Source of the DNA: an uncultured bacterium
GTDB taxonomy: Bacteria; Oederibacteriota; PGYV01; CAWJRG01
Direction of reading: 5' to 3'
Assembly: GCA_963845185.1 (NCBI GenBank)
Contig: CAWJRG010000009.1
Span: 864,001-928,000, forward strand
DNA length: 64,000 nt
The notes beneath the pieces were generated by a model that was not told the DNA's origin, did no database searches, and worked only from the letters and a program-made list of their open reading frames with translations. Numbering within the stretch: the first letter of the stretch is position 1; every line of letters starts with the position of its first letter. Positions 1 to 64,000 of this stretch are shown in pieces. Position numbers and translations under genes: made by a program.

Positions 1-348
1 ATCAACCAAAAAAGGCGGTGTAAGCGCCTCGTTTAAAATTTCTGTGATTTCAGCAACTATCTCAATATAGCCAGTATTCAACTTGGGATTTTCTGTGCCC
101 TGCGGCCTTTTCCTGACTTTGCCCTGCACGCATAAAACATATTCGCTTCTATATTTATGGGCATTGCTATGTTCTTTCTGGTTTAACTCCGGATCATACA
201 CTACCTGAACAAGTCCTGTTTTATCCCTGATATCAAGGAATACAACTCCACCGTGGTCACGCCTTGAATTTATCCAGCCGTTTATTACGACAATTTTTCC
301 AATTTCCTTTTCTGTGATTATTCCACAGTAATGAGTGCGTTTTTGCAT
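1..348 (-). CDS. aspS: Aspartate-tRNA ligase, N-terminal part (runs off window)
   Basis: Manual translation from 348: MQKRTHYCG...GWINSRRDHGGVVFLDIRDKTGLVQVV..., the AspRS OB-fold N-terminus. Confidence 0.95.
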   Translation of the reverse strand, partial: MQKRTHYCGIITEKEIGKIVVINGWINSRRDHGGVVFLDIRDKTGLVQVVYDPELNQKEHSNAHKYRSEYVLCVQGKVRKRPQGTENPKLNTGYIEIVAEITEILNEALTPPFLVD

Positions 349-448
349 TTTTGCCGCCCTTATTTTTTAGATTTTAAATTTTAGAATTTGGATTGGGATT
401 AAAAAATTTGCAAACCAGAATTCTTAATAACTACAGGTAAAAAATTCC

Positions 449-964
449 TTAGAACCTGTAATTGTAAGTTAAAAACATCGTACTGTTATTATATGATTCC
501 TGCTGCATTTTAAACTCAAGCCCATGCTCGATATTGTATTGCCGGGCTGCACCACCGGCCATAGATATATCCGACAGCCACGAAGCAACAAAAAGCACGC
601 CTGCGACAATCATTACAGTCTCGCCGGCCCTCTGCACTGTATTATTGTTGCCGCCCATAGTTGTTAAATTTGACGGTGATGAATATTCGATATAACCAAT
701 GCCAAGAGTTACCAGAGATGCAAACTCAGTGCCGAATAATAACAGTCCTGTCTTGTAATCTTCCGAATAAAACTGACCCCATCCGTGAACTAGCAATCCC
801 GGCCCTATAGCAATAACAGTTGCCATTATTGGGTCTTTTGGTTCAATCACGGTCTCGTCTATCACAACATTTGTTGTCCCCTGCGCATATAAATACGGTG
901 CAAAAAGCAAAGAACCTAAAATCATAATAAGCATTAAACATATAAATATGTTGCATTTTCTCAT
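449..964 (-). CDS. Hypothetical exported/membrane protein
   Basis: Signal peptide, hydrophobic segments, C-terminal YNYRF. Confidence 0.7.
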   Translation of the reverse strand: MRKCNIFICLMLIMILGSLLFAPYLYAQGTTNVVIDETVIEPKDPIMATVIAIGPGLLVHGWGQFYSEDYKTGLLLFGTEFASLVTLGIGYIEYSSPSNLTTMGGNNNTVQRAGETVMIVAGVLFVASWLSDISMAGGAARQYNIEHGLEFKMQQESYNNSTMFLTYNYRF

Positions 965-1099
965 AGAATTACACCTCTGAATTTAAGAATTTCGTAAATT
1001 ATCATATAAAAAGATTAAAAAGTCAATTAAATTTTGCCGACAAAAATATCGTTCTAAAACAATAAATAATCATATTTTAAGAGATTTAAATATTTTCCG

Positions 1100-1600
1100 T
1101 TACTTTGGTGATGCAATAATTTTATCTACAATATCGTCAGGGGTGAGTTTTATGTCTATTACCACAGCATTTTTCGGTTCTTCAAGTATATCAAACTGGC
1201 TGGCAAGAAGAGACGGGTTGATAAAATGACCCTTGCGTTTTTTTATACGCTTCTTAATCAACTCCAAGGTGCCTTTTAAATATATAAGTTTTATTCCCTT
1301 TCTATTTCCTATCAATACTTTGCGGTATTTTTCTTTGAGAGCTGAACATGCTACCACACTATTCCATTTGCATGCCAGGTCCAGGTCGATTATTGAACGG
1401 ATTGCGAAAAGCCAAGATTTCCTGTCTTTATCTGTAAGAGGTAAACCTTTGCGCATTTTTTTACGGCTGCTATCAGAGTGATAATCATCACCGTCACGGA
1501 ATACACAATTAAGCCTTTTAGCAAGCTTCTTGCCTATTGCTGTCTTGCCTGAACCAAGCACACCCATTAAAATATAAATCATTGTCTGGATTCTCCTCAA
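1100..1600 (-). CDS. gntK: Gluconokinase (GntK/IdnK family)
   Basis: MGVLGSGKT P-loop, DGDDYH, PLTDKDR, ACSALK, HF..SLLASQFDILEEP. Confidence 0.9.
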   Translation of the reverse strand: MRRIQTMIYILMGVLGSGKTAIGKKLAKRLNCVFRDGDDYHSDSSRKKMRKGLPLTDKDRKSWLFAIRSIIDLDLACKWNSVVACSALKEKYRKVLIGNRKGIKLIYLKGTLELIKKRIKKRKGHFINPSLLASQFDILEEPKNAVVIDIKLTPDDIVDKIIASPK

Positions 1601-1622
1601 ATATCACAAGCAACTTATTAAC

Positions 1623-4205
1623 CTATCTTATTATAGCAATTTTTCCTTTTTTAGTGTTGCCTTTTTTATCACTGATTATATAGATGTAGATCCCAGATAC
1701 TGTCTTATTCTTTTGATTTGTCAAGTTCCAGAAAAGTGTACCGCTTGGCGTATCCTGTTCAACCTTGTAAACAAGCTCCCCTGACACATTAAAAACTTTT
1801 AGCAGCGTATGGCTTTCAAGATTAGTAAAAGTTATACCTGTGTGACCTTTCCTCAGGTCGCAAGGCGATGGGTATGCTTTGACATTATCCAGGTTTGCAG
1901 CAGCACTTGTTCCAGTTGCTCCTCCGCCGCTTCCTGAATAAAAATAACCTGATAAGAAAACAAGCGCCGCATTTTCAGATGTTTCCCCTTCATTTGACGC
2001 GTAAGAACCGGCTGACGAGCACAAATCCAGCCAGCATTTTGCCGGCGGCGTTCCTTCATTTATTATAGTTATAAGAGGTAAGTCGTTTCCAGCTCCGTTT
2101 GCGTACCTATTTGGTCCGCCTGAAGCCCATCCTGGGAATAAAATGCCGTAATCCTCATAGATCCAATGGTAAGGATGGCTAGCGTAGTTTGTTCCGTGCA
2201 TGGTTACAAAAGACTTGTTCAGGCTGTTATTTCCCATCATATAGCCCATCTGGTTTAATGCAGCATCTTTGTATGACTGGTTTCCTGTTACAATATACCC
2301 CATAATCAGGTTGTTTGCCCTATGCATCAATCCTTCGTTTGATTCCCAGTAATAATCCCATTGAGTGCTTGCCACTCCGTATCCTGAACTGCTTGCTCTC
2401 GTCAAATAATTATCGCAAAGAGACTGTATGCTTGAAATTGCCTTGTTTTTCAGCGGCGACGGAGTTCTTGCGTCCTCCCACATAGAAAAATACCCTAAAA
2501 ACTCCGGTGCAGACCAGCTCATTTCAGTAAGCGGATTCGTGGTTGTGTCGGAATCAAACTGGCTGCTTATCGTTGTATCGCCTGTCAGCCTGAACATTTC
2601 AGCTTCTGCCCACTGTACTTCCTGCCATGAATACGGATCAATGTAATACGGGTCTGTTTGACCGATATTCTTGTTTGCCATAAGCCATGTAAATGATCTT
2701 TGTGCTGTACGCGAGCATGTATTTGCGAATGCCGGATCAATGTTTTGAAATACCCTTGCAGCCTGTGCGCAAGCCGCTACTAAAACAGCTGCGTCAATTG
2801 ATGACGGCGGCTGGGTCAAAGTAACGGATTGGTAACAAGCGTACCTTGTATATGGATCAAGATTTGGCTTGATCCCGAAAATAAAATTTGGTTGGGTGTC
2901 CACTTTATGATAAACCGTGCCGTCGGAATTTTGCAGTTTTAAAAGCCAGTTTAAACCCCATCTTGCCTCGTTTAGAAGGTCTGATATGTTGTTCCCGCTT
3001 TCAGGTATGTTATTCTTTAAATTCTTCATATTGTTAGTTTGCAATTCATAAAGCCACATCATGTAACTCACGCTCAATGCTTCTTCTACCGACCATTTTC
3101 CAACGTCACCAGCATTGTGCCATCCTCCTGTAAAATCCCTTGATTGCCCTGTATCTTTACATATAGCATCCGTTGTATGACAAGCCAGGCGGTTTAGCCC
3201 GGTAACGCTGTCATTTATTGAAATGCCGCATCTTATTAAATAAAAACACCTTAAAGCATCCTTAAATACCTGGTCATAGACGTTTTCAGAAATATTAAAA
3301 TAATAGCTTTTATGGCCGTTGACATAAATACAATATCTGCCGGTCATAGCGAGTGATGAAAAATCGCCCTGTAGAACAAATTCCCCTGTCGTTGCTGTAT
3401 CGCTGACGGGCGTAGCTGAAATTTTGCCCGAATAGGCCGTATTTCCCAGCGTATCCAAAACGCTGAAATTATCGTTTGTTGAAGCGGTCTGCGTCACAAC
3501 ATAAAAATATTTTTTAGCGTCAGGTAAATACCCTTCCTGGTTAACTTTCGGATCAGGAATTATAACATTGGGCGTTATTGTAACCGCAGCTTCACTTTGC
3601 AGATAAAACTCTATGTCATCCACATAAAGCTGCCCTGTTGTGCCTGCAAAGCCGCTTGCAACCCACTGGATAGCATAAACTGTCGTGGGATCCCATGCCT
3701 CAGGTGTCCCCCATGCCTGCGCGAGGCTCATGAAAGGTATTTCAAATAATTTCCAGCTTGAATCAGGCGTAAAAACAGATGAATAATGATTTCCCTGCGC
3801 GGCTGTTTTTGTCGTGCCAAGGCCGCAATTATATGTGCCTGTTCCTGTGCATTTAGCGTAAAACCTTATTCCATAGTAACTGCTCACGTCAATTCCGATG
3901 GTGCTGTAATCCGCCCTGGTAAAAGTAAGCAAGCCTGTGTATGGGTACGCCACGCCCGGCAATAATGTATATGCCATGCTTGCGCAGTATGCCGAGCCTG
4001 AATTTCCGCCAGGTGTCATAAAAAATGTACCCGCCGGTGCCGCAGGCGGTGTGACAGATGAATATCCGTCGGCAAATGTTTGCCAAGCTCCGCCGAGAGC
4101 ATTAATATTGTCTCCGTCATCGCAGTTGTCTACAAGCAAGGCTGCGTGTAAGTCAAACGTTATCAGAAGCGCCGCGATAACTATATATATTTTCTTCATT
4201 AACAT
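1623..4205 (-). CDS. Secreted GH9 glycoside hydrolase: CBM11/CIA30-like N-domain, Ig-like domain, GH9, T9SS-like C-terminal domain
   Basis: VNQEGY.P..KK, GGWHNAGD, DLLNEARWGLNWLLK, SFVT..G, YASNE; CTD AYPSP...SGIYIY...GKIAIIR. Confidence 0.88.
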   Translation of the reverse strand: MLMKKIYIVIAALLITFDLHAALLVDNCDDGDNINALGGAWQTFADGYSSVTPPAAPAGTFFMTPGGNSGSAYCASMAYTLLPGVAYPYTGLLTFTRADYSTIGIDVSSYYGIRFYAKCTGTGTYNCGLGTTKTAAQGNHYSSVFTPDSSWKLFEIPFMSLAQAWGTPEAWDPTTVYAIQWVASGFAGTTGQLYVDDIEFYLQSEAAVTITPNVIIPDPKVNQEGYLPDAKKYFYVVTQTASTNDNFSVLDTLGNTAYSGKISATPVSDTATTGEFVLQGDFSSLAMTGRYCIYVNGHKSYYFNISENVYDQVFKDALRCFYLIRCGISINDSVTGLNRLACHTTDAICKDTGQSRDFTGGWHNAGDVGKWSVEEALSVSYMMWLYELQTNNMKNLKNNIPESGNNISDLLNEARWGLNWLLKLQNSDGTVYHKVDTQPNFIFGIKPNLDPYTRYACYQSVTLTQPPSSIDAAVLVAACAQAARVFQNIDPAFANTCSRTAQRSFTWLMANKNIGQTDPYYIDPYSWQEVQWAEAEMFRLTGDTTISSQFDSDTTTNPLTEMSWSAPEFLGYFSMWEDARTPSPLKNKAISSIQSLCDNYLTRASSSGYGVASTQWDYYWESNEGLMHRANNLIMGYIVTGNQSYKDAALNQMGYMMGNNSLNKSFVTMHGTNYASHPYHWIYEDYGILFPGWASGGPNRYANGAGNDLPLITIINEGTPPAKCWLDLCSSAGSYASNEGETSENAALVFLSGYFYSGSGGGATGTSAAANLDNVKAYPSPCDLRKGHTGITFTNLESHTLLKVFNVSGELVYKVEQDTPSGTLFWNLTNQKNKTVSGIYIYIISDKKGNTKKGKIAIIR

Positions 4206-4286
4206 GACTCCTTTTTGTTATTTTCTCATTATCAGCATTACATACTGTTCTCAAATTATAACGTGGAAAATTCAAAACCGTTGCAA

Positions 4287-5366
4287 TTATTTGTTCTTTC
4301 TTTTTCCACCCACATTAAAATCAACATATTTATATATATTTTCAGCCATTGCTTTATTTAAATGTTTTCTCGTAATCCCCGAATAATCCTTTTGATTTCT
4401 ATGCATCCTTTCAATTTCCTGCCTAAATTCATAATATGTCACGGCTATGTCGCCTTTTAACCTTTCAATGTCGTTTGCTTTATTTTTTTCAGTTAGTATG
4501 GCAAGTATCCCGCCAAAGGCTTCCAGAGGGTAAAACCTGGCCACATTATCAGCTGCGTAAAAATAATATACATCGTAATATTCTTTGGTTACTTCCCTGA
4601 ATATTCTTACTGCCCTGTCATCATTGTTTTGTGAGCGGTACAGCTCTCCCAGTTCAAGCAGCAAAGAAGCGCAAAGTACTCTGTTTTTTGTATTTTTAAT
4701 TATCCACCTTATCTCGTTTTCCATTCTTCCGACAAATGCTTTTTCTGAAATCAGGCAGTAAACTATGTTGTCTGCTGCCGGTTCCTCGTAATTAACGCAA
4801 TCGCCATAGCAGCGCCTGGTTATCCCGTCAAAATTTTTTATAAGTAACTTTGAAATGTTAATTGATTTTTCGTAATTAGGATTATTGTCTATCATGCAGT
4901 CCCCATAGCCGGAAAAATTATTCGAAAAAATCCACATTTCATAACAAAGCGCCTCAGCGCCAGCTGGCCCGCCGTAGTTCTGCGAGGAAAGTGAAGTAAA
5001 GGCTCCAAGGAATCTGTCGTTTTTATACCTCATGAACATTTCGTCAAAACACATGAGGGCTTCTTTTATCCTGCCGTTTTTTAAGTATATCCTGCCGAGC
5101 ATGTCAAGCGCGCCAGGCGCAGCCTTATATCTGTATTCAAGAGCATAAACTTTTATTGTTATAAGCCTGTCGGGTTTAACTCTTAGTATTTTGAAAAGTA
5201 GTGGAGTTGCCTTATCAAATTCGTTTTTAAGGTAATAATATCTTGCGCTTGCGTATGTTGCATCTTCGAATCTAATCTCTTTGCTGATACGCTCAACTGT
5301 TTTTTCATAGGCATGCAACGATATTACCAGTAACAGCGCTGCAATTAACATAACATTTCTGCGCAA
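4287..5366 (-). CDS. Exported TPR-like helical repeat protein
   Basis: Signal peptide; TPR-like segments (ALDMLGRIY, LLLELGELY). Confidence 0.65.
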   Translation of the reverse strand: MRRNVMLIAALLLVISLHAYEKTVERISKEIRFEDATYASARYYYLKNEFDKATPLLFKILRVKPDRLITIKVYALEYRYKAAPGALDMLGRIYLKNGRIKEALMCFDEMFMRYKNDRFLGAFTSLSSQNYGGPAGAEALCYEMWIFSNNFSGYGDCMIDNNPNYEKSINISKLLIKNFDGITRRCYGDCVNYEEPAADNIVYCLISEKAFVGRMENEIRWIIKNTKNRVLCASLLLELGELYRSQNNDDRAVRIFREVTKEYYDVYYFYAADNVARFYPLEAFGGILAILTEKNKANDIERLKGDIAVTYYEFRQEIERMHRNQKDYSGITRKHLNKAMAENIYKYVDFNVGGKRKNK

Positions 5367-5656
5367 ATCATACTCCTGTTTAAGGGCAGCATAATATTCT
5401 GTCCTAAAATCATTGCAATTATGATTAATTTTACCAGATTACGCATGCGAATAGCAATTAATTTTAAAAGGAGTATTGTGTTTCATAAAGTTGTAACATT
5501 TGGCGTATAAAATTTCTTACTTTATTGATCTAATGCTTTACAAAATTAACAATATTTTAAGACCGGATTGGGATTTAACTTTCTTGCTATTGATGTCAGG
5601 CTTTTATATTAGGATATTAAATTTTGCAGAATTCTTTGATGATTGTCCGGAAAGCG

Positions 5657-6946
5657 TTATTTTAAATCTTCCATTGAAATATCAAGGAGTATTTTGTCTT
5701 TAATTTCTTCAATTACAGCCGTGTCAAGCGACTGCTTTGCCGTCTCGGCGTCTGTCATGGCCTGTATTACGTCCACATTAGTCACCAGGCCGTTCTTATA
5801 ATCCTGTTGCTGCGCTTTCAGGCTCTGTGAAGCTTTCGTGTATGATTCCTTTAATGATTGCAGTATCCTTGCAGACGCGGCATAATCCCTCACCCTCGTC
5901 TTTATCTCGTATCTCACCGACGCGATTAAAGCCAGGAGTTGCTGCCGTATGGATTCGTACTGTGAAAACCCGGCAATAGAATCAAAAAACCTCGTGCCCC
6001 ATTCAAAAATCGGCCATTGAGCCGTTAGCATAGCCTGCCAGCCGTGATCGGTATAAGCCGACGTTCCAAGGTATGGTGTGCCTTCGAGTAACTTGCTCAC
6101 ATTAAGGTCCACCTGCGGAAGGAATGTCCCAAGGCCTGCCTCAATCTTTCTATTCTGTTCTTCCAGATCTACTTCTATAGCCTTTACGTCCGAGCGCGCT
6201 TCAGCCGTGGAAGTCACATTTACATCCGCCGCATGGAATTCCTGTTCCTGCTGCTGCTCAATCAAAACCAGGCCGTCCACTCCCATTACATATGCTAAAT
6301 TATCCGCCGCGTCGTCTGCAGCAGCCTTTGCCTGCTCAAGCTGAGAGGCAATCTTGGCTGCGCCTGATTGGGCAGCGTATACTTCGCTCCGCCTTGACTT
6401 GCCTAGGTTCATCCATCCTGTCAATTCACCGACACGGTCATTAAAAAGTTTTAATTCATCCTGAGTATCGTTTACAATAGTCAGCGCCTGCGCGTATCCG
6501 TAATAAGCCTGTGCCGTGCTTTGTGCAACCTGGCGCCATGTTGATTTTAACAGCATTTCCTGCCTTAATACTTCCCTGTCCAGCGCGCTCACGGTATTTA
6601 ACTTGGAAAACCCGTGAAAAACAGGCTGTTGTATGGTTAAAAAAGTTTCCCATCCGCCGTATTCAAGTTTACCGTTGCCAGGGCTCTCACCATTGCCGAG
6701 TTCATAATCATAAGCGCGCTCGTGCAAAAGCCCAACCTGGGGCAGCAAATTTCCGATTGCTGCGAGTTTTGCCATTTTTGCCTGTTTCACATTTTCGGCC
6801 TGAATTTTATAATCATAGCTGTTCTGTAAAGCTATTTCAAGGCAATCACTGAAAGAAAGGGGTTTATTATTGTCCTCTGCCAGCGCGTATAACGCCGGTA
6901 TTAAAAAAACTGCTGTAATTAAAAAAATAAGTTTTAAAATACGCAT
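5657..6946 (-). CDS. TolC-family outer membrane protein
   Basis: LSFSDCLEIALQNS, LLPQV, QQPVFHG, YKNGLVTNVDVIQA two-repeat OEP pattern. Confidence 0.88.
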   Translation of the reverse strand: MRILKLIFLITAVFLIPALYALAEDNNKPLSFSDCLEIALQNSYDYKIQAENVKQAKMAKLAAIGNLLPQVGLLHERAYDYELGNGESPGNGKLEYGGWETFLTIQQPVFHGFSKLNTVSALDREVLRQEMLLKSTWRQVAQSTAQAYYGYAQALTIVNDTQDELKLFNDRVGELTGWMNLGKSRRSEVYAAQSGAAKIASQLEQAKAAADDAADNLAYVMGVDGLVLIEQQQEQEFHAADVNVTSTAEARSDVKAIEVDLEEQNRKIEAGLGTFLPQVDLNVSKLLEGTPYLGTSAYTDHGWQAMLTAQWPIFEWGTRFFDSIAGFSQYESIRQQLLALIASVRYEIKTRVRDYAASARILQSLKESYTKASQSLKAQQQDYKNGLVTNVDVIQAMTDAETAKQSLDTAVIEEIKDKILLDISMEDLK

Positions 6947-7132
6947 TTATCTTTTACCGCCTTTGTCGCTATATGGAAATAAAATGTTTATTTTTACAAG
7001 TATAAATTTTATCACATAAACTTAAAATATGGAATAGAATGTTGGACAATTAAATTTGTATTCAATACCCTGCGCTCCGATACAAGAAGATATAATTTGT
7101 GAAGGTATAACGCACAATAAAATCTGATATTA

Positions 7133-7630
7133 TTATTTCCCTTTATCTTCTTCCTTCATAAAATTTTTGTGCTTTTCATGACTTTCTATTATTGTAATCA
7201 GCTTATCAAACTGCTCTTTTGTAAGTATCTTTTTTGTTTTGAGCATGTTATCAAGCCTTAGTTTCAGCATTTTCGAGCCTGAGGCAGATAATTTGTCTGC
7301 AAGCGAGTCGATTTTGCTTTCATCCGGATTGTCTTTCCTCATTTCATCCTTGATATCTATGGATACAAGCTCAATCTCGCTTCTTATTTTTACCGCGTCT
7401 TTTGCCGAAACGCTTTCTAAATCCTGTAGTTCTTTTATCTCCTCACTTGTCAATTTAAGCTCATCCACAAGCCCCATTACCATTTCCGGGTTTCCAATCC
7501 CAAAACCTCCCATATGCATCCCCTGTCCCATGTCTCCGGGTTTTGCCGTCCCGGGCGGCGGTGCCGCGAATGTAATTGAAGCTGTTAACAAAAACAACGC
7601 CACAATGAAATAAAACTTTTTCATGCGCAA
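7133..7630 (-). CDS. Spy/CpxP-like periplasmic protein
   Basis: Signal peptide, Met/Gly-rich N-terminus, ELKLTSEE...ILTKEQ (LTXXQ-like). Confidence 0.75.
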   Translation of the reverse strand: MRMKKFYFIVALFLLTASITFAAPPPGTAKPGDMGQGMHMGGFGIGNPEMVMGLVDELKLTSEEIKELQDLESVSAKDAVKIRSEIELVSIDIKDEMRKDNPDESKIDSLADKLSASGSKMLKLRLDNMLKTKKILTKEQFDKLITIIESHEKHKNFMKEEDKGK

Positions 7631-7648
7631 ACTTACCTCCTTTTATAT

Positions 7649-8089
7649 TTAGTTGTTTATATCAATATCATCCATATAATCAGTTGCTATTATAGACGCT
7701 GAATTTGCCTCGTCCTGGCTCGAATAAATTTCATATGTGTCGTTTAGAAAATCATAAACCTGTTTTTGCCTGTTATAATTAAGTAAAAATCCGGCTATAA
7801 AAACCAGGATAATAGCCGATACCGCTGCAGATAAAACAGCGACAGGCCTTAAAAAACCAAAAATGCCGCCTTTCGCCGCACGGAGAGCCCTTTCAATGTT
7901 TCGTTTAATTGATGCCGACGGGTTTTCAATTGACTCTTTGAAAAGCCCGTTAATTTTCAATAAGGCTTTGTAATCATGCAGGCATGCTCCGCACGAATCC
8001 AGGTGCACTCTAACTGACTCCATGGTTGCAGTGTCGAGCCTGCCGCATGAAAATTCATATAAAAATTCTTTAGCTTCATTGCATTTCAT
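7649..8089 (-). CDS. Anti-sigma factor (zf-HC2 + TM)
   Basis: C...HLDSCGAC zinc motif, one TM helix, downstream of ECF sigma. Confidence 0.88.
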   Translation of the reverse strand: MKCNEAKEFLYEFSCGRLDTATMESVRVHLDSCGACLHDYKALLKINGLFKESIENPSASIKRNIERALRAAKGGIFGFLRPVAVLSAAVSAIILVFIAGFLLNYNRQKQVYDFLNDTYEIYSSQDEANSASIIATDYMDDIDINN

Positions 8090-8101
8090 TTCAATACTCC
8101 T

Positions 8102-8202
8102 AAGATATCGTTTGTTTTGTCAAGCTTTTCTGCGCAGACAAAACATTACGAGATCTTGTACCCGCTCTAGTCCGAGGCCGCTAGGTCGAGGACAAGTGGT
8201 GC
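8102..8202 (+). repeat. Double-hairpin element A, dispersed copy
   Basis: aagatatcgtttgttttgtc..gacaaaacattacgagatctt + gtacccgctctagtcc..ggacaagtggtgc; homologous to the 52577-53176 units. Confidence 0.9.
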
Positions 8203-8663
8203 TACTTTCTTGCCGCCTTGATCATCAAACTCATTCCGCGGTTTATCCTTGATTTTACCGTTCCTTCGCTTATATTCAGCATGACAGCTATTTCTTTGTA
8301 TGATAGCCCTGTTATCTGTGAAAGTATAACAGGTATTTTCTGGTCGTCAGGCAGCAGCGATAAAAACGAATCAAGCTCAGTCGTGTCCCTCGGCCTGTAA
8401 GAAACCGGTTTGTCCACTTTATCAATTTTTCTTGTTTCAGCCGATTTTTTCCTCATCATGTCTATGCTCTCGTTGACAGCCATTCTATAAAGGTAAGTTT
8501 TTATCGAAGAATCGCCTCTGAAAGCATCCATATTATTAAAGAGCTTGATAAATACATTCTGTGTTATGTCCTCGGCGTCTTCCCTGTTGCCCATAACACG
8601 CAACGCCACGTTAAAAACATATTTGCCGTTTTCCCTGTATATTTCAATCTGGTTTTTATTCAC
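8202..8663 (-). CDS. ECF RNA polymerase sigma factor
   Basis: DAEDITQNVFIK, TYLYRMAVN, LSYKEIA..L.ISEGTVKSRINRG. Confidence 0.93.
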   Translation of the reverse strand: MNKNQIEIYRENGKYVFNVALRVMGNREDAEDITQNVFIKLFNNMDAFRGDSSIKTYLYRMAVNESIDMMRKKSAETRKIDKVDKPVSYRPRDTTELDSFLSLLPDDQKIPVILSQITGLSYKEIAVMLNISEGTVKSRINRGMSLMIKAARK

Positions 8664-8736
8664 TTATTTTCACCAATTAGACGTAAGTAAATGTCTTGAA
8701 AGTTCCTTGTAAAACAGGTCAAAAACCTGCCGGTGC

Positions 8737-9846
8737 TTAAACATTGAACTTAAAATATACAATATCCGCGTCCTGCATTATATAATCCCTGCCCTCGCTG
8801 CGCATAAGCCCGGCTTCCTTTACCTTTAGCTCTGTCTTCAGTTCAAAAAAATCGCTGTATTTCATAATTTCCGCCTTTATAAAACCGCGCTGGATATCGG
8901 AATGTATTTCGCCTGCCGCTTCTTCGGCACTGGTGCCTTTTCTTATGGGCCATGCGCGCGACTCTTTTTCACCGCCCGTAAAAAATGTAATCAGGTTGAG
9001 CAAATGGTACGCGTGCCTTATAAAATCATCAAATCCCCTGTAATCAAACCCGAGCTCTTTTATAAATTCCTTTTTTTCCTCAGGCGTTAGGTCTGCCATT
9101 TCCGCCTCGATTTTTGCCGATATAACTGCGTGTTCTGTGTTCTGGCTTTCCGTAAATTTAATAAGCTCGGGGTTATCCTTGTCAAAACTTTGTATTTTGT
9201 CCTCGTCGGTATTAAAAACATAAAGCATTGGCTTCATTGTAAGGAACTCGTACTGTTTTATTTCTGCTCTTTCGTCCTTGGTCAATTCAAGCGTAAACCC
9301 CATTTTGCCTTTTTCAAGCCAGGTTTTTATTTTAGCGAGAACAGTAAGTTTCTTTATCGCGTCTTTGTCGTTCCCGCGCGCCATTCTCTCCAGTTTTTCA
9401 GTTATATTTGCTATATTTTCAAGGTCTGCCAGCATTAATTCTGTATTTATTGTTTCTATATCGCCCATCGGGTTTAATTTTCCGACTGACCTTGCCACGT
9501 TCGGGTCTGTAAAAACCCTCACTATCTGCGCTACTGCGTCAACCTGCCTGATGTTTGCTAGAAACTTGTTGCCTAGCCCCTCGCCCTTGCTCGCGCCTTT
9601 TACAAGCCCGGCTATATCTACAAACTTGACCGTAGCCGGCGTTCTTTTGGTGGAGCCGTTATTGTAAGCGTTAAATATAAAATCAAGCCTATCATCAGGC
9701 ACATTTACGACTCCCACGTTCGGGTCTATGGTGCAAAACTCGTAATTTGCGACCTGCGCCCCTGCTTTTGTCAGTACGTTGAATATTGTAGATTTGCCCA
9801 CATTAGGCAGGCCGACTATTCCTATTTCCATATATGCTCCCTTCAA
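8737..9846 (-). CDS. ychF: Redox-regulated ATPase YchF (start probably at MEIGIVG)
   Basis: GIVGLPNVGKST, FCTIDPN, FVDIAGLVKGASKGEGLGN.FL, IHSD..RGFIKAE, FKFNV. Confidence 0.97.
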   Translation of the reverse strand: MKGAYMEIGIVGLPNVGKSTIFNVLTKAGAQVANYEFCTIDPNVGVVNVPDDRLDFIFNAYNNGSTKRTPATVKFVDIAGLVKGASKGEGLGNKFLANIRQVDAVAQIVRVFTDPNVARSVGKLNPMGDIETINTELMLADLENIANITEKLERMARGNDKDAIKKLTVLAKIKTWLEKGKMGFTLELTKDERAEIKQYEFLTMKPMLYVFNTDEDKIQSFDKDNPELIKFTESQNTEHAVISAKIEAEMADLTPEEKKEFIKELGFDYRGFDDFIRHAYHLLNLITFFTGGEKESRAWPIRKGTSAEEAAGEIHSDIQRGFIKAEIMKYSDFFELKTELKVKEAGLMRSEGRDYIMQDADIVYFKFNV

Positions 9847-10044
9847 TATTGTTTAACACTACCACATTTATAAATCATATTTCTCTTAATTTTATAAAAT
9901 CCCCTATTATCCCCCTTTATTAAGGGTGAATGCAAACATCCCGCCCGATGGCTTTGCCATTCTCTCCCCATTAACAAGGGGAGTTGGAATGGGTTTGCTC
10001 TTCCTATATAATTGTCAAGCCTATTGCATATTTAAGAGCTAAAC

Positions 10045-10076
10045 AAAAAAGGCCGGCGAGTTGCCGGCCTTTTTTT
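10045..10076. terminator. Rho-independent terminator after hppA (bidirectional shape)
   Basis: aaaaaa ggccggc gagtt gccggcc ttttttt. Confidence 0.85.
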
Positions 10077-10089
10077 ATATCACAAAAAT

Positions 10090-12480
10090 CTATTTCTTTG
10101 CTTTTGATACTTTCAGCGCGACCTCATCTGCTATTGCATCGACTGTTTTGTCTTCCCTCTTGGAGAAAACCAGGCCGCCGACCACTGTTCCGAGACAAGC
10201 CACCACTATAACAATAACCACCCAGTTGTATCCCGGGAAAGTTATGATTATAGGTGCGATAATAAGCGCCACAAGGTTCATGACTTTGATAAGCGGGTTT
10301 AAAGCCGGTCCCGCAGTGTCCTTAAACGGGTCTCCGACCGTGTCTCCGATAACCGATGCTTTGTGCCTTTCCGTGCCTTTTAATCCCATCCGCTCAACGG
10401 TCTTTTTTGCGTTATCCCACGCTCCGCCTGTGTTTGAAAGGTATACAGCCATAAGCTGGCCCACGAGAATAACTCCCACCAGGTATCCTGCAAGGCCTTC
10501 TGCCTTGAAAAGGAATCCGATTGCCACAGGCATCAATATTGCCAGCAGCGCAGGGCTGACAAGCTCTTTTAACGCTGCTCTTGTGCAGATATCAACGACT
10601 CTCGCAGATTCCGGTTTTGCCCTTCCGGACATAAGCCCTTTTATCTCTTTGAATTGCCTTCTGACTTCGTTAACGACAAGGAAAGCCGCCCTTCCGACTG
10701 CCCTGATTAAAATCGAGGAGAAAAGAAACGGCATGGCGCCTCCAATGAGAAGGCCGACAAAAACATTAGGCATTGATATGTCGAAAAACGAGATGCCTGT
10801 CGCCAGTTTGTATGACGAAAAAAGCGATACAGCCGCGATTACAGCCGTTGCTATTGCGAAACCTTTTGTTATTGCTTTTGTAGAGTTCCCTACTGCGTCA
10901 AGCTCATCAAGCACCTTCCTGCCCTTGTCCGACAGTTTCGCCATTTCGCCTATGCCCTGGGCGTTATCTGAAACCGGCCCGTAAGTATCCTCGGAAACAA
11001 TGATGCCTGTTACGGTCAACATGCCAAGTCCTATAAGCGAAACTCCGTAAAGAATCTGCTCGACAATAACAGCCCCGTTTCCTATTGGCGCAAGCGTAAA
11101 AATCAGTATTGAAGTGGCTATCGCAGCCGCTATTGAAATTATTGCCCAAACCGAGCTTTCCATTCCTTCAGCCGTACCGGCAAGGATTGTAGTTGCAGGC
11201 CCGGTGAGCGTTGCCTTGACTATTTCTTTTACAGGTTTGTCTTCTGTTGTGGTGAAATGTTCTGTCAATTTTGATATAAGGAACGAAAGGAAAATACCTA
11301 CCGTGGTAATACCAAAAAGCTTCCATCCAAGGATAGTCGCCGCGTTTGCGGGCACTCCTGTAAATTTATCAGCGCTTTCCGATATGTATTTGCCTATTGC
11401 AGGCACAAGGTAATAGGCTGTCGCTATTGCAAAGCCTATTATCGAAATTATCGACGCCACAAAAAATCCTCTCTGTATAGGCTTCATTGCGTGCTCTTCT
11501 TCCGACCTTGACCTTACCATGTATGTGCCGATTATTGACGCTACGACTCCAATGGCACGTACAAAAAGCGGGAAAATAACCCCGAGGTTCCCGAAAACCG
11601 TCGCGCCGAGAATCATGGCCGCGACAAGCGTTACCTCGTATGACTCGAATATGTCTGCTGCCATACCTGCACAGTCGCCTACATTATCGCCCACGTTATC
11701 CGCGATTGTGGCCGCGTTGCGCGGGTCGTCTTCCGGTATATTTTTTTCCACTTTGCCTACAAGGTCAGCCCCGACATCCGCTGCCTTTGTGTATATTCCG
11801 CCGCCTACCCTCATAAATAGCGCGAGCAGGCATCCGCCGAACCCGAAGCCTATCAGTATGTCTGAAATCGCGCTCGGTACCTTCTGAAATATTAAAAATA
11901 TTGACGTTGCGCCCAGCAATCCGAGGCCAATTGTAAACATGCCTGCGATTGTTCCTGTCCTGAAAGCCAGCGTCAGCGAATCTTTTTTGCCTGTTTCAAC
12001 AGCCGCGGCTGCCACGCGCACATTGCCGGCAACTGCAAGGGTCATGCCTATCATGCCTGTCAGGGCAGACGCAAGCGCGCCCAGTAAAAAAGCTATTGCC
12101 CTGCCGAATTTAATCATGTTAATCTGCGCAGGCGTAATAAGCTGGCCGTCGGAATTAAGCATCCTCGTGTCGACTTTTGTGGTGAAAAACAATACCACCA
12201 TCAGTACAACCACCAGGACTGCGATGGTTTTAAACTGCCTGGCGAGATAGGCTTTTGCGCCCTTTGATATCTCGTCGTTGATTGCAATCATTGTCTTGGT
12301 GCCTTTGCTCTTGGAAAGTATTTCAAACATAAGATAAACTCCGTAAAGCAGGGCCACAATAGCCATGCCCCATACAGACCACAGTGCAATCGTCTCAAAG
12401 TTGGACAGCGGCGCGAGCTTGATGTGCTCGGCTACTTTTTGTGCAACCTGAGGTACTGCTTGTGCCACAGTTTCATTCAT
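10090..12480 (-). CDS. hppA: Membrane H+-translocating pyrophosphatase, probably K+-independent
   Basis: GGGIYTKAADVGADLVGKVE, EDDPRN, DNVGDNVGD, GDTVGDPFKD; GNSTK (Lys at the determinant position). Confidence 0.96.
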   Translation of the reverse strand: MNETVAQAVPQVAQKVAEHIKLAPLSNFETIALWSVWGMAIVALLYGVYLMFEILSKSKGTKTMIAINDEISKGAKAYLARQFKTIAVLVVVLMVVLFFTTKVDTRMLNSDGQLITPAQINMIKFGRAIAFLLGALASALTGMIGMTLAVAGNVRVAAAAVETGKKDSLTLAFRTGTIAGMFTIGLGLLGATSIFLIFQKVPSAISDILIGFGFGGCLLALFMRVGGGIYTKAADVGADLVGKVEKNIPEDDPRNAATIADNVGDNVGDCAGMAADIFESYEVTLVAAMILGATVFGNLGVIFPLFVRAIGVVASIIGTYMVRSRSEEEHAMKPIQRGFFVASIISIIGFAIATAYYLVPAIGKYISESADKFTGVPANAATILGWKLFGITTVGIFLSFLISKLTEHFTTTEDKPVKEIVKATLTGPATTILAGTAEGMESSVWAIISIAAAIATSILIFTLAPIGNGAVIVEQILYGVSLIGLGMLTVTGIIVSEDTYGPVSDNAQGIGEMAKLSDKGRKVLDELDAVGNSTKAITKGFAIATAVIAAVSLFSSYKLATGISFFDISMPNVFVGLLIGGAMPFLFSSILIRAVGRAAFLVVNEVRRQFKEIKGLMSGRAKPESARVVDICTRAALKELVSPALLAILMPVAIGFLFKAEGLAGYLVGVILVGQLMAVYLSNTGGAWDNAKKTVERMGLKGTERHKASVIGDTVGDPFKDTAGPALNPLIKVMNLVALIIAPIIITFPGYNWVVIVIVVACLGTVVGGLVFSKREDKTVDAIADEVALKVSKAKK

Positions 12481-12633
12481 TCTGCTTACCTCCTGTTATT
12501 GGGATTTGAGTATTTTGGTAAAAAATTTCCACCATTTTTGCATATTTATCCGGGTTTGTAAAGTTTTTTTTGGATGTAAATTATCAAAGGTAAAATTATT
12601 CCCCTTTTTCAAAAATATTGCGTTTTGCGTCTT

Positions 12634-14130
12634 TTAATTTACGCTTTCCACCAGCACTGCCCTGAAGTGAAAGCCGTAAATGGAAAGTGTCATGGCGTCA
12701 ACCATTAAATTAGGTTTCCTGAAGAGTGTCCAGAAAAACATTTGCCAGAAATAAAATTTTCCCTCGCCCTTTATCCCGAGTTTCCAAATTGACTTGGCCG
12801 AAGCCTGAATCCAAAGCTTAAAATTAAGCTTCCTTACTTTTGCCGTACCCTTATATTCTTTTAAAAAAATAATTATTCTTTTGTAATAATTCTTTGGCGC
12901 GAAAATAGTATTCAAAATATGTTTATACCCCTCAATCAGCTTTTCTTTATTCATCTTGGGAATGAAATTCATGGTAAAATCCGTATTGTCTCCTGTCGTC
13001 CTTTTTATTATCCTGCCCGCCTCCTGCAGCCTTTTATACAGCGATGTCTCAGGCAGCGCTGTAAGTATGCCCACCATTGCCGTCACAATCCCGCTCTTTT
13101 GTATGAATTTAACCATGTTATCAAAAGTCTTTGACGTGTCAGTGTCAAAACCAACTATGAACCCTGCCTGCACCTGCAGCCCGTTTCTCTGCAGCACTTT
13201 TACTTTTTCCACCATATCCTTTTTGGTGTTCTGCAGCTTTCCGCAGGATTTCAGCGCCTCTTCGTCCGGTGTTTCAATGCCGACAAAAACCGAGTTAAAA
13301 TTCGCTTTTCTCATGAGCTCCATAAGCTCGTCGTCATCCGCAAGGTTTATGGATGCTTCAGTGTATAAAGTAAACGGGTATCTTTTGTTTTTCATCCATA
13401 CGATAATCTCATTTAATATATCTTTAACTTTTGCCCTGTTGCCTATGAAATTATCATCCACCACAAATAAGCTTCCTCGCCAGCCAGTAGAATACATAGC
13501 GTCAAATTCCCTTATTATCTGGCCTGGTTCCTTTACCCTGGGAACCCTGCCGTTCATTATGATGATATCACAGAAATCGCAGTTAAACGGGCATCCCCTT
13601 GAAATCTGTATGCAGAGCGACACGTATTCTTTTACGTTTATCAGCGACCAGTCAGGCACGGGTGTTTTTGAAATATCGGGTTTTTCATTGGAAAAATACA
13701 TTGGCTTTATGCTGCCGGACTTCAAATCACTGAGGAACATCGGTATTGTAACCTCGCCCTCGTTCAGCACAAAAGTATCTACGTTGTAAAAATCAGTGTG
13801 CGCGCCTGTAAAAAGCGGCCCGCCTGCCACGACAAACTTGCCGAATGATTTAGCCTTGTTTATCGCTTCCTGCGCTGACTTTTTCTGGACAATCATGCCG
13901 CTCACAAAAACATAATCCGCCCATTTTAAATCCTCATCTTTCAGTTTGTGCGCATTCATGTCAACAAGCCTTTTTTCCCACTCAGGCGGCAGCAAAGCAG
14001 ACACCGTTAACAAACCAAGCGGCGGTACGCCTGCCTTTTTGCTCACAAATGGCAAAGCGTATTTAAAACTCCAGAATGTTGCCGGATATTCCGGATATAC
14101 AAGCAAAATTTTCATCATTAAACTCCTCAA
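12634..14130 (-). CDS. B12-binding radical SAM protein (DUF4070-type C-terminus)
   Basis: PPLGLLTV, SRGCPFNCDFC (CxxxCxxC), VDDNFIGN. Confidence 0.92.
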   Translation of the reverse strand: MRSLMMKILLVYPEYPATFWSFKYALPFVSKKAGVPPLGLLTVSALLPPEWEKRLVDMNAHKLKDEDLKWADYVFVSGMIVQKKSAQEAINKAKSFGKFVVAGGPLFTGAHTDFYNVDTFVLNEGEVTIPMFLSDLKSGSIKPMYFSNEKPDISKTPVPDWSLINVKEYVSLCIQISRGCPFNCDFCDIIIMNGRVPRVKEPGQIIREFDAMYSTGWRGSLFVVDDNFIGNRAKVKDILNEIIVWMKNKRYPFTLYTEASINLADDDELMELMRKANFNSVFVGIETPDEEALKSCGKLQNTKKDMVEKVKVLQRNGLQVQAGFIVGFDTDTSKTFDNMVKFIQKSGIVTAMVGILTALPETSLYKRLQEAGRIIKRTTGDNTDFTMNFIPKMNKEKLIEGYKHILNTIFAPKNYYKRIIIFLKEYKGTAKVRKLNFKLWIQASAKSIWKLGIKGEGKFYFWQMFFWTLFRKPNLMVDAMTLSIYGFHFRAVLVESVN

Positions 14131-14369
14131 ATTAGCGTTTGTTTTGGATTTTTTTTATTGGAAGAATCAGTGTTCTTAGAATAAAGTTCTTTAATCCGTA
14201 TTTCTGGTATTACTATACGCTTTAAAGCACAAATAGTCAAGGATTTTGGCGGCGAATGGCTTTGTTTTTTCCTCCCCCTTAACAATGGGAAACGAGGGGG
14301 TTTTGTTAGCAAAAGTAAAGTTTCTGCTGAATAGGTAATATGTTCTAGTTTTTAAAGATTTAGAAAGCT

Positions 14370-15014
14370 TTATGGGACGACAGGCGTAGGTGTTGCGGTG
14401 CTTACTGAATACAATACTGGTGAGGATGCAGGCGTCGGCGCAAAAGGCCCTATAGTTGTGGTGGTTGTCCCTGTACAATTGTCCACAAATATATACTTAC
14501 CAACAATAGGTAAATTAGTTTTATTCATAACATACCATCCAGTAACAGGTTGCATTATGGCAAAACATGTTGGTTCGCCAGGGCACCATGAATTAGTTGT
14601 TGTAATATTTATATACACATTATTACAATCGGTTGTTATATTGGTCAATCCCCTCGCATCAGACATGCAACCTCCGGTTATCATAACGCCTATGATAATT
14701 TGTTTATTAAAATCCACAGGAACAGGGGTCGGCGTTGGAGAACCTGCAGGAGCATAACCTGTATAATTTGCCAGATAAAATGCTTCTGTTGTAATAATAT
14801 AATCTCCAGCAGGTAAAGCAAGACCAGAAACAGTACCATAATTCAGGCTGCTATAATTTACATTACCCGGTACGCACGTTGTAGGAGTGAAAACAGGCGT
14901 AGATGTTGGAACAGGTACAGGCGCTATTACCGTGCTGGAAGGCCTATTGCAATTTGAAATAAAGATAATCATTAAAATCAGTATTAATACTGTTATCGCA
15001 CTTTGTTTTTTCAT
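14370..15014 (-). CDS. Putative lipoprotein with Pro/Thr-rich segments
   Basis: Lipobox-like ISNC; VDFNKQIIIGV resembles PrcB-C-like domains. Confidence 0.6.
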   Translation of the reverse strand: MKKQSAITVLILILMIIFISNCNRPSSTVIAPVPVPTSTPVFTPTTCVPGNVNYSSLNYGTVSGLALPAGDYIITTEAFYLANYTGYAPAGSPTPTPVPVDFNKQIIIGVMITGGCMSDARGLTNITTDCNNVYINITTTNSWCPGEPTCFAIMQPVTGWYVMNKTNLPIVGKYIFVDNCTGTTTTTIGPFAPTPASSPVLYSVSTATPTPVVP

Positions 15015-15140
15015 GTTTTAAACACTTCCTATTTTATATATTATACCACATTTATCCTATGTTTGTTAGACAATTTATATGTATAAAAGTTCTGTTAAAT
15101 CGACTATGCTTTTATTACGGTTTGTCCTAATCTACCTAAC

Positions 15141-15177
15141 AAAAAAGCCCCAAACGCTTAAACCTCGGGGCTTTTTT
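15141..15177. terminator. Probable terminator
   Basis: aaaaaagcccc...ggggctttttt. Confidence 0.7.
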
Positions 15178-15219
15178 ATGAAAGCAAATATATTTCAACT
15201 CTAAAACATTGCTTATTGT

Positions 15220-15942
15220 TTATGGCGTGTTAATAATGATTTGCCCGTCCGCTCCATTACCACCTGAATAATTGCAATTGTAACCACTACCTCCGGCACC
15301 AACAGTCACATTGTAAATATGTCCTGACGTAACACTGATTTGGATTTGACCATATCCACCACCACCACCACCGCCGCCGCCATTAGAAGACGTATTGTAA
15401 CCGCCTGCACCACCACCTCCGCCACCAGGTGCTGTGCCGTTAGTCCCATTATAACCAGCAACGCCACCAATACCTCCTGCTCCGCCATTGTTAGCACCGG
15501 CACCACCATTGCCACCTGTTGAACCATTATAGGGCATTCCGCTTCCACCAGTTATATTACCACTGCTTCCAACACCGCCGGAACCACCACAACAGTTACC
15601 ACTAGATGCCGTAATTATAGCAGTACCAGTACTGGCATCATTAAATGAAGAGGTATTTCCATTACTATAACCTCCAGCACAAGCACCACCGCCACCACCT
15701 GCACCCCAGATTTGTATTGTGATGCTGTTTATATTATTTGGCACAGTAAATTGATAAGTGCCCGACGCTGTGTAAGAACCAAGATTTCCTTGAATTTGAG
15801 TAGGCACTGCTGTAGGCTTAGAAGAAGAAGTACTATTTGTAAGTTTACACCCATTCAGAATTAAAATTGCTGTAAAAACTAATACCGGAACTAAAACCTT
15901 TTTCATAAACTTTTCCTCCTTTTTTATTAGTTTTAATACCAT
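15220..15942 (-). CDS. Glycine-rich lipoprotein
   Basis: LNGC lipobox; FTVP..I.IQIWGAGGGG...YNVTVGAGG glycine-rich domain. Confidence 0.75.
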   Translation of the reverse strand: MVLKLIKKEEKFMKKVLVPVLVFTAILILNGCKLTNSTSSSKPTAVPTQIQGNLGSYTASGTYQFTVPNNINSITIQIWGAGGGGGACAGGYSNGNTSSFNDASTGTAIITASSGNCCGGSGGVGSSGNITGGSGMPYNGSTGGNGGAGANNGGAGGIGGVAGYNGTNGTAPGGGGGGAGGYNTSSNGGGGGGGGGYGQIQISVTSGHIYNVTVGAGGSGYNCNYSGGNGADGQIIINTP

Positions 15943-16083
15943 TTATTTCCTAAATTTTTATGTTGAAATTATACTTTATTCTATTATATTTGTTAAGTAT
16001 TTTGTTTGGTTTTTTGATTCTTTTAAATAATCCAAATTAGGGTAATAAACAGAAGGCAAAGCAATATTAAGCTAATGTTAGAT

Positions 16084-16911
16084 TTAAAACAGCATTTTCT
16101 GTTTTTTTAATAAATCCCTTAATCTTTGAGCATTTTTAACTGCTTTACCTGCATGGCAGTTATTTAATAATATATAAAGCACTTTTGACTTTTCCGCCAA
16201 TTTGGTTATTTCAGGCAAAAAAGACTCGAGTTCCTCGTCTGAATACAGGTAATCATAGCGTACTGAAACCGGCGCGTTAAACCACTCCTTGTTCCTGCCG
16301 TGAAGCCTGAAATAGCCAATGTCCGACGTCACTTCGTTATTAAAAGGCATAAGCCGTGGAAGCTGCGGCTCGTCAACAGCGCAAAAGCCCAGCTTATTCT
16401 CCCTGAGAAATGCGAATGTCCCGTCTTTTGCCCATGCGCTGTTACGGAATTCTATCACAAGCGGTATATCCTCAAAAGCTTTCCTGCATTTGATAATGTA
16501 ATCTTTGGACTCTGCCGATGGATAAAAAAATACCGGAAACTGTAAGAGCACTGCTCCAAGCTTGCCTGCTTCGGCAAACGGCCTAACAGCCAGCTTGAAT
16601 TTTTCTATATCCGCTAATGCTCTGTCTATGGACGGTTTTTTTCCTTCGAGCCTCGAATCAAACGGGTCATGAGTAAACCCGCGGAACCCTTTGACCACAA
16701 AAGTAAACCCGCGGGTTGTTTTTTGCTCCATGGCAAGCGCTGATTTTTCCGATATTATAGTATAGTAAGTTGCATTTACTTTAAGCGTATTAAAGCCAAG
16801 CTCTTTGTTGTAGTAAATGAGTTCTTCCTTCTGCGGCAGTCCCTTCGGGTAAATAATTCCCCTCCAGTCAGGAAATGAAAAACCCGATGTGCCAAGCTTT
16901 ATTTCACCCAT
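16084..16911 (-). CDS. DUF72 family protein
   Basis: GTSGFSFPDW.G..YP, LLQFP, EFRN..W, YFRLHGRN, YDYLYS..EL, NNCH. Confidence 0.92.
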   Translation of the reverse strand: MGEIKLGTSGFSFPDWRGIIYPKGLPQKEELIYYNKELGFNTLKVNATYYTIISEKSALAMEQKTTRGFTFVVKGFRGFTHDPFDSRLEGKKPSIDRALADIEKFKLAVRPFAEAGKLGAVLLQFPVFFYPSAESKDYIIKCRKAFEDIPLVIEFRNSAWAKDGTFAFLRENKLGFCAVDEPQLPRLMPFNNEVTSDIGYFRLHGRNKEWFNAPVSVRYDYLYSDEELESFLPEITKLAEKSKVLYILLNNCHAGKAVKNAQRLRDLLKKQKMLF

Positions 16912-16969
16912 ACATTGCTCCTTTGATTTAATGGTGCCAGGCCGAAGATTGCGCGATGACTTATATGGA

Positions 16970-18505
16970 TTACTTTAAGACAATAAATTTATCAACTCTA
17001 TTAATATTTGTTGTCTTCCCTTTTTGCTTATATGCTAAAAAATATATGCCGTTTGCAAAATTTTGCACATTAATTTCAATGGTATTTATACCTGCGCTCT
17101 GGTTCTGGCCTGATTTTTCTATTAACCTGTATGCCATTGTATAAATTTTTACTTCTACATTCGCATCTTCCGTAAGGTTATATGCATATTTTAATTTATC
17201 TTTTGCCGGATTTGGATATATCCTCGGTAATTCAGTGGCTGTCAAAACAGTAGCCGGCGCCTGGGTTTGTGTAGCTGTTGCGCATACGGGCTGCGCAGTC
17301 CCTGTGAGCCATGCCAGCACGTCTGCGCCGTGGCACGAGGTGGGCGTATAGCTCCAGTCCTTTATAAGTGTAGGCCCCGAATACGGATTCAGGTCCCATG
17401 CCGTTGCGTTGTACATGTAATTCGCGTTATTGCCGCCGTTAAACCATGAAATAAGGCTGGACTCAAAAGGGTTGCACCCGCTGTCGTCGTCACCGCAGCA
17501 GTTGCCTTCATTGTTTGTCCCTCCCATTAAAGACCCGAATTCACCTGCTATAACGCAATACCCCGCGTTCACTGCCACCCCTACATATTGGTCCCAGCTT
17601 GCCGCGTCATTGTTCCCCGGGTTGCCGTAATATATATGCGCGTCATACGCTATGCCAAAGCCTGTCAAAGTGTTCCCTGTGTTCCTGTCTGTTAATGGAT
17701 TCGACGGTATTCCTGTCAGGTCATGGCACCAGACCAGGCCTGCGGCAATGCAAATATTTTTCGCGCCTGTATCGCGGATAGTCTCTACCATAGTCTGGTA
17801 TCCCGGGCTGACAAAACTTCCGGTCCAGCCGCCGCTCTGCCATGTGGTCCACGGCATATAAGTCGGCTCATTATAAAGTCCGAAAAGTACAGCCGGGTTA
17901 TTGCCGAATGTAACTGCAAGGCTCTGCCAGAAAGCCAGGGCATTCATGTCACACATGGCTGGTCCGGCAGCCTGCACAGAAGTGGAAGTGCCCCATGTGC
18001 CCATGCCTGACCAGTGCAGGTCGAGGTTCACGTAGCAGTTAAGTGTCGACGCGGTGTTTACCATATTTGTAACAAGTGCCCTGTAATTACTCTGGTTTGT
18101 CATATCCTGTATGGTAGAGGAAGATGTTACGCCGTTACTGTAGCCAAACCAGAAATCCTGGTTCAGCGGTATCCTTACGATATTGGCTTTCCATGTGTTT
18201 ACTGCCACGGTTATTGACTGCGTCATGTCCCCGCTCGGCCCACTTGCCAGGCCTTTGCCGTCTGCTTCCCATTCCAGCCCGTCCACGTTCACGCCCACGA
18301 GCCTCACCGGGCAGCCCGTGGCTGCGTTTACAAAATATTGCCCGGATACCGCAAGCTGCGGCGGCGCTGCAAACAGGCATCCGGTATTTAATAATACACA
18401 TGACAATATTATGAAAGCTATCATCAGAAACTTTGGCGTTGGATTAATGTATTTCTCCATACTGTTCTCCTGGCTTCTTAAATGTATTTCATCAATATTA
18501 TACAA
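16970..18505 (-). CDS. Secreted GH5 endoglucanase-like protein with T9SS-like CTD
   Basis: RIPLNQ, LDLHW, LYNEP (acid/base), AGEFG (nucleophile); IYPNP...ANGIYF...KFIVLK. Confidence 0.9.
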   Translation of the reverse strand: MYNIDEIHLRSQENSMEKYINPTPKFLMIAFIILSCVLLNTGCLFAAPPQLAVSGQYFVNAATGCPVRLVGVNVDGLEWEADGKGLASGPSGDMTQSITVAVNTWKANIVRIPLNQDFWFGYSNGVTSSSTIQDMTNQSNYRALVTNMVNTASTLNCYVNLDLHWSGMGTWGTSTSVQAAGPAMCDMNALAFWQSLAVTFGNNPAVLFGLYNEPTYMPWTTWQSGGWTGSFVSPGYQTMVETIRDTGAKNICIAAGLVWCHDLTGIPSNPLTDRNTGNTLTGFGIAYDAHIYYGNPGNNDAASWDQYVGVAVNAGYCVIAGEFGSLMGGTNNEGNCCGDDDSGCNPFESSLISWFNGGNNANYMYNATAWDLNPYSGPTLIKDWSYTPTSCHGADVLAWLTGTAQPVCATATQTQAPATVLTATELPRIYPNPAKDKLKYAYNLTEDANVEVKIYTMAYRLIEKSGQNQSAGINTIEINVQNFANGIYFLAYKQKGKTTNINRVDKFIVLK

Positions 18506-18553
18506 TTAAAAACAAAAAATTTGAATTTTATTTGTTAAACCCGATACTAAGAT

Positions 18554-19840
18554 TCAGTGTTTCATCAGCCTTGTGCTTATTATTCCGCACCGCTCCAGTA
18601 TGCCGTGATGTTCCGCTATTATCAAGGCCGCAGGCTTTACTGTAAAATCGCCGTACCTTAAATTAATCCCGTCCACGGTTGAAAGCACCATCTGCTTTTT
18701 CTGCAAATCGCCGAAAAGGTACTGCTGCCCGTCCACTGCTGACAGGTTTGTCACGCTCACGCCCAAAAGCCTCACTGCTTTTTTCAGCGGAAGCACTGCC
18801 TGGAAAATATTCCACGCGTGCCCGTATATCTCCGTGCCTGAATTAAAAAAATGCTTCAGCGTCATGCGCCTTGCGAACATGTCAAAATCCCCGAACCTGA
18901 CAAACAGGAACACTGTCCTTGCCGTCATCCTGTATTCGCGGAGCCTTGTGCCTGTCTTTTCCGAGAGCATTAGTAAATATGACTTGATGACGCTGTGGTC
19001 ATAAGTATCCGCAGACAGCGTGTGGCTGTGGCCGACCGACTTCACCGCTGAACGGAAATCATATTTTTTTACGCCTGAAACATCCCTGCCAAGGCCTATG
19101 TTCTTATAAACCCTGCCCATTACGCCGAAATGCCCTGTCAGCATCGATACCGGCGCTTCACCAAGCTCTTTTGCCGTTGTTATCCCCAGGCTCCTGAACT
19201 TTTCAGATAGCTGCCTTCCTATGCCGGCACCCTGCAGTTTCTCCACAGGCAGCTTAGCCATGAAAGCAGGCACATCCTCCTCGCCCACCATTGTAAGCCC
19301 GTCGGGCTTTTTCAGCTTTGCCGCTAATTTTGCCACGACCTTATTAGGCGCTATGCCTATGGAGCATTTCAGCCCTGTTTCCTCTTTCATGCGCTCCTTG
19401 ATTTTTTCCGCGATTTCCACTGCGCCCCCGAAAAGATTTTCCGTGTCTGTCACGTCCACGAAGCACTCGTCTATGGAAAAAACCTCGACCTTGTCCGTAA
19501 ATTCAAGGAGTATCTTATGTATCTTTAATGACGTGTCAATGTACTTGTCTATGTTGCCTATGACAGGTATGACAGACGGGCAAAGTTTTTTCACCTCGGG
19601 TATGGTCATGCCTGTCTTTATGCCGAATGCCCGCGCCTCGTATGACGCTGTCACCGCTATTGTCCTGCCCTGGCCGCAGACGACTATGGGCTTGCCGCGC
19701 AGCGATGGATTGCACTGCTGCTCAACAGACGCGAAGTACGCGTTCATGTCCACAAGCATTATAACCCGCCTGGACTTTAGCCTGTCAGATCCTGAGCTTG
19801 CATTGCCATGAGCCTGCCGAATGGCCGAAGGATCGTGCAT
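18554..19840 (-). CDS. dinB: Y-family DNA polymerase IV
   Basis: VDMNAYFASVEQ, ASYEARAFG, SIDECF, SIGIAPNK..AKLA. Confidence 0.95.
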   Translation of the reverse strand: MHDPSAIRQAHGNASSGSDRLKSRRVIMLVDMNAYFASVEQQCNPSLRGKPIVVCGQGRTIAVTASYEARAFGIKTGMTIPEVKKLCPSVIPVIGNIDKYIDTSLKIHKILLEFTDKVEVFSIDECFVDVTDTENLFGGAVEIAEKIKERMKEETGLKCSIGIAPNKVVAKLAAKLKKPDGLTMVGEEDVPAFMAKLPVEKLQGAGIGRQLSEKFRSLGITTAKELGEAPVSMLTGHFGVMGRVYKNIGLGRDVSGVKKYDFRSAVKSVGHSHTLSADTYDHSVIKSYLLMLSEKTGTRLREYRMTARTVFLFVRFGDFDMFARRMTLKHFFNSGTEIYGHAWNIFQAVLPLKKAVRLLGVSVTNLSAVDGQQYLFGDLQKKQMVLSTVDGINLRYGDFTVKPAALIIAEHHGILERCGIISTRLMKH

Positions 19841-19846
19841 TATGTC

Positions 19847-20098
19847 CTATCCCTCACTTTCCACTTTTTCCAGCACCCAATCCAGGGTCTTCTGGTTAAA
19901 GGAAAGCTCGTAATACCCTCCTTCGCCCACTGCGGAAAAATGCACCAGCAAAGCATTGCCCTCCAGGGTGTTCCAGGTATACGTCACGTCCTTTACGTCT
20001 ATTTTCCTGTTTTTCCACTGGAACCATTTCGGGACTATCCTGTTTTTCACGAATACCGCGCCTACGTTTATCTTATCTCCTATCTCAGTTACGCTCAT
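19847..20098 (-). CDS. Small conserved hypothetical protein in SOS cassette
   Basis: P.WFQW.NR..V..W...F.V...YELSF...W.L pattern; overlaps lexA stop. Confidence 0.75.
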   Translation of the reverse strand: MSVTEIGDKINVGAVFVKNRIVPKWFQWKNRKIDVKDVTYTWNTLEGNALLVHFSAVGEGGYYELSFNQKTLDWVLEKVESEG

Positions 20099-20679
20099 TT
20101 TATTTTCCTTATTACCCCTGCCACTTTCCCCAGCACTTTTACATCCTTTGACACTATCGGGCTGTATTTCGGGTTCTCTGCGACAAGCTTTATCCCGTCC
20201 GGGGTAAAGTAATACCGCTTTATGGTGGCTTCGTTTTCCAGTAGGGCCGCTATTATTTCCCCGTCAACCGCTGTTTTCTGTTTCCTGATTACTACCATGT
20301 CGCCGTCAAATATGCCGGCTCCTGTCATGGAGTCTCCTGTCACGCGCAGGGCAAACATGTTCTTAAGGCCAAACATGTCGGTAATGCTGTCTATATGCTC
20401 CTCGATATTTTCAATTGCGTCTATCGGCTTGCCGGCGCTTATCCTGCCCACTACAGGTATGCCTACTGCCGGTTTTAAGAGCTCTATGCCGCGGGCTGTA
20501 TTTTTCCTTATCCTTACGTATCCGGCCTCGATTAGCCTGTTCAAATGGTGAACCACCGGCGCGTTAGAAGTAAACCCGCAGTCCCTTGCCAGTTCCCTCA
20601 TAGTTGGCGGCAGCTTGTGTTCCCTTGCCAGGTTATTCAAGACATCCAGTACCTTAAGTGTCTTCTTTCCAAGTTCCAT
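20095..20679 (-). CDS. lexA: SOS repressor LexA (start at MELGKK, after GGGAGG RBS)
   Basis: PPTMRELA HTH, SAG.P cleavage site, GDSM Ser, ATIKR Lys. Confidence 0.95.
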   Translation of the reverse strand: MELGKKTLKVLDVLNNLAREHKLPPTMRELARDCGFTSNAPVVHHLNRLIEAGYVRIRKNTARGIELLKPAVGIPVVGRISAGKPIDAIENIEEHIDSITDMFGLKNMFALRVTGDSMTGAGIFDGDMVVIRKQKTAVDGEIIAALLENEATIKRYYFTPDGIKLVAENPKYSPIVSKDVKVLGKVAGVIRKIK

Positions 20680-20690
20680 ACTTGCCTCCC

Positions 20691-20855
20691 TTGATATTGT
20701 TTGTTTTGTCAAGCTTACCGGCGCAAGTTAAATAGTCTTGTAGACTATTTGACGGGTAGTCTCCATAAAGTTAGTAAATATAAAAACTACCCTAAACATT
20801 ACGAGATCAAGCACCCAATCAAGTCCGGGACTTTTAAGCCGAGGACGAGAGGTGC
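20691..20855 (+). repeat. Element A copy in lexA leader, carrying inserted element D (20727-20792)
   Basis: ttgatattgtttgttttgtcaagc...aaacattacgagatcaagcacccaatcaagtcc..ggacgagaggtgc. Confidence 0.85.
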
Positions 20856-20870
20856 CTGTTTACTTCATTA

Positions 20871-20899
20871 AAATTAGTACAAATGTTCTAATTTGTCAA
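20871..20899 (-). promoter_or_regulatory. lexA promoter with overlapping SOS box
   Basis: TTGACA-17nt-TAATTT on minus strand; palindrome TTAGAAC-ATTT-GTACTAA (GAAC-N4-GTWC type) at 20874-20891. Confidence 0.8.
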
Positions 20900-20971
20900 G
20901 ATAAAAATATAACTCCAAAATATGTGTTTTTTATAGGGTAATTCAGAAGGATTTAAAACTTAAACAAAAAT

Positions 20972-21520
20972 CTACTTTCTTTTCTTCCCTGCTATTATTT
21001 GCCTTGCTCTGGCGGAATAGGACGGCACAGGCGACTTCAGCGCTGTTTCGAGCAGTTTGGCAGCCATGCCGCGCAGCTTGGGCTCAATATCAGCCATGGC
21101 AGTTATGCCCTCCAGGTAAGCTGCGCGCGGCCCGCGGCCTTCTTCCTTTTCCAGCCATTTGTTCATTATTGCCGCGCATTCCCGCGCGTCTTTTCTTGAG
21201 GGTTTTACATAAATAAGCATGTCTGCCAAAAAATACCTGATCCTTTTATAAGTATTGTTCTTTATTGCGGCAATTATTTTATCCTGCCTCTCTTTAACAA
21301 GCAGCGGGTTTTTCCTCGCCGCCCTTGCGCACGCCTCTGCGCATCGCTCCGCAGCCAGGCCGCTGGATAAAAGTGCTTTTTCAAGCACTGCGTCAAACAG
21401 CATTTGCCCCGAGTGCGCTATTTCACTGCCCGCGTATTTAGCGCTCATCCTGAATTTCGAATCAATGCCCGACAGTTCTGTTATTATGTCTGCGCCTGCA
21501 ATATTATTTTTTGATTTCAT
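20972..21520 (-). CDS. Hypothetical helical (HEAT-like) protein
   Basis: 182-aa ORF in operon orientation. Confidence 0.6.
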   Translation of the reverse strand: MKSKNNIAGADIITELSGIDSKFRMSAKYAGSEIAHSGQMLFDAVLEKALLSSGLAAERCAEACARAARKNPLLVKERQDKIIAAIKNNTYKRIRYFLADMLIYVKPSRKDARECAAIMNKWLEKEEGRGPRAAYLEGITAMADIEPKLRGMAAKLLETALKSPVPSYSARARQIIAGKKRK

Positions 21521-21530
21521 GGCACCCGGT

Positions 21531-22505
21531 TTATCTTTTCACTCCATTTATCAGTTCCTCAATGCTTCCGTTAAATTCCAGGCCGCTGTTCCTGCCCTCG
21601 CCCGAAAAAATTTCCCTGCCGCCTTCAAGCAAACGCACGCGTATCTTTGACTGCAGGGTTTCATTTACCCGCGATTTCATTTCCCCGTATTTCGGCGCTG
21701 CCAGTTCAGCGCCTTTTATTCTGTCCCCGCTTATCTCAAGTGTATGCTTCTTGTCCGATATAACCAGCTCTATGCCAGTATTGTTTGCGATTATTTTTTC
21801 CACCCGCACGCCGGTGTATGTGGCAAACCTGTATATTTTTCCCCTGAGGTACAGGCCGGCAATAAACCCTGTAAAAAAACTTCCAAGCCACGGTATCTTT
21901 GCCACTGAAACGAAAAGCGAGGCTTCAGGCTCGCTAAAGTGGTTGGTCTGCAGCCATATCCACGATGACGGCATGGACTCGCCCCAGTCCTTTTCCGCAA
22001 ACCCTTTGCCGTTGTTAAAATCCATGCGCTGCCCGTTTATCTCAAACCACCCTTTTATCCTGTGGTTAAAGCTTAAAACACCGTGGTAGCATTCCATAAA
22101 AGGCACAAATCCGTACCAACCCATGACACCCGGGGACAATAAGCTGACAGGCCAGGGTATAATGTTCTCAAATGACAGGTCAGCCTTTACGCTGTTACCT
22201 TCCTGCTCTATATCAAGCTTCAGGCTTTTGCCGGAAAAACTGCTGTTGGCAATGCCGATATTAAAGGTTTTCGCTTCAGCCCTGAAATCTTCTTTTGCGA
22301 ACCTGAAATAAAAAGACCGGTTATGGTTTCCGTCAAGCACCTGTATGAATGAATGCTCTGTGTCCCTGTCTCCTGTAATAGAAATTCCGGGAATGACCGA
22401 TATTGCGTTCTTTTCCGGGAAATCAACGTTCTTAAAATACCATCCTTCAAAATATTTTTTTGTCTTACCCCTGCCCTGAAATATCTCCGGCTTATATAAA
22501 TTCAT
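21531..22505 (-). CDS. Tocopherol cyclase family protein
   Basis: YFEGWYFK, MGW..FVPFMECYHG, EKDWG.S.PS.WIW.Q. Confidence 0.88.
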   Translation of the reverse strand: MNLYKPEIFQGRGKTKKYFEGWYFKNVDFPEKNAISVIPGISITGDRDTEHSFIQVLDGNHNRSFYFRFAKEDFRAEAKTFNIGIANSSFSGKSLKLDIEQEGNSVKADLSFENIIPWPVSLLSPGVMGWYGFVPFMECYHGVLSFNHRIKGWFEINGQRMDFNNGKGFAEKDWGESMPSSWIWLQTNHFSEPEASLFVSVAKIPWLGSFFTGFIAGLYLRGKIYRFATYTGVRVEKIIANNTGIELVISDKKHTLEISGDRIKGAELAAPKYGEMKSRVNETLQSKIRVRLLEGGREIFSGEGRNSGLEFNGSIEELINGVKR

Positions 22506-22601
22506 CTCATCTCCTGAAATAATAAATTATTCCTCGCCAAACAAAAAAGCCCTGAGCTTGCGGCTCCGGGCTGTAATTATAATACAATTACCGCGCTGTT
22601 T

Positions 22602-24545
22602 CTAATTTGTACCCTCTTTTAACGAGAATACTTCGCATGCCTCATCACCGTAAACTTTTGTGAAATATTTAACCATGATATCCTTAAATTTCGGGCTGTT
22701 GGTTATGCCAACCACATCCTCGTATCCACCTGTCTGGAGCCTCTTTAATTCATCCCAGTTAAAAAGAATGTATTTGATGTTGCGCTTCTTAAAAACGTCC
22801 AGTATTTCATTGTCATTCATCGCTTCAAAACCTTCAAAGATAGACCTGTGGTTAAAAACCGTGTAAGCCAGCACCGGCCTTTCTATATAAAAAGTCCTGG
22901 CTTCACCCAGGACAAATATCCCTGCGCCGCGTTCAGTTTTTTTGTTTATAAAATCAGCTGCCGGATAATACGATATATACCTTTTAATATATTCATTCCT
23001 TGGTATCGCGAATACCTGAAAAGGCCTCAAATAATACTCGCAAAAGTAAAAAGAAGAAACTGCCTCGACAGCTATAAGCAGGCCGAAAACCAGGTATTTC
23101 AGCTTTGAATTTATATTTGCAAATGCCTGGCCAGCCACAACAGCCATGATAAAAACAACAGGCAGGAGAAAACGCATTACCTCACCTGTAAAAAACCATG
23201 TTATATAATAAAAAACCATAAACAAGGCTGCCAGCCCTGTCTTTTTCATGTCCGTAAGCGGCAGCACTATTAAAGCAATAAGGAAAAGCGGAGACACCTC
23301 ATCCCCTCCGAACATGTTGCTGTTATATACGACGACAAAAGGGCTGATTATCAAGTTTAAAAGAGTATGCGGCATGCCAAAGCCGTTTACATGCGACACA
23401 TATGCTACAGCGTCGGCCTTAAGCCCTGCTTCCATGTCGAACATGCCTGTAAAAAAAGGATAAAAAGGGTCTCCTGTATAAAAGTAATTTTTTATGATGT
23501 ACGGCAATACGATGCATGCCGGGACCAGCAGGTACATTATTGCATTCCTGGCTCCAATCCTTTTCTTTGCCAGCATATAAATAAAAACAGCCGCGCCGAA
23601 AGCATATACAACAATGCCCGTATATTTTATGGACATTATCATCCCGGCAATTATACCGGCTAGCAAGCCGTCGCCGGCGTTAAACCCGGAATCAATGCCT
23701 TTTACCAGGATGTAAAAAAGCAGAGCTGTAAAAAACATCAGCGGCAGTTCGGCGCCTATCCTCGACGCGTTAAGCATAAAAATCGGGCAAATCGCCAGCA
23801 AAAGCACGGATACTTTTTTATTTACCTTTAATTCATCAGCCAAACCCGCCAGCGCTGCAATTGACATGATTGCCATGAAAAAATAAAGGAGCTTGACGCA
23901 CAGTTCATTGGATATTAAAAGAACAAACAAGCAGTTCATCTGCATCAGCTGCGGATAAAAAGAAAATATATTTTCCTTCATGTTTATTATGCCGCCCGCC
24001 TGTATGTACTGCTCAGGCACTGCAAGGTGGTAAACAAGGGTGTCATAATAAATTGGCGGAGTCAGGCATGCGAAAAACAGGTAAATAAAAACAAATCCGG
24101 CTACTGCGTAAAAGGCGGCGCTTGTCAGGTTTGTCTGCGCTCCCTGCAGCCCTTTCAGGAAGGCGCTTATGTCAAATATAATTTTCTTTATTTCCTTGTA
24201 GGAAAAAACCGCCATTGCGGCCAGCACTGCCAATGCAAAAAAAATATTGTAAAGCCCGACCGTGCCTGCCAGGAAAAAAAGCGTGCCCACCGCGCCTATG
24301 GAAAGCGCGAATGCCACCGGATATTTTACTGCTGGAGCGCTTATCTTCAGGATTTTCTGCATTTTAATCCCGAAGGCAAGGTACACCGCAAACAGTATGG
24401 CGGCAAGGGCAAAATTAGGCAAATAATAAATAAAATCCTTTGGCGGGTATATGCCCCAGAATATGCAGCATGCGGCAAATACAGCTGTTAATATAAATAT
24501 CTGAAGATATTTCATATATTCCTCACTTTCCAGACTTATTTTCAC
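22602..24545 (-). CDS. Polytopic membrane glycosyltransferase-like protein (GT-C/ArnT-like)
   Basis: Many TM helices; YDTLVYHLAVP, KYTG, GDPFYP, RFLLP. Confidence 0.75.
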   Translation of the reverse strand: MKISLESEEYMKYLQIFILTAVFAACCIFWGIYPPKDFIYYLPNFALAAILFAVYLAFGIKMQKILKISAPAVKYPVAFALSIGAVGTLFFLAGTVGLYNIFFALAVLAAMAVFSYKEIKKIIFDISAFLKGLQGAQTNLTSAAFYAVAGFVFIYLFFACLTPPIYYDTLVYHLAVPEQYIQAGGIINMKENIFSFYPQLMQMNCLFVLLISNELCVKLLYFFMAIMSIAALAGLADELKVNKKVSVLLLAICPIFMLNASRIGAELPLMFFTALLFYILVKGIDSGFNAGDGLLAGIIAGMIMSIKYTGIVVYAFGAAVFIYMLAKKRIGARNAIMYLLVPACIVLPYIIKNYFYTGDPFYPFFTGMFDMEAGLKADAVAYVSHVNGFGMPHTLLNLIISPFVVVYNSNMFGGDEVSPLFLIALIVLPLTDMKKTGLAALFMVFYYITWFFTGEVMRFLLPVVFIMAVVAGQAFANINSKLKYLVFGLLIAVEAVSSFYFCEYYLRPFQVFAIPRNEYIKRYISYYPAADFINKKTERGAGIFVLGEARTFYIERPVLAYTVFNHRSIFEGFEAMNDNEILDVFKKRNIKYILFNWDELKRLQTGGYEDVVGITNSPKFKDIMVKYFTKVYGDEACEVFSLKEGTN

Positions 24546-24610
24546 TAATAAGCATATAACAACCCGGGATTGTTTTCAAGACAGGAATTTTTACGTTAGT
24601 GTACATTATT

Positions 24611-24838
24611 GTGTGTAATTTCAAAAACAAACAGACTCTCGCCCCTTGAGGAGTTAAATAATCCGGTGGATTATTTAACGGGTAGAAGTCATCTGGATAT
24701 TTCGATGAATGCTTTTCTACCCAGAGTAAGAGAGGGGAGGCGGAGGAAATATAGGAATTATCACCCTCACCCTGTCCCTCTCCCGTCAAGGGAGAAGGGG
24801 TTTATCTTTCTAATTATAATAGAATTGAAATTATACAC
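24611..24838. mobile_element. MITE-like composite palindromic element C, copy 1
   Basis: 14-bp TIR gtgtgtaatttcaa/ttgaaattatacac (1 mismatch); near-identical left half at 46824. Confidence 0.75.
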
Positions 24839-24958
24839 TAATAACGAAAATATCTTTTTTACCGTTATTGGCAGAGACGGCCCGGGGTCGCCTCTACTGT
24901 GGAGCCCCCGCCTTCACAGGCAGGCCACTTTTAAAAAAATCTCATATGCTCCCTCCCC

Positions 24959-25012
24959 GGAGCGCTATCAATTCCCACCTCTACTGGTGGGGTCTTTCGC
25001 GGAGTGGGATTA
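24959..25012. repeat. Palindromic element B
   Basis: ggagcgctatcaattcccacctctactggtgggg...cgcggagtgggat; related copies at 43473 and 54640. Confidence 0.7.
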
Positions 25013-25025
25013 AAATCCGGAAGCG

Positions 25026-25646
25026 TTACCCGTGAAGGAAGTAATTAACCTTATACGTATCCCCCAGTTTAAACGGCGTGCCGTGGCCGGGATAGACCAT
25101 GCAGTCCCTGCTGAACGAATTAAAAATTTTAAGTGAATTCCTGAGTTTCTTGCTGTCGCCGCCGGGCAAGTCAGTCCTGCCGACAGTATCCTCAAACAAA
25201 GTATCCCCGGTAAAAATATTATCCCCTATTTTTATAATGCAGCCCCCGGGCGTATGGCCAGGGGTATGGTAAATATCAATATCTTTGAACATTGAGCCTT
25301 GAACGTTGAGCTTTAAATTATATCTATCCCCCGAGAAAAAATTTATTCCTGTTATGCTTAAATCCCCGCCAGCCAAAGCAGCGAGGTTCTTTTTCGGGTC
25401 TGAAAGGATTGGTTTCTCGTCGGCATGCGCGTAAATTATTTCTTTCAGGAAATTATGGAGCGACATTATGTGGTCGCCGTGGCCGTGCGTGAGCAGGATT
25501 CCTACTATCGTAGATTGTTGAGTGTTGATTGTTGATTGGATGGATTCATAAGGCGCGCCCGGGTCTATAATCAAAGCTTCTTTTCCGTCAATGACTATAT
25601 ATGTATTTTCCTCAAATTCATTTTCAACAATGGTATGGATTTTCAT
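25026..25646 (-). CDS. MBL-fold metallo-hydrolase (glyoxalase II/YcbL-like)
   Basis: THGHGDH, HTPGHTPG, FTGDTLF, VGRTDLPGG, YPGHG. Confidence 0.92.
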   Translation of the reverse strand: MKIHTIVENEFEENTYIVIDGKEALIIDPGAPYESIQSTINTQQSTIVGILLTHGHGDHIMSLHNFLKEIIYAHADEKPILSDPKKNLAALAGGDLSITGINFFSGDRYNLKLNVQGSMFKDIDIYHTPGHTPGGCIIKIGDNIFTGDTLFEDTVGRTDLPGGDSKKLRNSLKIFNSFSRDCMVYPGHGTPFKLGDTYKVNYFLHG

Positions 25647-25655
25647 GTGATTTGT

Positions 25656-26654
25656 TTAATTTCCCTGATATAATGTTGCCCATGTATCATCAATCCCCCA
25701 TAAAGTCTGGCATCCAGACCCGCATGATGAATACCCTTCACCGTCGTCTATGTAACCTCTACCATTATACACGCAAAATGCGGGCGCGTATCTCGGCGAA
25801 AAATATCCACCCTTGAATTTTAATTTCCAATTAATGCCGTCATTTGAAACCCATGCGTCATTCATATATGAATTGGCATTTCCGTTATAGCCGGCTATAA
25901 CCCAGATCTGGTTGTTCAGGACAAAGCACGCGAAATTTTCCCTTGCGCTGAAAGCTGTATTTGAGACTGCGCAGGCCCAGTTTGCCCCGTCGCTCGAGGA
26001 CCAGACGTCGTTCATTGCCTGCCCTGAATTTCCGGCTATCATCCACAGCTTGTTGTTGAAATTAACTCCTCCATGGCCAGTCCTTGTGCCGTATGCCGCG
26101 GCGTTTGTGGCAGTGTTCCATGTAATACCGTCCGGCGACCACCAGACGCCTGCCCCGCCCATGACCCACATGTCGTTATTATACACGACGCATGTATGGC
26201 CCGACACGTTAAAAGGGGCTGTGCTTGTATCCACGGCCCATGTTATGCCTTCGGTTGAGGAATAAACATTGCTGCCGATAATCACCCACATGCTGTTGTT
26301 AAATACCACGCATGTATGGCTGCTTATTGCGCCCATTGTCGTATTTGTGGCGGCCGTATACCAGGTCCCGCCATCCGTTGAACTCAATACATCGCTATAT
26401 ACAGTAGATGACCAACCCCCAAGCATACCGGCTATTATCCATAATTTCCCATTGTAGGAACACATAGTATGATAGCATCTACATAAATGAATCGTATCAA
26501 ATTCCCCCGAATCCGACTCCCCCATGTTGCCAAACCAATATGTCTGGTCAAATAAAGGGATAAGCTCTTTAAAAGACGACGTAGGGGTATGCTTTGAGCA
26601 TCCATAAACAAAGAAAATCAACACAATGCCCATGAAAACGCTCCTTAATTTCAT
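25656..26654 (-). CDS. Kelch/beta-propeller lipoprotein
   Basis: VYGC lipobox; repeats R..H..VVFNNKLW.IAG..NDVWSS.DG.NW. Confidence 0.8.
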   Translation of the reverse strand: MKLRSVFMGIVLIFFVYGCSKHTPTSSFKELIPLFDQTYWFGNMGESDSGEFDTIHLCRCYHTMCSYNGKLWIIAGMLGGWSSTVYSDVLSSTDGGTWYTAATNTTMGAISSHTCVVFNNSMWVIIGSNVYSSTEGITWAVDTSTAPFNVSGHTCVVYNNDMWVMGGAGVWWSPDGITWNTATNAAAYGTRTGHGGVNFNNKLWMIAGNSGQAMNDVWSSSDGANWACAVSNTAFSARENFACFVLNNQIWVIAGYNGNANSYMNDAWVSNDGINWKLKFKGGYFSPRYAPAFCVYNGRGYIDDGEGYSSCGSGCQTLWGIDDTWATLYQGN

Positions 26655-26668
26655 ATATTTCTCCTTTT

Positions 26669-27421
26669 TTATGGCGCGCCAAAAATAATATCAGCCAGGA
26701 TATAAAATCCGGAAAAATCAAACGGAATATCCTTATAAGCATACGGGCCCTGGCTTGATACATAACGATAACCTGTCTTAAGAGTGAAATTTGGCCAGTT
26801 TATATTTATTATATCGCAGCCTATCTCAACTTTTCCGCTTATGTTTAATCCAGAGCCGGGCGTAACGACCTCTGAGTACTGCGCCCCGTCCGAATAATAC
26901 GTAACCAGGGTGGTATCGCCCGTCCTAAAAAAAACACCGAAGTCCACTCCCAAATACGGGTTAAATCCGGAAGCGTGCTTGTATTCAGAAAAATATTTTC
27001 TAAAACCGGGCGCCAAATAATACAGGTCGAGGTTATTGATAATATTATATGCTGACTGCTTATTATTGTAATAGATGGAACTTTCATATTTTGTATTAAG
27101 TATCCCGGTACTTATATAAAAAGCCATTATGTTATTTGGATTTTCCCCAAAAATCCAGGCTATCGTCGCGTCATATGGCAAGAGTATATTTATATTCTTT
27201 AATGTCCCGGCAAGCCCCATGGCCTCATATGTCTGATTCAACTCGTTTATCTTGTTGTTAAAATCATACATGGAAGCATAATAAAAACCCGCCCCGGCTT
27301 CAAGCCTGAATTCATACAAATCAATTTTTGCTTCAAGGCTGAAAGCAAATAATAAAAAGAAGGTTAGTATGGAATAAAGTTTGACAAGAGTCCCTGCCTT
27401 GAATTTTAAATTCCGCCCCAT
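26669..27421 (-). CDS. Putative outer-membrane beta-barrel protein
   Basis: Signal peptide, NPYLGVDFG, GYRY, DFSGFYI alternating aromatic strands. Confidence 0.65.
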   Translation of the reverse strand: MGRNLKFKAGTLVKLYSILTFFLLFAFSLEAKIDLYEFRLEAGAGFYYASMYDFNNKINELNQTYEAMGLAGTLKNINILLPYDATIAWIFGENPNNIMAFYISTGILNTKYESSIYYNNKQSAYNIINNLDLYYLAPGFRKYFSEYKHASGFNPYLGVDFGVFFRTGDTTLVTYYSDGAQYSEVVTPGSGLNISGKVEIGCDIININWPNFTLKTGYRYVSSQGPYAYKDIPFDFSGFYILADIIFGAP

Positions 27422-27587
27422 ATTTTCTCCCGTTTTTTAGTTTTATATTTTTCCTCCTGTTATCTTAATTACTGTATTAAATTATACTTTATTAAAGTTG
27501 TTTTTTCAAGATTGTTATAGTAATAGTTTTTTTCATAATCATTTTCAACAATGGTAAAAATCCGCATATGGATTTTTTTGACTGAAA

Positions 27588-28346
27588 TTATTGTATTGAA
27601 ACCGAATCTATATAAATCGTACCTTTAAAAGGTCCAGGCTCCGTGCAGTTAGGCGGTGAAGTCGCCGTGCACAGGCCCAAGCCGATCTTAATGCCCCAGA
27701 CAAAATAGTTATCTGGGCTTTCGCCATTCTGCGCAAATGTCTTGCCGTTAGAGGCTGGGTCGGATGTACTTGAACATAACATTTCATCTACAGGGGCGGA
27801 TATTTTGTTCCATATACCGGGCGTACTGCCTGACGGAGTGCTGAGATTCTCCCATCCATTGGTACCCGGCCCCTGATACCAGTGATAACTTCCGGAAACC
27901 TGGATAAAAAAACTTCCGCCGTCAGGCTGGCTTGAATTAAACATGTTTGCAGGCGCCCAGACATAGGCTGTAATGGTTTTGTGGCTAAGAATCATACCCG
28001 GTGCCGTAATGGCAATGACACCGCCGCCATGGTTTGAGTCCGGGGTTGGGCCCGAGTAAAAATTGCAATCAAGCTTAAGCGAACTATAGCCTGCGTAAGC
28101 CACATCAGCTGATATGGTTTCCGATGTAAACCCAATATTATCAGTTATCGCACTAATGCTAAACCCGTCATTAGCACCTAAACCATCGTATGGTTCAAAC
28201 GGGTAAGTTGCTTTATCCACAGTGAGCCCGGAGCCTGATTCAACTGCCGAAGTCGGATAGGATTTTATCTCTCCGCATCCGAAAATTGCAGCTATAGCCA
28301 GCAGCGCTATTGCCATAAAAGCCAGAACAATTTTAAAATTTGCCAT
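27588..28346 (-). CDS. Lipoprotein with CBM-like beta-sandwich
   Basis: IFGC lipobox; AYAGYSSLK...WNKIS...GTIYIDSV pattern. Confidence 0.65.
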   Translation of the reverse strand: MANFKIVLAFMAIALLAIAAIFGCGEIKSYPTSAVESGSGLTVDKATYPFEPYDGLGANDGFSISAITDNIGFTSETISADVAYAGYSSLKLDCNFYSGPTPDSNHGGGVIAITAPGMILSHKTITAYVWAPANMFNSSQPDGGSFFIQVSGSYHWYQGPGTNGWENLSTPSGSTPGIWNKISAPVDEMLCSSTSDPASNGKTFAQNGESPDNYFVWGIKIGLGLCTATSPPNCTEPGPFKGTIYIDSVSIQ

Positions 28347-28444
28347 GTTTTTACCTCCGTTTTAAATAATTTTTAATTGTCAATTCTCAATTATCAATTA
28401 ACTTCCGTAATTGAAAATTGAAAACTTTTAATTGATAATTGTTA

Positions 28445-31015
28445 CTAGTATCCTTTCTTATTTATTTCATCCGCGTATTTGATGAATGTATTTACTATGT
28501 CAATGTCGTTCGCTGTAAATTCATTTCCGTCGCCCCATGGATAATCAGGGTCCACGAGGAACCAGTAATCAGCTCCGTTGCCGCCGAGCGTATAAAAATC
28601 ATTCAGCATAAAATTTATCCAATCCGCCCTCGGATACTCATCCTGCCCTTTTGCAATACCGAACTCTTCCATTACAATGGGTTTCTTCAGGACCTCGTGG
28701 CTGTCCTTTATCCATCTTTTAAGTAAAAAATCAACCGTACTTTTTGAATAATGGTTCCACTCCGACGCCGGGTATATATGGAAAGTCGTAAAATCTATGT
28801 CCTTTGACTGCTGGCAAAGTATAAAATCCGTGCCTGAATAATGCTGGCCGTTGTTAAGGTAATACCCCTCGAGACCTGCCGTCACCATGTGGTTTTTGTC
28901 CAGTGATTTTACATAGGCAGCCATTTCACTAATCCACGCTGCCATTGTTTTTGCGCTGGTGTCATCCCTGTCCCATGGTTCGTTGCACAAATCCCACGCG
29001 AATATTGTCGGGTCGTCCTTGTATAAAATGCCGTTGACAGTGTTTTTCCTTAAAACAAGTTTTTGCACGCTCTGCCTGTAGTATTCCTTTGCCTTGTCGT
29101 TTGTCCAGAAACCGTCCTTTGCAACGCCCGCCCATTTCGCCAGGATTTTCGCGCCGCCGTTATAATCCCAGTTATCCACGAAACACAGCGTTATGCGCAT
29201 GCCGTGTTTTTTAGCCGAATCAAGCATGCTGTCAATATTTTTATATGCCTGCTCGTCGAAAAAATCCGGGCCTATCCTCAAATACCTGTGCTCTTTAGTA
29301 TACAATTCCTTGTTTATGGTGTCCATGCTTTCGCCTTCCTGCATGGTGAAAACCCTCATATTTTTTAACCCTATTTTTTTCGCTTCAGAAAATATGTAAC
29401 CGGTAATGTCGTGATTATATTTCTTCGCGTAATCCATGTATTTGGAATACCTTAAATAATAATTTTCAGAACCAAGGAATTTATAAACTTTGTTTCCGTC
29501 GTAAAAATCCGCGCCCTTTGCCTTTATGAAATTAGAGCTTGTGCTGAACGGCCTTGCAGTCATACCGACGAGCTTTTTTGTTTTAAAGCTGAAAACCTGC
29601 GATATCCCGGCTTCCGCCTGGTCGCTTGCCTTTATAATAAACATGTATTTCGTCTCAGGTTTTAGGCCCTCGAGTTTAATGCCCGCTTTTTTGTCTTTCA
29701 GCGTTATTTTATCAGTGAAAGCCCTCAACGGCAGCTCTTCGCCGTAAAAAATGCATGCTTCGGCCCCTGGTTTTGCCGCGAAATCGATAATTGCCCCATC
29801 CTTGCCTTCTTTTATTTTTACGTCCGATATGGTAATGGACGAGGTTTCCTGGTTCATTATACCGCCTGATTTGGCAGCTTCTTTAAAAGCCTGAATCGTT
29901 TTTTCATCCCCAATATCAAAAACGCCGGGCTTTTTCGCGTAATCTCCCATGCCTGAGTTGTTGTAAATAAGAGCAGTGCCGAAATCAAAAAATACTTTCG
30001 ATATCTCAAAAGCATCCATGGCCGAGCCGTTATAATCGCTGAAACCCATTATAACCGGCTTATTGACATTTTTATAAAACATGCTGTTAAAGCCGATAAC
30101 CGCCTGTATTGTTGCTTTCAAGTCGCCCTTTTCTTCAAGTGACGCGTTATAATAGGCAAAATCAATGTCAGGAATTAAAAACAGGTCAAAGGAATTTATC
30201 CTGTCAGCCGAATTTATTGGCTGTTTCACGCTTATGGTTACAAAATGGTTTTTGTCAATTGATTTTATGTAGGAAGACATCTCGCCGGCCCATGCGTAAA
30301 GCATAGAACCGTCCGCGTCGTTTTCATCCTCGGTCCCGTTGCACAAATCCCACGCAAGAACAGCCGGGTCATCAGAGTATTTTATTCCGGTTACGGTATT
30401 TTGCCTGGATATAATCCTGGCAGCGAACATTTTATAATATTCCCTGCTTATTTTATCCTGGAACAGCACGTTGTCGTTTGACCCGCCCGTCCACTGCCTG
30501 TATGCTTTCTTGCCACCGTAATCCGGGTTGTTGTCGCATAATGCCACAATCAATTTTATGCTGTTTTTTGCCGCGGCTGACACGATATAATCCAGCTTCT
30601 TAAATGCCTCTTCGTTATATTTCCCGAAGCCGGTTTCAAAAGCGTATGGTTTGTCTCCCCTGTATGACGCGAGGATTTTTACTATTTTTACATCCGCCTG
30701 CTTGAAAGCAGCAAAAGCCGAGTCTATCTGCTTTTCGTCGAGTGTTGCCATATAAGACGCGCTTACACCGGTCATTTTGACGACTTGCTTGTCCATCATC
30801 AAATTACTGCCTTTAATGCTGAAATCGTTTGCTGAAGATGCCGGCTTTTTTATGTGCTTTGCCTCTGCTTTTACCGCAGCAGGCGCTGTTGCCGCCTGTG
30901 TTATTGCAGGCGTTGCAGCCTGCTGCTGGCTGGTTTGCGCAGCAGCAGGATTAAATATCAAAAACAAGACAAAAGACAGTATTAAAATAACTTTTTTCAT
31001 TTCTTTCATAATCAT
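28445..31015 (-). CDS. Exported protein with two GH5 (mannanase-like) domains around an FN3-like domain
   Basis: C-terminal domain AWDLCNEP and PIVMEEFG; N-terminal domain homologous but degenerate. Confidence 0.88.
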   Translation of the reverse strand: MIMKEMKKVILILSFVLFLIFNPAAAQTSQQQAATPAITQAATAPAAVKAEAKHIKKPASSANDFSIKGSNLMMDKQVVKMTGVSASYMATLDEKQIDSAFAAFKQADVKIVKILASYRGDKPYAFETGFGKYNEEAFKKLDYIVSAAAKNSIKLIVALCDNNPDYGGKKAYRQWTGGSNDNVLFQDKISREYYKMFAARIISRQNTVTGIKYSDDPAVLAWDLCNGTEDENDADGSMLYAWAGEMSSYIKSIDKNHFVTISVKQPINSADRINSFDLFLIPDIDFAYYNASLEEKGDLKATIQAVIGFNSMFYKNVNKPVIMGFSDYNGSAMDAFEISKVFFDFGTALIYNNSGMGDYAKKPGVFDIGDEKTIQAFKEAAKSGGIMNQETSSITISDVKIKEGKDGAIIDFAAKPGAEACIFYGEELPLRAFTDKITLKDKKAGIKLEGLKPETKYMFIIKASDQAEAGISQVFSFKTKKLVGMTARPFSTSSNFIKAKGADFYDGNKVYKFLGSENYYLRYSKYMDYAKKYNHDITGYIFSEAKKIGLKNMRVFTMQEGESMDTINKELYTKEHRYLRIGPDFFDEQAYKNIDSMLDSAKKHGMRITLCFVDNWDYNGGAKILAKWAGVAKDGFWTNDKAKEYYRQSVQKLVLRKNTVNGILYKDDPTIFAWDLCNEPWDRDDTSAKTMAAWISEMAAYVKSLDKNHMVTAGLEGYYLNNGQHYSGTDFILCQQSKDIDFTTFHIYPASEWNHYSKSTVDFLLKRWIKDSHEVLKKPIVMEEFGIAKGQDEYPRADWINFMLNDFYTLGGNGADYWFLVDPDYPWGDGNEFTANDIDIVNTFIKYADEINKKGY

Positions 31016-31039
31016 CCTCCTAATATTTATTACCTACCG

Positions 31040-31067
31040 GTAGAGACACGCCATGACGTGTCTCTAC
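31040..31067. repeat. GTAG-type REP palindrome
   Basis: gtagagacacg ccatga cgtgtctctac. Confidence 0.75.
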
Positions 31068-31088
31068 ATAAATAATATGCAGTATTGT

Positions 31089-34000
31089 TTAAAAATATCC
31101 TCTAAGCGTAACCATTGCCCTGTTAATCGTATCGTCTGTCAGGTCGTCGAGCCAGTAACCCGTGAACGGCTTTACCCCGTAAATTAAATCCAGAACAATG
31201 CTTCCCCAGATCACATGTTCGAGGTCCAGGTAAAAATCCGTGTGAGGAATGTCGGTCTTGTAACTCGTGCCCATCACTTTATAATCCAGTGTTATTTTTG
31301 TGTTTTTGCTGAATTTATAACCTATCTCCGTGTATCCCGTCATCCTGTTGATGTTGCTATTTGAATACGTGCCGTTTGCCACCGAATATTCAGGATTATC
31401 AAACAACTTTTCCCACCTGCCCAGCAGGCTGATGGTAAAATAATTTGTAACAAGTAGTTTGGTCGAGAGGTTGAGCGTATAGGAAGGCACGCGGGTATCC
31501 ACGGTCTGGCTCGGCCCGATCTTGTTGCCCTCATAATCATACCTGAAATAAATATCGTAATTATAGATTGCCAGCGACTGGTCATTTTTCAGCTCCAGCC
31601 TGGCCGCGTGCCTTTGATAAGCCGACCCCACTGCCGAGGCGCTTGTCAAATCTTCATCGTATTGAAACATCATCTGCGTGTTGCGTATGAAAGCGTACCA
31701 TCCGGCCGACAACGCCTTGATTATCGAGAAAGGCGGCACCTCATCCATTATATACGTGAGGGTTGCGAGTTCGGCTTCTTCTCCTGATTTATAGTCCCTG
31801 TTTATATAATCGTCCGGGAACCAATAGTCCAGTTTTCTATAATTCACGTCAAATGTCAGCGGCCCGCTGTTTACATCGCCGGTAACATAAACAAAAGGTT
31901 TCGGCGAATTACTTATATTTTGGCTGACCGCGTCCGACGCCGCATAGACTCCCCCCTGCTGGGGGTTGTAAAGCATGTAAACCGGCTGGTAATCGTCATA
32001 AAACGCGTAGCCGCCCTGTGACTGCAGGTTAAACATGGCCTTGTCGGCAATAGGCGTATTAAAATAAAAATCCCCGGTTATTATGTGCGACGATTCTTCG
32101 AGGTCCGCGGTAAACGGATTCGCGCCTTCATCATAGCCCCTGCGTTGGTTGTAATACAGCAGGCCTATATAGTCGTTGCTCAGGAAAGATTCTTTTAGCC
32201 TAACGCCTGCCACATACGAACTCCCGAGTTTGTACATATCCTCAAGCCAGTCCGAAACGCCTGCAAGCTCATAAGTGAGCCTGAGCGGGGCTATTGTTCC
32301 TACAACCTGCGCCCCTGTTATATTCGAACCAAGTGAGGAAACGTTAATAAGGCCGAAGGCATCATCAAAAAGTTTTGCCTGTTCGCCTGTAAACAAATTC
32401 AGCTCGTTCCCGGCTCCCCTGAGTATCAGGTGCGCCGAATTGACCTTGAGTTCAGTGTTTTGCCTGTCATAATACGCTCCCCTGAAATCAATTTTAGCGT
32501 TTATGAAATCATTGGGAGTAATTTCAAGGTTCAGGTCCTGCTGTGTGGACGCGCTAGTGGTATCAAACGCCGAGACTTGCCTTCCGAGCACATCATTCGC
32601 AAAGCTCTTCATGCCCCACCTTATATTGTCCACATATACGGCGCCCTCTATCGTGCCGTTAATGACCAGGTACATTTGCGCGAACTGCGCCATCCTCAGT
32701 TGGCCGATTTTCCTGTTGCCTGTGCCGCTGTTTCCCCATACATTATCGGTAAATTTAAAAAGCATGTTTTTGTTCCAGCCTGAATTAAGCTTCACAGGGT
32801 TGCATTCATTCCAGTTGCCTGCGGCGTCGTTGAATGCAATTGATAATTGCAGCGGCCCGCCGGGATTGTATAAGTCGAGCATTATTGAATTATAATTTGA
32901 AATGTCTTTTACCGCGTTGTATTCAATACCTGTTTTATTTCCTATATCTTTATAGATAAGCTCCATGGAATGTTTGCCCTCTGAGGCAAACTTATTTGAT
33001 ATCTGGATGTATCCTGCTCCCCACCCTGAAGTGGTTATGTTATTCGCGGCTATCCAGTTGCCTAATCCCTTTTCAAAGGTTCCTTCACCCTGCCCGTCGT
33101 CCCATACCTGGAACCTCAATTGCTGGCTCGTGATTTGCGAATTGTTCTCACCGGTTATGCCCGCGTAATCTCCCAGCGGCCCAAGCAGATTGTGCCTGGC
33201 AAACCGTATTTCAGTCACAACAAGTTTCCCTGTCATTTGTTTGTTCGGGTACACCTGGATAACGACATCGCGTATGTCGTTTCTCTGGTATAAATACTCG
33301 GTAAAGGTCCAGCCGCTTGCCTGTGATTTAAAAGACGGCGCGGTCAGGTCAATGAATAAATCCCTGTTCCAGCCCGGGGTTATGGCCATAGTTTTTGATT
33401 CATACCACGTATAATCCGGCCCTATCTTAAACGCGACTGATATCTGTACCGTTTGTGTCATGGGGTTATAGATTTCAAACTTCAGTCCTGAAACCGTGCT
33501 CCAGTCCATGTTTGCTGTGTAGTCGAAAGAGGCGTTATCCACGTTTGTCAGTGTAGCAAAACTTAATTCCATGCCTTTTTTATCAGTGTCTCCTACTTTG
33601 TCGACACACTGCACTGCCGTGGCGCGTGACCCCGAAACGCCTGCACTCCACAAAGTGCCTTTATCAAAATTATCCCACAGATAAAAAGAAAGGTTGCTTG
33701 TGTCATGGGCTATTATTGACTGTATTTTATCCAGATTTGTTGTCTTGAACTTTACATTGTCCACGAGCACATATCCCGGCCCCATTTCAGCAGGCACAAA
33801 TACCAGGTTCACTCTTTTCACCTGGTCTAAGTTGTCAGGTAAGGCTCTGGCCTCGTAATTTGTTTTTTCATTTTTCCATGTTTTTTGTTTTAGGTAAAAT
33901 GTTACATCCTTATTCCATCCCTTTTTCAGGTTTCTGGAAATTGATTCCTGCCATGCCCATTTATCACCTGTGCCGAATGCAATAGTCATGTTCATGGAAA

Positions 34001-34871
34001 AATCCCTCGGGTTGTATACATCCATTGTTATTTCATATACGTCTGTAAGGTCCAGTGAATCATCAAGGGCAAAAATCGCGTTCCCCCCCGGCGTTTTTTC
34101 GTCAAAACTTGCCATCATGCTTGCCTTGCCTTCGGTAGCCGTATATGTCACCTGCTGAACACTTGTGGCGCATGACCCGTCTGCCATTGCAGCCCATTGT
34201 AGTTTTTTTCCTTCAAATCCGTCTACAAGCACTTCCTTAATGTTTTCCGGTATCTTTACCGGCAATATGCCTGCTATGTTTTTGCCTTTTATCATTATAT
34301 TGTCAGTAAAAATATATCCGTCTGTTTTTTCAATGGCTGTAAACACAAGCATTATTTTCCTTACCCTTTCCATCCCCTTTATCATCTGGTCGTATTTTCC
34401 GTTTGAATCGCCTGTTTTATAAACAGGATTTTTTAAATTAAAAGTAATGTCCTTGTTCCATCCGGGTTTTAATTTTACCTGCTCGGCATCATATGTTATC
34501 CACTCCTCCCCCAAGCTGATTGAAAGATTAAAATTTATTTCATTCATCGAGGAATTATAAATATCAAGTTTAATTTCTTCGGCAGCCGACAAATCTCCTG
34601 CCTCAAGAAGCTGTATTGCCCCGTTTTCACCGGCTTTACCAGCGTTTATTAACGCCTGCAGGGACTGCTGCCCATCCGTTACATAATCCTTGCTCAATTT
34701 AAGCGAAGACATTATGTTGTTTGTCCATCCCGTGGTGGTCCACTGTATAGAGGATTCTTCAAAGGATTGCCACGTATAAAATTTATTAGGGTCAATATCC
34801 GAAGAAAAAAGTTGGATTGGAATTATAAGGAATGATAAAAAAATGATTGTACTGCATAACTTATGTTTCAT
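31089..34871 (-). CDS. Large exported protein: four CBM-like repeats plus C-terminal putative beta-barrel
   Basis: Four repeats (F[ED]..W..G..S....D.YN...GWN[KR]...DN); C-terminal ~480 aa of amphipathic strands ending TLRGYF. Confidence 0.75.
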   Translation of the reverse strand: MKHKLCSTIIFLSFLIIPIQLFSSDIDPNKFYTWQSFEESSIQWTTTGWTNNIMSSLKLSKDYVTDGQQSLQALINAGKAGENGAIQLLEAGDLSAAEEIKLDIYNSSMNEINFNLSISLGEEWITYDAEQVKLKPGWNKDITFNLKNPVYKTGDSNGKYDQMIKGMERVRKIMLVFTAIEKTDGYIFTDNIMIKGKNIAGILPVKIPENIKEVLVDGFEGKKLQWAAMADGSCATSVQQVTYTATEGKASMMASFDEKTPGGNAIFALDDSLDLTDVYEITMDVYNPRDFSMNMTIAFGTGDKWAWQESISRNLKKGWNKDVTFYLKQKTWKNEKTNYEARALPDNLDQVKRVNLVFVPAEMGPGYVLVDNVKFKTTNLDKIQSIIAHDTSNLSFYLWDNFDKGTLWSAGVSGSRATAVQCVDKVGDTDKKGMELSFATLTNVDNASFDYTANMDWSTVSGLKFEIYNPMTQTVQISVAFKIGPDYTWYESKTMAITPGWNRDLFIDLTAPSFKSQASGWTFTEYLYQRNDIRDVVIQVYPNKQMTGKLVVTEIRFARHNLLGPLGDYAGITGENNSQITSQQLRFQVWDDGQGEGTFEKGLGNWIAANNITTSGWGAGYIQISNKFASEGKHSMELIYKDIGNKTGIEYNAVKDISNYNSIMLDLYNPGGPLQLSIAFNDAAGNWNECNPVKLNSGWNKNMLFKFTDNVWGNSGTGNRKIGQLRMAQFAQMYLVINGTIEGAVYVDNIRWGMKSFANDVLGRQVSAFDTTSASTQQDLNLEITPNDFINAKIDFRGAYYDRQNTELKVNSAHLILRGAGNELNLFTGEQAKLFDDAFGLINVSSLGSNITGAQVVGTIAPLRLTYELAGVSDWLEDMYKLGSSYVAGVRLKESFLSNDYIGLLYYNQRRGYDEGANPFTADLEESSHIITGDFYFNTPIADKAMFNLQSQGGYAFYDDYQPVYMLYNPQQGGVYAASDAVSQNISNSPKPFVYVTGDVNSGPLTFDVNYRKLDYWFPDDYINRDYKSGEEAELATLTYIMDEVPPFSIIKALSAGWYAFIRNTQMMFQYDEDLTSASAVGSAYQRHAARLELKNDQSLAIYNYDIYFRYDYEGNKIGPSQTVDTRVPSYTLNLSTKLLVTNYFTISLLGRWEKLFDNPEYSVANGTYSNSNINRMTGYTEIGYKFSKNTKITLDYKVMGTSYKTDIPHTDFYLDLEHVIWGSIVLDLIYGVKPFTGYWLDDLTDDTINRAMVTLRGYF

Positions 34872-35053
34872 AAATGCCTCCCTTAGTTATTCTTATTTAT
34901 TATTAAAATATGCATAATTTTTTAATTTATTAGTGGAAACATTAGCACGAAAACGTTTTCCTGTCAACTTTGTATTTTGAATTTTATAGAATTTTTGGGA
35001 AATAGTAGTATTTATTAAGATATAATTTTCTATATTTTGATTTTACTTTTCCA

Positions 35054-36703
35054 TCATCTTAATAAAACAAAAACATCTGTCTGGCTTATTTGCTCGAGAT
35101 TGCCGTTTTTGTTGTCATAAATTGCGTAGTAATATATTCCGTTCGCAGGGTTGTTTATATACTGCCGGAACTTATAATTATCTATTTTTTCCTCGTGCCA
35201 TCCCTTTGTCAAATTATAATCCGTCAGGTAAAATTGAGCTATAAGCCTGCACGCAAAGGTATAAATCTTTACCCACACTACGTTTTCAGGCTGCGACAAA
35301 TAGAATTTAATAGTTATATACTGCGTAGAATTATAATTAACAGGGTTTGGATAAATGACAACCCCTTTTGGGGGGTTATATGTAGGCGTAGCAGTAGGCA
35401 CAGGAGTATTAGTGTATGTCGGAGTAATAGTAAATGTCCGGGTAATTGTGTATGTGGGAGTAGGTGACAACACCGGAGATACTGTATATGTGGGCGTAGG
35501 TGACACAACAGGCGTATTTGTCGGCGACTGGCAGATGGAATGCGCTATTCCCGTAAGCCAGTTTTTTATGTCAGTCCCGTGGCATGAAGTTGGTGTAAAA
35601 TTCCAGTTTGTAATAAGGCTCGGAGCAGATGAGGTATGTAAGCACCATGCCGTGGCATTAAAGGCATAATTCTCATTGTTCGAGCCGTTTATCCACGTAA
35701 GAAAGTTCGATTCCCAGGGGTTACAGCCGCTGTTAATCAAAGTATTCCCTGTTGATGGCCCAAATTCGCCTATGGTGACGCAGTATCCTGCGCTGACGGC
35801 TGCGCCGATGTATTGTTCCCATGTGGATGCATTATCGTTTCCGGATGGATAATTTATGTTATCGTAATTGTGCTCTTCGTACATGATACCGTAACCGTTT
35901 AAAGTATTGCCGGTATTCCTGTCTACCATGGCATGGCTTGGCACGCCTGTCAAATCTTTTGCCCACGTCACCCCGCCTACTATAATGACATTTTTCGCAC
36001 CTGTATCACGGACAGTCTGGACCAGCGTCTGGAATCCCGGGCAAGTGAATCCCTCGTTGCTAGTGCCGCCGTTCTGCCATGTGTACCATGTGTTTGTGGT
36101 TGGGTATGGTTCATTGTATAAATCAAAAAGTACATCGGGGTTATTCGCAAATATCGCGGCAACGCTATGCCAGAAAGCTATGGAATTTTCATCTGGCATT
36201 GACTGTTGTTTTACGTTCGTGGATGACCCCCATGAACCATTGCCCGACCAGTGCAGGTCAAGCTCGACATAACAGTCAAGAGCCGACGCTGTGTTAACCA
36301 CATTGGCAACATAATTCCTGTAATTTGTCTCAAGTGTTGTATTCTGGGTTGTTGAAGAGGAATTATCCCCTCCGGTATCATAGCCGAACCAGTAATCCTG
36401 GTTCAAAGGGATGCGCACAAAATTGCAATTCCACGTATTAACGGCTACAGTTATTGATTGCGTCATATCGCCGCCATCGCCATTTGGAGGGCCCTCCCCT
36501 GTCGGTGACCACTCAATCCCGTCTACATCCACGCCTGTCAGCCTTACTGAACAGCCTGAGCTTGCCGATACTAGTTTGGTTCCCTGCACCTGAAGTTGCA
36601 TTGGCGTGGCATGCAAATAATTATAATTGGATAAAAACATACAGAATAATAATATGAAGGCAATCATTAAAATCCTTAACGCCGAATCCGCTTTTTTTCT
36701 CAT
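35054..36703 (-). CDS. Secreted GH5 with PT linker and T9SS-like CTD (paralog of 16970-18505)
   Basis: RIPLNQ, LDLHW, LYNEP, IGEFG; IYPNP...ANGIYY. Confidence 0.9.
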   Translation of the reverse strand: MRKKADSALRILMIAFILLFCMFLSNYNYLHATPMQLQVQGTKLVSASSGCSVRLTGVDVDGIEWSPTGEGPPNGDGGDMTQSITVAVNTWNCNFVRIPLNQDYWFGYDTGGDNSSSTTQNTTLETNYRNYVANVVNTASALDCYVELDLHWSGNGSWGSSTNVKQQSMPDENSIAFWHSVAAIFANNPDVLFDLYNEPYPTTNTWYTWQNGGTSNEGFTCPGFQTLVQTVRDTGAKNVIIVGGVTWAKDLTGVPSHAMVDRNTGNTLNGYGIMYEEHNYDNINYPSGNDNASTWEQYIGAAVSAGYCVTIGEFGPSTGNTLINSGCNPWESNFLTWINGSNNENYAFNATAWCLHTSSAPSLITNWNFTPTSCHGTDIKNWLTGIAHSICQSPTNTPVVSPTPTYTVSPVLSPTPTYTITRTFTITPTYTNTPVPTATPTYNPPKGVVIYPNPVNYNSTQYITIKFYLSQPENVVWVKIYTFACRLIAQFYLTDYNLTKGWHEEKIDNYKFRQYINNPANGIYYYAIYDNKNGNLEQISQTDVFVLLR

Positions 36704-36894
36704 GTCACTCTCCCGTAATATATTAGTTTTGATAACTGCTGTTTATTATTGAGAGCCAAAAAATAAAAAAGGCGGCTTGCTGTCTCTCCACTTGCCCAAA
36801 AATAGCAAGCCCCTCATCCTAAAAAACAAATTCTAATCAATCATCTGTTGTTTGAAACTTGTGTGATTTTTATAATCAAAGATTTACTTTTCCA

Positions 36895-38502
36895 TCATCT
36901 CAACAAAATAAAAGCGTCTGTCTGGCTTATTTGCTCGAGATTACCGTTTTTATTGTCATAAATCGCGTAATAATATATGCCGTTTGCAGCATTGTATAAA
37001 TACTGCTGCACATATATTTGTTCCTTGTGCCATCCCTGCGGCAAATTATAATCAGTCAGGTAAAATTGGGCAATGAGCCTCAACGAAAAGGTATAAATCT
37101 TCACCCATACTACGCTTTCAAACCGCGGCAAATAGAATTTAATGGTCATCCATTGGGTTGTATTATAATTCACAGGGTTCGGATAAATCATAATACCTTT
37201 GGATGGGTTATATGTAGGAGTAAAGGTCGGTACGGGAGTAATAGTGTGTGTTGGCGTAACAGTATATGAGGGTGTAGGCGACACTATAGGCGTCACAGTA
37301 GAAGTTTCAGTTATTGTATACGTTGGCGTCGGAGATACAATTGGTGTATTTGTAGGTGTATAGAAGTTTTTTGGGAAATTCCCAGACATTAAAAGCATAG
37401 TCATTACTCCAAGCGCGCCGCTATAGTAATTACCATAGCCAAGATTATAGTCTGCTGTGAAATAATTGTCTAAATTGGTCTGGTAAGCGGATGATTCCAT
37501 AAGCGAGCATCCATCCGGGCCGACAAAAGCCGCGTTATTCCATTGGCCTGTTGCGGCGCCTGTGGCAACATTATAGCCATCTACTACGCTTCCGGGTGTT
37601 TTTCCGCTCCAAAATGCCGCCATTTCATTATATTCTGTTTGCATGTTTGGAGATTGTCCACCGTTCCATACAAAATCAATGGCATATCTCCATGGCACCC
37701 TGCATGAGTTATAGCTGTATTCGGGATAACTGTATTGGGTCCCGAGGCCATATGCGGTCCCTGTATGCGTTAGCTCTTCCGCCACAAGCCCGTGTGTGCT
37801 CATTCCAACTGCAAGGTTGCTGTCGCACTTGGCCAGTACGTTGTTCCAGAAAGTAGCATCTGATGGATTCACAACGGCATATTCCCTGTACCATGCCGGC
37901 ATATAATATGAAGGAAATTCCTCAGTGTCCCATCCGTCGCCAGGCTTCAAATGGTAATCGTATGAAACGCAGTCATAGGTCTTTAATTTTGTTATTTCGG
38001 CCGATGCAAGCGACAAGTAATTATACGTACCGCCCGAACCCCATTCCCTGTCTGCCATGACCAGTGAAAAAGCTATATCTTCATCTGCATCAGTGGCAGA
38101 ACCTGCACCGTCTGATGCCATTGCATTGGCCGAATTTATATGCCAGTCCATTAGCAGATTTCCATCATTATGACTTTGCTTGTACTGCCATAGGTTATTC
38201 AACAATGCTTGGTTGGAAAAATATATGGCCATAATCATTCCATATCCAATGCCTTCTGATACGGTGTCGTTACTATCTTCAGGCCTTTGCACTCGCTGGT
38301 ATCCTCCAGCGCCGTTTGAGGTTATGCAATTGGAAACCCATGTATTGTATGCTGCCAGTGCATTAGCAGTGGCATTAGCGTCTGTCGTCTGTATACCATA
38401 GGGATATATGACGTTCCACGGATACGAAGCATATACTTTCCCAAAAATAAAAATAGCCACTGCAAACAATATTATCTTTAAATAAACTCTTGCTTTGCTC
38501 AT
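36895..38502 (-). CDS. Secreted GH8 with PT linker and T9SS-like CTD
   Basis: TVSEGIGYGM, ATDADEDIAFSL, PSYYMP, YNSCRVPWR. Confidence 0.92.
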   Translation of the reverse strand: MSKARVYLKIILFAVAIFIFGKVYASYPWNVIYPYGIQTTDANATANALAAYNTWVSNCITSNGAGGYQRVQRPEDSNDTVSEGIGYGMIMAIYFSNQALLNNLWQYKQSHNDGNLLMDWHINSANAMASDGAGSATDADEDIAFSLVMADREWGSGGTYNYLSLASAEITKLKTYDCVSYDYHLKPGDGWDTEEFPSYYMPAWYREYAVVNPSDATFWNNVLAKCDSNLAVGMSTHGLVAEELTHTGTAYGLGTQYSYPEYSYNSCRVPWRYAIDFVWNGGQSPNMQTEYNEMAAFWSGKTPGSVVDGYNVATGAATGQWNNAAFVGPDGCSLMESSAYQTNLDNYFTADYNLGYGNYYSGALGVMTMLLMSGNFPKNFYTPTNTPIVSPTPTYTITETSTVTPIVSPTPSYTVTPTHTITPVPTFTPTYNPSKGIMIYPNPVNYNTTQWMTIKFYLPRFESVVWVKIYTFSLRLIAQFYLTDYNLPQGWHKEQIYVQQYLYNAANGIYYYAIYDNKNGNLEQISQTDAFILLR

Positions 38503-38728
38503 TTTTGAATTCTCCTATTTTTAGGTAAATCAATTTTAAGCGTTATAATTATAATATAAATGGTGTATTTTGTCAAACTTTGAAGAAAAAATTCGATATA
38601 TGTCAAATCAAATTATTATTATTATTTTAGATTCTTTTCTTATACCTGCATTAAATTATATATGCATTTCCGTAAAAAAGGTTGCACTCTTTTTTAGTTT
38701 AATTTTTATTCGTACATTATTTATAGGT

Positions 38729-39265
38729 TTACTTATTTACAACCTCCAGGCCTCCAAAAACCACATCAGCCTCGACAAGCAGGCATGGCAAGGTTTCCTT
38801 GTAAGCCTTTGTAGTATATTTGTATTTTCCAAAAGATATGATATTCCCGTCGGGTGTCCTTGCGCCCGCAAAAGCCGAATTAATAACTACTTTAACCGGC
38901 GCTTCGGGGTTGATTTTAATCACAGCATCGCCGAACACGGTATTTACTTTAACTGATTTTGTTTTGTCGGTCACGGCAATCCCTGATAAGTCAATGATGC
39001 TTCTTCCGAAAACAACACTGTATTCATTGGAGGCTTCAGCATTTGCGTCGATATTACCCTCCTCAAACATTGTCACATTTTTTTCATGCCTCGGCCACGG
39101 CTCTCCAACAAGTACTTTTATGCCGAGATAAATCAAGAATATCGCAAAAAGAATCCTGAAAATAGGCAGGTTTATTCCGAATACTGCCTTTAAAATCACA
39201 AGAACGCCGAACAAAATAAGTAAAGCTCCCCAGAATATTCCGCTGAACATTAAGCCCATTCTCAT
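38729..39265 (-). CDS. LiaF-like membrane protein (DUF2154-like)
   Basis: FWGALLILFG TM region; VVFG repeats. Confidence 0.7.
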   Translation of the reverse strand: MRMGLMFSGIFWGALLILFGVLVILKAVFGINLPIFRILFAIFLIYLGIKVLVGEPWPRHEKNVTMFEEGNIDANAEASNEYSVVFGRSIIDLSGIAVTDKTKSVKVNTVFGDAVIKINPEAPVKVVINSAFAGARTPDGNIISFGKYKYTTKAYKETLPCLLVEADVVFGGLEVVNK

Positions 39266-39373
39266 ACATACCTCCTTTGTTAATAATTTTCAATTTTCAA
39301 TTCCAAATTTTCAATGAAAAACAAAACTTTTTTCTTTCCTTTCAATCAATTTTTATTATAAGGCAAAAAAACC

Positions 39374-40954
39374 TCAACTTTTAACCTTAAACTTCTCTTT
39401 AACCATCACTATAAACCTGTCTCCTTCCTTAATTCTGAATACTTTCAACAGCAGGTAATACAAAAGCGTGCCTGCAATTATCGCCGCAAGCACCACAACT
39501 CCGTTTTTCATCCTGCTCGTACCTGCCGAAAGCAATATTTCCATGTAGTGAGCAAAAATAAAAATAATCACTCCCATGATTAGCGATGCGCCCAGGATTT
39601 TCAGGACGAACTTCACAAGCCCACTTGTATCTATGTCGCCTATCTGCCGTGTAATCACGCTGTAAAGCAGGGTAAAATTAATTATGCCGCTTATTGCCGT
39701 GCCGAGAGCCAGGCCGATAAACCCAAGTGGAAAAGCCAGCGCTATATTTAGTATGACGTTTATTACAAGCGACAGCAGCCCTATTTTGACCGCCTGATTC
39801 GCCTTGTCGAGCGCGTAGAAAACCGGCGTCAGTATCTTGTTTCCGCTGTAAGCAAAAATCGCGATGCTGTACATTATGGAAACCTTTGCCGTATTTAAAA
39901 CATCCGTATAAGTGAATTTACCGTAATAAAAAAGCAAGGTATTTATTTCCCTGCTTAAAAATATTATCCCGGCTGAGGCAGGCAGCACTATAAAAAAAGC
40001 CTGTTTCAGGGACGAATGAATTGTTTCCTTCAGGCTTTTATAATCCTTTTTTGCAACGTAAGATGATATAAACGGAAATGAAACCGTGGCTATCGCGACA
40101 CCAAATACTCCCAGCGGCAATTGCATTAGCCTGTTTCCGTAATATAGGTAAGTGACGCTGCCGGCAGTTAAAAATGAGGCTATCATGGTATTTATTATAA
40201 GGCTCAGCTGGGTTATTGACTGCCCGATGGTCGCAGGCACCATTAATTTACCTATTCTTCTCAATCCGGCTTCCTTTAAGTCAATAATAAACTTCCATTT
40301 AAAACCCAGTTTAAAAGCAGGTATAAACTGGAGTATGATCTGCAATAAAGCCCCTGTAAGCGCGCCGGCTGCCCAGCCGTAAATTTGCCTGCCTTCCGGC
40401 AGCCTGGGGCATACGAATATCCCGAAGAATATCCATCCGATGTTGAGGACAACAGGCGCGAAGGCGGGTATAGAAAATTTTTTAAACGAGTTGAGTATGC
40501 CTAAGAATATTGCGGCTATGCTCACAAGCATAATAAACGGGAATAAAATCCTGGTAAGCTGTGTTGTCAGCGCGAACTTTGCCGGGTCTTTAGTGAACCC
40601 AGGCGCTATTATCATGACAATAACAGGCGCTATGATTATTCCAAGCACGACTATCAGCGTCAATATTATCGACAGCACGGTCAGGACATTATTAACGAGT
40701 TTCCATACGTCCTTATCGTTTTTGTTTTCGATATAATCCGTGAACACAGGCACAAACGCCGACGATAGCGAGCCCTCTGCAAGCAAATCGCGCAAAAGGT
40801 TTGGTATCCTGAATGCCACAAAATACGCGTCTGATATCAGTCCTACGCCGAATAAAGCCGCAGATATGGCGTCGCGGATATAACCCAGTATCCTGGAAAG
40901 CATTGTTATTACAGAAACTATGGCTGCTGCACCTGCTATTTTTCTGCCTGACAT
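39374..40954 (-). CDS. murJ: Lipid II flippase MurJ
   Basis: SRILGYIRD, AFRIPNLLRDLLAEG, RLMQLPLGVFG. Confidence 0.96.
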   Translation of the reverse strand: MSGRKIAGAAAIVSVITMLSRILGYIRDAISAALFGVGLISDAYFVAFRIPNLLRDLLAEGSLSSAFVPVFTDYIENKNDKDVWKLVNNVLTVLSIILTLIVVLGIIIAPVIVMIIAPGFTKDPAKFALTTQLTRILFPFIMLVSIAAIFLGILNSFKKFSIPAFAPVVLNIGWIFFGIFVCPRLPEGRQIYGWAAGALTGALLQIILQFIPAFKLGFKWKFIIDLKEAGLRRIGKLMVPATIGQSITQLSLIINTMIASFLTAGSVTYLYYGNRLMQLPLGVFGVAIATVSFPFISSYVAKKDYKSLKETIHSSLKQAFFIVLPASAGIIFLSREINTLLFYYGKFTYTDVLNTAKVSIMYSIAIFAYSGNKILTPVFYALDKANQAVKIGLLSLVINVILNIALAFPLGFIGLALGTAISGIINFTLLYSVITRQIGDIDTSGLVKFVLKILGASLIMGVIIFIFAHYMEILLSAGTSRMKNGVVVLAAIIAGTLLYYLLLKVFRIKEGDRFIVMVKEKFKVKS

Positions 40955-40992
40955 GTTTCAGATCCTCGTTTATTGGTTTCTTAGTATCTTGG

Positions 40993-41400
40993 TTACTCGG
41001 TAGATATGTTATTACTCTTAAATTTTTCGCCCTTATATTTGGAGATTTTTAAATATTTAATCAGATTATTTATCATTGCCGATAATTTTTTGCAATCATT
41101 AAAAAGCCTTTTATATGTTTCATTATCAATATATTTTTGGTTCTGCGCTATGTTTAGCTGTGCCCTTAACTCGCCGCACGAACCTTTTGATATAAAAAGA
41201 AACTGTATAAACTCTGTTGAAGAACCTCTTTCAAAGCCTTCCGCTATATTTGATATTATTGATATGCTTGATCTTTTTATTTGTTCGGATAATGCAAAAT
41301 CCTTTTTAAATTCCCTCTCTTTAATTATTTTGTAAATATCATTATTCAAATCTCTTGCTTTTTTATAGATATTCAATTCTTCAAAACATTCAACCTTCAT
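40993..41400 (-). CDS. Four helix bundle protein (23S rRNA IVP/bAvd-like family)
   Basis: FEELNIYKKA, QIKRSSISIISNIAEGFER, FLFISKGSCGELRAQL. Confidence 0.92.
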   Translation of the reverse strand: MKVECFEELNIYKKARDLNNDIYKIIKEREFKKDFALSEQIKRSSISIISNIAEGFERGSSTEFIQFLFISKGSCGELRAQLNIAQNQKYIDNETYKRLFNDCKKLSAMINNLIKYLKISKYKGEKFKSNNISTE

Positions 41401-41513
41401 CTCACACCTTCGGCACATTTCTATCTTGTATTTTCTGCAACCAAGAAACTCAGAGATCCAGAGACTCAGAAACCCAGAGACATAGAAACCATACCATAGA
41501 TTATATCCGTATA

Positions 41514-43316
41514 TTACTTCGCATACAACAAAAATAAAATTTTAAATATCCGGTTTAATTCCCTGTATATTTCCATTTTTTTATCATTTTTTTCTCCATC
41601 AAGAGCCATATTATAGTAACGGATCGCGTAAAAATAAATAGCCTGCTTATCGTAAATGCCCGCCAGGCTCATTGCCGCCTGGTATAAATCAGGTTTTATG
41701 GCAAGCGCCTTTTCGTAAAAATAAACAGCATCATCCTTTCTTTCCGCCATCTCGGAAATTATTCCGAGCCTGTAATATGAGTCATACGGTTCGGCCGAAA
41801 GCCCAATCGCCTTTTTAAAACAATCGATTGCTTCATCGTATTTCCCCATCGAGCCGTAAATCATGCCCAGGTTATTATAGGTTTCGTAGCTGCCGGGTAA
41901 TAGTTCCAGAACCCTGTTATAAAGCTCAACCGCGGTTTTGTCATCGCCCATTTCCTGATAAACAAGCCCGAGGTCGTGATATGCCTGAGCGAGTCCCGGC
42001 TTTATTTTGATGATTTTCGAAAGAAAGGCAATCGCCTTGTCATATTGTCTCATTTTTTTATAGATTAATCCCAGGTTGATGTAGGCAGGCTCAAAATCAG
42101 GCTCTGCTTTAAGCGCTAACTCGTAGAATTTTACAGCTGTTTCGTTCTTGTCTTGTTCCTCAAATATATCGCCGGCTGTATTTAAAGCCTTTGCGTGTTC
42201 CGGTTCTATGGAAATTGCGATACCAAGGTATTTAAGGGCTTTTTTATATTTTTTCATTTCCTTATAAACAACCCCTGCCTGGTAATATACGTCCGGATCT
42301 TTCTTATTGAGCCGCCTTGCCTTGCTTAAAAAAGCCAGCGCCTCATTGTATTTCTTCTGCTTTTCGCAGGCTATTCCCAGGTCTATAAACACCCCGGCGC
42401 TGTCCGGTTTAATTCCTGCCGCCTGCTTCAAAATATTTTCAGCCAGTTCATAATTTTCGTTTTCAAGGAATATGAGCCCGAGCGTGTAGTATCCGTAAAA
42501 ATTTTTGTTGTCTATAAGCAGCGCGCCGGCCGCGTAATACTGCGCCTGTCTGTAAAAGCCGCTGACATCGTAAAGCACGGCAAGGTTTGCATAAGCGTCG
42601 CTGAATAAATCATCCTTCTCAATCGCAGTCTCATAATTCTGTATTGCCGCGCCCTTCATTCCGAGCAGAAAATAACAGTTCCCCCGGTAAAAATAAGCAG
42701 GCGCGGTATAAACATCTTTAAGGTATTTAATGGCAGTCTCGTAATTGTGCTTTTTATACAGAGCAAGCGCGTAAAGCCAGTTCAATCCTTCGCTTAAATC
42801 TTTTTCAGAAGTAAAAGCAAAAGATATAACCTGCATGTTTTTCTCTATTTCCGCAACCTTGAATTCCCTTAACTGTTTTAAATCCCTGTATGTGTCCTTA
42901 AAACCTCCGTCCATAATAAATATTTTGCATGTGTTCTTTTTCCCCTTGCCGGCAGGCTCGTTTACCTCGCCTGATATCACTATATCCACTCTTTTGCCTG
43001 TTTTATTGTAAACATCCAGGGCGTCGTCATATGTCTTGACATAAACATGCCTCATAATGCCCTTGTTTATCCGTGCAGGCAGGGATTTTTTGATTTTTTC
43101 CCTTATGATTTTCTCAATTATTGAAGAGTCGGCAGACTTTTTCATGTCAAAATCCCAGAACCGCGTCACTATAATGCGCAAATTGTCCCTTGTGTCCATA
43201 TACATGTCCCATGCAAAATATAAGCTCGTTGCCAGCCCTGCCAGGATAAAAACAAATAAAGTGGAATTTATTATATTATTTCTGCTCTGCAAGCTCCTGA
43301 ATTCTCTGTTATCCAT
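41514..43316 (-). CDS. Membrane-anchored TPR protein
   Basis: N-terminal TM; more than 10 TPRs (AYINLG, AYHDLG, TYNNLG). Confidence 0.88.
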   Translation of the reverse strand: MDNREFRSLQSRNNIINSTLFVFILAGLATSLYFAWDMYMDTRDNLRIIVTRFWDFDMKKSADSSIIEKIIREKIKKSLPARINKGIMRHVYVKTYDDALDVYNKTGKRVDIVISGEVNEPAGKGKKNTCKIFIMDGGFKDTYRDLKQLREFKVAEIEKNMQVISFAFTSEKDLSEGLNWLYALALYKKHNYETAIKYLKDVYTAPAYFYRGNCYFLLGMKGAAIQNYETAIEKDDLFSDAYANLAVLYDVSGFYRQAQYYAAGALLIDNKNFYGYYTLGLIFLENENYELAENILKQAAGIKPDSAGVFIDLGIACEKQKKYNEALAFLSKARRLNKKDPDVYYQAGVVYKEMKKYKKALKYLGIAISIEPEHAKALNTAGDIFEEQDKNETAVKFYELALKAEPDFEPAYINLGLIYKKMRQYDKAIAFLSKIIKIKPGLAQAYHDLGLVYQEMGDDKTAVELYNRVLELLPGSYETYNNLGMIYGSMGKYDEAIDCFKKAIGLSAEPYDSYYRLGIISEMAERKDDAVYFYEKALAIKPDLYQAAMSLAGIYDKQAIYFYAIRYYNMALDGEKNDKKMEIYRELNRIFKILFLLYAK

Positions 43317-43367
43317 GATGTTATTATTATAGCGTATCGGAAAGGAATTTGGAATATGATTTTACCC

Positions 43368-43471
43368 TTGATTTCGTTTACTTTGTCAAGACGCCAACAG
43401 TCGCCGGCAAAGTACTACGAAATCATGTACCCGCTCCAGTCCGAAGCCAATAGGCTGAGGACAAGCGGTAT
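43368..43471 (+). repeat. Element A copy, followed by element B (43473-43527)
   Basis: ttgatttcgtttactttgtc..ggcaaagtactacgaaatcatgtacccgctccagtcc..ggacaagcggtat. Confidence 0.9.
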
Positions 43472-43532
43472 AGGAGCGGTCAAATATCCCCGCCTCTACT
43501 GGCGGGGATTTTCGCGAAGCGGGATCAAAATT

Positions 43533-43563
43533 AAAAAGCCCGGATTAAACTTCTCCGGGCTTT
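43533..43563. terminator. Probable terminator
   Basis: aaaaagcccgga ttaaacttc tccgggcttt. Confidence 0.75.
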
Positions 43564-43591
43564 GAATTGATTAAAACTTTAATGATACTTA

Positions 43592-44026
43592 TTAAAATTC
43601 CTTCATTACCATTAATTCGTATTCTTTCCGAAAAGGGTTGTAATTTACTTCCACCCCGACCTTTTGCCCGCCAAACGCGTTGTGCAGCCAGAAATAATCT
43701 ACTGCCGTATAAACAAGCGCGACCCCTGCGGTTATGCCGAGGTACATCGCAGTATTGCTTTTCATGTCCACCTTTGCCTTTTCATATAAAAGCCTGTAAT
43801 AATTTTCCTGAGTTGTGTTGTCTATGCTGCTTTTCAATGCTGCATAATTATCGGCTGCGTTTCTCTCATCCATTACAGCCCATATTGTTGTTCCGCTAAA
43901 AATAACATCAGCGCCTATCAAAGTCCAGCCATAACCGTTCATTCCGCTATTCCCGCCGAGGTCCGTTGCCTGAAGCGCAGGATAAAAAGCTGCGAATAAC
44001 AAAAACATTATCATTATTTTTTTCAT
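43592..44026 (-). CDS. Hypothetical exported/membrane protein, duplicate 1
   Basis: Near-identical to 45153-45587. Confidence 0.8.
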   Translation of the reverse strand: MKKIMIMFLLFAAFYPALQATDLGGNSGMNGYGWTLIGADVIFSGTTIWAVMDERNAADNYAALKSSIDNTTQENYYRLLYEKAKVDMKSNTAMYLGITAGVALVYTAVDYFWLHNAFGGQKVGVEVNYNPFRKEYELMVMKEF

Positions 44027-44051
44027 TTAATCACCCCTGTTTTAATTTTTT

Positions 44052-45101
44052 TCACTGGACATATATTCCTGTTGCCACTCCATATGTACCTACTGGCAAA
44101 TCCACTTTATCGTTATTTGCCCAGTAACAAGGAATATCATCCGTGCCATTATAATAATAACCGGCTGTATATACTATACCACCTGACACATATATTGAAT
44201 ATGTCATTGCATCTCCATTTATACCGCTACCGGCTAAATCTGTCCTTGCAATTCCCGCCCAGTAGCAAGCAATATTTTTTCCGCCGTCGTTATAGTATCC
44301 GGATGTATATACTGTCCCTCCTGATACATTTATTGAATTTGCAATCCCGTAATGCGTTGAAACCCCATCACCTGGCAAATCCGTCTTTACAAAACCCGTC
44401 CAGTAACAAGGGACAGAATAACCGTAATTGTAATAATACCCTGCGGTATATATTGTACCTCCCGACACATATATGGAAGTTGCGTATGCATTGTTTGTGC
44501 TTACCAGCAAATCAGTCTTTATTATACCCGTCCAGATGCAGGGTATTGTTGTACTGCCGTTATAATAATCGCCGGCTGTATATACTGTACCTCCTGATAC
44601 ATATGTTGAATTTACATTTGCGCCATTTATATTATTCAGTAAATCCGTTCTTGTCGTCCCTGTCCAGTAACACGGAATATAATAACTGCCGTTATAATAA
44701 TTCCCGGCTGTATATACTGTACCTCCTGATACATATATAGAAGTCACATTTGCTTCATTATTAATCCCCGGCGGTAAATCCGTTTTTGTCGTCCCCGTCC
44801 AGTAACACGGAACATCATAACTGCCGTTAGAATAACTGCCTGCCGTGTATACCGTTCCTCCCGAAACGCATATTGAAGACGCAGATGCGCCGTACAATCC
44901 GTTTCCAGCCAAATCTGTCCTTGTTGTACCCGCCCAGTAACACGGTATTGTTAAGCTGCCGTTATAATAACTGCCTGCTGAATAAACTGTCGGGCCTTTT
45001 GCAGGTGCAGGCACGGTAGGAGCCGCGGCTTGCTTGCACCCGTTTGTTAACAAAGCAAAAGTTATTAGTAAAAGCATCAATAAAAAAATAGTTTTTTTCA
45101 T
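44052..45101 (-). CDS. Repeat lipoprotein (probable beta-propeller), duplicate 1
   Basis: TNGC lipobox; about 7 repeats SIYVSGGTVYTAG.Y.NG...PCYWTG...TDL. Confidence 0.85.
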   Translation of the reverse strand: MKKTIFLLMLLLITFALLTNGCKQAAAPTVPAPAKGPTVYSAGSYYNGSLTIPCYWAGTTRTDLAGNGLYGASASSICVSGGTVYTAGSYSNGSYDVPCYWTGTTKTDLPPGINNEANVTSIYVSGGTVYTAGNYYNGSYYIPCYWTGTTRTDLLNNINGANVNSTYVSGGTVYTAGDYYNGSTTIPCIWTGIIKTDLLVSTNNAYATSIYVSGGTIYTAGYYYNYGYSVPCYWTGFVKTDLPGDGVSTHYGIANSINVSGGTVYTSGYYNDGGKNIACYWAGIARTDLAGSGINGDAMTYSIYVSGGIVYTAGYYYNGTDDIPCYWANNDKVDLPVGTYGVATGIYVQ

Positions 45102-45152
45102 ATTCCCTCCCTAAATCATTTTAATAACTTACACATTATGTCAAACGTTATT

Positions 45153-45587
45153 TTAAAAATCCTTTTTTACCATTAATATATATTCTTTTTGAAAAGGGTT
45201 GTAATTTACTTCCACCCCGACCTTTTGCCCGCCAAACGCGGTGTGCAGCCAGAAATAATCTACTGCCGTATAAACAAGCGCGGCCCCTGCGGTTATGCCG
45301 AGGTACATCGCAGTATTGCTCTTGCTGTCCACCTTTGCTTTTTCATATAAAAGCCTGTAATAATTTTCCTGGGTTGTGTTGTCTATGTTGTTTTTCAGCG
45401 CGGCATAGCTGTCAGCCGAGTTCCTCTCGTCCATTACAGCCCATATGGTTGCTCCGCTAAAAACCACATCAGCGCCTATCAAAGTCCAGCCATAACCGTT
45501 CATTCCGCTATTCCCGCCGAGATCCGTTGCCTGAAGTGCAGGATAAAAAGCTGCTAATAACAAAAACATTATCATTATTTTTTTCAT
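45153..45587 (-). CDS. Hypothetical exported/membrane protein, duplicate 2
   Basis: Near-identical to 43592-44026. Confidence 0.8.
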   Translation of the reverse strand: MKKIMIMFLLLAAFYPALQATDLGGNSGMNGYGWTLIGADVVFSGATIWAVMDERNSADSYAALKNNIDNTTQENYYRLLYEKAKVDSKSNTAMYLGITAGAALVYTAVDYFWLHTAFGGQKVGVEVNYNPFQKEYILMVKKDF

Positions 45588-45611
45588 TTAATCACCCCTG
45601 TTTTGATTTTT

Positions 45612-46721
45612 TCACTGGACATATATCGCGTATGCCCACGCGCCATTTGTGCTTCCCTGCAAATCAGTTTCTGTTGTGCCTGTCCAGTAGCACGGGACAT
45701 CATAACTGCCGTTATAGTGATAGCCAACTATGTATGTTACCCCATTTTTCACAAATATTGTTTCAGCGGCTCCTGCGCTGGTGGTTAAATCCGTCTTTAC
45801 CGGGTTAGCTCCTATCGCTGTCCAGTAACACGGGATGCTTTTAAGACCTAAATCATAAAAACCACAAATATTTATTATCCCGTTTGCTACATCTATTGAA
45901 TATGCGGATGCGCTGCTTGTGTCTCCCGGCAAATCTGTCACTATTGCCGACCCTGTCCCAGTCACTGTCCAATAACATGGATTAAAATCACCTTCAAAGT
46001 CGCCGGTATTATAAAAACCCGCAGCATATATTATCCCGTTAGACACGCATATGGCATTTGCCCTTGATCCATTTGTATTTCCAGGCAAATCCGTCCTTGT
46101 TGTCCCTGTCCAGTAACACGGGATATTTATGGTGCCGTCATTATAATAACCTCCCGTATATATTATACCTCCTGATACACATATTGATAGTACCTCTGCG
46201 TCGTCTGCTCCATCCCCTGCCAAATCTTGCTTTGATGTATCTGTCCAGTAACATGGAATTAATTTAATGCCATCATTATAAGAACCTGCCGTATAAACAG
46301 TCCCGTTTGATACACTCATTGAATACGCGTATCCATTGTAACCGGCACACGGTAAAATTGTTTGAGTTGTCCCTGTCCAGTAACAAGGTTGAAGATAAGA
46401 GTTATTGTCATAGTAACCAGCCGTATATACCGTGTTTCCAGATACATATATTGAATATACATTATCGTCGGCCCCGCTTCCCGGCAAATCTGTCTTTTGT
46501 GTCCCTTTCCAATAACACGCAATATTATTTAATCCGTCAGGAGAATAACTGCCCGCTGTATATATTGGCGAGTTATTTACTGGCGTAGCAGCCCCAGGCA
46601 CGGTAGGAGTTGCGGCCGGCTTACAACCGTTTATTAAAAAAGCAACAACTATTACAAGAATCACCAATAAAAAAACATTCTTTTTCATATTTCCCTCCTG
46701 AAAAACATTTTTATGACTCAT
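45612..46721 (-). CDS. Repeat lipoprotein (probable beta-propeller), duplicate 2 (start probably at MKKNVF)
   Basis: INGC lipobox; same PCYWTG repeats. Confidence 0.85.
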   Translation of the reverse strand: MSHKNVFQEGNMKKNVFLLVILVIVVAFLINGCKPAATPTVPGAATPVNNSPIYTAGSYSPDGLNNIACYWKGTQKTDLPGSGADDNVYSIYVSGNTVYTAGYYDNNSYLQPCYWTGTTQTILPCAGYNGYAYSMSVSNGTVYTAGSYNDGIKLIPCYWTDTSKQDLAGDGADDAEVLSICVSGGIIYTGGYYNDGTINIPCYWTGTTRTDLPGNTNGSRANAICVSNGIIYAAGFYNTGDFEGDFNPCYWTVTGTGSAIVTDLPGDTSSASAYSIDVANGIINICGFYDLGLKSIPCYWTAIGANPVKTDLTTSAGAAETIFVKNGVTYIVGYHYNGSYDVPCYWTGTTETDLQGSTNGAWAYAIYVQ

Positions 46722-46823
46722 ATATTTTACTTAACATTATTTAAATCGTTTTGAACTTGCTTTATTATATAATTAAATGCTTTTTTGTCAATAAATAATA
46801 CCTGTAAGATGGTGTACACTATT

Positions 46824-47054
46824 GTGTGTAATTTCAAAAACAAATAACCTCTCTCCCCTTGAGGAGTTAAATAATCCGGTGGATTATTTAACGGGTAGAA
46901 GTCATCTGGATATTTCGATGAATGCTTTTCTACCCAGAGTCAGAGTGAGGGGTGCAGAGAAACCGTGAAAATTTTCACCCTCACCCATCCCTCTCCCTTC
47001 GAGGGAGAGGGAAAAAATTCCTTTTAGATAATAGTAAAAATTGAAATTACACAC
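46824..47054. mobile_element. MITE-like composite palindromic element C, copy 2
   Basis: Perfect 14-bp TIR gtgtgtaatttcaa/ttgaaattacacac. Confidence 0.75.
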
Positions 47055-47161
47055 TTTTTTATTCATTATCTACCTGTAATAATTCTCATTACCACGGGAT
47101 TTGCTTTTTCTCGGATCGGAATAAAATAATAGGTATCGTTTTGATTATTAAAAAACAGCTC

Positions 47162-48931
47162 TTACTTCACCACTGCCATCTTTCCCCATTGTTTTTTCTT
47201 TTCGTTTCCGCTTACTGCCTCCACGCTGTAAATATATATACCGCTCGCTATTGACATGCCGCTTTTATTTTTACTATCCCAGTAAATGCTGTTCATCCCC
47301 TGCGCCCCCTGCTGCTCCAGTTCCCTCACCACTTCGCCGCTGATGGTGTATATCTTCACCTTTATTTCGGCCTGGCTGCATAGGTCAAAGATAAAATACG
47401 TGCCTTCAGCAAACGGGTTCGGCGAGTTCCTGTAAAGAGTCAGACACAAAGGAAGCCATGTTGGGGTCGGCGTTGGAGGTATGGTCAAAGTAGCTGTTGC
47501 GGTAAATGTTGTGGATGTTACAGCCGTGGCCGTTATGGTCCACGTGGGTGTTATCGTGGCTGTCAGGGTGCCGGATGCTGAAATTGTATAAGTTGGAGTG
47601 GCGCTGAGCGTTGCCGAAACTGTCGGGGTCGCGCAGGTCATCAGTGCCCCGGCCTGGTTCGTGGTCATGAATGTGGAATTGTTCCAGCCCCCAACTGTGT
47701 AAAGCACCCCGTTGACAGCCTTCACGCCCTGCCCTGCCCCAATGTTTGGCATGGAGGTAATGGTTGTCCAGGTGTTTAAACCCGGGTCATAGGCCATCAC
47801 TGCGTTGCCGATGATTGTACTGCACCCTCCGGCCACGTAGAAAAGACCGTTCATCACGTCCCCGCCCGTGTCTTCTTCACCTGTGGGCATTGGCGCCAGC
47901 CCCGTGGTCCAGGTATTGGTCGCGGGGTTGTAGGCTTCCAGCGTGGTCAGCGACATTCCAGTCAATATGAAACTGGCGCTGGCGCTCCCGCCTGCCGCGT
48001 AAATGATCCCGTTCACCACGCCAGCCGAGAATTGGCAGCGGGCCGTGGGCATCGCGGCCAGCCCCGTGGTCCATGTATTGGTCGCGGGATTGTAGGCCTC
48101 AACCGTGTTCAGTGGATTGGCGCCGGCGTCATTGCCGCCTATTGCGTAGATGATTCCGTTCACCACTGCCACGGACAAATTGCAGCGGCTTGTGGGCATT
48201 GGCGCCAGCGATGTCCATGTGTTTGTGGATGGGTTGTAGGCCTCAACCGTATTGAGGACGGTTGTCCCATTGTACCCGCCGATGGCGTAAATGATGCCGT
48301 TCACTGCTTCAACTGCCAGGTCTTCCCTGCCCGTAGGCATTGGCGCCAGGGATGTCCATGTATTGGTCGCAGGGTTGTAGGCTTCCAGCGTGGTCAGGTT
48401 GTCGCCGGATATGTTCTGCCCGCCCACGGCGTATAGGATGCCGTTCACCTGGCACGCAGCCAGCCTGTCCCGGCCCGTGGGCATAGGCGCCTTCACTATC
48501 CAGCTCAGGTTTCCAGAGGAACAGGCCGTTGCCGTAATTGTCGGTGTTGCCTTAACTGTAGGCGATGTTGTCAAAAGGCTTGTATCATTTGTGTTTGTGG
48601 CCGTAACCGATGATGTATCCGTAGGTGTCGGGGTTGCCGTATTTGTCGCCGTAATTGTTTGGGTTTCTGAAACAGTAAGCGTATCTGTGATTGTCGGCGG
48701 AGTTCCTGTTATGGTTGGAGTGGCAGACGGCGCCGAGAATGGACAAAGATATATCAATATTCTGCTCCTGTCAAGGTCGGTCACATACAGATTGTTCTGG
48801 TCGTCAAATGTTGCTGAGTAAGGCATTGATCCGTAATCCATGAGCTGGCCGCTTGGATTGTCTTGTGTCAGCGGGTTTTTCAGTATTTGCGGGAACCTGG
48901 AGCCTGTATATCCGTTCATGCCTACGACCAT
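47162..48931 (-). CDS. Kelch-repeat protein with PT linkers and T9SS/FlgD-like CTD; N-terminus looks truncated
   Basis: Six kelch repeats APMPT.R...VNGIIYAIGG...EAYNPATNTW; PNPF...ASGIYIY; no signal peptide. Confidence 0.8.
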   Translation of the reverse strand: MVVGMNGYTGSRFPQILKNPLTQDNPSGQLMDYGSMPYSATFDDQNNLYVTDLDRSRILIYLCPFSAPSATPTITGTPPTITDTLTVSETQTITATNTATPTPTDTSSVTATNTNDTSLLTTSPTVKATPTITATACSSGNLSWIVKAPMPTGRDRLAACQVNGILYAVGGQNISGDNLTTLEAYNPATNTWTSLAPMPTGREDLAVEAVNGIIYAIGGYNGTTVLNTVEAYNPSTNTWTSLAPMPTSRCNLSVAVVNGIIYAIGGNDAGANPLNTVEAYNPATNTWTTGLAAMPTARCQFSAGVVNGIIYAAGGSASASFILTGMSLTTLEAYNPATNTWTTGLAPMPTGEEDTGGDVMNGLFYVAGGCSTIIGNAVMAYDPGLNTWTTITSMPNIGAGQGVKAVNGVLYTVGGWNNSTFMTTNQAGALMTCATPTVSATLSATPTYTISASGTLTATITPTWTITATAVTSTTFTATATLTIPPTPTPTWLPLCLTLYRNSPNPFAEGTYFIFDLCSQAEIKVKIYTISGEVVRELEQQGAQGMNSIYWDSKNKSGMSIASGIYIYSVEAVSGNEKKKQWGKMAVVK

Positions 48932-49032
48932 TACGCTTTTATTGTTTTCTATATATATTAGACAAATTTATTATAAAAAAGTTTCAAAAAACAATATTAT
49001 TATTTTACCCCTTTATAATAAATTAAAAATTT

Positions 49033-52000
49033 TTATTTTAAAATTATTATTACTCCAGTTTTGGATTTTACCTGCTTGCCGGCCTGCTTTGCAGTTAATA
49101 TATAATAATAAGTGCCATCCGCCAGATTGCTGAAATTCGCTTTGTCAACAGTTTCTGTTTTTTCATCGCTTGATGCAGAGTCGCTGCCTGATACAATTAT
49201 TACCTTTATCAGCCTGAATGCAATTGTATAAATCCTTATATCAACCTCGTCAGTATCCTGTGCGATTGTATAGCCTATGCTCAAGTTTCCCAAGTTGGGA
49301 TTATATGGATTAGGCCAGACATTAATTACTGTTATCCCTGGTGTAATGGTCGGTATTATGCAGGGACATGTCATCGAAAACGTAGGTGAAACATTCGGCG
49401 TGGCAGTATAAGTCAAAGTTATTGTGTATGTGCGGGTGATAGTAAGGCTTGTGGTGGGTGTTTTTGTTATGGTATAGGTCAATGTCACAGTATTTGAATA
49501 AGTTGGCGTTAACGTATTTGTATATGTGAGAGTGACAGAATATTTGTAAGTAGGCGTGAAAGTATAAGTGTATGTGCCTGTATATGTCGGCGTCGCTGTA
49601 TCTGTCGGTGTCATTGTATATGTAGGCGTATACGTTACTGATAATATAACCACAGTATAAGTCATCGTTATCGTGTATGAAGGCGTTATTGTTAATGTGC
49701 ATGTAAATGTATAAGTTTCCGTCAGTGTTGTAGTCATGGTTATGGTCGGCGTGTCTGTCTCTGTCGGCGGCGTGCCTGTTATGGTCGGCGTTGGCGAGAC
49801 AATTTCGGTTTCCGTAGGAGTCGCCGTCATGGTATTTGTCGGTGTAGAACTTGGCGTGTTTGTCAATGTTGTTGTAATTGTATATGTCGGTGTATTTGTC
49901 CTTGTCGTTGTGCTTGTTCCTGTTGTAGTAAGCGTGCTTGTTTCTGTTGTTGTTAAAGTCATAGTGTTCTTTGGTGTGTTTGTCAACGTCATCGCAACTG
50001 TATTTGTCAACGTCGTTGTCCTTGTTACAGTAAAAGTCTGCGTTAGTGTCCGCGAATATACCGGCGTATTGGTCGGTGTGCCCGGGTATCCTTCCAGCCT
50101 TATATTGTCTATATCCACGGTAAAATTATCCGTGGAAGCCACGCTTGCGGTAAAAGCCAGGAAAGTAATCTGGGTTTGCCCCGCGTCAATCACAGCCGAA
50201 AGCGGTATCCTGACAGTTGACCATGTAGTGGTACTTAAAGTGCCTCCGCCCACAATATAAGCCGCAGGGTCTACATTTATTGCCCAGTTTGTATCCGCGG
50301 TCAGGTACATCTGGCCGACAGGGTTTGGGCTGGACGCATCCTCTTTCATGTTAAATGTCAGGTACAAATTTGTGCCTATATTTTTAGGGTTGTTAAGCGT
50401 CCACCAGAGCTGCTGCCAGTATCCCGCCACGTTTGTGTATGTAAGCAGCATCATGTTTCCCAGGTCGCCGCCTGTCACCTGCGTCATCGTGCCCGGAGCA
50501 GTATTATTCACTGTCCCGTCGCTTAGCGTGGCTCCTGCAGTGTCGCCGTCATAAATTATGGTTGCCACAAGCGCCGGCGTAACAGTAAATGTAGGAGTAA
50601 TTGTGTATGTTGCGCTCCGGGTGTAGGTCGGAGTCTGCGTCCACGGAGGCGTGATGGTTTTTGTCAATGTGAAGGTTGTTGTCTGCGTTATGGAAACCAC
50701 AGGCGTGTTCGTAGGCGTGGTGTTTGATTTTATAATGAAATGCATTGCCGAGTACGCGGGCATGTTGTAAGAAAAATAGTTGTTGTTTATCGCTACAGTC
50801 GACCTGGCTGTTATGGTATAGCTTGTCTGGTCAAAACCGTAAACCTGCATTGTGGTATATGTCTGCGAGCTGGTTATGGTTATGTTTGCCGGCTGCGCCG
50901 TATTATATTTATTGACTATTATCATGTGTATCGTGGACAGGTCGGAGCCGTTTATTGAGGCGTAAACCGATATTGTAGAAGTATCGGAATCTGCCTGTAT
51001 ATTCGTGTTGCCGAAAGTTGATTTTGCGCCGTCATAATTCCTGTACATTTTAAAAGCAGCCGCAGAATACCCGCCCTCATCTACAGGCCACAAAGTCGCA
51101 AGATATACTCCGTATTTCCCGCATATGCCCAGAAAGTCGGTGTCAGTCAGCCCTCCTGAAAACTCCCTGCCTGCTCCAAAATTCCACTCTGAAAAAGAAA
51201 TCTTTGTGCCCGGGAAATACTGATTAATGGACTGCTGTATTAAGGGAATAAGTGGCGTGTACTGCAGGAAATATGGATTAATCCAGCTATTTTCAGCGTA
51301 ACCGGTTTCCCATAATGTCCTTGTTGCGTTCATCCTGGCCACATCATTTGCCGCTGTCAAATAAGTTGAGCAACCATTATCCGTTACCCTGCATGTACCG
51401 TCAGTCGCTTCGGAATAATAATGAAAATCCAATACATCAATAGGCTTTTTCCCGGTTGCCTGATAGGACTGGTTCATCATGTAAAGATAATATGACACAA
51501 ACCAAATATAATTTGTATTTAACGCAGTAGTCCAGTCTGGCGCACCGTTTAAATTTATGTAGTCGCTCCACCCGAAAAATACTCCGCCGAAAATCATGCA
51601 ATATGGGTCCACGTTTTTTATTGCGCCGCCCAATGCAATTGAATCATTGACATATTCATTACATGTTACATGATTAGGGTGCAAATACGGATGCGTACCG
51701 TTCCATATGCCAGGCTCGTTGTCAAGGTCGTAAAATTTGACGCCTGTGGATGTCGAGGCATTGCCGAAAGTCTGCACGAGATACCACACCGATTCATCCA
51801 TGTAAACAGCGTCATCCGTCGTATTTGGCGGATAAGTAAAAGGGCTGCCCTTCGTGTAATATATCGGGTGCCATCTTGACGATGGCGCGGTCTGGGCAGC
51901 CGTCACATCCCCGTTCATATCAGCCGCTACATATCCTGCCATTGGTATTGTCACGAGCGACGCATAGCCTTTTGAATTATTAGTGCTTACGAAATACTGG

Positions 52001-52332
52001 TAAGTGGCGCCTGGAGTGCCCGCGCAGTTTGTGACAGGCGGGTTCGGCGGGCACATATATGAATCACTGCTGTCAGGTCCATAATCAGTCCCCGCGTTTG
52101 ACGCGTTGTTTTCCCAGTTATATCCTGTCAGCCTGTTCCCGCCCATACGCATGCAGGTAAAATCAGAGCTGTCGCCGAAACTGTCGTCATTCGTGCCGTA
52201 GATATACGGGCTTATCGGCGCCAGTCCCTGTGTTGTATTGATTGAAATGTTCGCTGAAAAAAGGCATATAGGCAGGATAAATAAAAAAAGGGCAAATTGA
52301 ATACGTTTAAATGATGTTTTCAAGCTTATCAC
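49033..52332 (-). CDS. Secreted GH44 endoglucanase/xyloglucanase with CBM-like domain, long Thr-rich linker and CTD
   Basis: RMGGNRLTGYNWENNASNAGTD, LDNEPGIW, SEWNFG; WPNPYNP...LADGTYYY. Confidence 0.92.
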   Translation of the reverse strand: MISLKTSFKRIQFALFLFILPICLFSANISINTTQGLAPISPYIYGTNDDSFGDSSDFTCMRMGGNRLTGYNWENNASNAGTDYGPDSSDSYMCPPNPPVTNCAGTPGATYQYFVSTNNSKGYASLVTIPMAGYVAADMNGDVTAAQTAPSSRWHPIYYTKGSPFTYPPNTTDDAVYMDESVWYLVQTFGNASTSTGVKFYDLDNEPGIWNGTHPYLHPNHVTCNEYVNDSIALGGAIKNVDPYCMIFGGVFFGWSDYINLNGAPDWTTALNTNYIWFVSYYLYMMNQSYQATGKKPIDVLDFHYYSEATDGTCRVTDNGCSTYLTAANDVARMNATRTLWETGYAENSWINPYFLQYTPLIPLIQQSINQYFPGTKISFSEWNFGAGREFSGGLTDTDFLGICGKYGVYLATLWPVDEGGYSAAAFKMYRNYDGAKSTFGNTNIQADSDTSTISVYASINGSDLSTIHMIIVNKYNTAQPANITITSSQTYTTMQVYGFDQTSYTITARSTVAINNNYFSYNMPAYSAMHFIIKSNTTPTNTPVVSITQTTTFTLTKTITPPWTQTPTYTRSATYTITPTFTVTPALVATIIYDGDTAGATLSDGTVNNTAPGTMTQVTGGDLGNMMLLTYTNVAGYWQQLWWTLNNPKNIGTNLYLTFNMKEDASSPNPVGQMYLTADTNWAINVDPAAYIVGGGTLSTTTWSTVRIPLSAVIDAGQTQITFLAFTASVASTDNFTVDIDNIRLEGYPGTPTNTPVYSRTLTQTFTVTRTTTLTNTVAMTLTNTPKNTMTLTTTETSTLTTTGTSTTTRTNTPTYTITTTLTNTPSSTPTNTMTATPTETEIVSPTPTITGTPPTETDTPTITMTTTLTETYTFTCTLTITPSYTITMTYTVVILSVTYTPTYTMTPTDTATPTYTGTYTYTFTPTYKYSVTLTYTNTLTPTYSNTVTLTYTITKTPTTSLTITRTYTITLTYTATPNVSPTFSMTCPCIIPTITPGITVINVWPNPYNPNLGNLSIGYTIAQDTDEVDIRIYTIAFRLIKVIIVSGSDSASSDEKTETVDKANFSNLADGTYYYILTAKQAGKQVKSKTGVIIILK

Positions 52333-52429
52333 CTAATCCGGATAGAATATCTTTAACATTAATCGTTAAATCAATAATATCATAGAATATTTCAGAAAGC
52401 AAGGTTTCTTCAGGTTGCCGAAAAGGTGC

Positions 52430-53176
52430 TTGATGATGTTTATTTTGTAAAGCTACGCTGCAACAAAATCCACGGGACTGCATGCCGTAAGTTTTTGTTC
52501 CACAAAAACAACGGTCTGCAGTATTACAGCACTCAAGTACCCGCTCAAGTCCGAGCTCTATCCTGACAAGCGGTACTTGATATTCGTTTACTTTGCCAAG
52601 CCGTCAACAGGTGCAGGCAAAGTATTACGAAATCATGTACCCGCTCAAGTCCAGGTTCTTTTTGGACAAGCGGTACTTGATATTCGTTTACTTTGCCAAG
52701 CCGTCAACAGGTGCAGGCAAAGTATTACGAAATCATGTACCCGCTCAAGTCCGAGCTCTATCCTGACAAGCGGTACTTGATATTCGTTTACTTTGCCAAG
52801 CCGTCAACAGGTGCAGGCAAAGTATTACGAAATCATGTACCCGCTCAAGTCCAGGTTCTTTTTGGACAAGCGGTACTTGATATTCGTTTACTTTGCCAAG
52901 CCGTCAACAGGTGCAGGCAAAGTATTACGAAATCATGTACCCGCTCAAGTCCAGGTTCTTTTTGGACAAGCGGTACTTGATATTCGTTTACTTTGCCAAG
53001 CCGTCAACAGGCGAAGGCAAAGTATTACGAAATCATGTACCCGCTCAAGTCCAGGTTCTTTTTGGACAAGCGGTACTTGATATTCGTTTACTTTGCCAAG
53101 CCGTCAACAGGCGAAGGCAAAGTATTACGAAATCATGTACCCGCTCAAGTCCAGGTTCTTTTTGGACAAGCGGTAT
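52430..53176 (+). repeat. Tandem array of element A: one variant unit (52430-52576) plus six 100-bp units (52577-53176)
   Basis: Exact 100-bp period; units differ only in two hairpin-loop regions. Confidence 0.95.
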
Positions 53177-53633
53177 TGCTTATTATCACATAAAATGCTT
53201 TTTAATAAAATGCCAGCCTTTTGTTAATATGTACTTCCCTGCCTTTGCGGCTGCCGTATTCGGCTCCTGTCCGGCTATGCCGCTGATCTCGGTATGTAAA
53301 GTTTCTAGTTTCTGGTCTCTTGTTTCTGGTTGTTCTTTTTCTAGAACCTTGAAACTAGAAACCAGAGACTTCTTCTTTTCTCCCACTTCGCACGTCGCAC
53401 CCAGCACGTTACACATTCTTTCAAACATCCCCGGCAAATCCGCCAGATACGGGTTCCCACTAGCCTGAGCCCAGCCAAAGGCCGCCTGTCCTGAGCCTCC
53501 ATCGCCCTGAGCTTGCCGAAGGGCCCATATGACTCCCGCCACCCCCAAAGCCGCCATAGCCGCCACGGGCTCGCCTGGTATTATAATATGAAACCCGCCC
53601 TTGAGCGACCTTTTTGCTATATATCGCCCAAAT

Positions 53634-53994
53634 TGTGGATAATATGGGATTCCCGTAAATTGCCCCCTTACAGGCCCTCCCAATCCATGGTTTTTATGAG
53701 CTGCTCATAAATCTTCACCCCTAACCGCCGGATTTCTTACTTTTGGTAAGAATCGCCTCCTACAACGATTTCAACTAATAATTACAGGGATTTTTTTAAA
53801 TTACTGTCCAAATTCCGACATATCGCTACCCCGTTTACCAGATAACTAGACTTAAAAAATGTGGATAATACGGGATTCCCGTAAATTGCCTGCCTGCCCC
53901 TGGGCTTTTCCGGTCTTTACCAACCCTCCGACCCTCTAACCCTCCAGCCTTCCGCTTTTCCAGCCTCCCATGCCGCCTCCCAAAATGTGGATAA
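53634..53994. promoter_or_regulatory. Three perfect DnaA-box sequences (TGTGGATAA) in the same orientation
   Basis: 53634-53642, 53860-53868, 53986-53994. Confidence 0.5.
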
Positions 53995-54104
53995 ATTTGC
54001 TTCGCCAAGAATTGCCCCCAGACCCCTGCCTTTAGCTTTAACTAACCCTCTAACCCTCTGCTCTTCTGACCTCCTGCTGTTTCATTTTGAAACATACTTT
54101 AAAA

Positions 54105-54326
54105 TCATTCCCCTTGAACTATATTGCCATCAGAGTCTTGGAAGCTATCCATGCCTATCGAGATGAGATCAAACACTGTCCCAATCCCGCAGAGCCCGCC
54201 GGTAGCAAGCCACAGCAAGCCCGTCCATACCTTGCCAACATAAAACCTGTGTATGCCTCCCAGCCCCACAAACCCAAGGCAGCAGAGTAATATAACCATA
54301 AATTTTGGTTTAGATGATATAGCCAT
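54105..54326 (-). CDS. TM2 domain protein
   Basis: LG..GIHRFYVGK..TGLLWL.TGG..GIG...DLI.I. Confidence 0.9.
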   Translation of the reverse strand: MAISSKPKFMVILLCCLGFVGLGGIHRFYVGKVWTGLLWLATGGLCGIGTVFDLISIGMDSFQDSDGNIVQGE

Positions 54327-54489
54327 ACATACCTCCTGATATATTTACTGAAGCACTCAGCACGTCGCACTTGGCACGCCGCACGTCTTTTCTGTTGAAC
54401 CTTGCTCTCCTCACCTTAAACATTGAGCTTTGAACCTTGAACTTTGCCTTTACCCCTTGAGCCTTGAACTTTGAACCTTGAACTTTGCC

Positions 54490-54740
54490 TTTATCTATTG
54501 GTTTTTCATGCCATAGAAATTTCTTAATACGCTCCATCCCTTGATATCGTTTGTTTTGCCAAGCCGAAGGCGCCGGCAAAACATTACGGGATCAAGCACC
54601 CGTTCCAGTGCTGGCCTTATCAGCACAAGTGGTGCCGTAGCGCTATCCATCCCCGCCTCTACCGGCGGGTTTTTGCGGAGCGGGAGTAATAATGTTATTA
54701 CGAATAATATCAGGGCTGCTAATGCAATAATCACATACAT
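54490..54740 (-). pseudogene. 5' remnant of a paralog of the 56396-58468 helicase, interrupted by elements A+B
   Basis: ILFVITLLL[insert]IKKFLWHEKPI versus ILFVITLLLFKKFPRHEKPI. Confidence 0.75.
54541..54635 (+). repeat. Element A copy (element B follows at about 54640-54686)
   Basis: ttgatatcgtttgttttgcc..ggcaaaacattacgggatcaagcacccgttccagtgctg..cagcacaagtggtgc. Confidence 0.9.
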
Positions 54741-54934
54741 CTTTCACTCCTTCATCCCTTTGCCATTTTGAAGCTAATTAAGCCGAAAACTCCACAACAA
54801 GCATAGTCCTGAGCTTGCCGAAGGGTAAGGTCTGTCCCCAGTCATTTTTATTATCACATGACGTGGATTGTTCGGGTTGAGACGAATTTTTGAGATTGCG
54901 ATTTTCATGCTAAAACCTCCCTTTAAATTTTCTA

Positions 54935-55450
54935 TTAATTTTTTATTATTATAATTTTTTCATCTTCAGCCGGAGGCTCAAAAGCCTTGATTGTCATATC
55001 CAGAAGATTCTTATCTATTATCGAGCGGCTTTTGCCGGATTTGTTTTCCTCCCACCTTTCATATATCTTCGGCACAGGGACTTCGACATAAATAACAGCC
55101 GCATCAGCGCCGGATTCTCCGGCTATCCTGCGCAAATCATCCCTGCTTTGCCGTGTATGGTTTGTGGAATCGTATAAAACATTCAATGAATCTTCCAGTG
55201 CCATTCTTGACCTGGCTGACGCTATGCCAAAAATGCTTGCCCATGCTTTTTCGTCAGGAATCTTGTTTGAACTCCAGTCAAATCCATGCGCCTTAAAAAT
55301 CTCATCAATACTTACATACGCGCATTTGGTGCTTTTGAGAATCTTTTCGGCAATATATGTTTTGCCCGAATACGGCATCCCGCACAAAATAAAAAGCGTC
55401 TTTTGCCTGCTGTTTATTTCCCGTATGAGATTTTCAAGTGATTCATCCAT
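54935..55450 (-). CDS. P-loop kinase (AAA_33-like)
   Basis: LCGMPYSGKT, SIDEI, YDSTN. Confidence 0.85.
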   Translation of the reverse strand: MDESLENLIREINSRQKTLFILCGMPYSGKTYIAEKILKSTKCAYVSIDEIFKAHGFDWSSNKIPDEKAWASIFGIASARSRMALEDSLNVLYDSTNHTRQSRDDLRRIAGESGADAAVIYVEVPVPKIYERWEENKSGKSRSIIDKNLLDMTIKAFEPPAEDEKIIIIKN

Positions 55451-55463
55451 ATAATTTTCACCT

Positions 55464-56138
55464 TCACATTTTATTCAACAATCTTATCATTTCTTTAAAA
55501 TCAGGCAATATATGTTTTGCGCCGGCTTTTAAAAGGGCTTTCTTTTCCTTGCCGGAAGCAATTCCGATAAATTCCCATCCAAGGGCATCCGCAGCTTTTA
55601 CATCCCATATCCAGTCTCCCACATAAACAATCTTTTTAAACTTTTTTACCCGGGATTTTTTCATGGACTTATGAAGGGCAGACTTCATGATTATCCCGCG
55701 CATAAGCCCATCCTCGGCTGTAGCCAGCGGCATATTCCGGCAGTCAAGCCCGGCGCTTCTCAGCTTGTACTGCCCCGAAACACGCCAGTTTCCTGTTGCT
55801 ATAGCTGTGAACCAGTCAGGAGTATTTGATAACTTCTTCAGGCATTCTTTTGCGCCAATCATGCTTTCAAAAGGCTCTCTCCCGTATTCCCTGTCAAGCC
55901 ATAAAGCCATGCTCTTTTTAAACTCAGTTATATCCACGGGCATACATGAACGTCCCAGGTTTTTTTCAATGATTTCATTGAGTATGCCGGAATCCGTAGA
56001 GCTGTGGTATTCCGACCAGTTGTCCTTGATTGTTATCCCAAAAACATCTTTAATGGCATTTACATAAGCCCGGTCATTCATCTTCCTGTGGTATTTGATT
56101 AATGTCCCATCAATATCAAAAACAACAAGATTCATCAT
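55464..56138 (-). CDS. HAD-family hydrolase
   Basis: FDIDGTL, ATGN, YVGD..WDV.AA. Confidence 0.9.
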   Translation of the reverse strand: MMNLVVFDIDGTLIKYHRKMNDRAYVNAIKDVFGITIKDNWSEYHSSTDSGILNEIIEKNLGRSCMPVDITEFKKSMALWLDREYGREPFESMIGAKECLKKLSNTPDWFTAIATGNWRVSGQYKLRSAGLDCRNMPLATAEDGLMRGIIMKSALHKSMKKSRVKKFKKIVYVGDWIWDVKAADALGWEFIGIASGKEKKALLKAGAKHILPDFKEMIRLLNKM

Positions 56139-56395
56139 TTACTCCCTTTTTCATTGAAAATTGTTTTACAGCCGTCTTCATTGTAATACCCCCTTTATTT
56201 AGTTTTTAATGCCAAATTCCAAATCCTAAATTGTCTGAGATTTTCCTCGGATTATGAGGATTCGGCATGATTTTTGAAATTGCAATGTTCATTGTAGTGC
56301 CCCCTTTGTATGATTTTTTTTATTGAGCTTTAACTTATTTTATTTCTCAAATTGCTGGTTGTCAATTGAAAATTGCTTTAAATACGTTTTCATGA

Positions 56396-58468
56396 TTACC
56401 CCATCCCCATTTCAGTTATCATTTCCCTTGGCAGGTATTTTTCGTTTGTGAATTCCGACTGTTTCCCGCTCATCGTGGCCACATACACATGCCTGCGCGC
56501 GCGCGTGACAGCGACATAAAACAGCCTTGTTTCCTCCTCTTCCAGGTTAAATTTGTTCCCCCTGCATAGCCTCAACACCCCATCCCTTATCTTTTGATGG
56601 TGGTCCTCGGCAGGAAAGCAATATTTACAATCGTTGTTTTTTACACAGTCCAGTATCAGCACATTGTCGCTTTCCAACCCTTTTGATCTGTGTATGGTCA
56701 AAAACTCGTATTTCCTGTCAGGGTATTCTTCCGTCAGTATATCCCGGTACGGCTCAAGAATAAAATTATACCGCGCGAGTATTTTCAGCGATTCTTTTTT
56801 CGGCACTTTTGACATTATATAGTCTACCAGCATTTCCTTCTGTCCGTCCCGGTCTGCCAGCGTTATCAGCGTCAGGGTTTTATCTTCGGCTTTTTGCCCG
56901 GGAAGGTATTTACCTTCCACCTTTTTAAAAAGCTGTACCCTGTTGTTTTTAATTATAGCGTTCGATATGTCTACAATCCTGGGATGGCAGCGGTAATTGT
57001 ACTGCAGTTTTACAAGCGACGCCTGGGGGAAATAGCTTTCAAACCTGACCATAAAAAGCGGGTCGCTGCCGGCAAATGAATATATGCTCTGGTAATCGTC
57101 GCCTATGGCAAAAAGCGACTGCCTCTCCCCGGTAAGGAGCCTGATAAATTTCCTCGCCAGCGGCTGGAGGTCCTGGACCTCGTCAACAAATATATGCTCA
57201 TATTCGCCTCGCAGTTTTTCAAGCAGGTCCTTGTCGTTTTCCATGGCATCCACCGCGTATTTCAGGACATGCGTAAAGGTCGCTTTCCCTTTCTGCTCAA
57301 GCCGTATTTCCAGTTCATCGGTTATAGGCACTGCAAATTTCAGGATATGTCTCATGAAAGGGTCCGCTTTCGGCAGCAGGGCTCTCAGTGTTGTCCCGTA
57401 TCCTATGACGATGTTCAATATGTCGAGTATCAGCTGCACAAGCTGCTCTTCAAGCGTATTCAGGATGTTGTGCAGTTTGGCCTCATTCGGGCCGTTTCTT
57501 CCGGTCAGGCCTTTTCTGTTGAGTTTCCATACCAGGTAATCGTCAGGCGGCGTATTTGCGCTTCCGTTTGATTCATATAAGTCTATCAGGTAAAAGCCGT
57601 ATTTCCTGAACTGCTCCTGCTTCCACTCCATTTGTTTTTTATACCTGTCCCTGATAAATGGATTTGGATGGTTCGCGAGCCCCCAGTACTCCGCGTAAGC
57701 GTCGTATTTGGGAAAGTAAAAATCCGGCTCAAAATACCTGTCCGCCCATGTCACAAAAGGCTCGTATACAAAATCAATTTTTTCCGACAGCAGCCTCTCG
57801 ACTATCCACCTCTCGGCATGGGAGCGCACCTTGAGCCCGTTTGAGCAGGCAATACCGGCTTTATGCTCTTCCAGTTTTTTGTTTTTTGATTTAAGCGAGG
57901 ACAAATCCGCGTTCCCGAAAAGGTCGACAACTGCCGCCTCATATCCGGCGCCGTGCTTTTTCCTGTATTCTTCCAGCCCTTCCTTGACAAAGTTTTCCAG
58001 TTTTTTATCGTCTTCAAAAATATCCAGGCGCCCCCTGTGTTTTTCCGCTGTTTCCAGGGCTATGGAGTGTATAGTGCGGATATTGGGTTTCAGCGACTCC
58101 GGAACGCGCCCCGTGGCTTTCCCGACCCTCTCCCGCACTTCTTCAGCCGCGTTTTTATTGAATGCCATTACCATCATCTTTGATATCGGTATGCCCATAT
58201 ATTTCGAAAACAGGATTATTCTTTTGGTCAGCACGCTTGTTTTTCCCGCCCCTGCCCCGGCAATCACAAGCGTCTCCTTATATGGCGATGTAAGCGCCAT
58301 TTGCTGCAAATTGTCAATCCTGCCGTCCGCCCAAAGCTCCCTTGCCGCGATGGGAAAACTTGCAAATTGCGGCATTATTGGTTTTTCATGCCGTGGAAAT
58401 TTTTTGAATAATAATAATGTTATTACAAATAATATCAGGACCGCTATTGCAATAATAAGAATAAACAT
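56396..58468 (-). CDS. UvrD/helicase IV-like SF1 helicase with N-terminal TM and inserted PD-(D/E)XK-like domain
   Basis: AGAGAGKT, VDEVQD, GDDYQSIY.F.G, NYR, TIHRSKGLE, YVAVTRAR; RSHAE...YEP...PDFY...EYWG insert. Confidence 0.88.
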   Translation of the reverse strand: MFILIIAIAVLILFVITLLLFKKFPRHEKPIMPQFASFPIAARELWADGRIDNLQQMALTSPYKETLVIAGAGAGKTSVLTKRIILFSKYMGIPISKMMVMAFNKNAAEEVRERVGKATGRVPESLKPNIRTIHSIALETAEKHRGRLDIFEDDKKLENFVKEGLEEYRKKHGAGYEAAVVDLFGNADLSSLKSKNKKLEEHKAGIACSNGLKVRSHAERWIVERLLSEKIDFVYEPFVTWADRYFEPDFYFPKYDAYAEYWGLANHPNPFIRDRYKKQMEWKQEQFRKYGFYLIDLYESNGSANTPPDDYLVWKLNRKGLTGRNGPNEAKLHNILNTLEEQLVQLILDILNIVIGYGTTLRALLPKADPFMRHILKFAVPITDELEIRLEQKGKATFTHVLKYAVDAMENDKDLLEKLRGEYEHIFVDEVQDLQPLARKFIRLLTGERQSLFAIGDDYQSIYSFAGSDPLFMVRFESYFPQASLVKLQYNYRCHPRIVDISNAIIKNNRVQLFKKVEGKYLPGQKAEDKTLTLITLADRDGQKEMLVDYIMSKVPKKESLKILARYNFILEPYRDILTEEYPDRKYEFLTIHRSKGLESDNVLILDCVKNNDCKYCFPAEDHHQKIRDGVLRLCRGNKFNLEEEETRLFYVAVTRARRHVYVATMSGKQSEFTNEKYLPREMITEMGMG

Positions 58469-58530
58469 AGGGTTATAGGTTACTCAAATTTTTGGCCTGA
58501 TTTTGAAAATTGCGATGTTCATTTCACCCC

Positions 58531-58627
58531 TTGATGATGTTTATTTTGTAAAGCTACGCTGCAACAAAATATTACAGCATTCAAGTACCCGTTCAAGTCC
58601 AAGGCTATAGCCGAGGACAAGCGGTAT
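58531..58627 (+). repeat. Element A copy
   Basis: First 40 bp identical to array unit at 52430; gtacccgttcaagtcc..ggacaagcggtat. Confidence 0.9.
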
Positions 58628-58669
58628 TGAAAATCGATAATTGGCAGCATAATATATTTTTTTATGTAA

Positions 58670-60985
58670 TTATTCCTTATCCGTTTTTTCTTCTTTTTTG
58701 TCTTCTATTTTTTCTTCTTTAGGTTTAAATTTTAAAAATCCGTCTATATATCTCAACATTGTAATAAGATTTATTCTGAGTTTTTCCGAATCTGATGTTA
58801 AAACAGAATTATATCCGTGGAATTCATTAAGCTGATGTTCCGGTGTAAAGCTTATAATTTTATTTGTAACATGACAGTCTTTTATTAATTGTTCGTGCTC
58901 TTTAATTAAATCGATTCTATTTTCCGTCAATAATATTTGTCTTGAGTTATCAGCGTTTACAATAACTACTGGATTATCCGGTAAAAATTTTTCTCTTATT
59001 TTACTTGCAGTTCCTCCAAACAAATTTCCATTTTCACTTAGTTTTCTAAAAGTTAAATTACTATTCCATTCGGCTAATAATTTTCCAAAAATTGACGGAA
59101 GAGCATTAATTAATTCATTATTTAATTCTATTAAAGCCTCTATATATTTCTCAATGTCCTCTCTGCGATACTTATCCTGATGAGCTTTTAGTCTTAATCC
59201 TTGATATATTTTTATGTATTGAGTATAAGTTGTTTCAACATCATGTCCCCAATTCGTCACTTTCTTTACATGTTTATCTGCTTCGCGCCAGAATTCCGCA
59301 AAGTCTATTTTTTCTATCCTAAAATCCGAAACCAAAGAGTTGCTTATATTGAATACATATTTACAAAATTTTTCAAATTCAGTTATAAATCTATTTTCGA
59401 ATTCTGTTGGAGCATTTAAATTTTCTGGTGGTTCTATGGTTATTTCGCCTATAATTGAATAAGTTTTAATCGGAATATTTATTCCTCTAACCAACACTAA
59501 AGTTTCAGTCTCGTATTTCAACATTTTTAACCTGTGTAAAAATTGATTAAAATCTCGTATTGCAGCTGAAATATTTGAATCATCATTTGGGTCAATAATC
59601 TTTTCTGCAATATTTTTAGACAACAGCATATCCGAATGTTTAAATAACTCACGCTGAATAGATTCGTTTTCTATCCATGCGGAAGGCTTATACAGCATAT
59701 ATTTTTTGAATAATACTGAAATCGCCTTATGTAAATTTGCTTTTGTAGAATCGCTTGCTTCTGATTCTATTATTGCATTATCATTCCTTTCAAAATTCTT
59801 AATTCTATCTTTTATTTTTGTTTTTAAATCAAAAAAATCATTTTTTGCCTCAAAAGCAATAGAACGTTTTATTTTTTCAAGTTCTTTTGTATCAATTTCC
59901 GTTTTTTTCGTTTCTATTATTTCATCAAAATATTCATCTAAATCTTCCCATAAAGGCCGTGATAAAAAATATCGGGAAGTAAAGAATGTATATTCTTTAG
60001 GTCGATATAATTTTGGTTTTTCTTCATCTTCATCTTCTTTTGATCCTTTGGCATTCTTCTCTTCGGAAGTGTGGTAGTCATAAATTTCTTCTCCTCCGAC
60101 AAATATAAATATTGCATCCGATAAGGTAAAGAGGTTTTTAAAAAACTTAAGCACTTCAATAACTTGGTCCGCATCTAGTTTATCCAATTCGTCAATAACA
60201 TATATTAATTTAAGCTTTCTTTGCTTAAATCCTCTATGTATTTGCTCTAAATCGTACTCTAAATTTCCAATACTATTATCAAAAGCATAAAGTTCTTTTG
60301 CCTCGATTTTTGTTTCCTTAATTTCAATCTTTTCTTTACTCCTAATATGTTTTACAGTAACATCAGCAAGAAAAGGTATTGGATATGCAAAAAATAAAGG
60401 TATCAATTTTAGTAAAACGCTATTAGCGTTTAGAGTTAAAACAAAACTTGATAAAGAGAATATCCAACCTATAGAATAAATTACGGTTTGATAATTAAAA
60501 GCTAATTTAAATTCATCAGCAATAATAGTTTGATTTTTCAATTGCTGTTCTTTTTGATATGATTCAAGTATAGAACAATCTCTCGCAACAGCTTTTTTAT
60601 ATAATCTTTCAATGTCATTTTTTAGATCGCCAATATTTCTTTTTGCATTTTGCGATGCAGAATATAATCTACGTATCAAATTTTCAATTATGTTTTTAGG
60701 TTGAATTTTTTTACTAGCTTTTTCGTCCTTTTCGGCTTCCAATTGAGCTGCATTTAATAAAATTACTAGCGTATCGTCTTTAAGTTCACTTAATGATTTA
60801 TAAACCAAAGACGTTTTCCCGACTCCTCGATAACCGCTTATTAAAATTGAGCCTTTTGTTTTCCTTGAAATTTCATTTTTAAATATTGTTAACTCATTGG
60901 CTCTACCTGCAAAATAACCACTTTTTTTATCTTCAGTTGGTGAACTTACATTTGAATCCCAATCCTTTTTTAATGTCAATTTCAT
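58670..60985 (-). CDS. P-loop NTPase with two TM helices between Walker A and B (KAP-like)
   Basis: FAGR..EL, GYRGVGKTS, IYVIDELDKL. Confidence 0.78.
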   Translation of the reverse strand: MKLTLKKDWDSNVSSPTEDKKSGYFAGRANELTIFKNEISRKTKGSILISGYRGVGKTSLVYKSLSELKDDTLVILLNAAQLEAEKDEKASKKIQPKNIIENLIRRLYSASQNAKRNIGDLKNDIERLYKKAVARDCSILESYQKEQQLKNQTIIADEFKLAFNYQTVIYSIGWIFSLSSFVLTLNANSVLLKLIPLFFAYPIPFLADVTVKHIRSKEKIEIKETKIEAKELYAFDNSIGNLEYDLEQIHRGFKQRKLKLIYVIDELDKLDADQVIEVLKFFKNLFTLSDAIFIFVGGEEIYDYHTSEEKNAKGSKEDEDEEKPKLYRPKEYTFFTSRYFLSRPLWEDLDEYFDEIIETKKTEIDTKELEKIKRSIAFEAKNDFFDLKTKIKDRIKNFERNDNAIIESEASDSTKANLHKAISVLFKKYMLYKPSAWIENESIQRELFKHSDMLLSKNIAEKIIDPNDDSNISAAIRDFNQFLHRLKMLKYETETLVLVRGINIPIKTYSIIGEITIEPPENLNAPTEFENRFITEFEKFCKYVFNISNSLVSDFRIEKIDFAEFWREADKHVKKVTNWGHDVETTYTQYIKIYQGLRLKAHQDKYRREDIEKYIEALIELNNELINALPSIFGKLLAEWNSNLTFRKLSENGNLFGGTASKIREKFLPDNPVVIVNADNSRQILLTENRIDLIKEHEQLIKDCHVTNKIISFTPEHQLNEFHGYNSVLTSDSEKLRINLITMLRYIDGFLKFKPKEEKIEDKKEEKTDKE

Positions 60986-61215
60986 TCCACACCTCTTTTT
61001 ATATATTTGGTTTTAATATATTACTCCATAAGTCCATATTTTACTTCACTGATTTTTTCGTCAAATAATTTCGTTGTATCTAAATAAACTTTATCAGTTT
61101 TTTATTAAACCTTTTGTAAATAAAGTTACTTTTTCTAAATCTGTTAAGTCATCATTCGTGTCCATGAAGCTCTCACCATCCATTATAATTAATTTGTTGC
61201 AATTTATCAAAAATA

Positions 61216-62139
61216 CTATTTGTTGCAATTTTTTAAATCTAACAATGTTCCTGCCTCTTCATCCTCATTAATTTTCATTTGTTTTTTTACTTTTTCAAAA
61301 GTTTTATCAATCTTTAAGGCTTGATCAAAACTTTTCTTAGATTTTATAAAATATTCCTCAGAATGATTGAGACAATCGCATTTATCCATATTTGTTTTCT
61401 TAGAATTATAATAATAACAAGAAGCTATTAAATATTGTGCTACTCCAAGATTAAAATATATATATTTCCCCGAGTTAATATTTTTACTAATACTTCCGTT
61501 GAAATTTTCTTCAGCCTTTTTAAGAATAGCTATGTCGCACATATTATCTCTCGAACCAATTAAAATATATGCTCTCCCTAATGAATTTCTTACCCATTTA
61601 TTTTTTGGATGTAAAATTTTTTCAGCTTCCAATAATTTTGTAGCTTCAACACATTTTTCATATAAATCTGAATTTATATTTCCTATGTTTTCCGCTTCAG
61701 TAATATATATATTTGCTAAGGCTTCAGAATATTGAGAATCACGTTCATTTTCCGGAACCTTATTAAGTTCTTGTAAAGCGTCTTCCCATTTTTCAATTTT
61801 CATATCACAATATGCCATCTTTATTCTAACTTTAGTAACAAGATTCGCTTCGTTTGGAGCAGAAAGATATGCAGCATATCTTTTTAATGCTTCTATATAA
61901 TCACCTCTATTCGACTCAATCATCCCCAACATAACATTAGCAAAATTTAATTCACCGTTTAATTCTAATGCTTTTTTCAACTTAATTTCAGCATTAACGA
62001 AGTCGTTATTTTCAAATAATTTCATTCCCTCATAATAATTATCTAAAGCTGCATCTGTATTTTTTGCAAATAAGTTTATACTTACTAATATTAAAAATAT
62101 TACCACCATATATTTGAGATTATTTTTGACCATAATCAT
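61216..62139 (-). CDS. Exported TPR protein
   Basis: Signal peptide and TPR-like repeats; AT-rich. Confidence 0.7.
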   Translation of the reverse strand: MIMVKNNLKYMVVIFLILVSINLFAKNTDAALDNYYEGMKLFENNDFVNAEIKLKKALELNGELNFANVMLGMIESNRGDYIEALKRYAAYLSAPNEANLVTKVRIKMAYCDMKIEKWEDALQELNKVPENERDSQYSEALANIYITEAENIGNINSDLYEKCVEATKLLEAEKILHPKNKWVRNSLGRAYILIGSRDNMCDIAILKKAEENFNGSISKNINSGKYIYFNLGVAQYLIASCYYYNSKKTNMDKCDCLNHSEEYFIKSKKSFDQALKIDKTFEKVKKQMKINEDEEAGTLLDLKNCNK

Positions 62140-62506
62140 TGCCCTTTCCTAAATCATCTTCTACCTTTTTTTGGGTTCTATAATCATCAGAATATTTTTC
62201 AAATGCGAAATTAATTTTTTCGCACCATGACAGATTTTTCCATTCTGGGATTTTCTTGCCATAAATTGATTCCTTATATTCAATGTTTTTCAATATTTCT
62301 CTTATCAAATCATCTTTCACAATAACATTTTTACTTATCGAACTTAAAACTTTTTCTTTAAATGGCTCTGCAACAACATATTTATTAACTTCATCGCGAA
62401 TTAGCAAACTTCCTAAAAACCAAATTAATCCTCCACCACCTAATAAAATAGCAATCCACCACTTCCAATCTAATTTGCCCTTATTCCCTTCAATTCCATT
62501 CGGCAT
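62120..62506 (-). CDS. Hypothetical single-TM protein
   Basis: 128-aa ORF overlapping the next gene's start. Confidence 0.6.
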   Translation of the reverse strand: MPNGIEGNKGKLDWKWWIAILLGGGGLIWFLGSLLIRDEVNKYVVAEPFKEKVLSSISKNVIVKDDLIREILKNIEYKESIYGKKIPEWKNLSWCEKINFAFEKYSDDYRTQKKVEDDLGKGNDYGQK

Positions 62507-62557
62507 ATTTTTCTCCTTATTTATTAAATGTATTATGTTTAGCCTATTTATTTACAA

Positions 62558-64000
62558 CTATCTAATGTTTTGTTTCATTTTATTTTCAACTATCTCAATT
62601 TCCGAATCGCTCAATTCATACATTTCATAAAACCCTCTATCAATCTCGTTTTCTAATTCACTAATGCTCGCATCGGGTTTAACTTTTTTTGAAACAATAA
62701 TATTATCAACAGTTTTTTCAATCTTATCTACTATATTTTGATTTTGGGCTGTTATTGGCGGAACCAGGAGCGGCTCAAGCGCCTGGACGCTGACAATCAA
62801 ATCCCCCGTTCCTGTTTTAGGGGCGCTATCAAATAAGAGCATTTGTCCGAGTTTGCTGTTCATATAAGCGCATAGATATTTCAAATGCTCGCCGGTCATA
62901 ATGCACGTGCTGTCCATGCCATATATTTCTTCAGTGTCGTATCCAAAACGGAGAATAGAACCTATTCTTTTCCATATAACTTTTTCTTTCAAAAAATCTT
63001 TATAATATGCAATGGTATCTTGCGTTTCAAACCACTTATTCGTCGTTTCTTTTCTCGCTTTTGTTCCATCTTTTAATGTTTTCCCAGTTTGTTCAAGTTT
63101 TTCTTTCCCGAAACTCAATAGATAATTTTTTACTGCCGGGTAATCATTAATATTCAATTGAAGAAATGGAAAAGTGGCGATTAAATATAAATTTCCCCAC
63201 TTATATCCATACTTTTCTATATCACGTCCACGTAAAATCGGTTTCAATATTTTTTTACTGTTCTTATCTTCTTTAATAAGTTTATCGTAGATTTCTTGAT
63301 TAATTATAAAAGCTTCATTAAAACCTGTTAAAATACCACGATAAATTTCTATTTTCCATTCTTTAAGAGGTTTTCCCGACTTTTCTATTTTCTCGTTTAA
63401 TTTTTGCTCTGCAACATTACCAACAAACCAAGCTTCTTTTCCTAATCCTCCGAGATTATATGAATTTTTTTTAATATAACCAGAGAAATCAACCTCATTA
63501 ATTCTATTTTTCATATGAATTGCCATTGTTTCGTTTGAATTTTTTTTCTTTTGTATAATAAGTATATTTGTGTCAACAGTGGCGCTTTCGAATATTCCAG
63601 GACCAAGGTCTATTAAATGCAATGGATTAAACTTGCTAAAATATCCCCTCAATGCCTCTCCGTAGGCTGCACGCATCCATTTATTCGAAGTGATAAAACT
63701 AAGTATTCCATTTTCTTTAAGAACCTGAATGCCTTTTTCATAAAATAAACAATATATATCACCATTGCTGTCAAAAACTTCATAGTTCTGTTCTTTGTAG
63801 GCTTTATGAAAAGGCGTATCTTTCATCTTTTGAAGTTGAATATAAGGCGGATTCCCGATTACAATATCAAAGCCGCCTTCATCTGCCATTATCTCCTTAA
63901 ACTCTTCTTTCCAATTGAACGGCTTTAATTCATTAAAATTCTCGCCAAAATATCTCATGAAATCAAATTTATCGCCGGAGATTAGGGAATTTCCGCACTT
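62558..64000 (-). CDS. Type IIG (Eco57I-like) restriction-modification enzyme, C-terminal part (starts outside window)
   Basis: KCGNSLISG at window edge, GFDIVIGNPPY, FITSNKW, TaqI-C-like TRD. Confidence 0.9.
   Translation of the reverse strand, partial: KCGNSLISGDKFDFMRYFGENFNELKPFNWKEEFKEIMADEGGFDIVIGNPPYIQLQKMKDTPFHKAYKEQNYEVFDSNGDIYCLFYEKGIQVLKENGILSFITSNKWMRAAYGEALRGYFSKFNPLHLIDLGPGIFESATVDTNILIIQKKKNSNETMAIHMKNRINEVDFSGYIKKNSYNLGGLGKEAWFVGNVAEQKLNEKIEKSGKPLKEWKIEIYRGILTGFNEAFIINQEIYDKLIKEDKNSKKILKPILRGRDIEKYGYKWGNLYLIATFPFLQLNINDYPAVKNYLLSFGKEKLEQTGKTLKDGTKARKETTNKWFETQDTIAYYKDFLKEKVIWKRIGSILRFGYDTEEIYGMDSTCIMTGEHLKYLCAYMNSKLGQMLLFDSAPKTGTGDLIVSVQALEPLLVPPITAQNQNIVDKIEKTVDNIIVSKKVKPDASISELENEIDRGFYEMYELSDSEIEIVENKMKQNIR

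Follow-up and report, generated by a model that had tools for sequence, protein, structure and literature searches.

A two-hairpin repeat joined to Shine-Dalgarno sites in an uncultured bacterium looks like an undescribed small mobile element kept by its host

Introduction

REP sequences are single palindromes of 20-40 nt with a GTAG head and are often paired in inverted orientation. Together with RAYT transposases, REPs and the composite BIMEs form a system of high-copy extragenic hairpins which are co-transcribed, strand-specific and retained by the host. The ends of IS200/IS605 elements and the gene-less PATEs are characterized by polar insertion 3' of a short motif without duplication, by single-strand hairpins and by a strong orientation bias; ends of the IS608 type resemble each other. 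Small size, structure, an interspersed distribution and co-transcription with neighbouring genes are common to BOX, ERIC/IRU and Correia elements, which have terminal inverted repeats or modular boxes. To our knowledge, none of these three is locked to the Shine-Dalgarno (SD) site. The REP2 repeats of Neisseria are described as 120-150 bp long, present in about 26 copies and carrying a promoter together with a ribosome-binding site plus an ATG on the gene-sense strand (PMC3184786). Bacterial group IIC introns are described as landing in sense orientation, immediately behind an inverted repeat and the Ts that come after it (PMC1702495).

In this study, we analyse element A, a repeat of about 100 nt with two hairpins, in a window of 64,000 nucleotides from the 3.5-Mb, 99.4% complete genome of an uncultured bacterium (hereafter G000). 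The strand that carries the wobble and G-A pairs is called the top strand. Small interspersed repeats are common; it is unusual that element A is locked, antisense and in a fixed register, to the SD sites of dozens of unrelated genes, that its sister-family relatives are locked to terminators instead, and that copies are conserved in place at the few comparable loci.

Results

Copies in the window and in the genome

A profile search (nhmmer, E<1e-3) gave 173 matches in G000, 12 of them within the window. All copies listed in the initial annotation, those starting at 8102, 20691, 43368, 54541 and 58531 as well as an array, were recovered in one orientation on the + strand:

8097..8101, - strand, SD site AGGAG (complement ctcct) adjoining copy 1, with ATG at 8089
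8102..8204, + strand, copy 1, with the same copy in a close relative (99/102 identity)
20691..20860, + strand, long copy of about 170 nt, hairpin I split by a nested small palindromic repeat (aaatagtcttgtagactattt...)
43368..43472, + strand, copy 3, not SD-adjacent, with a TPR gene starting about 50 nt away
52428..53178, + strand, head-to-tail array of one 152-nt unit, then six 100-nt units
54541..54637, + strand, copy 5, directly against the ATG (54537, - strand) of a small paralogous ORF
58531..58629, + strand, copy 6, adjoining cacccc, which is an SD-like GGGGTG on the - strand

Copy 1 takes up all of the DNA that separates the ECF sigma factor gene's stop codon (8202-8204, - strand) from the SD site of the downstream gene. 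From its Cys/His motif and operon position we read the latter as a candidate anti-sigma partner; no Pfam family was assigned to it. The long copy adjoins cctcc (20685-20689) and the ATG of lexA (20679, - strand), and copy 6 also adjoins a 12-codon ORF preceding a UvrD-like helicase gene. The array is found upstream of a GH44 glycoside hydrolase gene (- strand), at a distance of 96 nt. Its 152-nt unit carries an insert within hairpin I and its units are joined with ...GGTAC directly followed by TTGAT...; Tandem Repeats Finder reports 6.6 units of 100 nt with 95% matches after the 152-nt unit. Separate terminator-like modules come after copy 3 (43489-43516) and copy 5 (54652-54677). When their pattern was scanned on both strands, 12 genome loci with the T-run on the top strand were found, seven on the + and five on the - strand of their contigs; three fall within the window, and two of these come right after a copy on its 3' side.

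The neighbours are unrelated genes (among them lexA, GH44, TPR, UvrD-like, pyrB and hydrogenase genes), and copies are dispersed across most large contigs (C1, C5, C6, C8, C9, C10 and C11). Nested insertions and heterogeneous tandems occur as well. Element A is also located within operons, including housekeeping operons, and is therefore transcribed, in G000 as its reverse complement.

Junction with Shine-Dalgarno sites

The CCC that copies had initially been seen to follow is the complement of the SD site. Among 93 non-array full-length copies, 61-62 adjoin an SD complement yCTCC together with a start codon (CAT), as compared to 1.1% at random positions. CTCC stands at fixed positions in 63-67 of 90 copies and homology ends one base further out. 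The top-strand 5' end always adjoins a short pyrimidine motif, in G000 yCTCC-Y-T-T/A in a fixed register. Since this motif mainly represents SD complements, copies accumulate immediately ahead of ribosome-binding sites and in antisense to the gene. Nothing is conserved upstream of position -13. Spacers and start codons vary between copies, the homology of element A ends at the SD core and no ATG lies inside; CTCC may be a target motif or a part of element A. An orientation opposite to all genes had been proposed. This holds with respect to the adjoined gene, but orientation is not set by the genes at large or by replication; minority-strand genes are adjoined by 7 of 91 copies (13.6% expected, p=0.12).

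No target duplication was seen on the flanks of 104 junctions read by eye. One end reads CTTGAT..., the other ...GCGGTAT; neither is an inverted copy of the other, and terminal inverted repeats are lacking. As judged from filled sites alone, yCTCC is fixed on the 5' side and not repeated on the 3' side. A scan of the copies for promoter-like sites, which is a weak test, gave none.

Fold and strand asymmetry

The covarying two-hairpin fold described at the outset was borne out by 65 copies: 32 pairs, 95.5% of cells paired and 19 of 32 pairs changed on both sides. None of 500 shuffles matched the observed values, and slid controls were 34-48% paired. Hairpin I covaries, hairpin II has a conserved sequence (ATACCCGCTCAAGTC...GACAAGCGGTAT). 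These results support selection on the fold.

The claim that the non-canonical pairs suit the strand lying opposite to the genes holds as well. In 86 distinct copies, G-T/T-G pairs number 104 versus 23 A-C/C-A pairs on that strand, and G-A/A-G pairs 32 versus 7 C-T/T-C. Consensus folding energy (RNAalifold) is -26.8 on the + strand versus -17.5 kcal/mol on the - strand. The + strand folds better in four of four window copies, with z-scores of -5.5, -8.2, -4.7 and -4.2 versus -2.8, -4.9, -4.2 and -2.9; the mRNA-sense strand thus folds significantly as well (z -2.8 to -4.9). The G-T excess is confined to about 11 pair positions, versus about 4 for A-C, and so goes back to a small number of states at subfamily level. 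Among substitutions private to single copies there is no top-strand bias (2 versus 3), hence the asymmetry may have been inherited from few founders. Strand-specific mutation alone, which the initial annotation had named as a possible source of the bias, does not account for it, because the top strand of the sister family, though sense to genes, still carries a G-A excess (46 versus 3 C-T). The asymmetry is present in both lineages, and compositional skews in the window amount to only about 10%.

Sister family and conservation in place

In the sister-family genomes the top strand is sense to genes and lies directly behind terminators. Nineteen of 21 loci directly follow an intrinsic terminator hairpin plus T-run and none of the 21 is at an SD site, whereas 2 of 93 copies in G000 lie behind terminators. 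Of the 21 loci, 20 share their strand with the nearest 5' ORF. Other gene ends adjoined in relatives are the fabG stop codon and a tRNA end. The fabG-acpP spacer of G000 is an empty site; the site of copy 1 is filled in the only close relative found.

Copies are conserved in place well above neighbouring synonymous sites, at few comparable loci. Copy 1 is 97.1% identical to its counterpart in this 94%-identical relative, third codon positions 72.5% and 81.1%. Orthologous fabG-acpP copies in four genomes are 67-79% identical, versus 45-62% at third positions, and keep the fold, including a stem containing the stop codon, with compensatory changes. Conservation in place this strong is as compatible with a functional element, RNA or DNA, as it is with a mobile one.

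Searches for known families and movers

Rfam gave no match at gathering score on the window, only chance miRNA-type matches at E up to 10, located at the array and at copy 5, and no match on the relatives' copies at E up to 1. The initial impression that no riboswitch, ribozyme, attC or CRISPR is involved agrees with these searches, in which none matched, and within the window it is also correct that no cognate enzyme is encoded.

Three proposals made for the element at the outset are not supported in the form given. Regarding an HUH/REP-like substrate, G000 gave no matches to Y1_Tnp/RAYT (PF01797), for which control genomes did, and none to TnpB (PF07282); Y1 genes of relatives are not co-distributed with element A, and none of six checked Y1 loci has an adjoining copy. 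A Y2_Tnp search of G000 was blank, with its controls equally silent. As to an attC-like site, no integron integrase scored above the cut-off in G000 (TIGR02249, best 86 bits versus 265) and copies are dispersed as shown above. An antisense RNA could not have a conserved promoter upstream, because the upstream DNA is unrelated coding sequence. RVT_1 is absent from five of five element-bearing relatives and IS110 copies insert elsewhere, not at element A. The six real introns of G000 are separate 1.9-kb elements, and no intron model matches copies of element A.

Discussion

Element A looks like an undescribed small mobile element kept by its host. The explanation which we tentatively favour, giving it slightly less than an even chance, is that of a lineage-specific, non-autonomous, strand-polar mobile element, partly domesticated, which lands 3' of a short pyrimidine motif and is then co-transcribed. 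The top strand would have to fold, as ssDNA or RNA, for copying and insertion by a putative trans-acting enzyme. Head-to-tail arrays would result from insertion after hairpin II plus YTT of an earlier copy, and by slippage. Once inserted, copies would be co-transcribed in mRNAs, in G000 as a reverse complement that would still form two hairpins. Selection would keep them most likely as an orientation-independent hairpin spacer, which could affect how mRNAs are processed, how stable they are or how accessible the ribosome-binding site is. The motif adjoined in the sister family is the T-run of intrinsic terminators, so that copies there are found behind terminators in sense. The top strand lies on the transcription template strand and probably on the leading-strand template too; neither is a strand usually exposed as ssDNA, which counts against a mobile element.

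It is possible, even if on balance unlikely, that element A functions above all as a cis-acting RNA module rather than as a selfish mobile element, and shapes mRNA processing, stability or translation. It would serve as 5' leader or intercistronic spacer in G000, whereas sister-family copies would be 3' or intergenic modules; it would have spread by recombination of leader cassettes, and its asymmetry would be a relic of ancestors with the top strand as RNA. Conservation of copy 1 on par with non-synonymous sites (97.1% versus 72.5-81.1% at third positions), the fold preserved by compensatory changes at fabG-acpP in four genomes, the position within operons directly before the SD site, the significant fold of the mRNA-sense strand and the sense orientation of the structured strand in relatives all speak for this. 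However, the genes served are unrelated, orientation to genes is opposite between the two lineages, the better-folding strand in G000 differs from the mRNA strand, and the 19 sister-family loci behind terminators are places where little RNA is expected. Moreover, the constant junction register, the arrays and the nested insertions need a copying mechanism anyway. Quite improbable is an antisense RNA in G000, in which the 5' part of the top strand would pair with ribosome-binding site and start codon, the hairpins would be a scaffold and translation of more than 60 genes would be controlled in cis. The best structure is indeed on the antisense strand, directly after the complement of SD site and start codon, and the 12 terminator-like modules have their T-run on the top strand. 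Yet its promoter would fall inside unrelated coding sequences with nothing conserved upstream of -13, most copies have no terminator on the top strand, and the sister-family top strand is sense and behind terminators.

Among DNA-level alternatives, it is doubtful that element A is a REP/PATE-type ssDNA substrate of an HUH (Y1) transposase that was lost from G000 after a copying burst. Strand-specific hairpins, a 5' junction with a short motif and the lack of target duplication and terminal inverted repeats would suit such a substrate, and Y1_Tnp occurs in six of eight sister-family genomes and in the f2 genome sharing the SD context. But G000 has no Y1_Tnp match despite the highest copy number, four relatives have element A and no Y1 match (G003, G008, G009 and G020) with several the other way round, no copy was present in the six Y1 loci, the two hairpins are unlike each other, and orientation tracks genes instead of replication. 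An integron-type system with element A as its attC-like recombination site is effectively refuted: the imperfect bulged hairpin, the better fold on one strand and the single orientation in the window recall attC, but the best integrase score falls far below its cut-off, copies are spread genome-wide and sit in housekeeping operons instead of one cassette array, and the consensus, on inspection, ends without a GTTRRRY-type core.

We consider it unlikely, though worth stating, that element A represents a new class: a hairpin-defined, strand-polar mobile element whose short pyrimidine landing word can be retuned between lineages (terminator T-run versus CTCC), whose mover lies outside the known Y1/HUH, TnpB, DDE, IS110 and RT families, and which has colonised more than 60 translation-initiation regions, so as to form a layer throughout the genome, retained by the host, that separates ribosome-binding sites from promoters or from the cistrons upstream. 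If polar insertion is true, element A is a natural example of how a small element is retargeted, and it points to an undescribed mobilising enzyme in a candidate phylum without cultured members. If it is a functional RNA, an undescribed structured module is present on more than 100 mRNAs. In either case, gene calling and operon interpretation in such genomes are affected.

Comparison with known systems

Like BOX, ERIC/IRU and Correia, element A is small, structured, interspersed and co-transcribed, but it has neither terminal inverted repeats nor target duplications. A classical MITE is ruled out on the same grounds, with no duplicated flank in 104 junctions. Like REP/BIME it is found at gene boundaries and inside operons; that assignment does not agree with a unit length of about 100 nt, with two hairpins that differ and follow each other in direct order, with head-to-tail arrays and with the lack of a RAYT/Y1 gene in G000. 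With IS200/IS605 and PATEs it shares the single-strand hairpins and the strong orientation bias, and may share the polar insertion 3' of a short motif without duplication. A PATE derived from this family, with TnpA/TnpB and an orientation tied to replication, does not agree with the lack of PF01797 and PF07282 matches in G000 and with an orientation that follows the adjoined gene; moreover, the folded strand appears to be opposite to that expected for lagging-template insertion.

As described in PMC1702495, group IIC introns share their landing site, after a terminator stem-loop and Ts and in sense, with element A of the sister family. This behaviour alone is common to both, and not in G000, where the landing site is the SD complement; element A is only about 100 nt long, has neither ribozyme domains nor an RT ORF, and no ribozyme model matches its copies. 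REP2 and the similar IR-A/IR-B of Borrelia plasmids, as far as their description in PMC3184786 extends, resemble element A in being interspersed, in having two internal stem-loops and no terminal inverted repeats, and in a position right upstream of unrelated genes, where they are fused with the ribosome-binding site. A leader cassette of REP2 type is a different arrangement, as homology in element A reaches no further than the SD core, spacers and start codons vary, and neither an ATG nor a promoter was found in it. Unlike REP2 as described there, element A is present in about 170 copies, folds better in antisense and lies behind terminators in the sister family.

Copies and length classes of element A

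Element A, a repeat of about 100 nt made of two hairpins (I and II), is present in the window (C9:864001-928000) as single copies and one array, all in the orientation that the initial annotation had given them. They lie on the + strand, and the − strand carries all long ORFs of the window.

Element A in the window sequence
8102, + strand, single copy
20691, + strand, single copy
43368, + strand, single copy
54541, + strand, single copy
58531, + strand, single copy
52428-53178, + strand, array

Tandem Repeats Finder resolves the array into 6.6 units of 100 nt with 95% matches, and a 152-nt unit stands first, ahead of the 100-nt units. A search profile built from seven window copies gave 173 matches at E<1e-3 in the 3.5-Mb source genome (G000), 104 of them full length, and a covariance model with stricter filters gave 94 copies. 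Element A mostly measures 93-110 nt. A second length class of 152-171 nt carries extra DNA within hairpin I, in most cases a small palindromic repeat with about 26 copies genome-wide.

This second repeat, seen at window 20726-20795 inside copy 20691, surrounds the perfect palindrome aaatagtc-N3-5-gactattt and occurs at about 26 genome places. Where its copies were examined, this repeat occupies the 3' half of hairpin I and thereby produces the 150-170-nt class; a few copies of it appear free-standing. In the first unit of the array, another stretch of about 60 nt (window 52458-52520) is inserted between AAAAT and ATTAC of hairpin I, which makes the 3' side of this hairpin a recurrent insertion point. 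Fragments of a second unit often lie 3' of full copies (e.g. G000 C5:381436, C10:189547, C10:356043, C9:530983), usually cut directly after ...AAGCC at the hairpin I apex. Some tandems consist of hairpin I alone or hairpin II alone, and the two hairpins therefore behave as separable modules.

A third repeat, CCCGCC-TCTAC-YGGCGGG followed by a T-run and GCG, occurs at 12 places in the genome, including window 24974-25001, 43489-43516 and 54652-54677. Each of the three window copies reads as an intrinsic terminator on the + strand, against the direction of the genes; two stand immediately 3' of element A copies that precede paralogous small ORFs (MERIKKF...). The 132-135 bp repeats at window 44375-44978 lie within a 349-aa ORF on the − strand and represent a repeated protein domain.

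Fold and strand asymmetry

A MAFFT alignment of 65 copies gave, in RNAalifold, a structure of two hairpins side by side, 32 pairs in total. Standard pairs fill 95.5% of cells, 19 pairs show changes on both sides, and none of 500 shuffled controls reached the observed values. Sliding the partners by 1-3 columns reduced pairing to 34-48%. Among 30 distinct copies from other genomes, double changes occur in 27 of the 32 pairs of the same structure, in an alignment fitted to the model and thus favouring the structure.

The initial annotation had argued that the non-canonical pairs fit the strand opposite the genes, and both pair counts and folding energies bear this out. Stems of 86 distinct G000 copies, read on this top strand, contain 104 G-T/T-G against 23 A-C/C-A pairs and 32 G-A/A-G against 7 C-T/T-C pairs. 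The folding energy of the alignment is -26.8 kcal/mol on the + and -17.5 on the − strand, and all four window copies tested fold on the + strand with a lower energy and a z-score further below zero. On the mRNA (−) strand the fold is significant as well (z -2.8 to -4.9). Since the G-T pairs behind the excess fall in about 11 pair positions and the A-C pairs in about 4, the excess reflects states of subfamilies rather than 104 events; substitutions private to single copies are very few and unbiased (2 G-T vs 3 A-C).

Strand-specific mutation, which the same annotation had named as a possible sole cause, does not by itself explain the asymmetry. Compositional skews in the window are about 10%, and in the sister family (f10), where the same strand is sense to the genes, G-A/A-G pairs still outnumber C-T/T-C pairs by 46 to 3; the asymmetry therefore does not stem from mutation bias alone. 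The G-T and A-C pairs of the f10 stems (5 vs 7) are too few to inform on bias.

Junction with Shine-Dalgarno sites

At the 104 junctions read, nearly every 5' flank on the + strand reads ...CAT-N5-10-yCTCC, a start codon and a Shine-Dalgarno (SD) site in complement. The CCC initially noticed ahead of some copies is part of this SD complement. Setting aside 11 internal array units leaves 93 copies, 61 of which passed a simple SD-plus-ATG test that 1.1% of random positions pass; the remainder have an SD with another possible start (5), an SD only (3) or neither (24). With the invariant CGTT as anchor, CTCC occupies -12 to -9 in 63-67 of 90 copies, and information is at background level from -14 outwards. 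In about a quarter of the copies between two opposite-strand genes, the stop codon of the upstream gene lies within about 30 nt. Inspection by eye found no guide-like complementarity between element A and the flank motif, and a promoter/terminator scan called the copies as neither.

The abutted genes are unrelated (lexA, GH44, TPR, a UvrD-like helicase and others). Several copies lie inside operons:

Intra-operon copies of element A
Window 8102, + strand, between an ECF sigma gene and the next gene, with a stop codon overlapping the element's last pair
Between pyrR and pyrB
Between mvhD and the hydrogenase small subunit gene
Between an outer-membrane efflux protein gene and its HlyD partner

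We interpret the gene following the ECF sigma gene as its anti-sigma partner; of the two products, Pfam recognised only the sigma factor. Lying inside operons, element A must be transcribed as its reverse complement, and it forms no strong terminator in that sense.

Where regional gene orientation flips in G000, the orientation of element A flips too. SD-abutting copies belong to locally minority-strand genes in 7 of 91 cases, as compared to 13.6% of all genes (p=0.12; the ORF map used is crude). Orientation thus follows the abutted gene and not the replication fork. About 86% of the crude ORFs in G000 lie on the locally dominant strand, a very strong bias for a non-Firmicute lineage, and the convergence point near C9:750,000 is probably the terminus.

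Distribution and context in related genomes

The covariance model detected element A in 11 of 23 genomes of the same order, with 1-15 copies each, including 7 of 8 f10 genomes, and in none of 17 other genomes of the phylum. Among named records, the hairpin-II motif occurs in MAGs titled 'candidate division FCPU426 bacterium' or 'uncultured bacterium'; motif matches in Actinomycetota and elsewhere do not match the profile and appear unrelated. Head-to-tail arrays also occur among the relatives.

The context differs between lineages. At the f10 loci the nearest 5'-side ORF is on the element strand in 20 of 21 cases, and a terminator-like hairpin with a T-run ends right at the element in 19 of 21, the SD complement in none; the figures for G000 are 2/93 and 62/93, respectively. 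Four of the 19 terminator loci are orthologous, as a few others may be, and well over ten distinct terminator sequences are represented. At the remaining two loci element A starts at the fabG stop codon, upstream of acpP. Two further genomes have this copy, four in all, and the fabG-acpP spacer of G000 contains none. In one genome of another family (f9) element A begins at the 3' end of a tRNA gene, and in G001, a genome of the family f2, both full-length copies have the SD context of G000.

Conservation in place

The one close relative returned by a single metagenome scan, a contig whose sigma factor is 94% identical, carries the same copy at the same, filled site. The copy matches at 99 of 102 aligned bases, as compared to 72.5% and 81.1% identity at third codon positions of the two flanking genes and 93-97% at their first and second positions. 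Its differences, three substitutions and one indel, all fall in the hairpin I loop or at a mismatch. Among the four orthologous fabG-acpP copies identity is 67-79%, as compared to 45-62% at third positions of fabG, and the fold is preserved by numerous double changes, some of them in the stem with the stop codon. Conservation above third codon positions with the fold kept, at these few loci, disfavours a freely decaying insertion.

Search for a mobilising enzyme or parent element

G000, which is 99.4% complete, gave no match for Y1_Tnp or TnpB and no integron integrase above cut-off; a Y2_Tnp search was blank, with controls equally silent. Y1_Tnp matched in 28 of 41 genomes searched, with no co-distribution: it occurs with and without element A, and four element-bearing genomes lack it. 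No copy lies near any of six Y1 loci checked in relatives, and none of five element-bearing relatives has RVT_1. No parent element, i.e. half-copies flanking cargo, was found in G000, the 5' motif being too loose for use, and hairpin-II motifs outside the profile matches numbered only four.

Two other mobile families of G000 were considered and set aside. The six group II introns, nearly identical to one another, are distinct elements of 1.9 kb, and the IS110-family genes (7 matches) are unrelated to element A, most of the four identical copies with flanks read sitting in another, CACCCT-type repeat. These four (G000 C1:323041, C5:335702, C9:330368, C10:445859) are 1288 bp long and encode a 355-aa DEDD transposase. 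Left flanks end in CACCCT/CTCTCCC-type repeats in three of them, two with CACCCT units, and the fourth is unrelated, which suggests a repeat-specific target.

Group II introns of G000 (loci L110-L115), none in the window
C9:700695
C9:811636
C9:845477
C10:383780
C10:832145
C11:62007

The introns are 99.3-99.8% identical, about 1.9 kb long, and comprise Rfam D1-D4-6 and domain V/VI with an RVT_1 ORF. All are sense insertions that directly follow GGAGG-N6-7-ATGA and so interrupt lipoprotein-like genes immediately after the start codon. The domain VI loop itself contains AAAGGAGG...ATG in the reading frame of the interrupted gene, so the intron seems to supply a replacement ribosome-binding site and start codon.

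Discussion

We tentatively favour the reading that element A is a non-autonomous mobile element which is afterwards kept as a hairpin spacer in mRNAs, because the data call for two things, strand-polar copying and retention independent of orientation. Copying, possibly by way of a single-stranded intermediate, would place one particular strand with its 5' end next to a short pyrimidine word, CTCC in G000 and the T-run in f10, which may serve as the recognised target. Such copying would explain why the register is fixed and orientation follows a rule, why arrays and nested insertions occur, why the fabG-acpP site is empty in G000 and why the top-strand asymmetry appears in two lineages. Retention after insertion would not depend on orientation relative to transcription, as the same fold is kept sense in f10 and antisense in G000 and G001.

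A dedicated cis-acting RNA module would fit the covarying fold, the abutted SD sites and the conservation in place; it would have to act on either strand and at unrelated genes, and we consider it possible but rather unlikely. The strand-polar hairpins also agree with a HUH/REP-type substrate, as initially proposed. The missing Y1_Tnp and TnpB in G000 and the Y1 loci of relatives speak against that proposal, and the version in which the enzyme has been lost appears improbable to us. That the top strand acts as an antisense RNA would suit its better fold and its position opposite the genes in G000; the same strand is sense in f10, and we give this reading little credence. An attC-like site, also proposed initially from the folded single strand, is hardly credible given the integrase search.

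Compared to the non-autonomous mobile element favoured here, known systems offer partial likenesses. Rfam, the database check proposed at the outset, returned nothing relevant to element A at gathering or permissive thresholds. Titles and abstract openings of the literature on Goldbacteria/FCPU426, group II introns and terminators, REP2, and MITEs and Shine-Dalgarno sites do not describe the family. REP/RAYT systems and the PATEs of IS200/IS605 follow a strand-specific hairpin logic, which element A resembles. Features tested for membership were lacking for each of these systems as well as for Neisseria REP2/Borrelia IR and group IIC introns. As described in PMC3184786, Neisseria REP2 and Borrelia IR resemble element A in having two stem-loops, no terminal inverted repeats and fusion to the ribosome-binding sites of unrelated genes, and differ in their own promoter and ATG and in a copy number of about 26. 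Group IIC introns, according to PMC1702495, have a post-terminator landing site, which element A has in common with them.
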